Origin: Chiloscyllium plagiosum
Lineage: Eukaryota
Reading direction: 5' to 3'
NCBI RefSeq assembly: GCF_004010195.1
Contig: NC_057735.1
Coordinates: forward strand, 39,979,600 to 40,043,599
DNA: 64,000 nucleotides
Shown: positions 1 through 64,000 of the stretch, one piece after another
Layout of the letters: the number at the start of each line of letters is the position of its first letter
Numbering within the stretch: position 1 is the stretch's first letter
The notes under the pieces: generated by a model
The model's database searches: none
Seen by the model: the letters and a program-made list of their open reading frames with translations, nothing else
Told to the model about the DNA's origin: nothing
Made by a program: the position numbers and the translations under genes

Positions 1-92
1 CTTACCTACATTGAACTCCATTTGCCACCTTTCTGCCCAGCTCTGCAACTTATCTATATCCCGCTGTAACCTGACACATCCTTCCTCACTCT
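1..92 (-). mobile_element. CR1/HER1 LINE ORF2 fragment (continues off window)
   Basis: Reverse strand matches the W-A-E-R-W-Q-M-E-F-N segment seen in the other CR1 copies (e.g. 44470-44560). Confidence 0.75.
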
Positions 93-830
93 GGATCAGT
101 GGTGCTGGAAGAGAACAGCAATTCGGGCAGCATCCGAGGACAGGCAAAATCGACGTTTCGGGCAAAAGCCCTTCATCAGGAATAAAGGCAGAGAGCCTGA
201 AGCGTGGAGAGATAAGCTCGAGGAGGGTGGGGGTGGGGAGAGAGTAGCATAGAGTACAATGGGTGGGTGGGACACCCGCACCAATCCACCAAATCGCCCC
301 GTGGCTCAACATTTCAACTCCCCCTCTCACTCTGCCGAGGATATGGAGGTGCTGGGCCTCCTCCACCGCCGCTCCTTCACCACCAGACGCCTGGAGGAAG
401 AGCGCCTCATCTTCCGCCTCGGAACACTTCAACCCCAGGGCATCAATGTGGATTTTAACAGTTTCCTCATTTCCCCTTCCCCCACCTCATCCTAGCTTCT
501 AACCTCCAGAAACTCGGTCCCCTGACCTGTCCGGACTTGTCCGATCTGCCCAGCTCCTTTTCCACCTATCCACTCCACCCTCTCCTCCCTGACCTATCAC
601 CTTCATCTCCTTCCCCACTGACCTATTGTACTCTATGCCACTCTCTCCCCACCCCCACCCTCCTCTAGCTTATCTCTCCACGCTTCAGGCTCTCTGCCTT
701 TATTCCTGATGAAGGGCTTTTGCCCGAAACGTCGATTTTGCCTGTCCTCGGATGCTGCCTGAATTGCTGTGCTCTTCCAGCACCACTGATCCAGAATCTG
801 GTTTCCAGCATCTGCAGTCATTGTTTTTAA
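93..830 (+). mobile_element. Penelope-like element 3' end: GIY-YIG endonuclease C-terminus plus pLTR, with an inverted partial pLTR at the 5' end
   Basis: ORF 259-495 PVAQHFNSPSHS...RRLEEERLIFRLGTLQPQGINVDF resembles the PLE endonuclease C-terminus; 93-264 is the reverse complement of about 621-792. Confidence 0.85.
706..735 (+). ncRNA. Minimal hammerhead-ribozyme variant in PLE pLTR (family A)
   Basis: CTGATGA-A-GGGC-TTTT-GCCC-GAAA-CGTCG: catalytic core boxes, 4-bp stem II and an ACGT palindrome in place of stem III; identical inverted copy at 151-180. Confidence 0.7.
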
Positions 831-843
831 CTCACCATACCCC

Positions 844-1678
844 AGTTACGGCACGGGGATTGAACCTCTCTGTTAATTAAAACCGAACACCCAGAAAAGC
901 TCGCCTTGCCTTGTAGTCTGTCAAAATGTGAGTGTCAGAGAGCTCCTAACTTCCACTATTTAAAGAAAAATAGTAATCTATTTTCCTAACTCTAATAGTG
1001 AAAATTAAACAAAAACTATTCACAAATCCGAGCCCCCCCCCATCTTAAGTACTTACTATCTGACCCCAACTCTATAAAAAAAATTGTTGTTCTAATAGTA
1101 CACTTATTAACTGTTACATTAACTTAATCTCAGTACCACACAGTCTCTATCTTCTCCAATGTCTACAACCCTTCTGGCTGCTGATCTCCCTGGGCTGTCT
1201 TTCTTTTTACTGCAAGTATGTTTCACATGAAAAGATATCTTCGATACATTTTCTAATTCCTTTGAGAAAAAGGTGTTAGATGGGCAGATAGCTCTCCGGC
1301 TCTATGGCAGTTGCTCACTCTAATTTTCAAAATGTCCATGTGTTTCATACCACCCCCACCTCACCCCAACACCACACCGAGACACATTAAGTTCATATAA
1401 GTTGATTGGTTTCTGGGTGTCAAAATAATAAATTCAAACTCGATTGGGTTTTAGTATTCTGGGCAAATTTTAAACTGGTTAAATTTGAATGGTTGTCAAA
1501 ACAGCAATCAAAACTCAGGTATCCATTTAACTGCCATTTACTACATATACCTATTTTGGAACAGCCTGTCTCCCAGCCCTTCCATTTGGGTAACTGAGCC
1601 AGCACTTTAAGTTTACTTCAAAATTCAGAAAACACTTTCTGTTTTAAAGTGAACATACATGCTTTTGACTTTGTAACA
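844..1678 (-). mobile_element. Solo LTR related to the Gypsy LTR at 58746-59460
   Basis: Starts (a)gttacggcacgggg...ttaattaaaacc..cacccagaaaag, similar to tgttacgatatgggg...ttaatttaaaacc..cacagaaaag; shared internal blocks (1405-1490 vs 59232-59320); ends taaca; no clean TSD. Confidence 0.7.
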
Positions 1679-1849
1679 GCCCCTAAGTAGTTGCTACTCA
1701 CTAAACTCCCTGGGGTAGACAGAATCCCTGGTACCTGCAGCATATTTGAAAAACCATATTTGGCCACCCAGATAAACAACTGGCATCTCGAAGCTGCCCT
1801 GCTGGGTGCCAGGCTAATTCGGAAAGATGATGGACATAGACATTGGTGT

Positions 1850-2065
1850 TTGAATTTTCCAATAGGGACCTGGAGGTCCTATTAGACAGGGATATATTGT
1901 GAAGGGCTGCCATTGTCTTCCCAGAGTATTGGCAGACACAGCCATGGCACAAGATCCTACCAGCCTGGGATGAGCTCATCACGAGGGTCAGTGCCATCAT
2001 CACGGACTGGAGAGACACTCGGCAACAAGGGAAGAAAGTAAGTGACCTTCTCTGCACTGCCAGTG
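1850..2065 (+). mobile_element. Harbinger-type Myb/SANT DNA-binding domain relic
   Basis: From 1867: DLEVLLDRDIL*RAAIVFP...ILPAWDELITRVSA...RDTRQQGKKVSDLL, trihelix Myb/SANT pattern with an in-frame stop. Confidence 0.6.
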
Positions 2066-2074
2066 TAAATGCCA

Positions 2075-2195
2075 AGAAGGGTCACAGGACCTGAAATGTT
2101 AATTCTGCTGTCTCTCCACAGATGCTGCCGACTTGCTGAGTTTCTCCAGCACTTTTATTTCAGACATCCAGCATCTGCAGTTCTTTGTTTTATTT
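2075..2195 (+). mobile_element. Short PLE-derived repeat (family C) with decayed hammerhead motif
   Basis: aagaagggtcacaggacctgaaatgttaattctg...ccacagatgctgcc..cttgctgagtttctccagca; related copies at 37085 (+) and 8880, 41630, 57765 (-). Confidence 0.6.
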
Positions 2196-2642
2196 AAGTG
2201 CCATATTCGTCTCTCTGCTACTTTATCTCTGCTACAGCGCACACCTCTCGCCGAGGCTCATGTTCAACCCTCTCACTGTTGTCTGCAAAATCTTCCCTCA
2301 CTTGCTTTCACCCACCCCATGTTCTCTGTGTTGCCTACTCAATGACCGCCTTTCCCTGCCTTCACCAGCACTAACAGCTGTTCCAGCCACCTTCATCTCA
2401 CTCAATCTCTGCCTCTCTCTCATTGCAGAAGACAGATAGGGGCTAGACAAGTAGTGGGGTGTCAGACATCACCTTTGAAAAGGATAGGATCCTGGCCCTT
2501 GCAGGTGAAGACCAGTAGGATTTGCTCCTCTGGGAATGCCAAGACATCTACATCCTGCCAACAGTGTAAGTACCACTCTTCACCCCACTGCAACTTTCAA
2601 ATTAAACCCACTATCTGTGTCATTCATTGTACAGACGTTCCA

Positions 2643-4240
2643 ACGGTTAAAGGTGGATAGATCCCCAGGACCTGATCAGGTGTACCCGAGAACTCTGTGG
2701 GAAGCTAGAGAAGTGATTGCTGGGCCTCTTGCTGAGATATTTATATCATCGATAGCCACAGGTGAGGTGACGGAAGACTGGAGGTTGGCAAACGTGGTGC
2801 CACTGTTTAAGAAGGGTGGTAAGGACAAGCCAGGGAACTATAGACCAGTGAGCCTGACCTCGGTGATGGACAAGTTGTTGGAGGGAATCCTGAGGGACAG
2901 GATGTACATGAATTTGGAAAGGCAAGGACTGATTCAGGATTGTCAACATGGCTTTGTGCGTGGGAATTCATGCCTCACAAACTTGATTGAGTTTTTTGAT
3001 GAAGTAACAAAGAAGATTGATGAGGGCAGAGCAGTAGATGTGATCTATGTGGACTTCAGTAAGGCGTTCGACAAGGTTCCCCATGGGAGACTGGTGAGCA
3101 AGGTTAGATCTCATGGAATACAGGGAGAACTAGACATTTGGATACAGAACTGGCTCAAAGGAAAAAGACAGAGGGTGGTGGTGGAGGGTTGTTTTTCAGA
3201 CCGGAGCCATGTGACCAGTGGAGTGCCACAAGGATCGATACTGGGCCCTCTACTTTTTGTCATTTACATAAATGATTTGGATGTGAGCATAAGAGATACA
3301 GTTAGTAAGTTTGCAGATTACACCAAAATTGGAAGTGTAGTGGACAGCGAAGAGGATTGCCTCAGATTACAACAGGATCTTGATCAGATGGGCCAATGGG
3401 CTGAGAAGTGGCAGATGGAGTTTAATTCAGATAAATGCGAGGTGCTGCACTTTGGGAAAGCAAATCTTAGCAGGTCTTATACACTTAATGGTAAGGTCCT
3501 AGGGAGAGTTGCTGAACAAAGAGACCTTGGACTGCAAGTTCATAGCTCCTTGAAAGTCGAGTCGCAGGTAGATAGGATAGTGAAGAAGACGTTTGGTATG
3601 CATTCCTTTATTGGTCAGAGTATTGAGTACAGGAGTTGGGAGGTCATTTTGTGGCTGTACAGGACATTGATTAGGCCACTGTTGGAATATTGCATGCAAT
3701 TCTGGTCTCCTTCCTATCAGAAAGATGTTGTTAAACTTGAAAGGGTTCAGAAAAGATTTACAAGGATGTTGCCAGGGTTGGAGGATCTGAGCTACAGGGA
3801 GAGGCTGAACAGGCTGGGTCTGTTTACCCTGGAGCGTCGGAGGCTGAGGGGTGACCTTATAGAGATTTACAAAATTATGAGGGGCATGGATAGGATAAAT
3901 AGGCGAAGTCTTTTCCCTGGGGTTGGGGAGTCCAGAACTAGAGGGCATAAGTTTAGGGTGAGAGGGGAAAGATATAAAAGAGACCTAAGAGGCAACGTTT
4001 TCATACAGAGGGTGGTACATGTATGGAATGAGCTGCCAGAGGATGTGGTGGAGGCTGGTAAAATTGCAACATTTAAAAGGCATTTGTATGGGTATATGAA
4101 TAGGAAGGATTTGGAGGGTATGGGCCGGGTGCTGTCGGGTGGGACTAGATTGGGTTGGGATATCTGGTCGGCATGGACGGGTTGGACCGAAGGATCTGTT
4201 TCCATGCTGTACATCTCTATGACTCTATGACTCTATGACC
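2643..4240 (+). mobile_element. 5'-truncated CR1/HER1 LINE, RT portion of ORF2 still open
   Basis: KSPGPD-like start, NYRPVSLTSV, DFSKAFDKVPH, GVPQGSILGP, FADY (catalytic DD altered), 3' tail (CTCTATGA)n; no endonuclease domain. Confidence 0.95.
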
Positions 4241-4544
4241 TACTCTCACTTTTGTGTCTTGCAGATTTGAGCAGTATGTCTTGTCTCTCCAGCATGGCTG
4301 AGGAAGAGAGCTGGCATCGCTGCCTCCTCCATTCTGCAGCAGGCAGTCAGATACTGGCACCTCGGTGCGAACTTCAGCTCAGTTGTAGTCAGGAGAACCT
4401 CACTGCCATGTCTCCACAGAGGAAGCAACTCCTCAGACTGCTGGCACTCAGAGGGCAACCAAATACCAGGCATCAGATGGTAAAATTCAATAAAATCTGG
4501 AGTTAAAAGCAGGCCTAATGGTGACAACTGTCGATTGTTGTTCT

Positions 4545-4866
4545 TAGATTAGATTAGATTTAGATTAGATTACTTACAGTGTGGAAACAGGCCCTTCGGC
4601 CCAACACGTCCACACCGACCCTCCGAAGAGCAACCCAACCAGACCCATTCCCCTACATCTAACACTACAGGAAATTTAGCATGGCCAATTCACCTAACCT
4701 GCACATTTTTGGATTGTGGGAGGAAACCGGAGCACCCGGAGGAAACCCACCCAGACACGGGGAGAATGTGCAAACTCCACACAGACAGTTGCCTGAGGCA
4801 GGAATTGAACCTGGGTTTCTGGCGCTGTGAGGCAGCAGTGCTAACCACTGTGCCACCGTGCCGCCC
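4545..4866 (-). mobile_element. HE1-type tRNA-derived V-SINE
   Basis: Head gggcggcacggtggcacagtggttagcactgctgcctcacagc, A/B boxes, CR1-like 3' end, tail reading (TTAGA)n on +. Confidence 0.9.
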
Positions 4867-5509
4867 TTCACTGTGCCACCGTGCCGCTATTAATAAAGAA
4901 GTGTTACTTATGTCCTTATTAATGCTATCCTTACCTGGCCAACGTGTGATTCCAGACCCACAGCAATGTGGTTGACTCTTAATTGGCCTCTGGACATTTA
5001 GAGTGTGCAACAAATGTTGGTCTGGCCAGTATTGCCCGTGTGCTGTGAGTGAATAATAAGCTCCACGTTCCTGGTGCATCCCCTCAGGATGTATTCCTGG
5101 ACCTTGGAATGTAGCAGTCAGCAACAATTGCTTCATAACAGCTCTTTTCACCAAAGACCCAGCGCATTTTCAGCAGGTGAAAAGACAACTTTTACCAAGT
5201 TGATGGTCCTCCAAATGCAGCTGATGTTTGTCTAAGTACATGTGTCCCTTCAAAAAATCTCACGTAGCAGACTCCTGCACACCAGAGCTGTTTGGGATAA
5301 ACCTCAACAAACATCACTCTGTCTCCTGCCTTGGGTGTTGGTGGTGGTGAGTCAGTGAAGAGAAGCCAATACCGTGCAAAGGCAGATATTCCTCTTCCAA
5401 GATTAAAGCCTTACTGGTGTGTTACTTGAGAATGTCATCCAAACTGGAAAATTTGTAATGTATACATTTAAAAAAAACAGGGGTTTGGGATAAGCATCAG
5501 ATAGCTAGG

Positions 5510-5840
5510 CAATGGCCAAGTAAATTATCAATGGACTGTTGATCCAGAGACCCAGGTAATGTTCTAGGGACCTGGGTTTGAATCCGCCATGGAATTTGAA
5601 TTCAATAACTACTTCGATTTAAGAGTCCAATGATGACCATGACTCTATTGCCGATTATTGGAAAACCCGTCTGGTTCACTAATGTCCTTCGGAGAAGGAA
5701 ACTGTCATCCTTACCCAATCTAGCCAACACGTGACTCCAGATCCACAGCAATGTGGTTGACTCTTAACTACCCTCTGGGATGGGCAATAAATGCTGGTCC
5801 AGCCAACAATGCTCCCATCCTGTGAATGAATAAAAAAAAC
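5510..5840 (+). repeat. Interspersed LINE 3'-UTR-like repeat (related copies about 4470-4540, 4920-5060, 31560-31630, 43030-43335, 56000-56290)
   Basis: Recurrent gtgactccagatccacagcaatgtggttgactcttaa...gggcaataaatgctgg blocks and an A-rich end. Confidence 0.55.
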
Positions 5841-5874
5841 CACTCCCCACTCCCCTTCACACCTCCCTACAACA

Positions 5875-6989
5875 TCTTGACATCAAGAACAGCTACATAA
5901 GAATCTTACTCATTGACTACAGTTCAGCCTTCAAACTATTATCCCCTCAAGACTGATTACTAAACTTAGTGATCTCGGACTAAGGCCCACTCTCTGCAAC
6001 AGGCCACAATCAGTGAAGATTGAGGACAATATTTCATCCTCACTAACACTCAACACTGGAGCCATCCAGGATGCGTATTCAGCTCCCCTACTGTACTCAC
6101 TGTATACCCATGACAGCATCGCCAAATACCAGACTAATGCCATTTACAACTTCGCTGATGACATCACCATAGTTGGTCAAATCTCAGATGGCAACGAAAC
6201 AGACAACAGACAGGAGGTGGAAGTGCTGGAAAAATGGGGCACTAAGAACAACCTCGCTCTCAATGCCGGCAAAACCAAGAAACTCATTATTGACTTTTGG
6301 TGGGATGTTACTCATGCCCCCCCAACACAATAATAGCACAGAGGTGGAACAAGTGGAGAGTGTCAAGCTCCTGGGAGTGGTCATCCACAACAATCTTTCT
6401 TGGACTCTTCATGTGGACGCACTGGTTACAAAGACCCAACAATGTCTCTTCTTCCTCAGGCAGCTGAGGAAGTTTGGCATGATGGTGAATACCCTTGCCA
6501 ACTTTTATAGGTGCGCAATAGAGAGCATTTTGTCTGGATGTATCACTACCTGGTATGGCAACTGTAGCATTCAAAATCGGAGACGGTCTCAGAGAGTGGT
6601 GAACTCAGCCTGGACAATCACAAAGGCCAACCTTCCATCTATAGAATCCATCTACCAGGCCCACTTTCAAGGAAAGGCCGCCAGCATTCTCAAAGATTCA
6701 TCCCACCCTGATAATTCTTTTCTACAACCTCTACCATCGGGGAGAAGGTACAGAAGCCTGAACACATGCATCAGCTGGTTTCGCAACAGTTTTTACCCTA
6801 CTGTTGTTAGAATATTGAATGGACTCACAAACTCTTAACATTTGCCTGTACCTACGTTTTTGTTTTTGAAGCTGTTTAGCTATTATTTACTATCTGTGCT
6901 ACTTTACTATGTGATCTGCCTGTATTGCTTGCAAGTCAAAGCTTTTCACTTGCTTCGGTACACGTGACAATAAATTCAATTCAGTTCAG
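5875..6989 (+). mobile_element. Rex1/Babar-clade LINE, 5'-truncated and frameshifted
   Basis: YIRILLIDYSSAF, FADDITIVG, LFFLRQLRKFG, FYRCAIESIL, FRNSFYPTVVRILN; tail aataaattcaattcagttca. Confidence 0.85.
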
Positions 6990-8731
6990 AACTGCATCAT
7001 AGTGAGGGAAGGAGAGGGATAAAACTGGGATCATGTACAGCCTGTTGTGTTTTCTAAACAAAATGGCCACACTAGGCTAGTTACAGTCAGTGACTTTTTA
7101 AGATAATGAAGTAAGGATGTGATAGTGGATAGCCTAATCACTGAGCTTGCAAGGATCAGGGGAGTTGACTACAATTAACGGCTTAGTAAGCTACCTGTTG
7201 AACAGGGCATCAGAGCTGCTGTGAAATGTACCCCAGTTAAACAAGAAGGCCGTATGAGTCTGATAATACAGGCTGACTAACAGTCCAGTGACAGCAGGAG
7301 CCTTCATCTTCAGAAGCAGAGGTGACGAGGGGAAAGAAAACTTAAAAATAACTATCGAAAAGTAACAAAACAAAGACCATGCTGGAGCGATGTACTCAGC
7401 AAACCCATTAACTGTCTCTGCCTTGGTAACTCTGCAATAGCTAGGCAATGGGGTACAGTGCATTTCAATCCCTCAAACACATTATTCATGTAAAAGTCAA
7501 CCCTCACATTTCTGGCTAAAGATTTTCTCTTAGAAACACCACTTTCCCATAACGATGTATGATATCACTAGAACAGTCTGTCCTGAGAGGTCATTTAGTT
7601 TTTCCGAAAATGTTGATATGAAAAGATATGACATAAATAGCAATCAGCCTTTGTTCCACTTGCATATGATTGACGGAAGAGGACACCACTGAGATAACCC
7701 ACAGAGGCTCATTTAATGAACCGCATAATGACCAGACTGGTGCAAGAAACAGTCACTATCTATAACAATAGCAGTTGTGGTATCATTTGGGAACTCGAGC
7801 CATGTGTTGAATGATATGCAAATATCTAACATTCACCCACTTGCTAGTTCACTGGCCCCAGCTGATTTTGAGGATTTAGCTTCACTGTATGGCACAGGGC
7901 CTGCCCTATATCGGGCTTGGCATTGACTACTTGCTCAGGCAATGAGAGAATGCATGCAGGTAGATCTTGTGGCTGTGGTAGTGCAGATAGTTCAGGGAGG
8001 CCACGTTGCTCTGGCAACTTGCATTGCCCTCCAGCTGCATTGGTTTTGTATGGCTCTCTGTGTCATTGTGAAACTCAAGCCTATTAATTCTGCACTAGCT
8101 ATTAATTCTGAAACGCACTATAACCCATTGCCTGCACTACATATTCCCTCTTTTCCTTCTTTCTATAACATTGTTTCATACTGCGTGCCCATGTCAACTT
8201 GCATCTCATCCACAACTGAAACCAATCTACGCTGTCAACTCTCATCACTCATAGTACCCATCCGTGTGTACGTCTATCGGTCCAACGCACCCCGAGAATC
8301 CTTCAGAAACATTAAAATTCTAAAGAACTGATCATTTTTCTGTCCATCTCCTTCATGGTCCACCATGAATGAAAGTAGGAAATACCAGTGTTTGACACAT
8401 TCCTGATAGAGTTAGGATGGATAAAGTTAAAGGGATACAGTCCCATAAAATTAAGTGACCAGGAGTCCACTGGAACTTAATAAAATGTGGCTTGGATCAA
8501 TACATGCCAGATGCCAGCTGGAATGTTTACTCCCACAGGAACATCAATATAAGGATATGGGGTCCGGACCCCAAATTTTGAGTCTACTTTGTACAGAATA
8601 CAGAAACCCATGCCCATACTGAGCAGAAATGTTGGATTACTAAACAGCTTGAGGAAGTTGAAATGCACAGCACAGGATCTCAATAGTCCCATACAAATAA
8701 AATGCCCTCCATTGTCCCATTTACTCTGGTT

Positions 8732-8750
8732 TGACCAGCAGGGGGGGCTA
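8732..8750 (+). promoter_or_regulatory. Putative CTCF-binding motif
   Basis: TGACCAGCAGGGGGGGCTA vs consensus TGGCCACCAGGGGGCGCTA. Confidence 0.45.
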
Positions 8751-9350
8751 CTAATATAAACTTCAAATCAGGCTCATACACACTTGACCTCTGACTTCAG
8801 TCTTTTAACCTTTGACTCTTTTCAATCTACACATTTCATTTCAAATGTCGTTTAATTTGAGTTATTTGAAATGTGGGGAGAGAAACAGAGTTAATATTTT
8901 GAGTCCAATTTGACTGCTCTTCAGAAATTCCTCCCACAATTTCTGATTTTATTTCAAATCTCCAGCACCCAACATGCTTTGCTTTTATTTGAAATGTAAT
9001 TATTTTAGCACAAAGTTATTTACTTTGCCTGGTTCAAATTATTCAATAATTTACACTTTCTAAGCACAATAAAACAGCTTTGATCAGTAAACCAACAATT
9101 CAAATTGCTCATGATAGGACCTAATTAGGCGTTTCCTCTAAGGGATGGAGTCTGTTGGTTCACTGCCAAAGTGATGAAGATAAAAATTATCTATTTTTCC
9201 ATCTAAATAGACATCTCAATTGGCTGTACAGATGTTCCAATTTGTACAGTTATCATCTGTGACATACTGTATAGAAATGAATTTGGATAGCGATAGGGAT
9301 ACAATATAGGATGATTTGCAACAGCTGCCTCTTATATATCCACCCAAATT

Positions 9351-9618
9351 CAGATCCAATGTTATGGCTTTTGTGGCACAGTGATAGTGTCCTTACCTAT
9401 GAGCTAAGAGACCTGGGTTCAAGTCCTATCTGCTCCAGTAGTGCGTAATAACATTGCCAACAGGTTGATTAGAACATAATCAGACCCAGTGTTAGGACTC
9501 TTATGGTGCAATGGTTGTATCTTTACCTTGGAGCCAGGTTCAAGGCCCGCCTATTCCAGAGGTGTGTAATAACACCACTCAACAGGTTGATTAAAGAAAA
9601 CTTTCATATCCAATATTA
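9351..9618 (+). repeat. Tandem pair of short tRNA-derived SINE heads
   Basis: Two about 130-bp units (tggcacagtgatagtgtcc...gggttcaagtcc...aacaggttgatta); related copies at about 23875-23965 and 49640-49765. Confidence 0.65.
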
Positions 9619-9739
9619 TCAATAAAACTTGTGTTTCAAGTATGTTTACAATTGTCAGTTATCGCAACTTGTATGGCTGTTCTCTCTCTCCTTGTCTCTC
9701 TAGATAGATTATCCAAAACTACACTTAGCATATTGACTC

Positions 9740-9990
9740 TTGTTCACCCCCTCTCCGGCCTATCACCCTCACCCTCACCTCCTTCCACCTATCATATTCC
9801 CTGCGCCCCTCCCCCAAATTCCCCCCCACCTTTTATCTCAGCTCGCTTGGCACACCAGCATCATTTCTGAAGAAGGGCTAATGCCCGAAACGTCGATTCT
9901 CCTGCTCCTCGGATGCTGCCTGGCCTGCTGCGCTTCCAGCACCACACTTTTCAACTCTGGTCTCCAGTATCTGCAGTCCTCACTTTCCTC
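9740..9990 (+). mobile_element. PLE pLTR fragment (family A) with hammerhead motif at 9867-9895
   Basis: ctgaagaagggctaatgcccgaaacgtcg followed by the conserved ...ctgcagtcctcactttc terminus. Confidence 0.8.
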
Positions 9991-10836
9991 TTGTTCAGAC
10001 TTTGTTGGCCTGTCCTTTGTTTGAGGCTTTTTTTTTCTTTTTATGTTTTTAATCTGATTGTTGTACCAATGAGGACATGAGATAGTCAGTACAATTCTGA
10101 CCCAGTTAAGAGCCTGGTGCAAGCTTCTTCAAGTCAGAACCACTCAGAACATTATGACAGAGCTACAGTAACATGAGTTTTTACTGTCACCTGCATATTA
10201 CACTGGAGGCAGACCTGAAAAAACCAGCAGCACAGCATTACACCAGAGATACGGAGAACCAGAGGCATATCACAGAATTGCAGTGGCATTGCTGAGAGAT
10301 GGAGTTTATCCTGTTTGACCCAGAGTAATAGGTGTCACAAGCACAAACAATGAGACACAAACAATACTGAACATTACTGAGGAGTGTCCCCTCTAAAGAG
10401 TAAATCGAGATTAGGACTGTTGTATGGAGATGTTTCATCCATTATATTACCAGGAGCTCTGTTTCAATAGCAGACAGAAATGCTGCAGCCCCTGATGACA
10501 CTGAACCAATATAAGCTGTCAAGTGTTTATCTCTGTTGCTGCACTAAGCTGTGATTTTTGTGCCTGAAACAGTGGAATGTAATTGTACAAAATTTATAAT
10601 ATATATATTTATAAATATAATTGCATAAAATGTGACTCACATGAGCAGAAGTATCGAGTCTCTGAATATTGCCAACTTTCCCTCAAGCACTGACAGCTTC
10701 TCATCATTACTTTGCTCCCTAAGCTCTCTATTCTGCAGTAACTTTCAAGTTCCAACTCCCTCTCTTTCCTTTTACCCAGTTTCTTATTTTCCTCATTCTT
10801 CTGCTCACCCAGTCACCAGGAACAGTTTACATAGCA

Positions 10837-11122
10837 TTAGATTAGATTCTCTATAGTCTGGAAGTAGGCTCTTCGGCCCATCTACCCTCATAAGAGTAAC
10901 CCACCCAGACCAATTTCCCTCTGACTAATGCACCTAACTCTGTGGGCAATTTGGCATGGCCAATTCACCTGACCTGCACATCTTTGGACTGTGGGAAGAA
11001 ACCAGAGCACCCGGAGGAAACCCACACAGACACGGGGAGAATGTGCAAACTCCACACATTCGCCTGAGGCTGGAATTGAACCTGGGTCTGTGAGATAGCG
11101 GTGTTAACCACTGTGCCACTGT
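10837..11122 (-). mobile_element. HE1 SINE
   Basis: Same head, body and tail as 4545-4866. Confidence 0.88.
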
Positions 11123-11673
11123 GCTGCTCTTTCGGGTAAACTCTATTCCTCCCTGGCCACAATCGTGTGATCCGGGTTTTTGTTTAAAACTGAGACTCCT
11201 TGGATTATACAGCTGTTTTGAGGTCCCTGGATATGGGATTGCAATTTTTGGAACTACTAAAGTATTACTGCTCCCCCACCCCCATCCCCTGTGTGTTTTA
11301 TGTACAGCTCATTCAGAATGCCATCTGGGGATGTCTGAGAGATACTTGAGTACAGAGGGTTTTAAATTAGTTGCCTAGAACAGACTAAGTAACCGTGGTA
11401 GAAGTGAACGTTATTGTACAGTCAGAGCACCGGTTGGAAATACAGTATCCCATAACAGCATTACAGTTGCCAGACTTCTTGATGTGGCTTTCCATCTGCA
11501 GCCACAGAATTTCTCACTGCAACCATAAATGAACAATAATCATGTTTATCCAGGACTTCAAAGTAGATGCACAAGAGAGCATGCGAACCAGCAAAGAATG
11601 CTCTTTTTTTTATCAGGCACCTTCTAAGGCCACTTCAATTTGTTTTTCTTTCCTTTAAGCTGCTTTATATTTC

Positions 11674-11692
11674 TGGCCACCAGGTGGCAAAC
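11674..11692 (+). promoter_or_regulatory. Putative CTCF-binding motif
   Basis: TGGCCACCAGGTGGCAAAC; core CCACCAGGTGGC matches the CTCF consensus. Confidence 0.5.
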
Positions 11693-12344
11693 TCCTCTCT
11701 TCAGTGAATGGTCCTGATTTTGCTGCTGCAGGGCATCTATTTGCTGTCAGACATCAACATATGCAAGAGGGTTTTTTTTTGTGTGTTATTGCAAATGTGA
11801 GCTGCCAACAGAGAAAACGTCACATCCAGTTCCTGAGTGAGACAGGGGACCTCCTCAACTGGGGAAGCAGAGGTGGTGAGTCATTTCAAAATGGTCAGTT
11901 GAGGAAAACAAACTCGCTAGGGCTATAAGGACAGGGCAGGAGACTGGTACCAATTGGATTGCTCTACATAGAGCTAGCACAGTTTTGATGGGCTGAATAC
12001 CATAAGGATTCAATGCAGGGTCAAGAATCCAACACTCTGGGTTGTGGATCCCATCCCTAAGCTGCATTGATGTCATGATGCTATTTTTAAATGTAAGGAA
12101 GCAAGTGCAGTGCCCAGTTATATTTGCCAATTGCCCCCTGGAGTCAGGTGCTGTCTGCTAGCCCCACTGGCAAAGGCAGATGGCAGCCATCTTGGGGGGC
12201 TGATCCTATCTTGCCAATTAGGGCAAGCTTCTTGGAGTAGAAACGTAGGTAGAGTAGTGGAAAGATTTAATTTGACAGGATTTGATTTGAAGGTGCACAA
12301 AGGGTAAGATCAATAATAAGTATAAAATTTGAGAAGTCCATTCA

Positions 12345-12720
12345 GGAGTCTAATAACAGTGAGGAAGAAGCTGTTCTTGAATCTGTTGGTTCATGTGTTT
12401 AAGCTTTTGTATCTTCTGTCCAATGGAAGAGGTTGGAAGAGATTATAACCAGGACGGAAGGGGTTGTTGATGATGTTGGCTGCCTTCCGAAGCGAGAAGT
12501 GTAGATAGAGTCAATGGATGGAAGGTTGGCTTGTGTGTTGGACTGGGCTGTGTTCACAACTCTCTGTAGTTTCTTGTGGTCCTGAGCAGAGCAATTACCA
12601 CACCAAGCCGTGATGCATCTGGATAGAATGCTTTCTATGGGGCCTTTATAAAAATAGATAGTTTTTATAGATATGCCAAATTTCCTGCTATCAACAATGA
12701 GGACAGGAGCAGCACTATTG
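12345..12720 (-). mobile_element. Rex1/Babar LINE 3' fragment
   Basis: Reverse strand encodes FQPLPL.RRYKSLNT.TNRFKNSFF, homologous to the 3' end of 5875-6989. Confidence 0.8.
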
Positions 12721-14474
12721 CCAGAATTAATTTAGAAATGAATACAAAACAATCTAGCAGGCTTCTATAGCAAAACCTGACAGCTGTGTACAAAGATACA
12801 GAAGAGTGTTCATACTCGCTATAAATTACATTTATAAACTCCAATTTTGAGCCAACAAGTCTCTTCATGAGCTTTGCAATGAACTTAAGGACTTGTTAGT
12901 TGGCAGGCACTACCCTTTCTCCACCCTTCCCACCAACTGGAAATTTGGAACTGTCCTGGGGTATGGCAACTTGAACCAATCCCCAGGGCAACAATATATA
13001 AACTCCACAGACACTAGGTCCCAGCCTGATGACCCATTGGAAATGTAGCCTTCTGACTTCCTGACAATCAGAATAGAACACTGAGGAATGCAGAGCACAT
13101 AGACAGAGAAGACAGGAGAACTAGAGAAAGTGTAATCAATGTTAAATCAGAGACATAAAGAGAAAGAACAAGAAGAAAAGGGGAATGGGTCGAGAGAGAG
13201 AGAAAAACACAGAAAGAAAAGTAAAAACAGCATCTATATTTGACATTTGTAGAACCTCAACAATTATCTGAAGAAATTGGGATTTCGCGTTTCACTCAGG
13301 TTTCAATGATGAGAAAGGTTGTCTGACAGAAATCAACATTTACCGGAAAGATTGATATTCTGAACTTTCTACTTCATTATTTTTCTAACTTTTTCCTATG
13401 ACCTATAATGCTGGACTGTTTATTTCTTTACTTGTCTAATTATGTTTTGCTTCCTAAGAATTTGATCTTTTGTATCTGTACCGAGGCACCTTAGAACCGC
13501 TCTGCTCCTTTTTAATTTAAGCTCCAGGCTTCTGGCCCACACGTCCAAGTTTTGAGAAAAGTGGAGTGTGCCTGATCACTGGGGCCAAGGCACAGCCAAT
13601 TGTTACAGTATTAACTGCGGCATTCTGAGGATTAAAGGTCCCAAATCTCTTTGACAAGCTACAGAAAAGAAGTAAGTGTGTAAGGTAGGTAGGTGAGGGT
13701 GTGGTGTGGGGAGCATACTGGCAAGGAGGTGGGAAGCTAAGGGAATACAGTATGGGAAGTTGAGGGGAATAGAGTGGAAATTGGGAAAGGGGGTTTTGGT
13801 AGGGTGGTAGGTAAATGTGTAAGGGGGATGGGGTGATAGGTAACTATGTGAGGGGATAGGGAGATAGGTAATTGTGTGACGGAGATATAGTGTGTAAGGG
13901 GTGTAGGGTGATAAATGAATGAGTGTATAGAGTGGCTGAGAGGGTATGTTGGTAAGGGAGCAGGATGGGAAGTGAGTGAGGGATTGGATGTCAAGGGGTG
14001 GGTAAGAAGATAGAATGGCTGGTAAGTTGGTGAGGGAGTCGGGTGACAGGTGGGTGAGAGAGGAACAGTAGTTTGGCTGGCATTACGGCTTGGGTGGAGG
14101 GTTGAGGCCAGGTCAAGTTGGGGTTGGAGGTCAGATCGGATCCAGAGCCGATGCAGGGATTCTCAGGGAGGATACTTGGGTATGTTTATTGATGATTTAG
14201 TGAAGGGGTCAGCATCAGATTTTTACTTACCCAGGAATTGGAGCAAGTTTTAATTCCTGTAATGTTTCCTAGGTAACTAACCTGGCATGTGAGTTAGAGC
14301 CTCTGAGTTCATCGACTCTAACTCAGCGTTGGAGACTTTATTGGAAGGTTCCAGAACAAGGTAATTGCTCATCGAGTGATCAAACCTGCTGGGCACACTT
14401 CCTGGGTAACCTTTGCAGTGGGAGCTCTCGGGGCTCCACCTTTTGGGGAATGTTGTTGTATTCCTGATCTTCAA

Positions 14475-14800
14475 ATTGGAAGAGCTAGACTGATGTTTGC
14501 CGTCATAGGGAGTTTCAAACTATGGGGTGCAGGTTAAAAATAAGGGATCTTCCATTTATGACAGAAATGGGTGGGAATTTTCTCTTTCAGATAGTAATTA
14601 GTCTTATTCTCTTCCACAGAGAACATGCAGGCTGTGACATTGATCATACTCAAACCTGTGTTAAGCAAGACAGTCAAAGGTATAGGGATATATATGGGAT
14701 ATAGGCAAGAAAGTAGAATTTGGGTCACAGTCAGATTGAGTCTTATTGAATGGCTGACTTGATAGGCTGAATGGCCCAATTGTGTTCCTATTACATTCTT
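14475..14800 (+). mobile_element. Old CR1 3' fragment
   Basis: Decayed ...FMTEMGGNF... segment and ggctgaatggcc 3' motif. Confidence 0.6.
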
Positions 14801-16611
14801 ATGATCGTTTTGGATTTGGTCAAATTTCCAACTACATTGATATCAAGAATAGCATGTTGTTCCCTGATGGTATTGGAGGTTTCCCTGAACTCTGCTCCCT
14901 GCAAGACCCCTGCAGCTTCATTCCCAGCTGTCACTTGAAAATTCTTAGACACAGAACAACTGTAGGTCTGTAAAATCACAATATATCTCAGTGTCTAGCA
15001 ACCAGCTAAAAAGGGAAGGTGATCTTGTTTGGGGGTTACTATAGAAATAGACATGGGTATTTATAGGAAGGGAGATTGATATGTATGGTATAACATAGTG
15101 TGTCTCTGCTGTTCTCCATTTCATTGTAAAGAGAAAACCTGCTCCGTTCTGTAGATCCACGAGCCAATTTCTACTGGGTGTGGTGCAACTTGTACGACTT
15201 GATACTCTGCAGTGAGATGATTCACCTCATCGAAACTTAGTGAAAGGTCAAAGTAGAAGCCTGTGGAAATGTATCGGAAAGATCCAGTAAACAGCAATAA
15301 GCAAACACCACAACATTAATGCAGGAATCACAAATGTGCTGAGCACTGGCTACTCTGTCAATCTGAAGTTATGTATAGTCACAACGCACCAGGTGAGTTG
15401 GTGCGCTCAGGGGAACTGGGACATTTCAGTGGGTATCGTCCAATTGGACAGCCAGACCATCCGGTGAACATATTTTATTTGCAAGTTGGTGCTTGTGACT
15501 GCAGTGAGATCAGAGTCCAGTGTTACTGGGGGTCATTTTTGATTGCATTATACATTAGTTCTGTTTGATAAAGGATGCCCAACATATGGCCCACCAGAGT
15601 CACAGCATTTGCTCACCAACCTTCTCCCACCCAAGGAAAACAAATATGCTCCCTGTATGGAAAGGTTGGACAATCCCATGCTAGCTTAACAAGTTAAATC
15701 ATTTACTGATTTTGCCCATTGGATAAGCTGTAAACGTACAACTCAATAGGAGCTTCTGCAACAAATCACCAGTGACAAGGGGATTGAATCGGTGACAGTC
15801 ACTCTCTGTATGCTTAGGTTCTCAGTTAAACTGTCAGGAAAACACAGCACCAATCACGCAATCCTGATAGAGGGCACCACATTGTTATCACAACATTATA
15901 GTTCTTTCATTCCAGTTCCTGTGTACCCAGACCTCAGTGGATTTCATCATCAGCTCTGACACTGAATGCACTGTTCCTTTTTCATTTATACTGGAATGAC
16001 GCAGAGGAATCTGTGGCTGGATTGGGAAATCAGCACAACATCAGGATAATAGTTTTTATTCAGTGTGACCATTCCATCTCCTGTCAACTTGGCAATATTT
16101 AAATAAATGGTCAGAAAGAGTTAAGATTTTTGAGAGACCAAAACCTGAGATGATTTGAATTGTTTTGGGGATGACTAGTAATGGAAAATCTTTTAAGATT
16201 GTGAATTCAGACCTCTTAGAAATGCTAGTTACCTCAAACTTGGCTTGTTTGACAGTATTATGTGGTACATGGGTCAGGGAATTTATATGATTGCCTAATT
16301 CTGAAGTGGTAAAAGTGTGTAACTGTTTAATGACTCATCTTAGATTTCCAGAGAGTGTGCAGCTTGTGCTGTTAATAATCATCAAGTTAGCTGAATTTTG
16401 TTAAGAATCTCTTCCTATTAATGATTCAGACACTAGTGGCTGTGATACTCCTTTGCTTAGAATGAGTGAAAGGAGAATATTTCCACCCAAGGGACAGAGA
16501 GATTCCTCACTATTTGCTGAGGTCCTCTACATTCCAGTAGCCTGTGAACAAACATTCTATGTGCCCCCAAATGAAGTGATGTATTTAGAACGCACTTTGG
16601 AGGCTGAATGG

Positions 16612-16985
16612 GAGGGTGACCTTATAGAGGTTTGTAAGATCATGAGGGGTATGGATAGGGTAAATAGACAAGGTCTTTTCCCTAGGCTGGGGGATTCCAG
16701 AACTGGAAGGCATAGGTTTAGGGTGAGAGGGGAAAGATATAAAAAGTACCTAAGGGGCAACTTTTTCATGCAGAGGGTGGTGTGTATATGAATGGGCTGC
16801 CAGAGAAAGTGGTGGAGGCTGGTACAATTGCAACATTTAAAAGGCATCTGGATGGGTATATGAATAAGGAGGGATTAGAGGCCAACTGCTGGCAAAAGGG
16901 GGAGATTAATTTAGAATACCTTGTTGGCATGGACAAGTTGGACTGAAGGATTTGTTTCAATGCTGTATATTTCTATGACTGTCTG
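16612..16985 (+). mobile_element. CR1/HER1 3' fragment
   Basis: GDLIEVCKIMRGMDRVNRQGLFP...RGNFFMQRVV; ctatgact tail. Confidence 0.9.
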
Positions 16986-17163
16986 AGACTTTCCTTAGAC
17001 AAACAATCCATTAAACTCACTGTCAGCCTCAGTGGAACCTAAGGCAGCTGATTAGTCACAAACCCTCTGGACCAGTTGCTTTAATTTGCAGAACAAATAT
17101 TAGGCTGAATGTTTTGTACATCATCCCTGCCAAAACAGTAGGACCATTTAAAGGTTCAGGTAC

Positions 17164-20100
17164 TGTGAGATTATGTCTCCCTGTCTGTATGTCAGTATAA
17201 CTTGAAGAGACATGCTCATCATATCATCATTGTATCATGATGCACAACTTGAGGGTAAAAATATCTTATACTCTACCTTACTTTAAAGCATGACACTTCT
17301 GTTGAAACAAGTTCTTCTGTTGCAAATCAATTAGCTTAACAATAGCCCAGATACTAAGATGGCTGAGGGCTGTTACATTTGTACATATTGTTTGTTTGTT
17401 CCTTTAGTAATATCCTTGTCCAGTTTCTTATATTATGTGAAATAAGATAAGCATTGACACAAGAGGTAAAACACTTTTTGGAGGCAAACTCACACGATAT
17501 TAGCAGTGGTGATCATCTAGAAAAGGTTCCAATATCTTGATGGCAGATATTTGGGAAAATAACTGAAGACCAACTAGGCCACAGCTTTGGACAACAGTCA
17601 ATGTAGATAAAGGGAAACTCTTCATCATAAGCAGAATCAGTTTCTCTAAGTGCAATCAGTTGTACAAATCTATAGGTAGATTATTAACCAAGAAAATAGA
17701 GCTAATTTGTTTTTGATTAGAATACATATTCTTGAATAAATGCATTTCTAAAAATCCCATAATTAAAAGAAATTTTAAACATAAAAAAGTTGCAATGCAG
17801 AGCCAATGCAAAGGCTGGAAGAATGCTCGAGCTCTATGGTCTCTACATATGTAACTGTTTCTCATACTGACTGTGACAAAGTCTGTCTTCTTAAAGAAGG
17901 AATAGTTTTTATTCTACACTGATATATAGTCAGGGACACATGGCTTCAGATATACAGTCAAACATTTTTAAAATGAAATAATGGCAGCAACCTCATTATG
18001 GACTGGGCATCCAGTGACACACTTAGTGAATTATAATTGTTCAGACGAGAGATGCAGTTTGTATCACAGCTCAGGCACACGATGATCTTGAGAAAAGAAC
18101 TTTACAAAATTTGCTTGTCACAGACAAGGAGGAGTTTTAGAGAGTTAACGCATCAGATCAGAAAGATCCAGAGGTTCTCAAAGACCAACTCAAGTTAATA
18201 ATTAAATTTAGGATTAATACAAAATCACTCATGTCGTAGAGATAGCAAACCCAAGAATGTATGGACCAGCTTGTCAGAAGATGCTAGAGAAAATCACACC
18301 ACTGTGATTTTTCCAAGCAGGAACTGTCAGAGAAGCTGATTGAGTCAGTCATCATTTCTACATATTTTCTGGAGAAGAAAATGACTATTTCATGGATGCA
18401 TCAATGCAGGATGGACGCAGGTATGAAGCAATAGTGGCTGCCAACAGCAGTTATATGGTTTAGGTGCAGCGAAGACTGGTGTTCCTGTCCGCAAAATGCA
18501 CCAAACCAACAAGGTCTGTGGCTTCTTACACCGACCCAAATGCTTTCCAGATGTTCTTGGAAACCTTAAAACATCGGGCACTGAAGGACATTGGGCATGT
18601 GCAGAAAGTTTGGTTCCAAAGGCCAAGCTAGATCCCAGAACAAACACAGGTCATAGAGTCACAGAGTCCTACAGCAGAGAGAGCGAAAGGCTCTTAAGAA
18701 GGTGCACAAACACAGATGCGTCAATGACGGCCAGAACCAAGCAACTGAAAGATAAATGTTAGAAGATAACCAAGCTTTCCACAATGCTATCTTCACACAC
18801 CATGTCAGTGATACAAGAGGATCAGGACTTTTTAAAGTCATTGCTATAATGTGTCCTGAAAACGCAGGACAAGCACACACTAAAAGCTAAAATCAATATG
18901 AGAACTAGTGCTGACATGTTACCACTGAAGATCAAGAAAAATATGTATACCAGTAGGTAACACGCCATGAAACAGCCCATCAGAGACCATTACGCAGTGT
19001 GCTGTATAACAGATTATCAATTCCATGTATTAACAGAATCACACTGCAGTGCCAATACACAAACTCACCTTGGTTTCCTGAAATATTTGACTTGGTCAAT
19101 ATCAATGGTCCAGCAGTGCCAGGACTCGCAGGATACACAGGTCTCAGTAAAGTCAGAATTCATGAGAATCAAACCATACTCACTGTGGTAGAATAGCCCA
19201 AATATGATGTAATCGAATCAGTCAAGAGTCTGCAGGGATAAGATTTCAAAGTGAGATATCAACTGAGATGGTTGAGTATGACGCGCTGAGTGGATTACCT
19301 GACTCTAAGACCAAGATATTCCTCTTGGTCTACATTGAAACAGTAGGTTGGGAAATTGCAGACATTCTCAAGGTTAATCTGTTGCACTTTGACCAGAGCC
19401 AGTGTGAACAGCTGCAATCAGCAACTGCTGAAGATGGACAACCACAAGAGTTGTAGAAGATTATGACAGTGTTAAAGGATTTGGAGAAAATGAGGACTGC
19501 AGATGCTGGAGATCAGAGTCAAAATGTGTGGGGCTGGAAAAGCACAGCCAGTCAGGCAGCATCTGAGGAGCGGGAGAGTCAACATTTCGAGCATCAGCTC
19601 TTCATCAGGATTACCTGAGAAACTTTGTCCATTCTGGCCATACACAGATGATCCTGAAAATTCATACCATCACTGCAGACTGTATGGCATGTACAATCAA
19701 GTCAGTGATCATTACGTGTTGAGCATCTAAGTTAGATTTTCAGGGTTGTATTGCTGTATTTTCCGACAACACCTAAAGAGAGGATTATCATTCCCATTAT
19801 AATTTACACGCAGAAGACAAGCTTGAATGACATAGCCCAGCAGCCAATTCTCTAATCATTCTGAGATACAGGACATTCTTCTTCAAAGACAGAGGAGAAT
19901 AAAAGAGGTATATGATGAATGAGTAGATAAAGAACTACCAAAAGTGTACATTGAGCAGAGAGTGTGAGTTTTAAATTTAAATCCAAATACTTGGATAGAA
20001 CAAAGGCTTCTAAAATATGCAACCATCCAGATCATCCAGTCATTGCTGATGATGGTGTGACATTATGCAGCCAGTTCAGACCACACATGCATGAGGACAA

Positions 20101-20764
20101 TGAGAAAAGACACTCTGATGATGATTGAGCTGTGGTGTTGAGTGACAACAATGAGCAATAAGAAAAACAAGTTGAACATAGGACAATGTGTATCCCTCCT
20201 GATAAGTATCTGATCATCAGATCTGAATGTGTTGTCAAACCGCTCCCCACCCGCTCCCCCAAAAGCATTACACTGAAGATTGAATTATTGGTCCTGGCAA
20301 CTGTTTTATTTGTTTCTAATTATCAAATTGACAACATGTGTTATATAAAACCTTGCATATTGGTTTGCGGTGCGATTTTTTTATCTTTGAGAAAAAGGGA
20401 CATGTTGGATTATGTCTCATGGTCAGGATATCAGTGTACCTTTAAGAGGTTTACTGACAATATTGCATCATTGCATCTGAGCTCAGCGTAAAAAGCTCTC
20501 ACGGTCTATCTTATCGCAGGTCACTTGAAGTATAAAAACTGCACTGGAATCATGCTTCTCTGATGTAAACTCATAGCTTAACATTTGTTCTGATTTTGTA
20601 TGAGCTCTTGTGTCTGAGGAATGTAATGTTTATACATAATAGTTAATTATCATAAATATCTGTTGGATTCCTCAACACCATAGTACTCAAACACAAGTTA
20701 CAAGAGATAACATCAATATTGACAAACCAGATAAATCACTCTGTCTCAAGTAAACTCGCACTAT
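17164..20764 (+). mobile_element. Ancient Ty3/Gypsy LTR retrotransposon with internal deletion of RT
   Basis: Diverged LTR pair (about 17164-17498 and 20403-20764, both start TGT..GATTATGTCTC); PPT gagaaaaaggga before 20403; gag knuckle-like CGFLHRPKCFP...GHWAC; protease-like LKAKINMRTSADMLP; RNase H end DFKVRY..EMVEYDALSGLP; integrase C-terminal IRSECVVKP. Confidence 0.7.
19484..19610 (-). mobile_element. PLE pLTR fragment (family A) inserted in the Gypsy relic; hammerhead with compensatory stem II
   Basis: Reverse strand: ctgatgaa-GAGC-tgat-GCTC-gaaatgttgac. Confidence 0.75.
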
Positions 20765-21944
20765 CTGTTTCTCTAACTTTATCTAGACCCTTTCACTGAA
20801 AAATGAGAAGGAATGTTGTCTATGATCACCTGGATTGTGGAAATCCTGCAAGAAAAGTTATTTTTTTAACTCCTGGTGCAACTTGCTTTCCTGGCAAGTT
20901 ATGGAGTTACTTTTGCTGATTTGTTTATATTTGATTAAAAGAGGCCCATCAAAAGGAGAAGCCTTGGCTCGTTCTACCTTCAAGCTCCAACCCCATTTCA
21001 GAAACTGATACTGTCTCTGTTAATGGATGGAGCAGAATTGAATTACATCCATGGATTGAGGAGCTATCAGGAAATATGGACTCATAAGTTGTAGAAAAAA
21101 TGTTTACATTTGTTTAACTCTCTTCCTATTACTTGTCTGGCGGTGTTTTTATCTAGCAAGTATACAAATATATAAATGTTCTGGTTTAATTAAATTAATT
21201 TGGTGTTGGAGTTGTTCACATGTCTGCCGCTGGTGTTGTTAAGCCTGCCCTCCACAATGCTGCTTATTGTAGATAACTCCACAATGGTGACTGCTTCAGG
21301 TGAATGGAGTTGTTCTCTTGAGTTTTGTGGTCAGTTAATCTGGCCCATATACGACTTGCGAATAGCTGCTGCTCTGTTTTCAACACTCTTTAAAATTTAG
21401 TTTGAGGGTGAATTTATACTGATCCGGTGTTTAATTTATTTTTAAGGGGTAACCTATTCCTTGTAGTTATTTGTAGAAATGAACTTTGTAATTGGGATGT
21501 GCATTGAACACAGTGCAATGATGAAATCAGGGTGCTCTGGTAATACTGGGCAAGCCTAGAGTCAAGGCTGTAAATGAGGACTGGGACGGCAATGAATTAT
21601 TTCTAAGACCCAAATTCATAGATTTATCTCAAAAGTGTCAGCCACTGGGACCTGATTGCCATGCTGCTCTTTTTCTGATGCTGTAGATGTACAATTCAAC
21701 TTTTATTTGGGTGGTCTATTGAACTCAGGCCTCCAAACATAGCAGAAACGCAACAACAATGTAATTGTATAACAGTGTCATGATTATGTTTTTCTCCAAT
21801 TATCCCCCCTTCACTCCTGTGGGTACTGAATCCCACTGAGGTGGCTGCCCCTTGGAACTGACTATCTTTTGTGTGAGTCAGGATAGGGGTCCCAGTGCTA
21901 TTCAGAGGTAAGGATGAGCAAGGGGAGAGTGGGTACCACGGTAA

Positions 21945-22030
21945 AGATTAAAAATCACACAACACCAGCTTATAGGCCAACAGGTTTATTTGGAAGCACT
22001 AGCTTTCAGGACACTACTCCTTCATCGGGT
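21945..22030 (-). mobile_element. PLE pLTR fragment (family B)
   Basis: aaaatcacacaacacc..ttataggccaacaggtttatttggaagcactagctttc...ctccttcatc, same family as 34236-34423. Confidence 0.7.
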
Positions 22031-22934
22031 GGGGTTGTTATTTGAATCAAATTGTAAAGAATTGAGCTTAATTGGCTAAGTGGCTGACACAAGACTTGGA
22101 ATATCAGCTAGTTGTCAATCCAACCAAGGTAGTGTTGAGATCGTCTTCCTTTCCTTGCGCTGAGAAAATACCACTGACCAGGAAAACAGCTCAGGACAAA
22201 GCATCAGCAGACAATGAGCCAAGGACCTACTTTTCTACAGAGCATTCACACCATGCTGTGCAGCACAGATAAATGGCCCTACAGATCTATGTGACTTTTG
22301 AAACATTCTCCTTTTAACTTTATCTCACACTATCAACACATTCGGCTCTCCCTCATGTACTAATCCAGCTTCCCCTTTAATACATCTATATTTGCTTCAT
22401 TCACAATAATAATTTAAAAATTCTCATCACCCTTTGGGAGTAAAGACATTTTTCTTGAATTCCTTTTTGGAATTGTTCGTGACTATCTTATGTTTATGGC
22501 CATTTCTTGTGGACCTCCCCACCAGTGGAAAGATGTTTATCAGTGCCATTGAATTTCTTCATAATTTTAAGAACATCTATGAAAACACCTCTTGGTCTTT
22601 TCTTCCTTTATAGTTTGATCCTTTCATTTTTGTAAATACTTTTCACACTTTCTCAGTGCTGCTCTATTCTATTGTCTGATCTCCACGCTGACACATTTTC
22701 CAGATGGAATGAGTTAGATTAGAAGCAACATATCTGGTTCGTTCTCCTTCAAAGCTCAGGAGGAGCTTAAGACCATTGTGAGAATCTGTACAGTCACTTT
22801 TGGACCTTATATACCGTGTAGGTATTCAACCTGAAATCTTGGGGATGGTTTTTATTTGGGGATATTGGCTTCTTCAGGCCTTGCAGAAGTGGCCAAGGCA
22901 GGGCTCCTGTATTAAAACATTAGTTTATGTTTAG

Positions 22935-23628
22935 TGTGACGTTGCTGTGTCCTGGCCACTTTTTTTAAAGAGAGGTTTTAAGAGATAGGTGGGAGTTGTC
23001 TATTTGAAAAGCCAATAAAATAAATAGCTTGTGAGGCCTTGGGTTTTTTTTTAAGTTGGAATAATATAAGCAGCCTGGATGGGTATGGCCAGCTCTCACT
23101 CTCTTTCAAGTTTTACTTTAGCTTTTAGGTTTAGCTTTAAGCAGTTGCTGTTGGAGTCTCAATCTCTGCCTTAAATGGCTTCAAGGCAGAAATTCTTAAT
23201 CTTGCAAGGAATTAAGGGATACGGGGAGAGTGCGGGTAAGTGGTATTGAAATGCCCATCAGCCATGATTGAATGCCGGAGTGGACTCGATGGGCCAATTG
23301 GCCTTACTTCCACTTCTATGTCTTATGATCTTATAAAGAAAGATCAAGCAGCAGAGATTGATAAATTCTTGACCTCGAAAGGGATTAAGGGATATGGGGA
23401 AAGTTTGAGTAAGTGGAGTTAAAGTGCCCATCAGCCATGATTGAATGGTGAATGGACTTGATAGGCTGAATGGTCTTGCTTCCACTCCTATGTCTTATGG
23501 TCTTATGGTCTTAATCGAATTACATCTGGAACACAGCACTTTACATTTGCCTTTAAAATAAGAAAAGTTAAAATCTATGTTACCTTCTTAAAATAGTTTT
23601 TGAGGGGTTTCTGGTCTGGTCCATAACA
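22935..23628. mobile_element. Solo LTR with 4-bp TSD, interrupted by CR1 3' ends
   Basis: TG...CA termini (tgtgac...ccataaca) flanked by TTAG on both sides (22931-34 and 23629-32). Confidence 0.75.
23170..23513 (+). mobile_element. Two tandem CR1 3'-end fragments
   Basis: Two diverged units gcaga..ttcttga..ggaattaagggata.ggggag...catcagccatgattgaatg...(tcttatgg)n. Confidence 0.8.
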
Positions 23629-24644
23629 TTAGTCCAAGACACTGTCTTGGTAAATGAATTGAAATGTTTGCTTGGAACATGATTGTTGACCACTTAAATT
23701 GCTTGTTAATACTCAATAATGAGACCGCATGGCAATCTGATGGATGGTGCTTGAATTAATTAATGCCCTTTCCAAATATAGACTAGGAATAATCAAGAGA
23801 AAAACAATTTATTGCTTTAGATTTTAGGTTCTACTTAAACACAGTTCCTTTGCAACTGAATCTTTGAAAAAAGCTTATGGTGCAGTGGTAGTGTTCCCAT
23901 CCCTGGACTGGGAGGCCCTAGTTCCAGTTCCATGTGCCTTAGAGATGTGTAATAACATCTCTGAACAAGCTTATTATTAAAATTCTTTTGAAACACTTAG
24001 GGAGACTTCCTGATACTCTTTGTCAAAACTTCAACAACACTCGAGCAAAATTTCTTATAGCAATTTTCTGACAGCTATACTTAAGTGTTTAAGTGCTATA
24101 CTACTCTAAGCTATTGTGCAGTTTATGAGACTCACTGGGAATAAGGGAGTGCTTAATTATAAGTCACTAGCCAGGGGTTTGAGGTGAAATGGAAGCACAA
24201 TCTGAGGAAATAGGTAGCAGCACTGTTGCAGGGGCAGCTTCTTCCTTCCAGTTTGGTAACAGTGCAATCTTTCTTCCCTGGACATCTCTATGACTCTTTG
24301 TCTTGTTAGATTAGATTAGATTCCCTACAGAATGAAAACAGGCCCTTCGGCCCAACAAGTCCACACCGACCCTCCTTCACCCCCACTGCTACTTCTGAGA
24401 AGTCTGTATGTCTCATGGAGTATCAGAATTATCCTGAACCCACCACTTTCTGTTAAGCATTGTACTCCATCATGTCAGTGGGTGCATGAAACTCACATAT
24501 ACTGCTCCACAAATGTCATTTCCAGATAGTGATTGACTGCTAATATTGTAGGTGTCTGTTCTAGCTGATCCAGGCAAATTCAAATTTCGATAATCAGTAA
24601 ATTGAGTGCAGAAACCAGATGTTCAAGAAGTGTCAGTTCAGGAA

Positions 24645-25226
24645 TTGGGAGGTCATGTTACTGGCTGTATAAGACATTTGTTGGGCCACTTTTGGCATAT
24701 TGCATACAATTCTGGTCTCCTTCCTATCGGAAGGATGTTGTGAAACTTGAAAGGGTTCAGAAAAGATTTACAAGGATGTTGCCAAGGTTGGAAGATTTGA
24801 GCTATAGGGAGAGATTGAATAGGCTGGGGCTGTTTTCCCTGGAACGTCAGAGGCTGAGGGGTGATCTTATAGAGGTTTGTAAAATTATGAGTGGCATGGA
24901 TAGGATAAATAGACAAAGTCTCTTCCCTGGGGTGGGGGAGTCGAGAATTGGAGGGCGTAGGTTTAAGGAAAGATATAAAAGAAACCTAAGGGGCAACTTT
25001 TTCACGTAGAGGGTGGTGCATGTATGGAATGAGCTGCTAGAGGAAGTGGTGGAGGCTGGTACAATTACAACATTTAAAAGGCATCGGGATGGGTATATGA
25101 ATTGGAAGGGTTTGGAGGGATATGAAACTGGTGCTGGCAGGTGGGATTGTTTGGTTTGGGATATCTGGTCGGCATGGACGAGTTGGACTGAAGAGTCTGT
25201 TTTTGTGCTGTACATCTCTATGACTC
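24645..25226 (+). mobile_element. CR1/HER1 3' fragment
   Basis: QFWSPSYRKDVVKLERVQKRFTRML...; ctctatgactct tail. Confidence 0.9.
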
Positions 25227-25235
25227 TTTGTCTTG

Positions 25236-25550
25236 TTAGATTAGATTAGATTCCCTACAGAGTGGAAACAGGCCCTTCGGCCCAACAAGTCCACACCGAC
25301 CCTCCGAAGAGTAACCCACCCAGACCAATTTCCCTCTGACTAATGTACCTAACACTATGGGAAATTTAGAATGGCCAATTCACCTGACCTACACATCTTT
25401 GGACCGTGGGAGGAAACCGAAGCACCTGGAGGAAACCCACACAGACACAGGGAGAATGTGCAAACACTACATAGACAGTCGCCCGAGGCTGGAATCAAAC
25501 CTGAGTCCCTGGTGCTGTGAGACAGCAGTGCTAACCACTGAGCCACTGTG
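25236..25550 (-). mobile_element. HE1 SINE
   Basis: (ttaga)n tail, V-SINE body, tRNA-like head. Confidence 0.88.
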
Positions 25551-26349
25551 CTCTTCTTAGTGCTGCCCTCATTTATTGTACATTTTCACTCTTTCCTTAA
25601 AATAGTTGCCCTTCTGCTATTAAATGGATTCAGTTCTGTACTTAATCTCTGTACGGTTTTACCAACTGTAGAAAGATTCCTGGTTTATACTTGTCAAAGC
25701 GAAGTCACATTTCAATGATGAAGCAGATCAGAACTGGTCCTTGATAGAGTTTCACTGGCAGTGAAATTTTACAGCTCAGACTCTGCTGCTGACTGATCTG
25801 ATTGCTGGAGACAGCATTTCTAAAAATGGAACTGGACCACTAGACTGAAATAGGAAAGGAGAGCACAATTAAATGTATTGACACAGTGATGGCTAATATT
25901 ATTATGGTCAAAATTAATGTGCAGCAACAAAATGACAGCTGAGTTAGTCCACTAGGAATCTTCTATTTCTTATAAAAAACGACACCATTGTTTGCAATTT
26001 GACTTCCCTTTCTCACTGACTGCTTGCTGGGAACTGGTTCAAAAATATCAAACACCCTTCAACAGCTTTTCTGCGGACTCTTTTCACTTGAACCTTGAGA
26101 ATAATTGCTTTTGACACAGCTCAGTCATGTTCTGTTCTCCCATCATATCCATGGAAAATCCACTTCCATTATTGGACAATTATCAGGGACGAGAACTGTA
26201 TTGTTCCTTCCTAGTTTCAAATTGTGTTGCTCTTACCATTGGAATTGGCCCTAACTGCAGTGAGTGCTAAAAGATCTGTGCCTGTAATGTCCTCCAGTGA
26301 GGACACAATACATTGTCTGCCCAGACCTTTGCAAACACTGCGACAATCT

Positions 26350-26840
26350 GGAAACAAAATCTTCACCAGGATGTTGCCAGGAATGAAAACTCTCAGTTAT
26401 GGGGAGAGACTGGATATACTGGACTTGATTTCTTTGGAGCAGAGGAAGAAGACTGGGGGGTTCTGACTACTGTATACAAAGTTATGAGAGAGATATAGAC
26501 TAAGTGAATTGTGAGACTTTCTTCCCCGTGGCTGACGACTCTAAGACCAGAAGGCATAAATTTAATGTGAGGAACAAGTGGTTTAGAGGAGATCTGAGAA
26601 AAATCTTTTTCACCAGAAAGTAGTAGAAATATGGAACATGCTGCCTGAGTGGGTGGTGGAGGCAGGTACTTTTGCAACATTTAAGAAACAACTGGGTGGG
26701 CACTTAAAATGCCTGGGCATAGTAAGCTAAGGAGAAATGAGTGTAAATGGGATTAGTATAATTTATTGTCTGTTGGTCGGCATAGAAATGGTGAGCTCAA
26801 GGGTCTGTTTCTATTCTCTATGACTCTATAACTCTATGAC
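26350..26840 (+). mobile_element. Older CR1 3' fragment
   Basis: FTRMLPGMKTLSYGERL; (ctctatga)n tail. Confidence 0.8.
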
Positions 26841-27504
26841 TCCTTCTCATTTCACAAGCTGAAAAATAATAATTTTTAACTGGTGTTTGTGCCATCAAAT
26901 GAATTTATAGATAATCGCTTCTTGGTGAGTATTTAAAGTTACTTAGCTCACAATGTTTTATATTAAACTAAATGATTTGCCACAAAATTCTTCTAGCACT
27001 TTTCACATCATGGACATTCACCAAGGTTTAAATAGTGAAAGATCCATCTGGTATATTTGCTTCTACATTATCTTTTCTGGTGGGGATCAATAGACCTTAT
27101 TTATTATTGTGTGGTAGAAGTGACACTTGGCAGATTGCTCTCTGCCACACAGCAGTCAAAACTTCTATTTTCCAGTCTCTAGTTCCAAGTAAGAGTACAT
27201 CACCTTACACAACTGATGTCCATGTTTGCTCTTCAGCTTGATTTGGGACTGCTCCTACAGATTATCAGCACCAGTTATAATCTGTAACTTCCTCGGGGTG
27301 ACTAGTCCTCAACTCTGTGGAGTTCCTATCTCTCACTCACCCACTGCTTTGAGTCTATCGGGTCCTAAATGCTTTTTGTTGACTGTAGATTTCACCTTGT
27401 TGAATATTGTCATCGGGTTCTCTTCTGTAGAGATCTTGAAGGTTCAACTCTTTCTGTTGTTGTCTGTTTACATGAACAGCCTTATGCAGCTGTCTCTGAA
27501 GTTT

Positions 27505-28110
27505 TTGATTTAATTTGATTTGATTTATTATTGTCACGTACCTGGTACAGTGAAAAGTTTTATTTTGCTTGCAGTACAGACAGATCATACCATACAAAAT
27601 GCATTAGGGCAAAGAATACAATGTTACAGCTGTAGATAAGGTGCACAAAGAACCAGATCAACATTAAATTAAAAATTTGTGAGGTCAATTCAGAAATCTG
27701 ATAACAATGGGGAGGAAGCTGTTCTTGAATCTATTTGTACATGTATACAGACTTTTATACCTTCTGGCTGACAGAGATGGATAGAAGAGCCTATAATCAG
27801 GTGGGTGGGGTGTTTCATTATATTGGCTGTTTTCAACATTGGCAGTGGGGAGTATAGATGGATAGAAGGCTGGTTTGCGTGATGGATTGGAGTGTAAGTC
27901 AATGGATAGAAGGCTGGTTTGCGTGATGGACTGGAGTGGGTTCACAACTCTCTGTAATTTCTTTCAGTTCTGGGAAGAGCAGTTGTCAAATCATACTGTA
28001 TTGCATCCTGATAGAATATTTTCTGTGGTGCATCTATAAAAATTGGTAAGACTCCTTGAGAACATACTGAATTTCCTGAGGAAGTAGAGACACTGTTGTG
28101 CTTTGTGGTC
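27505..28110 (-). mobile_element. Rex1/Babar LINE 3' fragment
   Basis: RRYKSLYTCTNRFKNSFLPIVIRFLN; (TCAAA)n tail. Confidence 0.8.
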
Positions 28111-29239
28111 GTCATGTTTTGTTGACATTCTTTTGATATCCAACACCTACTGTCTAATAGTAAGACATAGCAACACTTACTATTGGCACCATGTCATAAA
28201 GTGAATCCTCACCACTGCCCATTGTGGCATATGAGCTGTCTAATGGATTTGCTGCCATGATCCTCTTTCCAGGTAGAAATCCACAGAGACTCTAAGCAAA
28301 ACCACTTAGATGTCTAATAAGAAGAGGCTCATGTCTTCCTCAAAGTGTATTTTGTTGCATTATAGCAACTAATTACAGGTTACATTGGTATGATAGTTAC
28401 AAAACTGAGGGACACACCTCAACAACAGGTCTTCTTCCAGTCCAAAGCTGTTATTTCACTTGCAGCATCATCACCACATTGCGCGATGCTTAATGCAATT
28501 CCCAGCATTAAGTTTTTCAGACTCTTACACCCTGATGCAACATTCGTTTGGGAGGTGGGTCAGTGGGGCTGCAGCAGTTTTCAGTTTGGTTTGTGCCATT
28601 TACTAAACAAAAACTGCTCCTAAAATCATCTGTACGCAACACTATAAGCTGATTATTAGAGTATGCAATGCATGTCAGTATGCAGGTACAGAACGTACTG
28701 CAACACAGTGAATCTGTTTTCATGGTTACACACAGCACTGGCTGAAACACCCAAGTTGACTTGCCAGTTGGATTTTGCACAGAAAAGGCAGCTGTCGTTG
28801 GATTAAATGTGCATTTAGCAAACAGTGAAATTGTTTGCACAACTGTTCCCATGGATAACAAACAGGGGAAAGAAAGCTGAAATGGGGATAAAATATTTGA
28901 AGAGAGAAAAGAAATATGAGGCAAAAAACCTGAACCAAAAGAGGAAGTAGATATAAAGTAGAGAGAGAGAGGTTCCTGAATAGGTCACAGAGTAAACACT
29001 GTCCAACACGGACCAGTTAGTGCGCAGTTAGAATCAAACCAAATCTGAGTCCATTATCACCAAACAGGGCGATAATATAGGGCTACCAATGCTGTTGAAA
29101 TGTTCAGACTTGGGAAGGGGAAAGGTCATCTTGGGAAGCTAATTCCAGATCTTGATTGCTTTCATTGACTTCCATTATAAAGGGTGAATGTTGGGTAAGG
29201 ACATGACAAAGTTTGATCAAATTCACCCAAAAAAGAATT

Positions 29240-29880
29240 ATTTATAAAATTTGTAAATGAACATTATATTGCAGTTGAAATTTGGCACAGTGAAAAAATA
29301 GTACAGTTCATTATTTTTCAATACAGTGCACAGTGCCTCACCACATTTACAATTACTAATTATATTTACAATTTACATTTTCATGTCACACATTCCCTGG
29401 TGCTGGTAGCAAGGAGTTTTCTACAGTTCAGGCCTTCAGCGTCAGTGGCCTTTAGTTCGTGGACTTTGCCCAATTGAGCCCTTTGACATTGGGCCCCCAA
29501 GCTTTATTTTCTCCTTCAGCACATAGTCTTGCACCTTAGAATGTGTCAGTTGGCAACATGCAGTCATAGACAGTTCTTTACACTAGAAAGATTTTGGTTA
29601 AACGCTCCCATGGTTGGATAACCTGAAGATGGTCATTGTCCAGAATATTCTGCTGAAGGGTCTCATCTGACACCTTGTTCTCTCTTCGAGATGCTAGCTG
29701 ACCTGTTGTGGGCTCCCCCAACAGGAAAATTCTCTTTAGTTGGGGATCTTGAGAGTAAATATGGATTCTGAAGGAATAAGTCTCCAGAATGGCAGTTTTA
29801 ATGGCCTGTTTCCTTACATTAACCTGGGTCCTGAATTGTTTTTTAACAAGAGTTTCTGCAAAAAGATTTCAAAGTAAAAA
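29240..29880 (-). mobile_element. Tx1/L1-like LINE 3' fragment, decayed
   Basis: Reverse strand about 29460-29585 reads CKELSMTACCQLTHSKVQDYVLKEKIKLG, resembling Tx1-type ORF2 C-termini. Confidence 0.5.
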
Positions 29881-29884
29881 AAAA

Positions 29885-30190
29885 CTCCTGCATCCTCAGG
29901 ATGTCACATAGCACTTCAGAATTAATTGGGTACTTTTCATTTGAAATAAGGTACTTGTTGTAATTCAGAAAATGTAGTTAAGTGGTAAATTATTGACCAA
30001 GATTTTAGGACGACCCTGCTACTCTTCTACAACATAGTACCATACATCAACAGATGGGGTCTTATATACCTCACTTAAATGCAACAACTCTGACAATGCA
30101 ACAATCTCATAATACTGTCCTAGCCTAGCGACAATGAACTCACAATCTTTTGACTCTAGAGGTGATAGTGTGGTCAATGACAGCTGAAGT
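29885..30190 (-). mobile_element. Deu-domain SINE (SacSINE1-like), decayed
   Basis: Reverse-complement similarity to 55355-55785. Confidence 0.5.
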
Positions 30191-30569
30191 ACTGTGACAA
30201 AGAAATCATCTCTTGATGTTTTTTTAAAAAATCTAAGTATAAATCTAATCTAGTCAAGTAAGTCACAATGGCAATTGTCCTTCTCGAATGGTCAGTATTT
30301 ATGCACACATCCTGATATTAAGAGTCAAACAGCCATCTATTATAGAGGATATCTTCGGTTAGCTTTGACCCAGTCCTCAACCCTTATTCATATATTTGCT
30401 CTTTCAGTAGAGGTCACTACATAGCGATCAGGTGTTAGAATCATTCTCTCACACTGGGAATCCAACTGTAGCATTGTCAAACCCCTACCATCTTTCAAAT
30501 AAAGGTAGTACACCTTAACCTGTGGTGAATGAACTGGACATCCCTAGGAGTCATCACGTAGTGAAGATG

Positions 30570-31020
30570 GTGACACTTATGCTGGTGGAATGGAGAAAGT
30601 CATTGACCCTCTTCCTACAAGTGGCTGAGCTGGTGGCTTTCCTTGGACTAGGTCAGCATGATCTTGTTTCATGGTCTCCATTGCTGGTCCTGGGGGGATG
30701 AGGATATTCCACCTCTGTAGCACACCATCCAGCAGAACCTGCATGTCCCAGCCTGCAAAGCAATGCCCTGGAAGTCTCATGTCTGTCATGTCTGGAGGAA
30801 GAGACAAAACCATCCAGGGCAGCTTTGAACTGATCGTGCTTGACCACAAATTGTTATGGGGGCAGTGTGTGGTGCTGGAGTCAGATTGGGCGATACTGTG
30901 GTGGTGGGGTAACGAGTTATGAGGCGAATTTAGTAAGATATGGTGAGAAAACCTGCTAGACCTTGTAGCGAAACGTCCTCCAAAAAAACCCCACACAACT
31001 CACAGCAAAAGAAATGGAAG
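30570..31020 (-). mobile_element. Harbinger-type Myb/SANT relic
   Basis: CFAGWDMQVLLDGVLQRWNILIPP; upstream non-coding part aligns with 34495-34580. Confidence 0.6.
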
Positions 31021-31639
31021 GTTAACTCTACGGCTTTCAAACTTCTGTGTCTTGGAATAATTTAGTGGTTATACCTAAAGTTCACGGTCTCCTTTTTAGA
31101 ACATAGGAAAACCACAGCAACAGGAATAAGCCTCACGTCTGCTGTTCAATTCGATCATGGCTGTTGGTAACTTCACTATCTAACTACCCTTGCTCCTTAT
31201 CTTTGATAATCTTACTTAACAAGTTTTGAACTTTACAACTGACCCTAGTCTTTGCAATATTGGGTTTCGGATTTCTGCTACCCATTGTGTGAAGTGTTTC
31301 TGGAAATCACTAAAATAAAAACAAAATACTGTAGATCCTGGAGATTGGAATAAAAACAAATTGTTGGAAACAAAATGTAATGATATGGAGTCATTTCAAA
31401 CTTGAAGCATTATTTTATTTTTTTCTCTCCACAGATGCTGCCAGACTTGCTGAGTTTCTCCAACACTTTCTGCTTTCTTCCAAAGAATTGCCCCTGAATG
31501 ACTTAGTTTATTATTAAGGCTTGATTCTCCATAATGTTTGAAATGTTCTTTTTCATTCATGGTATTGATTGCCTTCCTTAAATGCCCTGGAGAAGATGGT
31601 GGTGACTTGCTTGCTTGAATGACTGTAGTTTTGGATTAT

Positions 31640-31770
31640 TCCTGGTGGAGGGCTTATGCCCGAAACATCGATTCTCCTGCTCCTCGAATGCTGTCTGACT
31701 TGCTGTGCTTTTCCAGCCCTACACTTTTTGACTCTGATCTTTAGCATGTGCAATCCTCATTTTCTCTCTG
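31640..31770 (+). mobile_element. PLE pLTR fragment (family A), hammerhead core mutated
   Basis: cctggtggagggcttatgcccgaaacatcgattctcctgctcctcg. Confidence 0.75.
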
Positions 31771-32788
31771 GAGTTTTGGCGTGCAGGTACACTTACGGTA
31801 CTGTAAGGAATGGAGTTCCAGGATTATGACCCAGGAACAATGAAGGAACAATAATATCGTTCCAAGTCAGGGAGGTGTGTGGCTTGGCGGAAAGCTGCAG
31901 ATTGTGGTGTTCCCATGCGTCTGCCACATTTGACATTCTCGATGGTAAAGACCATGGGTTTGGAAAGTGCTGGTGAAGAAACCTTGGCATCTTTGCAGAT
32001 ACTACACACTGGTGCCACTGCAAGAACTCAATGTGAGTGGGGATGTGACCCATGCAAGCAACATTTAGGATGCCTTAGAGTCAGCATTGATTAACAAACG
32101 GAGGAAGTTTATCAGTTAGAAGAGGTTGGGGTATCGCAATTGGCCTCAGCAATTGCACTAGTGAGGGAAAGAAAAAGAGAGGGTTCTTGCTTCTGACCAT
32201 TATCCAAAGACTCCTCCTGAGCATGCATGGAAATTAATTAAGATCAACATCTGACAGGGGATGTAACGCCTTCTGTGACTGAATGGGCTATGCACCCTTA
32301 TTTCCAAAACCTGCAAATGAAGAAGAGTGATTTGGGAGAGGTGGAGCTGTACCCCATGCCAAGCTGAACTAAAGAAATGAGGTAATGAAAAGAAAACCAT
32401 TCTTTAAAAGAAACAAATGTATTTAAAACCTAACTTTAAAATCTGCAGCATTGTTGTTTTCTTTTCCTTTCTTCTTTCTTTGTGAAATATTCAAAGAATA
32501 ATAAAAAAAGGATTAGAGCATGAAAGTTAAGAGGAGATGTATTGGAAGGAAAATATCGAAGTCAGTTGGAAGAATGTTTGGATGAGGAGAGCTGCCTGTG
32601 ATTGATGGATCTGGTGACACTGACGATGACTTGATTGCAGGTTATTTTGGGCTGGGAGACCTCTCCTCCTCCTCTGTTCCCTTATTTAGTGCGTGTGGCA
32701 TTAGTATGACAGGGACCTCCCTCTTGCTCAGGATAGAGCTGCTGTGATTCTGTTCACATCGCACTGATCTGTCAGGTTTCAGTCCACA

Positions 32789-32922
32789 ATGGCTGAAAAG
32801 GAGACCAAAAACAACAACAAAGTAGTTAAGAAAGAAAAAAATGCAGAGGGTGAAACAGGTGAAGAGGCTGCCACAGAGAATTTGGAATTCCCTGAGCTGG
32901 GGCCTTTTGAAACAATTACAGG
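32789..32922 (+). CDS. APOBEC2: APOBEC2 coding exon 1 (MAEKETKNNNKVVKKEKNAEGETGEEAATENLEFPELGPFETITG)
   Basis: Kozak ccacaATGg; acidic N-terminus ending PELGPFETITG, similar to mammalian ELPPFEIVTG; phase-2 donor GG|gtgag joins in frame to exon 2. Confidence 0.92.
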
Positions 32923-34196
32923 GTGAGCATCGAACCTTTTTCTATCTAATAATGCCACTTCAGGAAAGAAGAGCAAGGTAGATATTTGTCTAACTATTGT
33001 TAAACATTTTTTTTTAACTCTGAGAAGAATGAACTATTTACCATGCTGATGTACGATACAGAACAAACTTACATCATTGACCAAGATGTGACAGACAAGG
33101 TTTAATTTTGACAAGAATGGTAAGAAATATGTTTGTCAGAGAAAAAGTGATTCATTGAATGTCAACTATAGTGTAGGTTACAAACGTTGGTATGCATTGT
33201 ATTTCAGTAATATTAGTCAATGTTATTTCCATGCTACTTCAGTGCTGGATTAATATGGCAGTGTGTTGGAATTTCAAAACCAATATTACAAGGACACTTA
33301 CCTGGTATTGAGTCTTACCTACTAGGAGTTCATATTGAGAAATTACAGGAACATTACTGCATAATTTGCCAGTCCATGATGAGTGAGTAACCTGGAGTGT
33401 TCTGGCAAAAATGAACAAGTGTGTTTGTACATATTATGCAGAATGTATAATTATGAATCTATATCCTACAAAGCAACAAATTCAATCTTAGTCACTTTGA
33501 GATGCAATAAGATGCTATATAGATGCAGAAAGTCTTCTTTATACACTGTATAATGTGCAACCTGCATGAAGTATATGTATCTAAACGTTTATCTGAAGGC
33601 TACTACTCTTAATTGTATGTGATAGGCATCAACTGCAGATTCACGTATGTTCTTATAAATACAAATGGAACAAAACTATGCTTTACTGGATGAGGAGGTG
33701 TCTGTTCATAATGTATATCTCTGTTAATAAATCCTCATCAACGTGTCTGAAGGCTAGATCCAGGTCTATCCTTCTGTACTAGGATTTTGGGAGTAGAACA
33801 CCCATGTCTAATACACTGGATGGTTGACTAGATTCATATACAACAGTGGAATTTCATTGATCCCAGGCTTGTTTGAATGAAAATCACACCAGATAATCAT
33901 CACTATTACTGAGTAGCTCGGTACAATCTCAGAGCGAGTTTCCCCATTTAGTTCAAATGTCTGTATATTCAGATATTTAAATGGTCTAGTCATACTAAGA
34001 ATGCTTAGTTCTAGTCTATACAGCCATTCTACCCATGATATTTCTCAGGGTTATTATCTCCTTTAAATCTGCTGGAGAACCTGACATAGTAGTGGAGGTA
34101 CAGGTACCCTGTCTACTTACAAGCTGTAGTTAGTTAGGTGTGCAGCATTCAGCCGAAGGAACTGTGAATTTACAGACTGTAATGTATGTTTTAAAA

Positions 34197-34423
34197 ATGA
34201 TGTGGAGGAGCCAGTGTTGGATGGGGTGGACAAAGTTAAAGATCACACAGCAGAAGGTTATTGTCCAACAGGTTTATTTGGTTGCCCTAGCTTTCAGAGC
34301 ACTGCTCCTTCATCAGATAGCTGTGATGAAGGTAACAGCTATCTGATGAAGGAGCAGCGCTATGAAAGCTAGTGCTTCTGAATAAACCTGTTGAACTACA
34401 ACCTGGTGCTATGTGATCTTTAA
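34197..34423. mobile_element. Head-to-head PLE pLTR hairpin (family B) with two hammerhead motifs
   Basis: 89-bp inverted arms 34236-34324 and 34335-34423; ctgatgaaggagcagcgctatgaaagctag at 34343-34372 and its inverse at 34287-34316. Confidence 0.85.
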
Positions 34424-34462
34424 ATATGTATTAAATAGGCAGTGTGACTCCTAGAAACACTT

Positions 34463-35240
34463 GGGACTAAATTGTACGTTTGGCTAAGTGTCAGTTTCAG
34501 GAGGGTTTCTCTCTGTGAGGTTGAGGGAATTTCCTCACTGCATCTTCCCAAGCTTGTCTAATTAATTACTAACCCAGCCCACTCCTCTTGTCTGATTCTG
34601 GCCCCATGTTACTACTTGCCATCGCTGGGGTATCCCAAAGTGGACTGGCATCCCTGGCACAGATGCCATCTTTAAAAGGCCATTGTGAATATGCTCAGTG
34701 CACAGCTGCCCTGCACAGTTCCTGACATTTGCCCCAGACATGAGTGTAAAGGGAAAATTAGTACCCCTGTTTATGTACAGGTCTGGAGATCCAGGTGGAT
34801 GGTCTGGTGCAGAGGACCAGCAGTGGATGCTATGACACCCAATCAGGTCAGTGTAGCCTCAGCCATCTGGAGGAATCCACATCAATGTAGGAAGAAGGTC
34901 AATAACCTCCACTCTGCCATCAGTACTGACCCATCCTATCTCCGATACCTTGCATCACTCTACTTCTGCACCTGGACCCACCTCCCACCAAGGGTCATTC
35001 TCTATTCCCCTGCAACATTTTCCCTCACTCACTCTCATCCTCCTCAACGCCCAATATCACTAATCCTTCATCCCCTGTGTACTGCCTACTTATTCAATCA
35101 GAACAGCACCCCACCTGCACCAACTGTAGGAACTGGGACAGTCACTTTCATTACTGTTAATATCTGCCTCTCTTTCTGGAAGAAACATAACCTGCAATAG
35201 GGCAGAAAGAGTCAAGAAAGATAATGAGCTGCCTAGCAAT
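34463..35240 (+). mobile_element. Harbinger-type Myb/SANT relic
   Basis: QVSVASAIWRNPHQCRKKVNNLHSA in ORF 34685-35200; homologous to 1850-2065 and 30570-31020. Confidence 0.6.
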
Positions 35241-36734
35241 TTGCTCTTCTCTGACTCTGACTGTCCTGATTGACTGACTAACTACATCCAAGCCCCTGGA
35301 TTGTATGGGAGGCTGCCCTTGACTAACTGTACCTCCTCACTGAAGGCTATTTCCCTCGATGTGACTGACAACCATGGCAAGCCTCCTGGCTTTGTGTCTG
35401 TGTTAAACAACAAAGCAATATGACAGTGCTATGAGCCTGGTATCTCTGGCTGAGGGGACAAAGAGGAAAAAGCGATGCAAGGCAGGAGAGCTGTGAGTGT
35501 GCAGGTATGCACAAAGAGGGTGAGCCTGTAAAGAGCAAGCAAACTGGCCGTGGTGCAGCTCTCTCCGTCCACGAGCACGCAGTGTCCTTACTGTAGCACC
35601 GCAATGACAGTTGCTGATGCAGTCTGAGGTGCAGCATTGAATTGGAGTCCTGGAAGTGGCTTGGAGATATGCCACAAGAGTTCCCAGAGACTGGCACATG
35701 TCAGATGCAAATATAAGTGGACATGGGGTTGCTGTGCCTGATGCCCATTGGGTGCATCCAGAGAAGATGGTGTCTAACATTTGAGACTGTTTGGAACAAA
35801 CAGAAAGCTTGTGCCCAGCTCCAACTTGCCTAGCAAGAATTCTCAATGCCTAGTTTGATCATGGCAGGTGATACTCTAGAAAGCTACATACTACTGAGGT
35901 GAGATCTGAAGTTAATTAGTTCATTAACAACCAATAATACTCCTTTCATAAGCAACTTACTGCTCCAGACGAGACTCTCATCTTTACACCTAGAACTTAG
36001 TTAAGGAGCAGCGCTCAGAAAGCTTGTAATTTCAAATAAACCTGTTGGACTATAACCTGGTGTTGTGTGATTTTTTAACTTTGCCCACCCCAGTCCAACA
36101 CAGGCACCTCCACATCTTAGTCAATAGGTGCAACAAACTGTTCCCAAAATCGAAGTAGGCTTTGCTGAACTTTTCATCTGATTCAGCCACCATAGCCCAG
36201 GCTGTTCAGGTTCTTCAATAAGATTCCATCATTAAAGAAATTGAGCCCTTTTAAAAAATATGTTATGTCATTGTTTATAATAAAATATGATGGTTGCTGC
36301 TGTATTGTGGAAATCCTGATTAACTGGTGAGTTAAGAAGGCTGAGCAACTGGTGACAAAGGAGTTGATTTATAATGACCTTTCTAACACACATGTGAACA
36401 GTCTGCTTAAAATAAAATAAAATAATTTGAAATTAATTAAAATAAACTAAATATATGCCAGTGGGAATTTAGATTTAAAGTTCAGACTCACAATAAAGAT
36501 AGTGGACAGCTTAACACTTTCTAATCAACTCATTCAGAGATGTTATTACTCACCATTGGAATCTAGGCCTCCTGGGTCAGAGGTGGAGACACTACCTCTT
36601 CACCACAAGAGCCTCAGGTTTCAGTCTTTTAACGCTAAGACTCAACACTGGCCCCAGCTCTTGGCCTCACTGTGAAATGTGAATCCCTTGAATTAAGTAT
36701 TGCTGCAATGGAAAAACCGACTGCACTCCTACCT

Positions 36735-37055
36735 GGGCGGCACCGTGGCACAGTGGTTAGCACTGCTGCCTCACAGCGTCAGAGACCTGGGTTCAATTCC
36801 TGCCTCAGGCGACTCTGTGTGGAGTTTGCACATTCTCCCCGTGTCTGCGTGGGTTTCCTCCGGGTGCTCCGGTTTCCTCCCACAATCCAAAAATGTGCAG
36901 GTTAGGTGAATTGGCCATGCTAAATTGCCCGTAGTGTTAGGTGAAGGGGTAAATGTAGGGGAATGGGTCTGGGTGGATTGCGCTTCGGCGGGTCGGTGTG
37001 GACTTGTTGGGCTGAAGGGCCTGTTTCCACACTGTAAGTAATCTAATCTAATCTA
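36735..37055 (+). mobile_element. Full-length, young HE1 SINE
   Basis: CpG-rich near-consensus copy, (AATCT)n tail, ctacct direct repeat at both ends. Confidence 0.92.
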
Positions 37056-37389
37056 CCTATTGTGTAGCCATGTGTTTCTCCAGTTCTGAAAAGGGTCACT
37101 GGACTCAAAATCGTAATTCTGTTTTCTCTCCCAGACCTGCTGAGTTGCTCCAACAATTTCTGTTTTTGTTTGTTTCTCCTATCTTTGTGAGTCTGTCTTG
37201 TGCTGATGATCCTTTTCCCCATTTGGTACGGCAAAGAAACAAAAGTGGACTGCTGACCTCTAATTATTAAAATTATCTTCATGAAGAAAGCAGATGATGT
37301 GGAGGTTAAACTGAAGGGGTGAAGGTAGTCATTGGTAGAATAGTAATGGAGTTTAGTAGTAAACAAACAATCTTACTAAACTTTGAGTC

Positions 37390-38590
37390 ACTTGGTCGAG
37401 ATAAAATGAACCTGTTGCTAAAATAAGCAAAAGTATAAATAGCAGAGGCACTGGTCCCAAGTTTTCAATTCTTATTGGATTCGAGAATAGTGTGGAGGAG
37501 TGGAGGATTATTAATGTTATAGCACTATTCAAGAAGGTGGAGGCCGCTACACTGAGAAACCATAGACTGGGCAGTCTAACATTATGGAGAGGTTATTGGA
37601 AACCATTAATATGTTCAGGGAAGCTCATGGTATAAGGAGAAAATGAGGAAATGAATGCAGTCTTAAGTTAGCTACAGGAAGTACAGAATGGTGGTGGATG
37701 AATGTTTTTCACACTCACGGTGCTCCTCAAGTGTCAGCTTTGTCTCTATTACGTGTCCCAGATTTGACAAACTAGGTTCACGTCTAGGTAGCAGCATTGT
37801 GAGGTTTGTAAATAGCACAAACCCTGGAAAAATATTGGATAGTGATGAAAATAATTTGTGGACTTCGTGATGACAAATGTATGATGGTGAAATGGGCAGA
37901 AGCAAAGTGTGCGGAGATCAATGCAGAGAGGTGTGAAATGACACACTTTGCAAGATCTACTTTTGAAAACAGTGTGCTGCTTATTACATGATTTGGAAAG
38001 TTTAAATGAGCAGAGAGACCTTCATGTTTATAAACAGAAGTCATTAAAGGTGGCAAGGCAAATTGATTAAACCAAAGCAGTTGAGTTAGAACATAAATGC
38101 AAAGAATCCATGCTCAAAACTTATAAAACACTGGAATATTCTGGACAATTTGGGGGAGTACACTTCAGGAAATATGTAAAGGTCTAAGAAAGGATGTGTA
38201 GGAAATTCACCAAGAAGTTATGAGGGAGAGGAACTTCAATCATGACATGAGGTTGGAAATTGTTCCCTTTTGAAATAAAGGCTAGAGTGGACATGATCGA
38301 GTTTATTAAAAATAGATAGAGAAAAATCACTAGTCGTCATATTTTCAAAATCAGTGACAAAAAACAATTTAGAGGAGAGATGAGAGAAATTGTTTGGAAT
38401 TTGGAAGACTTTACCCAAAGATATGATGGAAGCTGATGTCATAAATAATTATATAAAAGTATTTAAACAATTTCTTACAAATGAGGAATTTACAGGGTTA
38501 AAAAAAGGAGGGATGAGGTGGGATGAAGCAATTTTGTTTTATCGATGAATCAACAGAGGAACAATGGGCTTGCTGGTTTCTTTCTGAGTT
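37390..38590 (+). mobile_element. Highly decayed CR1 ORF2 fragment
   Basis: Degenerate EEWRIINVIALFKK and NHRLGSLT motifs, plus later CR1 3' motifs. Confidence 0.55.
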
Positions 38591-38770
38591 GTGAAGGTGC
38601 CAGTGTTGGACTGTTAAAAATCACACAACACCAGGTTATAGTTCAACATGTTTATCTGGAAGCACTAGCTGCTCTTTCATCAGGAGATTCTGTAATCTGT
38701 GTCAATATGTGTGATCTTCTTGGAGATCCTCTCCACTTTGAGCCGGCAGTTAGTGGTGTCAATGGTAGCC

Positions 38771-38966
38771 ATGATGTGGAGAAGACGGTGTTGAACCGGG
38801 GTGTACAAAATTAAAAGTCACACAACACCAGATTATAGTCCAACAGTTTGTTTGGAAGAGCGCTGCTCCTTCATCACAGCTACCTGATGAAGGAGCAACA
38901 CTCCAAAAGCTAGTGCTCCCAAATAAACCTTTTGGATTATAATTTGGAGTTGTGTGATTTTGAACT
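38771..38966. mobile_element. Head-to-head PLE pLTR hairpin (family B)
   Basis: Inverted arms about 38812-38876 and 38885-38963 around ccttcatcacagctacctgatgaagg. Confidence 0.8.
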
Positions 38967-39904
38967 TTTTTCTGTGTGATATAGTTTATGATTCTGTATT
39001 TCTCATGCTTCATTATTGATGGGATTATATGAGGCTACTAGTCTGAAAAGATCAAATGAAGCGTGCCATTAAAGGGTATGTGCCTCCGAATTGGTCTTGT
39101 GTCTGAGAGAATAGCCAAGATGGATCCTTCCTTCAACACTGCCCTTCCTTCCTGCGTGAGGATTGGTGTGTCGACAGTGAAATGCTAATCCTCTGGTGTC
39201 TCTTCCTGCCAGCACAGCTGAGATAAGGAAAGTTAAAAATAAATGTGAAATTCCATTGAGATATAGCTGAAAAGCCAGAGCAATGTGTCCCAGGCTTCAC
39301 TGGAGAGCATGATATGTGATAGAGTAGAAATCTAAAACCCCACGTTGAAACTCTGGTGTAAGGTTCAGATGAAGAATTGAATTGGTGGGCCCATCTTAAA
39401 CACCTTGCTAATATGGTGACCTTACCATATCACCTGTACTGTGACATTAGAAAAATGTCTCCAACCACAGAGTCCTGTTTTATTGCTCATTATATCTATG
39501 AGAGAATGACCTTTAATTTTAAACTGATTTAATTACAATACAACACAATGTGATGACTTTGATCGCATTTTGTGAGACTATTTAATTGCATATAATAAAA
39601 AGCCTTATTTGATGGAGATCTTTTTGTCAATTCTGTAAAAAAAAGTCTGAAGTGTTTCACACATGATGAATTGCTTTGTACTACTCTGCTGTACAGAGGG
39701 ATTTCTTTTTTGACAACTATCCTATACATAGCTGTATATTATTAACAGTGACTAGATAATGGATAATTAATCAGTTTCAGAGTGATTCTGTTTGAGAGGT
39801 AATGGTTGTTCAGTTTTTCTTTGAAAAATGCCTTGAGGAAGCCAACAGTTGCAATGAACTAAATTACTCTTGCTTCTGAGTCAGAGGCTTTAGGTTTAAA
39901 AGAC

Positions 39905-40198
39905 TGATAGATTAGATTCCTTACAGTATGGAACCAGGCCCTTTGGCTCAACAAATCCACACCAACCATCCGAAGACTAACCCACCCAGACTCTTTCTCC
40001 TACCCTACACTGACCCCTGACTAATGCACCCATCACTGTGGGCAGTTCAGCATGGCCAATTCACCTGGCTTGCACATCTTTAGATTGTGGGAGGAAACCC
40101 ACACAGACACGGGGAGAACGTGCAAACTCCACACAATCAGTCGCCTGAGGTGGGAATCGAACCCGGGTCCCTGGCACTGTGAGCCACCGTGCCACCCC
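39905..40198 (-). mobile_element. HE1 SINE
   Basis: Tail and body homologous to the other copies. Confidence 0.85.
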
Positions 40199-40562
40199 AT
40201 AGTCTACTCTAGCTTTTCAGCATATAGTCTAGGCAGGCACTCCAATGCAATAATGAAGGAGTGCTGCAATGTCCGAGGTGCCAGTCTTCAGATTCCAGCC
40301 TCAGGCAACTGTCTGTGTGGAGCTTGCACATTCTCCCTGTGTCTGTGTGGGTTTCTACCCACAGTCCAAACATGTGCAGATTAGGTGGATTGGGCATGGA
40401 AATGCAGGGTTACGGTGATAGAGTGGGATAGTCTTTGGAGGGTCAATGTGGACTTGATGGACTGAATAGCCTGCAAACACACTGTAAAGATTCTATGATC
40501 CCACAGGAGAAGAAACAGCGTGAGAATGTTACTTTTCTCCAAGTTGCTTTCTTAATTTAAAT

Positions 40563-40739
40563 AAAGTCAGAAATCACCTGATGCCAGGTTATAATCCAAC
40601 AGGTTTATTTGAAATCACCAACTTTTGCATCAGGTGAAGTCACTGACTTGTACTTCCAAATAAACCTGTTGGATTATAACTTGGTGTCATGTGACTTCTG
40701 ACTTTGTCTACCCCAGTTCAACACCGGCACCTCCACATC
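40563..40739. mobile_element. PLE pLTR hairpin (family B) with TSD
   Basis: Inverted arms about 40563-40615 and 40650-40705; tcttaattt repeated on both flanks. Confidence 0.75.
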
Positions 40740-40879
40740 TTAATTTTAAAAAGACTTAGCTATGCTATAAAAGTCCCACATATTTTAAGGGTTTAGGGTT
40801 TCTCTCTTCAGTATATACACTTCCCCACTTAAGGCAGTGTATAAGATATTGAAGTTAATTTTGGTTGTAACAGAAACAC

Positions 40880-41468
40880 ACACATACACATGCAATCTCT
40901 CCCTCTCTCTCTCTCCAACACAGACACTTCCACACATTCCCTCCTTCTCCCTCACACACACATATAAGTCAATGTGATGAGATTGCGTTTGCAGGCTTGT
41001 ATTTGCAGATATGTTCTATTTTGTTCAAAAAGCACATAATCAGGAGGCAGTCAGTTAATGTGGCATTTTATAAGTTTTTACTTTGGAAACAGAACCAGTC
41101 TGATTCACGGTTGGGATACAGACAGACTCCAACCTCACACTTTTAATACATTGTCTGAGCTGAGGTGTCTTTTTTTTATATACTGATAAAACCTTAAGTT
41201 ATCTTGGAGCCATGACTTGAAAGAAATTATGGGATTTACATATTAATCAATCGAAACCTCCATTCCCATTCTTAGTGACTAAAGACTTGACAGCAATCTA
41301 GGTTTGTTCAATACAATGCATCAGTTGTATGACACTTTGATCTTTTACTATAAATTCTATGTTCTATGATCCTGCCACACTAGCTACCTGATGATGGAGC
41401 AGCACTCTGAAAGCTTGTACTTTCAAATAAACCTGTTGGACTATAACCTGTGTTGTGTGAATTTTAAC
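40880..41468 (+). mobile_element. Longer PLE 3' region (family B) with hammerhead motif at 41388-41417
   Basis: (CA)/(CT) tract, then sequence ending ctgatgatggagcagcactctgaaagcttg...aataaacctgttggactataacctg. Confidence 0.65.
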
Positions 41469-41924
41469 ATTAAAATTGATAGCATCTGTATATCATCTCC
41501 ATGTCCACTTACAGGTTTGTTTTGCTAGTTACAACAAATTTTTTTATGGTTGATTCCTACATGAATATTTTAATATTTATTGTGTTCTAACTGATTAATT
41601 ATGCTAATTTCCAAATCAAACCTAAATTGCTAACAAAAACAGAAATTGCTGGAAAAGCTCTGCAGGTCTAGCAGCTCTGTGGAGAGAAGTCAGAGTTAAC
41701 ATTTTAGGATCTAGTGATCCTTCCTCAGAATGTCTAACCAGATATCACTACATGTACTCCTTCATTTCTGGCCTCTTGCTTTTCTCCATTTGTGGTAGTA
41801 GTGCCTTATATCTGCCTAAATTCTAAGCTGTTCAATTCTCTTCCTAAATATCATCTCTGCCTCTTTCTTCTCATTTTAAAATGCACCTTAAAACTCCTTC
41901 TGACCAAGCTGTTGTCTATCTCAT

Positions 41925-42215
41925 AGATACCCTACACAGTGAAAGCAGACCATTCGATCCATCAAGTCCACACCAATCCTCTGAAGAGCATCCAACTCAG
42001 ACCTAGCTCCCTACCCTATCCTTGTAACCCTGCAATCCCCATGGCTGACCCACCTTGCCTGCACATCTTTGGACTGTGGGAGGAAACCAGAGCCCCCCGG
42101 AGAAAACCCATGCAAACATGTGGAGAATGTGCAAACTCCACACAGTCAGTAGCTCAAGGCTGGAATGGAACTCAGGTCCCTGGTGCTGTAAGGCAACAGT
42201 GCTAACCACTGAGCT
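41925..42215 (-). mobile_element. HE1-type SINE
   Basis: V-SINE body ggagaatgtgcaaactccacacag; head cagtgctaaccactgagc. Confidence 0.82.
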
Positions 42216-42422
42216 ATCATTCTGCCCTTTGGATTAATGTTTCCTTTTGCAACTGTATTTGTGACATTTTAATGTGGTAAATACATTCTCTGTGTGAAAC
42301 AACGATTATTTTAAAATGTGTTTGATGTGCTTCTGACGCTTGTAGACTTATAATAAGTGCTGTATTGATGAGGTTGAATACTTTTTTTTGCTCTGTCCAA
42401 TACCTGCTTCTTTCTTTTCCAG

Positions 42423-42957
42423 GCAACGCATGCCATCTGCTTTCTTCAAATTCCAGTTCAAAAACGTAGAATATTCTTCAGGACGGCACAAAACCTTTTT
42501 GTGCTATTCAGTGGAGAAGCAGGGCACGGAATGTGAGAGGTCAGAGGGATATGTGGAGGATGAGCACGCGGGCACCCATGCAGAAAGTGCCTTCTTCACA
42601 GATATCTTCACGGAGTGTGATGGGAGCCTGAGCTACTCCATCATTTGGTATGTGTCCTCCAGTCCCTGCGCGGTGTGTGCTGCCAAAATCGCTGAGTACC
42701 TGAGCAATTCCCCCAATGTGGAGCTCACCATCTTCATGGCACGCTTGTTCATGTGGGAAGAGGCCGAAATTCATCAGGGCCTACGGCAACTGCAAGCAGC
42801 TGGCTGCCGGTTGAGAATCATGAAGGCACCAGAGTATAATTACTGCTGGAACACCTACGTTGACAATGAAGGGGAGGCTTTTACACCTTGGGAGGACCTT
42901 CAAGACAGCAGCATATTCTATGAAGAAAAACTACATGAAATTTTACAACAAGCCTAG
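42423..42957 (+). CDS. APOBEC2: APOBEC2 coding exon 2: zinc-dependent cytidine deaminase domain
   Basis: Polypyrimidine tract plus ag acceptor at 42421-22; FFKFQFKNVEYSSGRHKTFLCY, HAE, WYVSSSPCAVC, ARLFMWEE, PWEDLQD..FYEEKL.EIL, colinear with mammalian APOBEC2; TAG at 42955-57; donor gtgagg at 42961. Confidence 0.97.
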
Positions 42958-43679
42958 AAGGTGAGGACTTTGCCAGAATTTTGGCTTGCCACTGTGCTGA
43001 TGGTTTTGATTTTTACCTCCCAGTCTAGCGTTTACTTTCTTCATTCATTGGTGGTTTGTGTATATTTCTGGCAAGGCCTCCATCCCCAGTAGCATTTGAG
43101 TGGACTTGCTACGCTGTTTCAGAGGACTGTGAAGAGTCAACTGTATTGCCATGGGTCAAGCATTACATATAGGCTAGATCAGGTAAGGACAGCAGATTTC
43201 CATCCCAAAAGCATATCAGTGAAACAGGTGGATTTTAACAACAAGAAAAAGTAGTTATCACTACTGAGGCCATCTTTGTATTCCAGATGTATTTGTTTAA
43301 TTTAAATTCCACTAACGTTGAGGGATATTTGAACCCATAGAACATAGAATATTACAGAGCAGTACAGGCCCTTGATGTTGCGCTGACCTGTGAAACCAAT
43401 CTGAAGCCCATCTAACCTACACTATTCCATTCTCATCCATATATTTATCCAATGACAACTTAAATGCCCTTAAACTTGACGAGTCTACTACTGCTGCAGG
43501 CAGAGCGTTCCATGCCCTTACTACTCTCTGAGGAAAGAACCTACTTCTGACATCTGTCCTATATCTATCACCCCTCAATTTAAAGGAATGTCCCCTCGTG
43601 CTAGCCATCACCATCCGAGGAAAAAGGCTCTCACTGTCCACCCTATCTAATCCTCTGATCATCTTCTGTGCCTCTATTA

Positions 43680-44008
43680 TTAGATTACTTAGATTACTTT
43701 AGATTAGATTACTTTACAGTGTGGAAACAGGCCCTTCGGCCCAACAAGTCCACACCGACCCGCCGAAGCGCAAACCACTCATACCCCTACATTTACCCCT
43801 TACCTAACACTACGGACAATTTAGCATGCCAATTCACCTGACCTGCACATCTTTGGAACTGTGGGAGGAAACCGGAGCACCCGGAGGAAACCCACGCAGA
43901 CATGGGGAGAATGTGCAAACTCCACACAGTCAGTCGCCTGAGGCGGGAATTGAACCCGGGTCTCTGGCGCTGTGAGGCAGCAGTGCTAACTGCTGTGCCA
44001 CCGTGCCA
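43680..44008 (-). mobile_element. Young HE1 SINE nested in CR1
   Basis: Near-consensus sequence with ttagattac tail. Confidence 0.9.
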
Positions 44009-44598
44009 CTAAGTCCACCGTTATGTCACCTCTTAACCTTTTTCTCTCTAACAAAACCAGTTTCTCTCTAACAAAACCAGCCTCTAGTACCTCAGACTTT
44101 CTTCATAAGACCTTCCCTCCATACCAGGCAACATCCTAGTAAATCTCCTCTGCACCCTTTCCAAAACTTCCAGATCCTTCCTATAATGCAGCGGTAAGAA
44201 CTGTATGCAATACTTCAACTGTGGCCGCACGAGAGTGTTGTACAGCTGCAACATGATGTCATGACTCTGAAACTCAATCCCTCTACCAATAAAAGCTAAT
44301 ACACTGTATGCCTTCTTAACAACCCTATCAACCTGGGTGACAACTTTCAGGGATCTATGCACATGGACACCAAGATCTCTCTGCTCATCCACACTACCAA
44401 GAATCTTACCATTAACCCAGGATTCTGCATTCCTGTTACTCCTTCCAAAGTGAATCGCCTCACACTTTTCCACATTAAACTCCATTTGCCACCTCTCGGC
44501 CCAGCTCTGCAGCTTACCTATGTCCCTCTGTAACCTGCAACATCCTTTGTCACTATCCACAACTCCACCAACTTTAGTGTTGTCCGTAAATTTACCAA

Positions 44599-44777
44599 AG
44601 CTGAAAATGTGTTGCTTGAAAAGTGCAGCAGGTCAGACAGCATCCAAGGAGCAGGAGAATCGACGTTTCGGGCATGAGCCCTTCTCCTGCTCCTTGGATG
44701 CTGCTTGACCTGCTGCGCTTTTCCAGCAACACATTTTCAGCTCTGATCTCCAGCATCTGCAGTCCTCACTTTCTCCT
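44599..44777 (+). mobile_element. 179-bp PLE-derived hairpin insertion (family A) with 14-bp TSD, nested in CR1
   Basis: cgtaaatttaccaa at 44585-98 and 44778-91; inverted arms about 44599-44659 and 44682-44742. Confidence 0.88.
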
Positions 44778-46200
44778 CGTAAATTTACCAACCCATCCTT
44801 CTATGCCTTCATCCAGGTCATTTATAAAAATGACAAACTGCAGTGGCCCCAAAATAGACCCTTGCAGTACACCACTAGTAACTGAACTCTAGGATGAACA
44901 TTTCCCATCAACCACCACCCTCTGTCTTCTTTCAGCTAACCAAATTCTGATCCAAACTAATAAATCACCCTCAATCCCATGCCTCTGTATTTTTTGCAAT
45001 AGCCTAACTTGGGGAACCTTATCAAATACTTTATTGAAATGCATATATATTACATCAACTGCTTTACTGATATTAAATCCACCTATTTGATCATCTTCTC
45101 AAAGAATGCAATAAGGTTTGTGAGACATGACCTACACAAAACCATGTTGACTATCCCTAATTAAATTATTCCTTCCTAGATGATTATAAATTCTACCTCT
45201 TATAGTCCTTTTCAAGATTTTACCCACCAACCGAAGTAAAGCTCACTAGTCTATAATTCCCAGGGTTGTCCCTACTCCCTTTCTTGTACAAGGGGACAAC
45301 ATTTACTATCCTCCAGTCATCAGGCACTATTCCTGTAGACAATGATGACATAAAGATCAAAGCCAAAGGCTCTGTAATCTCCTTCCTAGCTTCCCAGAGA
45401 ATGCCAGGATAAATCCCATCTGGCCCAGGGGACTTATCTATTTTCACACTTTTCAGAATTGCTAACACCTCCTCCTTATGAACCTCAATCCCATCTAGTC
45501 TAATAGTTTATATCTCAGTATTCTCCTCAACAACATTGTCTTTTTCCTGTGTAAATACTGATGAAAAATATTCATTTAGCACCTTTCCTATGTCTTTGGA
45601 CTCCACGCACAACTTCCCACTACTGTCCTTGACTGGCCCTAATCTTACTGTAGTCATTCTTTTATTCCTGACATATTTATAGAAAGCTTTAGGGTTTTCC
45701 TTGATCTTACTTGCCAACGACTTCTCATTTCCCCTCTGGGCTTTTCTTAGCTCTCTCTTTAAGTCCTTCCTGGCTAACTTTTATCTCTAAAGCCTTCACA
45801 CCTCATCCTTACATAAGCCTTCTTCTTCCTCTTGACAAGAGATTAAACTTCTTTATTAAACTACAGTTCCCTTGCTCGACAACTTCCTCCCTGCCTGACA
45901 GGTACATACTTATCAAGGACCCGCAGTAGCTGTTCCTTGAATAAGCTGCACATTTCGATTGTGCTCATTCCCTGCAGCTTCCTTCCCCATCCTATGCTTC
46001 CCAAACCATACCTAATCGCATCCTAATTGCCTTTCCCCCAGCTATAATTCTTGCCCTGCGGTATATACCTGTCCCTTTCCATTGCTAAAGTAAACATAAT
46101 TGAATTGTGGTCACGATCACCAAGGTGCTCACCTACCTCCAAATCTAACACCTGGCCTGGTTCATTATCCAGTACCAAATCCAAAGTGGCCTTGCCACTT

Positions 46201-46515
46201 TGGGACGTTACGGTGGCACAGTGGTTAGCACTGCTGCCTCACAGCGCCAGAGACACGGGTTCAATTCCCACCTCAGGCGACTCTCTGTGTGGAGGTTGCA
46301 CATTCTCCCCGTGTCTGCGTGGGTTTCCTCCGGGTGCTCCGGTTTCCTCCCACAATCCAAAAATGTGCAGGTTAGGTGAATTGGCCATGCTAAATTGTCC
46401 GTAGTGTTAGGTGAAGGGGTAAATGTAGGAGAATGGGTCTGGGTGGGTTGCGGGTCGGTGTGGACTTGTTGGGCCGAAGGACCTGTTTCCACACTGGAGG
46501 GAATCTAATCTAATC
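46201..46515 (+). mobile_element. Young HE1 SINE nested in CR1
   Basis: Near-identical to 36735-37055. Confidence 0.9.
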
Positions 46516-48527
46516 TCTTGTTTGCCTATCTGTATACTGTGTCAGGAAACCCTCCTGCACACATTGGACAAAAACTGACCCATCCAAATTATTCGAACCA
46601 TAGTACTTGCAGTCAATATTTGGAAAGTTAAAGCCCCCATAACAACTACCCTGTTATTTTCACTCCTATCCAGAATCATCCTTGCAATCCTTTCCTCTAC
46701 ATCTCTGGAACTTTTTGGAGGCCTATAGAAAACTCCCAACAGGGTGACCTCTCCTTTCCTGTTTCTAAATTCACTATTTATTACTTCAGGAGATGAGTCC
46801 TCATCAAATGTCCTTTCTGCCACTGTAATACTGTCTTTGACTAACAATGCCACATCCCTCTTCTTTTACCACCTTCTCTGATCTTACTGAAACATCTAAA
46901 CCCTGGAACCTGCAGCAACCATTCCTGTCCCTGTTCTATCCATGTCTGCAAAATGGCCACAATATCAAAGTCTCAGGTACCAACCCATGCTGCAAGTTCA
47001 CCCACCTTGTTCCATATGCTCCTGGTGTTGATGTGGACACACTTCAAACCACCTTCCTGCCTGCCAGTATACTCCTGTGACCTTTAAACCTTATTCATGA
47101 CCTCACTACACTCCAGCTCTTGTACACTGAAACTATAATTCAAGTTCCCACCCCCCTGCTGAATTATTTTAAACCCTCCCGAAGAGCATTAGCAAATTCC
47201 CCCCCAGGATATTGGTACCCCTCTGGTTAGGTGTAGACCATTCTGTCTGTAAAGGTCACACCTATCCCAGAATTATCCAGGTATGTGAATCCCTCCCTCC
47301 TGCACCCTCCCTGTAGCCATGTGTTCAACTGCTCTCTCTCCCTATTCCTCATCTTGCTAGCACGTGGCACGTGCCCATATGGCTAATGCCCATGTTCAGG
47401 GCATTAGCCTAAATCTTCTGGATTACTAAGCCAGTGACATTATCACCATACCACCCTCTTCCCTTGGCACACTTACCTATTGGTATTGATCAACGAAAGA
47501 TAAGGAACATTAAAAATGCCAACGCTACTAGTTTGGTTAATGTTCCATTGACTTAGCACCAATATATCAGAAAATAAAGAGTTTGAACTCTACACCAGAC
47601 AATCCTGGTGAGTGGACACCACAGCTCTTACTCTGAACCCTATTTAATATTTAGAAATCATATTTAATACCCAAACTAATTATAAAATATAGGAGTCCAT
47701 AACATTATCCTGCCGTGCAAACTGTAAGTCTAAATTGATATAAAAATTGGAGCCATTGAAAGAGTTTCATATTGTGATTTGATAGACTGACAAGCAGCCT
47801 GCAAATTTGTCTATGACTTCACACTGTTGTCTGAGGGAAGAATGTAAACACTGGAAAGCAACCCCAGGAATGGATATAAAATAAGTGCATAGGAAATAAG
47901 GGTAGATCATGGAATGCCGCCATTTGACATGGCCCTGACTGACCTCCTACCCTACCTTCATTTTCCCATGTGTTTCTCATATCCGTCCATTCCCTCAAAG
48001 ATAAAGATTTAGTGATTCCACCTATGAATATGCTCAACAATTGACCATTCACAATTTACTGTGTTAGAAAATTCCTAAGATTCACAATCCTTATTGAGAA
48101 ATTTTATCCCCACTCTTACTCTAAATTCACCAACCAGGAGGAGTAATCTTTTTGTGTCTGTCTAATTTTGAGCCTCTTCAGAATCATGTATATTTAAATC
48201 ACCTCTCTTTTCACTTAAACTATAGAGAGCAGAGACCTAATTAACTCATCATCTTCCCATCATAGGATGACCTGTCACTTCAGCACACAATCTAGTAAAC
48301 CACTGGAATACTTTCTGTTCATATTTTTCTCATTGTGTTTCTAAATGGCAGCATTTGAGGCATATTTTAAACTTCCCTTTCCCTTGCTTCCAGGACAAAT
48401 GAATCCTTTCTAAGATATAAATACCAAAATTGTATTGTATTTCAGGGATGAGCTTAGCAAAGTCCTTCACAAATTCACAACCGTTCTCCTTTTTGTACTC
48501 CCTTACTCTAAAGACCAATATGTAATG

Positions 48528-48817
48528 ATTAGATTACCGACAGTGTGGAAACAGACCATTCAGCCCAACAAGTCCACACTGGTCTTCCAAAGAGTAACCC
48601 ACCCAGACCCATTTCCCTCTGACTAATGCACCTAACACTATGGGTAATTTAGCATGGCCAATCCACCTGACCTCCACATCTTTGGACTGTGGGAGGAAAC
48701 CCACGCAGACACAGGGAGAATGTGCAAACTCAACACAGACAGTCACCCAAGGCTGGAATTGAACCCAGGTCCCTGGTATTGTGAGGCTGCAGTGCTAACC
48801 ACTGGACCACTGTGCCA
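48528..48817 (-). mobile_element. HE1 SINE
   Basis: Same family hallmarks. Confidence 0.87.
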
Positions 48818-51139
48818 CATTTATCTTCCTCCTTAATTGTTTAATGTTTCTGCAAGCCAATTTTCAGCATTGAATTTTCCCTACATGATAAACATCAGTT
48901 ACCTTGTTGCCAATTCATATAACTAGCCTTTATCTCTTTGTAGTCTATTTGTGTCCTCCTCAAATTACTACCTGGCATTACATCATCAGGAACTCTTGGT
49001 CTCTCCATCCAAATCATTAATATAGATTGTAAGCTCAGATCCTTGAGGTAATTATTGACAACGTCTGACAATACCTTGATTTATCAGTTGATTAAAACCA
49101 CCTTAATATCAGACCCCAGTCTTTTCTAGACACTTGGTGTCATGCTAACTGATCTGGGGTTCCCTGTTTCTATTCCTCCTCATTTCTTGAATCACGGTGT
49201 TAAAGTTGCTGGCTAACGAAGGCTTTTGCCTGAAACGTCGATTTTACTGCTCCTCGGATGCTGCCTGAGCTGCTGTGCTTTTCCAGCACCACTAATCCAG
49301 AATAAAATTGCTAGCTACCAATCACAGAGGCCTTTCCACCATCCAGGGAATTTTGGAAAATCAAAACTCGTGCTTTACCACCTTTCTTGTTTCCTTTCTT
49401 GTGCAAACTTTGGACAGTAAAACAACAGGGCAAAATCAGTAAACTGTTTATCTGACTATGAGTATTTGCAATATGGCTCGTGGACAACTAGTACAAAGGA
49501 ACACATCTTCCATCATTTTTACTGTGAGATCAGCAGTGTTGTACGTATATGTGATTTTTCCTCTCAATTACTCTAATGTGGCCTTGTTTGTGGTTTGTCA
49601 AAATAAATAGTTAATTAATAGGCTATGATAGCAGCAAGCACAGGTCTTGTGATACAATGGTAGCATTCCTAGCTCTGAACCAGAAGCTCTGGGTTCAAGT
49701 CCCAGTCCAGGACTTGTTGGCCAAGAGGATTTGTTCATGACATGGCCAAGCAAATTGATTATTAGGCCTGTAAGTCCTCTCAGTATGGCAGACGATAACA
49801 GTGGGGGTTCTTTCTGATTAGCTAAACAGGCAACAGTAAACCACTGCAGTACTTTGTCCATTAGCGTGGAAACAAATCATATCCTTCCAACTTGCATTGA
49901 ACCTCACTGGAGCACTGCAGCGGGCCCAAGACCTTCATACCCGTTATGTCAACTTACTTCCTACTTCCACTAACTACACCATTCTCCTTCACCTACTATA
50001 CCAATTCATTGAGTATCTAGAATGAGTGAACCGCCAACAACTATCAAGAAACTCAACATCAATCAGGCCAAAGCAACCTGCTTGACGGGTACCCTATCCA
50101 GCATCTTCAACATTCATTTCCTTTACATCACTATGTGGTGGAGCAATGTTTACAAAACACACAGTGACAACTCATTAAGGTTCCTTATACTGTACCTTCA
50201 AACCCTTGATCTCTACCAGCTAGAAGGACAAGGACAGTAGATGCATGGGATCAGGGGCTACTGAAATCCGAAGCTCAGGGATGGTTACTGTGCTTGGGAC
50301 TGGGTTGTGGGGTGTTCAGGTCAGAGGCTGGGGATATGAACCAGGAACAGCACCTGGTCTCATGATGTCTGTCCCTAACACACTGTGAGTGTTCCTATAA
50401 CCCAAGTTCTGCAGCAGTTTCAAATTGGCAGCCCATTACAAAATTCCCAGAAGCAATTAGGGAAGGACAAGAAATGGTGGCCTAGCCAGTGATGCTCTCA
50501 TCCCACGAATATTTTTTTAAAATATCCAAAAGTACTTATGCATGTAGGAGAAAATATCATTCTGCTAGTTAAATTGTTAAATTGCAGACAACCCTACATT
50601 TGAAAAGCACTCTAATGCATCAATATACAGTTGACTTTTCTGGACACTTATTGACAGTCCTTGACATTTTCCACAGAACGGGATAGGACTTATCCCATGA
50701 CCATTTCTGCAGAGGCCTGTTACTTTTCCAAAGGGGTACCTTGTCTATCCAAAAGAAACTAATCTACTGGTCTAATCACCACAATCACATTCCAAACATT
50801 AGGGAATGCATGATCTGATTTCATTGAAAGCAGGTGGCCATGTCAGTGTGAACAACTGGAAATAAACAAGAACCCTTCAATCCTCAGAGATGCTCTCTCT
50901 ATGTCCTGGTGAAAATGGGGCCTAGTGTACATTGACATTTTTTTTTGTTAATGTTTAACCTGCTACACTGTGTTAAAAAATAACAGTCATACAATTATTG
51001 ATTTTTCTGACTAGACTTGAGAATGATTTGAATTGTACAAAGCCAGTGTGGGATGTTAGTGCTTTCAGGTTTATTCCTGTTTGGAGTGAGAGCAGCTTCT
51101 GGTTATGAATTAAAGGCATTACTTCGGAATACAATGTTA

Positions 51140-51790
51140 ATAAATGTGAATTCATGCATTTTGGTAAGAGTAATAGTAAAAAGGATTATTACTTGAATGG
51201 TAAATAGTTGCAGTATGCTGCTAAGCAGAGGGGTGTGGTTCCCTTGTGCATGAATCACAGAAGGTTGGTCTGCAGGTACAACAAATAATTAAGAAAGCAA
51301 GTGGAACTTTGTCCTTCATTGCTAAAGGGATGGAGTTTAAAAGCAGGGACGTTATTTTGCAGTTGTACTATAGTCATTGGAATTCAGAAAAATTAGGAGA
51401 GATATTGTAGAACATATAAAATTAGGAAGGGAATAGATAGGTTAGAAGTGGAGAAAATGTTCCCACTGGTGGGTGAAGCTAGGACAAGAGGGCATAGCCT
51501 CAAGATTAGAGGGAGCAGATTTAGGACCGAATTGAGAAAGAACTTCTTCACCCAGAGGGTTGTTAATTTATGGAATTCTTTGCCCAGTGAAGTAGTTGAA
51601 GCTATTTCAGTATACATTTTTAAAGCTCAGGTCTATTTCTTTAGACCAATAAAGGAATTAAGGGATATGGTGAAAACATGGGTAAGTGGAGCTGAGTCCA
51701 TGAAAAGATCAGCCATGATCTTATTGAGTGGCGGAGCAGGCTCGATGGGCCGGACGGCCTACTCCTGCTGCAAGTTCTTATATTCTTATG
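51140..51790 (+). mobile_element. CR1 3' fragment (different subfamily, internal deletion)
   Basis: MFPLVGEARTRGHSLKIRGSRFRTELRKNFFTQRVVNLWNSLP; ttcttat tail. Confidence 0.88.
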
Positions 51791-53025
51791 AAGTACATTG
51801 TAGAATATTAAATGCGTGAACATAACTGTGATTGTTTTGCTGCCATGCTGTAAGTCCCTGGTTACACTGCATGTTGTGCAGGCACTATTAGAAGTTTCTA
51901 ACAGCACTCAGAAGTGTTCATAACTATAATAAAAGCAGCCAATTGACATTTCAGCTTGTTTGCCAAATCAGTAAGAGCAAAGCTGAGTACATGTTTTGGA
52001 GGGAACTGGGAGAATACACTCTGCTGGAAGTTATTATAGTTAAATGTATCTTATGGAAAAGGAAACCAATATTTTATTTGCAACCAATTGGACTGCTGTG
52101 AAAATTATTTAATTATAAATAATTTGGTGCTGCAGTTTACAGTTGGCAATTATTGACAGTTTGAATGGAAGCATGACACAGTGACAGTTTTTGCATTTCA
52201 AGCACTTCCTTTCATACTGAGAAAGCTTTGAAAACCTGTAAAATGATGTCTTCAATTGAATAAAAAATAAAGATCAGGATAGGGAAAGGTTATTCTGCTC
52301 ACTGGAATTCATCCATCTGATACTGTAATATTGACTTCATAATGACACAGTGTTCAAATGCACTTTGACTATCCCAAATGCTTGAGTAGTGAGGTTTTTT
52401 TTCCACTGCTGTTTACATTATTTTTTCACTTACTTAAGTTTAAGTCATCTCGCACATTTTCCTGTTATATTTGAAGGGAACAAGTTGGATTTGACATTGA
52501 ATATTTAATGTATCTCAGTGATATCACATCTTATTTTCCACTCAATATATTTAGTGTTTCCAAATGTTCCCACTTCCTTTTACACTTCAAAACAGTGGAA
52601 TAATATAATTAGCATTGGAATAAAGTAAATAGAGTAACAACTGATCCAGTCCCCTCTATAACCACAAACCCGGCAGCAAACATTGGCTAATTTTTTTTGT
52701 TGCTCTTACGGGTCAAATCCTCTGACTGACTGCAACCAGATTCACAGCAACTTTACCTGCCCTGTCTCAATCTCATTTTTATTGGGCTTAAGCCTGGCAA
52801 AGTAAGCCGAACAACATCAGGAGCATGACTAGGAGCTTTCATTAGGGATGGGATGAATGGACATTTTTAAAAGTATCTGCAGATCAGAGAAAACCTGTGG
52901 GTTTTATAAAGGGGAGAATGTGTCTAATGAACTTAATTGAATGTTTTTGAAGAGGTGACTAAAATAGTGGATAGGATATTCATGCTATTTATTTAATCTG
53001 ACAACACATACTGATAATGTCCTTC

Positions 53026-54205
53026 ATAGAGTCACAGTGTCATAGAGATGTGCAGGACGGAAACAGAACCTTCGGTCCAACACGTCCATGCTGATGAGTT
53101 ATCCCAACCCAATCTAGTCCCACCTGCTAGCACCCGGCCCATATCTCTCCAAACCCTTCCTAGTCATATGCCCATCCAAATGTCTCTTAAATGTTGCAAT
53201 TTTACCAGCCTCCACCACTTCCTCTGGCAGCTCATTCCATACATGTACCTCTGTGTGAAAAAGTTGCCCCTTAGGTCTCTTTTATATCTTTCCTCTCTCA
53301 CCCTAAACTTATGCCCTCTGGTTCTGGACTCCCCGACCCCAGGGAAAAGACTTTGCCTATTTACCCTTTCCATGCTCCTCATAATTTTGTAAACCTCTAT
53401 AAGGTCACCCTTCAGCCTCCGACACTCCATGGAAAACAGCCCCAGCCTGTTCAGCCTCTCCCAATAGCTCAAATCCTCCAACCTTGGCAACATCCTTGTA
53501 AATCTTTTCTGAACCCTTTCAAGTTTCACAACATCTTTCTCATAGGAGGGAGACCAGAATTGTACGCAATATTCCAACAGTGGCCTAAGCAATGTCCTGT
53601 ATGGCTGCAGCATGACCTCCCAACTCCTGTACTCAATACTCTGACCAATAAAGGAAAGCATACCAAACGCCTTCTTCGCTATCCTATCTACCTGCGACGA
53701 TTCCACTTTCAAGGAGCTATGAACCTGCACTCCAAGGTCTCTTTGTTCAGCAACACTCCCTAGGACCTTACCATTAAGTATATAAGTCCTGCTAAGATTT
53801 GCTTTCCTAAAGTGCAGCACCTCGCATTTATCTGAATTAAACTCCATCTGCCACTTCTCAGCCTATTGGCCCATCTGGTCAAGATCCTTTTGTAATCTGA
53901 GGTAACCCTCTTTGGTGTCCACTACACCTCCAATTTTGGTGTCATCTCCAAACTTACTAACTTCCATCTGCCACTTCTCAGCCTATTGGCCCATCTGGTC
54001 AAGATCCTTTTGTAATCTGAGGTAACCCTCTTTGGTGTCCACTACACCTCCAATTTTGGTGTCATCTCCAAACTTACTAACTGTACCTCTTATGCTCGCA
54101 TCCAAATCATTTATGTAAATGACAAAAAGTAGAGGGCCCAGCACTGATCCTTGTGGCACTCCACTGGTCACAGGCCTCTAGTCTGAAAAACAACCCTCCA
54201 CCACC
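53026..54205 (-). mobile_element. 5'-truncated CR1/HER1 nested inside an older + strand CR1 (about 52880-54690)
   Basis: [19 protein letters not shown]...FGDDTKIGG...RGNFFTQR; the flanks read as decayed CLMNLIE..EEVT and GSV.G PQLF.IF.NNLD motifs. Confidence 0.9.
53843..54082. repeat. Perfect 120-bp tandem duplication
   Basis: 53843-53962 is identical to 53963-54082. Confidence 0.95.
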
Positions 54206-55354
54206 ATATTAGACTGTTAAATGAAGTTGAATATCATGAAAATAAAAGCAAATTATTGAGCTGGTTAGGATGTGTGGCTGAGCATCAGGACACAGTTTGA
54301 ATAATAGGTAGATACTCTACTTGGCAGAATATAACTAATGTTATTCAGAAGGATCTGTGTGTGGAACCTCAATTATTCATCATATTTTTAACAACTTAGA
54401 TGATGATAGAGAAAGCCACGCATTCAAGTTTATCAAATCGTATGAAGATCATAAGCAATGTTGATGAAAGAAAGAGATATTGACAAATTAAGTGAATTGC
54501 AAATCTCTAGTGAATGAATATCACTATAGAGAAAGACAAGGTCATCCACTATGGAACTTACATGGATAAATTACTGTTCAAATGGTGAAAATCTTGAAAC
54601 AATGGAGATCCTACAAGAATTAGTTGCCCATGAGCACAGATTGTGATGGACAGATATAGGAAATAGTCATAGGCTAATGGAGCACTAGCCATTATGTCTG
54701 ACCTGCTGCGCTTTTCCAGCAACACATTTTTAAGCACCGATCTCCAGTATCTGCAGTCCTCACTTTCTCCCATTCCAGGTATCAGTTTAGTAAACCTGCT
54801 CTCAATTGTCTCCAATGTAGTCATAAATAATAACAGGGAACATATTTCTATAGTTTTTCAGATGATAGAAGTTAATTTATTTGGTACAGGCTACAATCAA
54901 GCTCTCAGCACGAAGTAGGATTGTCACTTTTGTTATTTTGGTCATACTGGGAAACACCCAAGTGTAGTTTTAGAGTTTAACTCTCCTATCCCACAGAGCC
55001 CTTCCCTTTGTTGCATTGTTACATGTCATGTGAGCCTCTCACATATCTTTGTATAATTTCAGCTGTCTCTTTAGATATTTATAGTTCAGCCTGTTTAGGG
55101 GAGGGTACACCAAAGACAGGGTAATCCAGTCAGGACTCCAATAAGGATGGAAACTTTTCCAACTATGGGATAGCGATGAGTTGGCTGCAGCTGGCAGTAA
55201 TAATCTACTCTATATATGGGTTTCTGTGCAAATGTGTAACAACTTGAAGCTTGTGTGCTTATGATAGGTGCAGCATGAAATAAACAGGAGTTGCAAAGCA
55301 GTGCAGCAACCATGTAACCCTGCAAGCCGTCCGAGCAGATGCATCCTTTGTTGC

Positions 55355-55785
55355 AGTCTTAGCTCAACAGTGGCACTCTTTCTTAATGAATTAGGAGGCT
55401 GAATGTTCAAACTACCCTCGAAAGTCAATCTCTGCTGCTCACTCAATACAGTACTCAGAGAATTGCTGTATGGTCAAAAGCTGACTTTCAGGTGTGATGT
55501 TGAATCAAAGGCCTGCCCTTCTCTCTGATGAATGCAAAATAACTCATCGTATTTTTCACAGAATAGTAGGATGGTTCACTTGGTGTCCCAGCCAACATCT
55601 ATTCCTCAACCAAACGTGACTAAAAGAAATCTCCATGCTGCTGTTCATGCTATTCATTTCACTGTGTGCAAATTGTCTGTTGCATTACTCTATATTACAA
55701 TGGTAAACACACTTTGAAAGTTCCTTACTGGTTGTAAAGTATTTTGTAACATTCAGAAAGCAATTTTAGGAATGCAAGTTGCTTT
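55355..55785 (+). mobile_element. Deu-domain SINE (SacSINE1/AmnSINE1-related)
   Basis: tRNA-like head, ggtgtcccagccaacatctattcctcaacc and ctgtgtgcaaattgtctg..tattacaa..ggttgtaaagtattttg blocks. Confidence 0.6.
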
Positions 55786-56985
55786 TAAAAATTCTAATAT
55801 CCTAAATGTAACTGCAGTGAAAAAAAAGCTCCATAAATAATATCTGTTGGGATTGCAACTAAAGTGATTTGTGTTCAGTTCAAATTATGTGTATTTAAAT
55901 TATTTTTAAATAAAATAGATGGGCAAAGGAATACCGCATTGACCATCATCATATGTGAAATATGCCTTAAATAGATTGCTACTTATTATAGTTATTTATT
56001 CGTGTAATGTGAACATTACTGGTCAGTTTGCTGGGCTTGTTCAGGGAGCAGATAAGAGACAACCAAACTGTGAGTTTGGAGCCACATATAAGTCATGTAA
56101 AACTGCAGATTTTCTTTGCTAAAGGACATTTGTGAATAAGATGGAGCTTTATAACATTATGGTGGTTTTTTATTCCAGATTTATTAAATGAAATTAATCT
56201 AAATGCCCTCAACTGCCAAGATAGAATTCAAATATATCTTCAGATCACCAGTCCAAGTCTTTTGAATTATTTTGCTACTATAATCAATGAATAAAGTGTT
56301 CATTTAAGGAAAATACATTTGCTTCAAAATAAAAGCCCAATAATTAGCTTGCAGAAGTTTCCAATGCTCTGCATTCACTGCTATTTAAACAGTAATTATA
56401 TACTTTTCTTTATTATAGAATATGGGTGCTGTATGCCAATCACTTCAGTAGCCCAACGGGATGCTGTGGGACATCTAGGAAGAAGCAGAACTCATTTATT
56501 GTATTTCATTTGGACTGAACTGAAAGGATTTTCTTTAACATCTCTTACAATATAACCTAAGATTGTTGTCTCCAATTTCAGTTCATTGCAAGTAGTTCCT
56601 GTACCTTAGGACAGAAGGTTCGGGTATGCTGATGCACTATTAATTCAATATAGGTCTGCCTCACAAACTGTAAAGTTTATGTTCATGTAGGTTTAGAATT
56701 TGGTAGTAAAATATTATTTCACATAGTGAACATTAATCATGTAGCAGACATTACAGCTGCCAATATAGGATTATATTAGATATCCAAAATATGTTAGTTG
56801 TCATTGACACTGTGTTTTACAATAAAATATTGACTGCCTACCTTTGTGCTTCTCAATTCTTTCATAATATGGTGAAGTTATCCATCTTGTAGAAATCAGC
56901 TGACATTACCTTTAAATGATTCTTCTTCAGGAATAAAACAATATGCATTTTATGGAATAATATACTTGAAGTTGAGAACAGACCT

Positions 56986-57096
56986 CTAAGAGATTCTTGC
57001 AAGGATTTCATTTCCATCCCAAATCTGACTTAAAGTCATGAATTTCAAACTTTTCGCAAAGAGTTCAATCAGTTCATTGTTATATTTTGCTGATCG
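56986..57096 (-). CDS. Candidate terminal coding exon of an unidentified convergent gene (RSAKYNNELIELFAKSLKFMTLSQIWDGNEILARIS*)
   Basis: Acceptor tttatcttatttag on -, phase-0 open frame of 36 aa to TAG, followed by mostly non-repetitive AT-rich sequence with AATAAA signals; no homology recognised. Confidence 0.25.
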   Translation of the reverse strand, partial: RSAKYNNELIELFAKSLKFMTLSQIWDGNEILARIS

Positions 57097-58745
57097 CTAA
57101 ATAAGATAAAGTATATGTAAAAAGGAGGACAAACTGCTATTCTTACAATTGAAAAATAAACAATCAAAATAGAATTCCTATCAATAAAGAACAATTACAG
57201 TCTTAAAAAGCACATAAGGCAGCAATAACTGTTCTTTAATAGACCAATACATTTATTACATCATATGTGGTTTAGTCATTCATTCTCGTTATGTTCTTAT
57301 AGGTGACATGGTCTTTTATTTAGAAGGGGCTATCTAACATTGCAATACACTGTTGCTGCGCCCAAGGTCTGAAGTTAATTGTGCTATCTGTGTTGATTTT
57401 ACCTGAGTTCTTCAGGGAAAGCAGCTGAGAAATTCTCATTGGTATCCACACTCTTGTGCTAGCAGGGATGGGTGTGAAATGGAGTCAAGTTATCAAAAGT
57501 TCATGCTCATTGCCTAGCCTTTAAATTATGGAATCATCTTCCTTCATTTCTCCATCTTTCTGCTTTACTTCAAGATGTTCTTTAAAAGCCACATTTTCAT
57601 CTGAGCGCTTGGTCATCTGTCCTAATATTGCCTTGCAAAGCTCACTATCAAATATTTCCATGAAGTGCCTTGGGGCTAATTTACTGTGTTAAATGTGCTT
57701 TTATTAATACAAGTTGTTATGCAATAAATCAGTGATGATTGAACTAAACTTAGCCTAATGACAAGAGCAAATTACTTCAGATGCTGGAAATCTGAACGAC
57801 AATAGAAAATCTATAGCAACAGTAGAGGGAGAATAAGTTAACATTTCAGGGCCAATGTCCTTTTAATTTGCAGTGTTTTGTTTTGAACCAATTAATGGCG
57901 TCGGATTGAAATAGCTTGTTACTTTTAGGACGATATTTTTCAATGGACAATGCAACAGGGTTATCAAGCTGTTTTATGTCACTAGTTAAAAAACACAATC
58001 AGAAATAGAATGCCCAGCAAAAGTGTTAATGCAAAGCATCAGATGGCTAAATACAATGGACTTATGTTAAGGGTGACTGAAACAGGATTTTATTGAGATA
58101 TTCAAGATCTTTAATTTCAATAAAACTGGGAAATTTATCATGATTAGATACAGCTCAGGAAAACATTAGGTAGAATGATCTAGCTTACTGTGTAATTTCA
58201 TACATACAATGTATGATTGGAATGAATTGCCTTAAGAAATTATCAAAGCTATTCAATGTGGAATCATAAAACAGGGACAGGCCTTTGGCATGAAATCAAT
58301 TTAGAAAGACAGACATGAACTTTGTATCCTGTGTTGGGTCAGCCAGACAGGAACCAAAAAGCATTCCACTCTGTCAACTTATTGTGCCAAATAATTGTAA
58401 CACATAATGGTTACACTTTGCTTGTGGGTCATAGCTTCCATATTACAGCCTACACAGTTAATCAGAACAAAGAAAAATGTTGAACACTCATACATTTAGT
58501 GTAATTAAGTTTAATAAAATGGTTAAAAGTACTTAACACTTAAAAATAAGGGAATGGGTACTGCTTGATCCAAAGACAGTGAATTAACTCTAAGTATGTT
58601 TGCTTCAAACAGGAGAATATATTTATAAGTTTATAGTTTCTCTGTGACACATTACGGCTCCGTTAAAGTGGTGTAATAAGTATGACTGCTCTGGTCTTAA
58701 TTGGGATATAAATGGGATATCATAAAACGTTACATTAATCAGTAG

Positions 58746-59460
58746 TGTTACGATATGGGGTAAACCCTCCTGCTTAATTTAAAACCAGCAACACAGAAAA
58801 GGTTTATCCCGTGCAGTAATCTGTAAAAATTCAAAGGGCCAAGAACTATGTAAAGTAAAAATTAACAACTTTATTTCTTAAAGTATAACAGAGAATAACT
58901 AACTAACAACTATGTACAAGTCCTTACTTTAACTTATCTTTTACCATCCCTTCTACAATATTAGGCTGATAAAAATCCCAATTAAGATTTACAACACAAC
59001 ATTTCTTATCTCAAAAACCAGGCAGCTTTCAGTTCTTCTATTTGGATCTTCCTGTGTCAGCTTTTCATCTTTTTAGGGATTCTGTGTCACAGATTACTGA
59101 TCGAAAAGGTACCTTTTAAGAGAGCTATTTTTCAAGCAGTTTGTTACATGCTGGGGCTTGTCAGTTCTCCTCTCAACTATTTAATTTTCCCTGGTTTTAT
59201 ACCCCCAAAGCATGGGATTGTGTCATTGGCTTTTAAGATTGTCAGTAAGCTAAATTTAGACTGGATTGGAGTTTGGTATTTTTCGGGGTATAGTCTAAAC
59301 TGATTGGCCAAATTCAAATTTGTTTTTGTCTCCAGGCAATGAGCTAATTGAGTTGTTTGACCCAGTGTTACATTGCTGCCTTATTGAGAATACTTGTTGC
59401 TGTGTCCAGTAGTTCTGCTGCCTTTAACGCTCTTAAAGGAACACCCGCATCTTCATAACT
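58746..59460 (-). repeat. 3' LTR (about 715 bp)
   Basis: tgttacgatatgggg...cttcataac(t), adjacent to PPT (reverse strand aagggggcagg). Confidence 0.85.
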
Positions 59461-59634
59461 CCTGCCCCCTTAAGAAAAAATGAATCATGATAATGAAAAG
59501 ATGGCTTCTTTTTTTTCTATTTTTTAAACACGTTACTCTAACATACAGAAAACTTTAATATAAGTTCACCGTAACCTCTTCCCATATTCCTGTATAACAT
59601 TAAATAAAGACAAATGTTATCTAAACTCCATCAG

Positions 59635-60660
59635 TTAAATCCGCGCTAACACATCTGTGATTATATTCTTCTGATCCGCAATATGTATGATTTTTAAATT
59701 AAAAGTCTGTGTCATAAGACTCCAATGAAACATTGTCATATTCTTATCCTTAAAACGTTCTAAGAATGTAAGCAGATTGTAGTCAATGTACACAACCGTC
59801 TCAGGTACATTGCTTGTGACATACACATTAAATTGTTGTAAGGACAGTACCAAACTCCATAGTTCTTTTTCAATCATGGAGTATTTCCTCTGGTAAATGG
59901 TCATCTTCTTTGTAAAGTAATCAACTGGCAGTTCAATCCCATCCTCATCTTCCTGTAGGAGTACAATTCCAATGTCTGTAGCATTGATGGTGACTTTAAA
60001 AGGTTTTGAAAAGTTTGGTGTAGCTAAAACTAATTTGGTGGTTAATATTGATATCAAATGGTCGAATGCCTCCTGGCATTGTTCTGTCCACTGCAACTTT
60101 GTGTTCTTCTTCAGCAAATTAGTTAACGGTGCCACTACAGTGCTGAGGTTTGGAACAAACTTCCGATAGATTCCGCTGAGTATCTGCCAGTACCCATGCA
60201 TTAATTCCAACTTGGCGATGTAACTGGCTTGTCCAACTTTCTCAAAACAGTCGTGCAATTTAGGAATTGGATATAAGTCCGATTTTGTAATGGCGTTGAC
60301 CTTCCGATAATCCATGCAGAATTGTTGAGTCCCATCCGGTTTAGGAACTAAGACGATCGGCAAACACCACTCACTCTGGCTTGGTTCAAAGGTGTCCTCA
60401 TCAAGTATGGCCTCCACCTCCAGCTGGAGCTGTCTGGCTTTGAAAGGATTAAGCCGATAGGTTTTTTTTTTAATCAGAGCAGTATTCCCTACATCTACTT
60501 CATGTACAATAGCATTAGTCCTCCCAATCTGATTCTTACATATGTCTTTATACTGCAGTAACAAATGTTTCAACTGTGTTCTATGCTCCTGAGACAGATA
60601 GTTTTTGAACCTATCCCACTCCTCAAGGATTTCTTCATTTTTTAATCTATTTTGAAGCAC
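59635..60660 (-). pseudogene. RT-RNase H remnant with the RT catalytic core deleted
   Basis: YRLNPFK..PIVLVPKPDGTQQFCMDYRKVN..PIP..GYWQI joined directly to LSGIYRKFVPN; RH ..YSMIEKELWSLV..DVLARI. Confidence 0.9.
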
Positions 60661-60740
60661 CTCAAAATCAACATCATCTGGACTTGATTCCTCACTCTGC
60701 AGGGGCAGTAACCAACACCTGTTTCTCCAGTTCCTTTTCT

Positions 60741-61960
60741 CTAATATAATATGTGTTCGACATGCTCACATGACATACTCAATACTTTTTTCCTATCTGG
60801 CATCTTTACTAAATAATTCATCTGACTCAACGTTTTCTCAATTTGATAGAGAGCACTAAACCTGACTTTGAAGGGATCTCCTATCACTGGTAACAGTACT
60901 AACATGTCATCCCCTTGGGAAAACGTCCGAGTCTCAAAGCTTTTATCCGCCATCTGCTTCATTCTATACTGTGTCCTCTTTTGGTGCTGTTTAGCTAACT
61001 CACCTACTCTGTTTAATCTCTCCCTCACCTCTGATACATAATCTTAAGTGTGAGATCTCCGACTTTGGTCCTGTCAATTTTTCTTTAATTAATTTCAAAG
61101 GGCCTCTCACTTCATACCCAAATATTAACTCAAAGGGAGTGAACTGAATAGATTCATTCGGGGCATCTCTAATGGCAAATAATACAAATGGGATACCTTT
61201 ATTCCAATCATTCGGGTAATCCTGACAGTATGCTCTCAACATGGTCTTCAAGGTCTGATGCCACCTTTCTAAAGTTCCCTGGGATTCAGGATGATATGCC
61301 CTGGATTTAAAGTGCTGCATACCTAAACTATCCATAATCTCCTTAAACAGCCTAGCAGTAAAATAGCACTAAAAGTAGCCCATACCGCGTGAAGAAAGCT
61401 ACTAACTCCTCTACTACTATTTTTGCCTTGATACTCCATAACGGAATTGCCTCCGGGAATCTGGTAGACACATCCATTATGGTTAACAAATACTGATTCC
61501 CACTTTCAGTTCTCGGGAGGGGACCTGCACAATCAATTATAATCCATGTGAAAGGTTCTTCAAATGTGGGAATTGGCAACAAAGGGGCTGGTTTTATTAC
61601 CACCTGTGGCTTACCTACCATTAGACAGGTATGACATGTACAGCAAAAGTTAACCACATTGTTGTGCCTTCCAGGCCAATAAAAATGTTTTGGTACCTTA
61701 ATCTGAGTCTTTCGTACCCCTAGGTGACCCGTAACACCTCCTGTCTGTATGCCACCAGCAACACAATCTGGTGCACTTCGGCCCCTTTCTCCTCCGCACT
61801 AACCTGTTGTGGTCTCCTTTTCCATCTGAGGATTCTGTCTTTCAGATAATAACTCTCCGGAATATTCTCTGCCTCCTTTTCAGAGTACGCATTCACACAT
61901 ATATCTTTTATCGTCTTGTCATACTGTTGCAAGTCCCTTAGCCTTTCAGGACTAAACACT
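60741..61960 (-). pseudogene. Integrase remnant (zinc-binding, rve core, GPY/F-like region)
   Basis: CHTCLMVGKP, IIIDCAGPLP, DVSTRFPEAIPL, AYHPESQGTLERWHQTLK, FTPFELIFG. Confidence 0.9.
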
Positions 61961-62399
61961 TCTGTCTGATTCTCATCCTATTCAGGTTTTTCCTGCACCA
62001 TTATGTTAAACAGGGTAGCCATTAACTAAAACACAACTCCTTCATCTTTCTCTTTACTTTTCACTTCATGCTGTGACTTATGATAGTGGGATCTGGTTAC
62101 TACACAGTCTGGGAAAATACAAGGATATTTCTAACTCCTCAGTTTCTTGGTCTTCCTTGGGTTCTCCACAACAAGGGGTGTCACTCCCACCTTGGATCCT
62201 GCCAAATCATTCCCAAGAACAAACTGAATTCCTGGAACTGACACTCTGTCAATACTCCCACTGTTACTTCCCCACTCTTGAATTGGCACTCCAACCTGTT
62301 CTTACATAGGGCAACCCTAAATCTCTGTCCATCTATCCCACAAATTAGCACACTCTCAAGTAACAGATCAGAAAGAGTGCATATTCACTCATCACTTAC

Positions 62400-63776
62400 T
62401 ATCAGAGACTGGTTAGATGCTGTATCTCTCAAAATTATAACTTTGTGTCCTTCTCGCCCTATTCTGCGTAAACTTTACCCACAAAGGAGAATTCTTTGTA
62501 GAGATCAGGTACTAACTCCATACCCAGCCCCCCTGCCTGGGCTGTGCAGTCTCCTGCAGCTCCTTTGCTATTCTTGGGGTTTCCTTTACTACCTTCACTA
62601 ATGCCACTGGGTTTAGCTTCTTTTGCCACATCTTTTCCCACAGTGCTGTTCTTTAACAACCAGCATGGTGACTTTACGTGTCCCACTTTACTACAGTGGA
62701 AACACTTGAGGCTTTTCACCTCCTTTTACCCTCGAGCTTATTTTTTATCCTGTGGTAAATTACCAGTGCTCTCTACTCTCTGTTTCATAGTGTAGGATCT
62801 CCCCTTCTCCCAACTTCTATCCCTCACAGGACAAAATTCTGGCCAAAATCTTGTCTTATGCACCAACATGTACTCATCTGTTAATTCTGCTGCCCTTCTC
62901 ATTTCCTGAACGTTCTGTTCCTCCACGTGAATTCTTACCATCTCTGGAAGTGAGTTTTTAAACTCGTCCAGCAGAATAATCTGTCTTAGAGCCTCAAATG
63001 TCCTATCTATTTTCAAAGCTCGCACCCAATTAATCAATCAAAATAACTGTTTAATTCTTTTGAACTCAGCGTAAGTCTGACCTAGTTCCTTCTTTGTGTT
63101 TCTGAACCGCTGTTCTATATGCTTCTGGTACCAAATCATAAGCACTTAAAATAGCCTGTTTAACCTTTTCATAGTCTCTTGACCCTTCTTCTGGCAGCAA
63201 ATACCTCACTAGCTCTGCCAACCAGTTTAGTCTGAACTAGCATTACCCATAAATCCTCGGACCACTCCATCTGCCTAGCCAATTTTTAAAATGAAATAAA
63301 AAAGGCTTCAACATCTTCCTCATCAAAATGTGGCAAAGTTTTGACATATTTATATATATATCACTACCTTCTCTATTAATCTTCATCCTGTTAACTTGAC
63401 TTTGCCGACTAAGTCACAACTTCAAGTTCAAATTCTCTTTTTGTCTCTCCCTTTCTTACCTCTCTCTTTGCTCAGCTAAGAACGCTCTCTCTCTCTCTTT
63501 CTTTCCTCTCTCTCTTTGTTGATCTTCTAACTCCACCTTTCTCAACTGTAATTTAAGTTTGTCTACCTCTACTGCACTTGTCTGTTTCTCTGGCACACCT
63601 AAGTGTTTGAGTAAGCCCTTTACAATTTCAGCTTTACTTTTGTCCTTGGTTAAACCCAAATCTAACTTATTTGCTAATTCTAAAAGTATGGCATGTTTCT
63701 TTCTTTCTAAACTTTCTTGGCAAATTTGAGAATCATCTTCAAATCCCAGAACCTCTTTAGCAATTTTAAGAGCCAT
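62400..63776 (-). pseudogene. gag (SCAN-like segment, CCHC knuckle) and protease remnant
   Basis: MALKIAKEV...; WVRALKIDRTFEALRQIILLDEFKNSLP..VEEQ..AAELTDEY; CFHCSKVGHVKSPC; VIILRDTASNQSLI. Confidence 0.85.
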
Positions 63777-64000
63777 ATCTCTCACTTTTAACTTAATCAA
63801 CTACAAGTCACTGAAATTAAACAAATTGTCTCACCTGTGCTTTATTTGAAGATCTAGGACACTAACCTGGAGGTATTTAAATCTGCTGGGATTTTTCGTA
63901 CCCCAAATCAATTCAAATCTGTCTAAACCAGTTCAAATCATGGATCTGAGCTTCTAAACTGTTACGACATGGGGTAAACTCTCCTGCTTAATTTAAAACC

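Follow-up and report, generated by a model that had tools for sequence, protein, structure and literature searches.

According to PMC8557442 and PMC3846280, EN+ Penelope-like elements (PLEs), including Pen2 and Pen2a of Adineta vaga, carry a C-terminal GIY-YIG endonuclease, are heavily 5'-truncated and joined head-to-head to an inverted arm, and show a one-sided tail of 30-40 bp, target duplications, a pLTR that overlaps or abuts the ORF start, and TATA-like and Inr-like words; TATA plus Inr have been reported within one pLTR (PMC3846280). The minimal hammerheads (min-HHRs) of metazoan PLEs combine CUGANGA, an extra base before stem II, a G-C first pair and GAAA with a palindromic 15.2/16.2 and a short stem I; most are single motifs from truncated PLEs, and some form opposite-strand pairs (Cervera and de la Pena 2014, PMC4209133). 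In Poseidon of Anolis carolinensis (PAc), reverse transcription is primed internally at two adjacent sites in the pLTR/ORF start that bound the tail, both strands are extended on an uncut RNA template, and the reaction proceeds in vitro without hammerhead cleavage (Frangieh et al. 2024, PMC11167929). Finally, metazoan non-LTR retrozymes have a type I hammerhead, a PLE connection, long target duplications and protein-less short copies; their monomers are arrayed head-to-tail in tandem, their hammerheads are canonical and cut efficiently, and they form circular RNAs (PMC7229834; bioRxiv 10.64898/2026.07.22.740005).

Here we follow up an earlier note on a window of 64,000 nt from the shark Chiloscyllium plagiosum (contig NC_057735.1; positions refer to this window and offsets to the C of CUGA), which had reported three families, A, B and C, of short hammerhead-bearing repeats. 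The shark insertions resemble EN+ PLEs in all the respects listed, yet most are pLTR-only stubs whose 5' ends cluster in a 20-nt zone, which the consulted portions of those two papers do not describe. Their hammerheads match the min-HHR account except for stem II, of 4-5 bp in the shark motifs as read from sequence versus 7-8 bp. The likeness to PAc lies in the two adjacent start sites, and would extend to the use of both strands and of an uncut template; the ORF begins at stem II in PAc, whereas in the shark it begins at the tail end (family B) or ~40 nt beyond (family A). With retrozymes the stubs share the four features named first above; unlike retrozymes, they occur singly or as head-to-head pairs, their hammerheads are minimal and their sequence runs on into coding PLEs. 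Because elements and hammerheads are both of known kinds, this is not a new system.

The window repeats are ends of Penelope-type elements

Profile and motif searches recovered 16 of the 18 listed sites on the expected strand, so the short repeats are real. The remaining two, 8890 and 57835 on the minus strand, were missed by the profiles and appear by eye to be decayed family C pieces. Minus-strand cores start ~28-33 nt to the right of the coordinates first quoted, and seven arms were added (31422, 38589-38684, 38772-38895, 40563-40627, 40647-40739, 44682-44765 and 54695). The features are collected in Table 1. The description of the repeats as SINE-sized does not hold for all copies: not for 272-829, which includes the end of a GIY-YIG frame, nor for 40880-41470 (~590 nt) and 9715-9990 (~275 nt).

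Table 1. Penelope-type features of the 64,000-nt window
Feature	Position	Strand	Remarks
Family A inverted arm	90..271	-	-92..+89, tail-less; 96% inverted repeat of 614-795
Young family A PLE, 5'-truncated	272..829	+	End of GIY-YIG frame (274-495, translated), 3' UTR, hammerhead, tail
TATA-like word (C/T)TTATC	669..675	+	~32 nt before initiator-like A at 702; putative promoter role
Minimal type I hammerhead	702..737	+	Stem I, CUGAUGA-A, stem II, GAAA-CG-UC; predicted cut after 733 (from sequence and covariation table)
Family C stub, core decayed	2072..2190	+	
Decayed family C fragment	8870..8926 (ends approximate)	-	By eye; missed by profile
Family A (second subfamily) copy to ~-159	9715..9990	+	
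Family A stub from ~-5	19484..19613	-	
Family B stub	21944..22032	-	-4..+86; tail absent
Family C fragment without core	31422..31479	+	Not previously listed
Family A stub from ~-6	31636..31768	+	Near-match 12-bp target duplication
Family B head-to-head pair	34198..34423	-/+	Minus-strand arm 34198-34331 with tail, plus-strand arm 34335-34423 without; near-match 11-bp target duplication
Family B stub with tail	35996..36116	+	
Family C stub from ~-5	37081..37171	+	
Family B composite	38589..38968	+/-	Arm 38877-38968 (+); minus-strand pLTR, tail and ORF start in succession (ATG 38773); second pLTR stub 38684-38589
Family B head-to-head pair from ~+20 and ~+26	40563..40739		Near-match 12-bp target duplication; not previously listed
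Long family B copy (~-504..+83)	40880..41470	+	TATAAA 41349-41354, initiator-like A 41379, core 41388
Family C stub from ~-2	41623..41730	-	
Family A head-to-head pair within LINE fragment	44585..44791		Exact 14-bp target duplication at 44585 and 44778
Family A stub, tail absent	49213..49303	+	
Family A fragment without core	54695..54770	+	Not previously listed
Decayed family C piece without CUGA	57770..57870 (ends approximate)	-	By eye; missed by profile

Translation revealed a GIY-YIG endonuclease frame upstream of the pLTR in families A, B and C, and an ORF start lies downstream of it in A and B, where the pLTR thus both precedes and follows the ORF; a search for the same continuation in family C found none. 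The repeats are therefore pLTR ends of protein-coding PLEs, as the earlier note had supposed in calling them hammerhead-bearing PLE termini. The family A endonuclease matched the Pfam GIY-YIG model with E=4e-4, below the curated cut-off; the B and C fragments had no Pfam match but aligned to A (A to B, E=3e-8; A to C, E=9e-18). One further locus (L009) preserves a broken RT-like stretch with YIDD. Of the young element at 272..829 the genome contains ~30 nearly identical copies, whose 5' ends are staggered. A search for full-length copies yielded only apparent long frames that were N-filled, and no complete element or ORF in one piece. A CX4CxxC linker is visible in the A and B proteins; a Zn-finger linker before the endonuclease is a trait of the Neptune clade. 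On this sequence evidence, the shark proteins probably belong to another clade than PAc, with Neptune as the candidate. By extrapolation, the genome contains ~0.9 million PLE insertions (~240 per Mb), mostly pLTR-only stubs.

The same repeats had been interpreted as independent retrozyme- or SINE-like non-autonomous families, spawned by short masters and mobilised by PLE RT in trans. Such an origin would suit the very high copy number, the common 5' zone and the small share of arms that reach back to the coding frame (23/293); moreover, animal retrozymes derive from pLTRs (bioRxiv 10.64898/2026.07.22.740005), and a rare -77/+311 head-to-tail junction, present in 6 insertions elsewhere in the genome, resembles a tandem or circular unit. 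However, short and long copies are intermixed. A nearest-neighbour label test detected no clade of short copies (A, 0.656 vs 0.623±0.045; B, 0.566 vs 0.507±0.047; C, 0.776 vs 0.780±0.089), and diagnostic columns separating short from long copies were absent from A and B and numbered three in C, where only 11 long copies were available. None of 167 short copies shared its 5' flank with a different locus. Tandems are nearly absent: a core occurred in 1 of 109 TRF arrays (period 78, 1.9 copies), and the 11 same-strand neighbours closer than 1.2 kb among 221 arms included no regular array. The stubs also lack the TATA-like word described below, which speaks against amplification from short masters. 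We consider such a lineage quite unlikely: the repeats are no separate retrozyme or SINE family but stubs of three ordinary Penelope-type elements.

Minimal hammerheads and insertion anatomy

A strict CUGANGA/4-bp stem II/GAAA pattern occurs six times in the window, compared with 2 matches in 30 Markov controls. The core is intact in 6 of 15 core-spanning window arms and in 51/190 arms of unbiased tiles. As had been claimed, the core and an ACGT or AGCT palindrome are common to the families; our comparison shows that stems I and II covary between them. In stem I, pair 1 is C-G (A, B) or U-A (C), pair 2 is U-A or A-U, pair 3 is C-G, U-A, U-G or G-C but U-U in A, and pair 5 is mostly unpaired; the stem ends at -3/-4 in all families. 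The claim that the families differ downstream of the core is correct for B, which is unrelated outside the core, but not for A and C, which are related (69% identity vs 49% when shuffled). Judged by sequence, the window motifs are minimal type I hammerheads of the known kind: the core is conserved, an extra base precedes stem II, 15.2-16.2 is palindromic, and stem I is short and covaries. An Rfam scan matched no hammerhead family, returning only chance miRNA-type hairpins and one weak tRNA match. Monomer folding recovered stem II and not the full hammerhead fold, as expected of dimer-type motifs.

Copies have two fixed 3' ends, at +85..96 and +120..124, and are flanked by 11-17 bp target duplications that adjoin short ends; duplication scores of at least 10 were obtained for 112/426 copies as against 1.2 in shuffled pairings. 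An inverted partner accompanies 69/145 tailed arms, and in 60 of 70 pairs only one arm bears the tail. The inverted 5'-truncated copy, one-sided 30-40 bp tail and target duplication of EN+ PLEs are all present here. In A, the two arms of an insertion differ less from one another than from other insertions (0.083 vs 0.137); in B and C this is barely the case, and the comparison is not decisive. Copies containing the ORF start are mostly cut inside the pLTR (21/30 in A, 11/19 readable ones in B).

5' ends pile up in front of the hammerhead core

Breakpoints were counted in 100 unbiased tiles, picked by position and amounting to 967 kb. Of 190 arms at risk, 120 have their 5' end in the interval -12..+7 around the CUGA core, a rate some ten times that of the flanks; the hazard per nt is 0.0445 in this interval and 0.002-0.011 in the other bins. 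The pile-up occurs in all three families and recurs within a young subfamily (median identity 0.96). Its ends spread over ~20 nt, with modes at -4..-2 in A, -5..-2 in C and -9..-5 in B. A search of openly readable main texts found no description of this zone.

That 5' breakpoints are non-random with respect to the core, as the earlier note had suspected, is therefore borne out, with the cluster at the front of the core; that they are defined by the ribozyme is not. If hammerhead cleavage set the 5' end of the copied RNA, ends should gather at the cut, and a few window arms do begin near it (40647 at ~+26, 44682 at ~+30). In contrast, the pile-up lies upstream of the core, and the cut-site bin +24..+33 contains no excess (hazard 0.0043; 10/237 arms at risk, 2/114 among tailed arms). 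Thus, the 5' ends are not ribozyme-made. Indeed, since the cut of a type I hammerhead falls 3' of GAAA (~+28), the RNA behind any copy that starts 5' of CUGA was uncut. In the anole element, too, cleavage is not needed, and reads do not terminate at the cut site (PMC11167929). We regard cleavage-defined ends as highly improbable.

An alignment artefact would arise if alignments stopped where upstream sequence diverges between subfamilies. The A subfamilies are indeed poorly alike upstream (identity 0.61, vs 0.86 in the hammerhead), and loose ends at -4 in RNA data, which we set aside as confounded by this divergence, are partly of this kind. Against it, target duplications or inverted arms adjoin the short ends, and the pile-up persists in the young subfamily under its own model and with junction scoring against every subfamily consensus. 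We give this explanation hardly any credence.

Promoter-like words and the origin of the stubs

In each family the pile-up coincides with an initiator-like A, at -4 in A, -4 in C and -8/-9 in B, ~31 nt below a TATA-like word; the A was identified by the initiator consensus. TATAAA is present in 30/40 long B copies, in 27 of them at -38..-40; the 730-nt B0 upstream consensus contains no other TATAWA word. The family A word, at -33..-38 in 43/52 long copies, is not a canonical TATA box, and that of family C was matched in only 3/9 copies. Among the 11 non-inverted copies that start exactly at the initiator-like A, a G precedes in 8/9 (a post hoc count) and in 2/2 held-out copies; the pooled extra-G test was null (15/53 vs 15.0 expected). 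In RNA data from one polyA single-cell run (~2% read) plus contigs, where small circles would be missed, molecule ends showed no pile-up and reads fell on both strands. A splice origin, through a shared first exon or a branch-point stop, was rejected: junction flanks share no sequence and the RNA reads contain no splice joint.

The TATA-like/initiator spacing suggests that RT, primed near the ORF start, ran off at the transcription start. We therefore favour, with a probability of roughly 0.65, the view that the repeats are dead-end stubs of three protein-coding PLE families, whose RNA is predicted to start 4-9 nt before the core. The TATA-like word and initiator-like A in the pLTR would set this start. 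The endonuclease would nick both strands ~13 nt apart, and each nick would prime cDNA at one of the two sites on a template left uncut by the hammerhead. Priming in the 5' pLTR would give run-off products of 90-130 nt, joined by end repair, and priming in the 3' pLTR longer, staggered truncations. Without the TATA-like word, run-off stubs would rarely re-amplify.

Some doubt comes from a model with the same PLE stubs in which RT pauses on, or is released from, a longer RNA at the completed hammerhead fold or at a protein bound to it, or in which cDNA ends join best there via short palindromes. Stem I ends beside the A and C modes, short palindromic overlaps make up many of the junction spacers, and palindromes at inverted junctions have been described (PMC3846280). 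Longer RNAs must exist, because family B copies with the ORF start mostly run past the zone: of those reaching +7, 1/8 stop in it as against 30/50 solo arms (Fisher p=0.02). In family A, 5/9 ORF-start copies stop there. On the other hand, a structural block would be expected on the 3' side, where RT enters; the B mode tracks the initiator-like A and not stem I at -3; direct copies lacking a second arm end in the zone as well; and pausing leaves the TATA-like spacing unexplained. We judge it possible but rather doubtful.

Beyond run-off at the transcription start, we tentatively entertain a more far-reaching idea, with less conviction than the run-off itself. The minimal hammerhead may be the first ~35 nt of a capped, TATA/Inr-driven RNA, and its dimer-dependent cut may remove the cap, acting as a copy-number-sensing off-switch and not as a maker of template ends. 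On the uncut leader, internal priming would then yield a 'strong-stop' cDNA, integrated hundreds of thousands of times, and the rare -77/+311 joints could be nascent retrozymes.

Conclusion

The useful part of these findings is their geometry: TATA-like word, initiator-like A, hammerhead and stub breakpoints follow one another in the same order and spacing in three families, one of them unrelated outside the core. This geometry provides a base-level prediction of the RNA start and bears on whether the ribozyme trims a capped leader. Furthermore, the stubs form a natural archive, and a very large one, of the way PLE insertions start and finish.

Hammerhead-bearing repeats in the window

Fuzzy search with the family motifs recovered 16 of the 18 sites listed in the earlier note, the other two being decayed family C pieces, and seven more arms (single copies of a Penelope-like element, or PLE, terminal repeat, the pLTR) were found in the window. 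A strict core pattern matched six times, versus twice in 30 Markov controls; the core was intact in only 6 of the 15 window arms that span it. Many copies are indeed SINE-sized, but two in the table are not: the family A copy that reaches into a coding frame, and the long family B copy. In the composite family B insertion, 185 nt separate two decayed cores on the same strand.

Features of the window and loci carrying the +311 joint
Feature	Position	Strand	Remarks
Family A copy with end of coding frame	272-829		inverted arm at 90-271
Long family B copy	40880-41470		~590 nt
Composite family B insertion	38589-38968		inverted arm, pLTR, ~85 nt of ORF start, second pLTR
LINE with 573-aa open RT frame	2509-4230	+	Pfam RVT_1, E=1e-30; presumably CR1-type
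Fragments of this LINE	16405-16986, 24569-25009, 44084-44632, 53164-53862		44084-44632 hosts PLE pair 44585-44791
Second LINE type, fragments	5917-6838 (+), 12399-12731 (-)		ORFs; assumed L2-like
Separate 300-320 bp repeat, ~9 copies	4549-4868, 10836-11132, 25237-25551, 36735-37062, 39908-40186, 41921-42230, 43689-44009, 46210-46516, 48516-48818		probably the shark HE1 SINE
APOBEC2-like deaminase, large exon	42346-42957	+	Pfam APOBEC2, E=8e-61
Broken LTR-retrotransposon pol and gag-like fragments	59635-63800	-	RT_RNaseH matches, ORFs
Family A ORF-start loci with ~+311 head-to-tail joint	L328, L338, L342, L347, L349, L354, L358-L364		elsewhere in the genome

Given the APOBEC2-like exon, many of the short copies here may be intronic or gene-flanking. 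In families A and C, many tail ends (such as 9975-9995) look like a 3' splice site, with a pyrimidine tract followed by AG; the youngest A subfamily has not retained this AG, and RNA reads showed no splice joint.

Every family carries CUGANGA, an extra A, a stem II of 4-5 bp, GAAA, a CG or GC palindrome and U-H, so the core and palindrome are common to all three, as had been proposed. Stem I (3-4 bp) covaries between families, except for U-U at pair 3 in A. By these sequence features, the hammerheads fit the minimal hammerhead of metazoan PLEs (PMC4209133). Family B shares with A and C the hammerhead alone, a weak excess at 58-60% against 44-45% after shuffling, its flanks being at or below background, whereas A and C are also related downstream of the core.

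The repeats are termini of coding elements

The 5' ends of near-identical relatives of the family A copy at 706 are staggered between -133 and -682, counted from the C of the CUGA core. Upstream these relatives carry a reading frame that includes a CX4CxxC linker and YIGET; its match to Pfam GIY-YIG (E=4e-4) falls short of the cut-off. Homologous frames lie upstream of families B and C (E=3e-8 and 9e-18 against A). The family B tail, the extra 3' stretch, ends at the ATG of the ORF (visible at 38773), and the family A ORF starts about 40 nt beyond the tail; a downstream continuation of family C into an ORF was looked for and none was found.

One hundred tiles picked by position, with 967 kb of readable sequence, contained 293 arms in about 235 insertions, which extrapolates to about 0.86 million insertions in the 3.56-Gb genome; 23 of the 293 arms reach the coding frame. 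In families A and B the 3' ends are bimodal (about +85 to +96 and +120 to +124). Over all families, a head-to-head partner accompanies 69 of 145 tailed arms; of 70 pairs, 60 carry the tail on one side only. Target duplications, mostly 11-17 bp, scored at least 10 in 112 of 426 copies versus 1.2 in shuffled pairings. Such a layout is known for endonuclease-positive PLEs (PMC8557442, PMC3846280). At locus L342, a family A composite lies within a head-to-head pair of family B, which hints at insertion of PLEs into one another's termini.

The earlier note had suggested a retrozyme-like non-autonomous family. A nearest-neighbour test, which left out young A copies picked by long upstream sequence, found short and long copies intermixed (the observed value was reached in a fraction of shuffles of 0.24 for A, 0.10 for B and 0.65 for C). 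Apart from runs of N, none of 167 short non-inverted copies had its 5' flank in common with a second locus, and the core lay within 1 of 109 tandem arrays. These results do not support a separate short-copy lineage. Real and abundant, the repeats are of an ordinary kind, belonging to endonuclease-positive PLEs with minimal hammerheads and not to retrozymes. Families A-C may already be in Repbase or Dfam.

In 6 of the 30 family A ORF-start loci, the query among them, the sequence breaks off near +311 and continues head-to-tail with upstream pLTR sequence. The -77/+311 joint had seven exact matches at six insertions, versus 316 for the native continuation, and occurs with different subfamily variants; one locus holds it twice, once per arm, the second copy being partial. 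One possible source of this rare joint, absent from the window, is a third priming site; another is a tandem or circular unit some 390 nt long, nascent retrozyme-like.

5' ends pile up in front of the core

After removal of arms at tile edges or beside N, 278 arms entered the breakpoint count. The 5' ends are non-random, as had been claimed: of 190 arms at risk, 120 stop between -12 and +7 (0.0445 per nt, other bins 0.002-0.011), as do 62 of 89 tailed arms. Target duplications and inverted arms adjoin these ends, which rules out an alignment artefact. Ribozyme-defined RNA ends found no such support: the cut-site bin showed no excess (10 of 237 arms at risk, 2 of 114 tailed), very short arms being under-detected. 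With the predicted cut 3' of the core and the pile-up at its front, the piled-up copies derive from uncut RNA. In the passages covered of the literature on PLEs, hammerheads and retrozymes (among it PMC4209133, PMC11167929, PMC8557442, PMC3846280, PMC2377424, PMC7229834 and bioRxiv 10.64898/2026.07.22.740005), we found no account of this pile-up.

Breakpoint modes (A, -4 to -2; C, -5 to -2; B, -9 to -5) fall beside the A of an initiator-like word at -4 in A and C and -8/-9 in B. These words were called with the initiator consensus. About 31 nt upstream of this A stand TATAAA in 30 of 40 long family B copies (27 at -38 to -40), (C/T)TTATC in 43 of 52 family A copies and CATA(A/T)A in 3 of 9 family C copies. 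Reverse transcriptase primed near the ORF start probably ran off the predicted transcription start, at the putative promoter edge, leaving short stubs. A pooled test for a cap-derived G before copies was null (15 of 53 vs 15.0 expected); G precedes 8 of 9 copies starting at the initiator-like A, a post hoc count, and 2 of 2 in a held-out test in which most of the 40 loci were uninformative.

The main rival is pausing of the enzyme at the hammerhead fold. Three observations count against run-off: RNA reads showed no end pile-up, most ORF-start copies break within the pLTR, and only one of eight family B copies chosen by ORF start stops in the zone, the rest passing it (20 of 41 matches taken in). 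Among family A copies so chosen, five of nine stop there. The pile-up at the putative promoter edge is a testable mechanistic detail of these elements.
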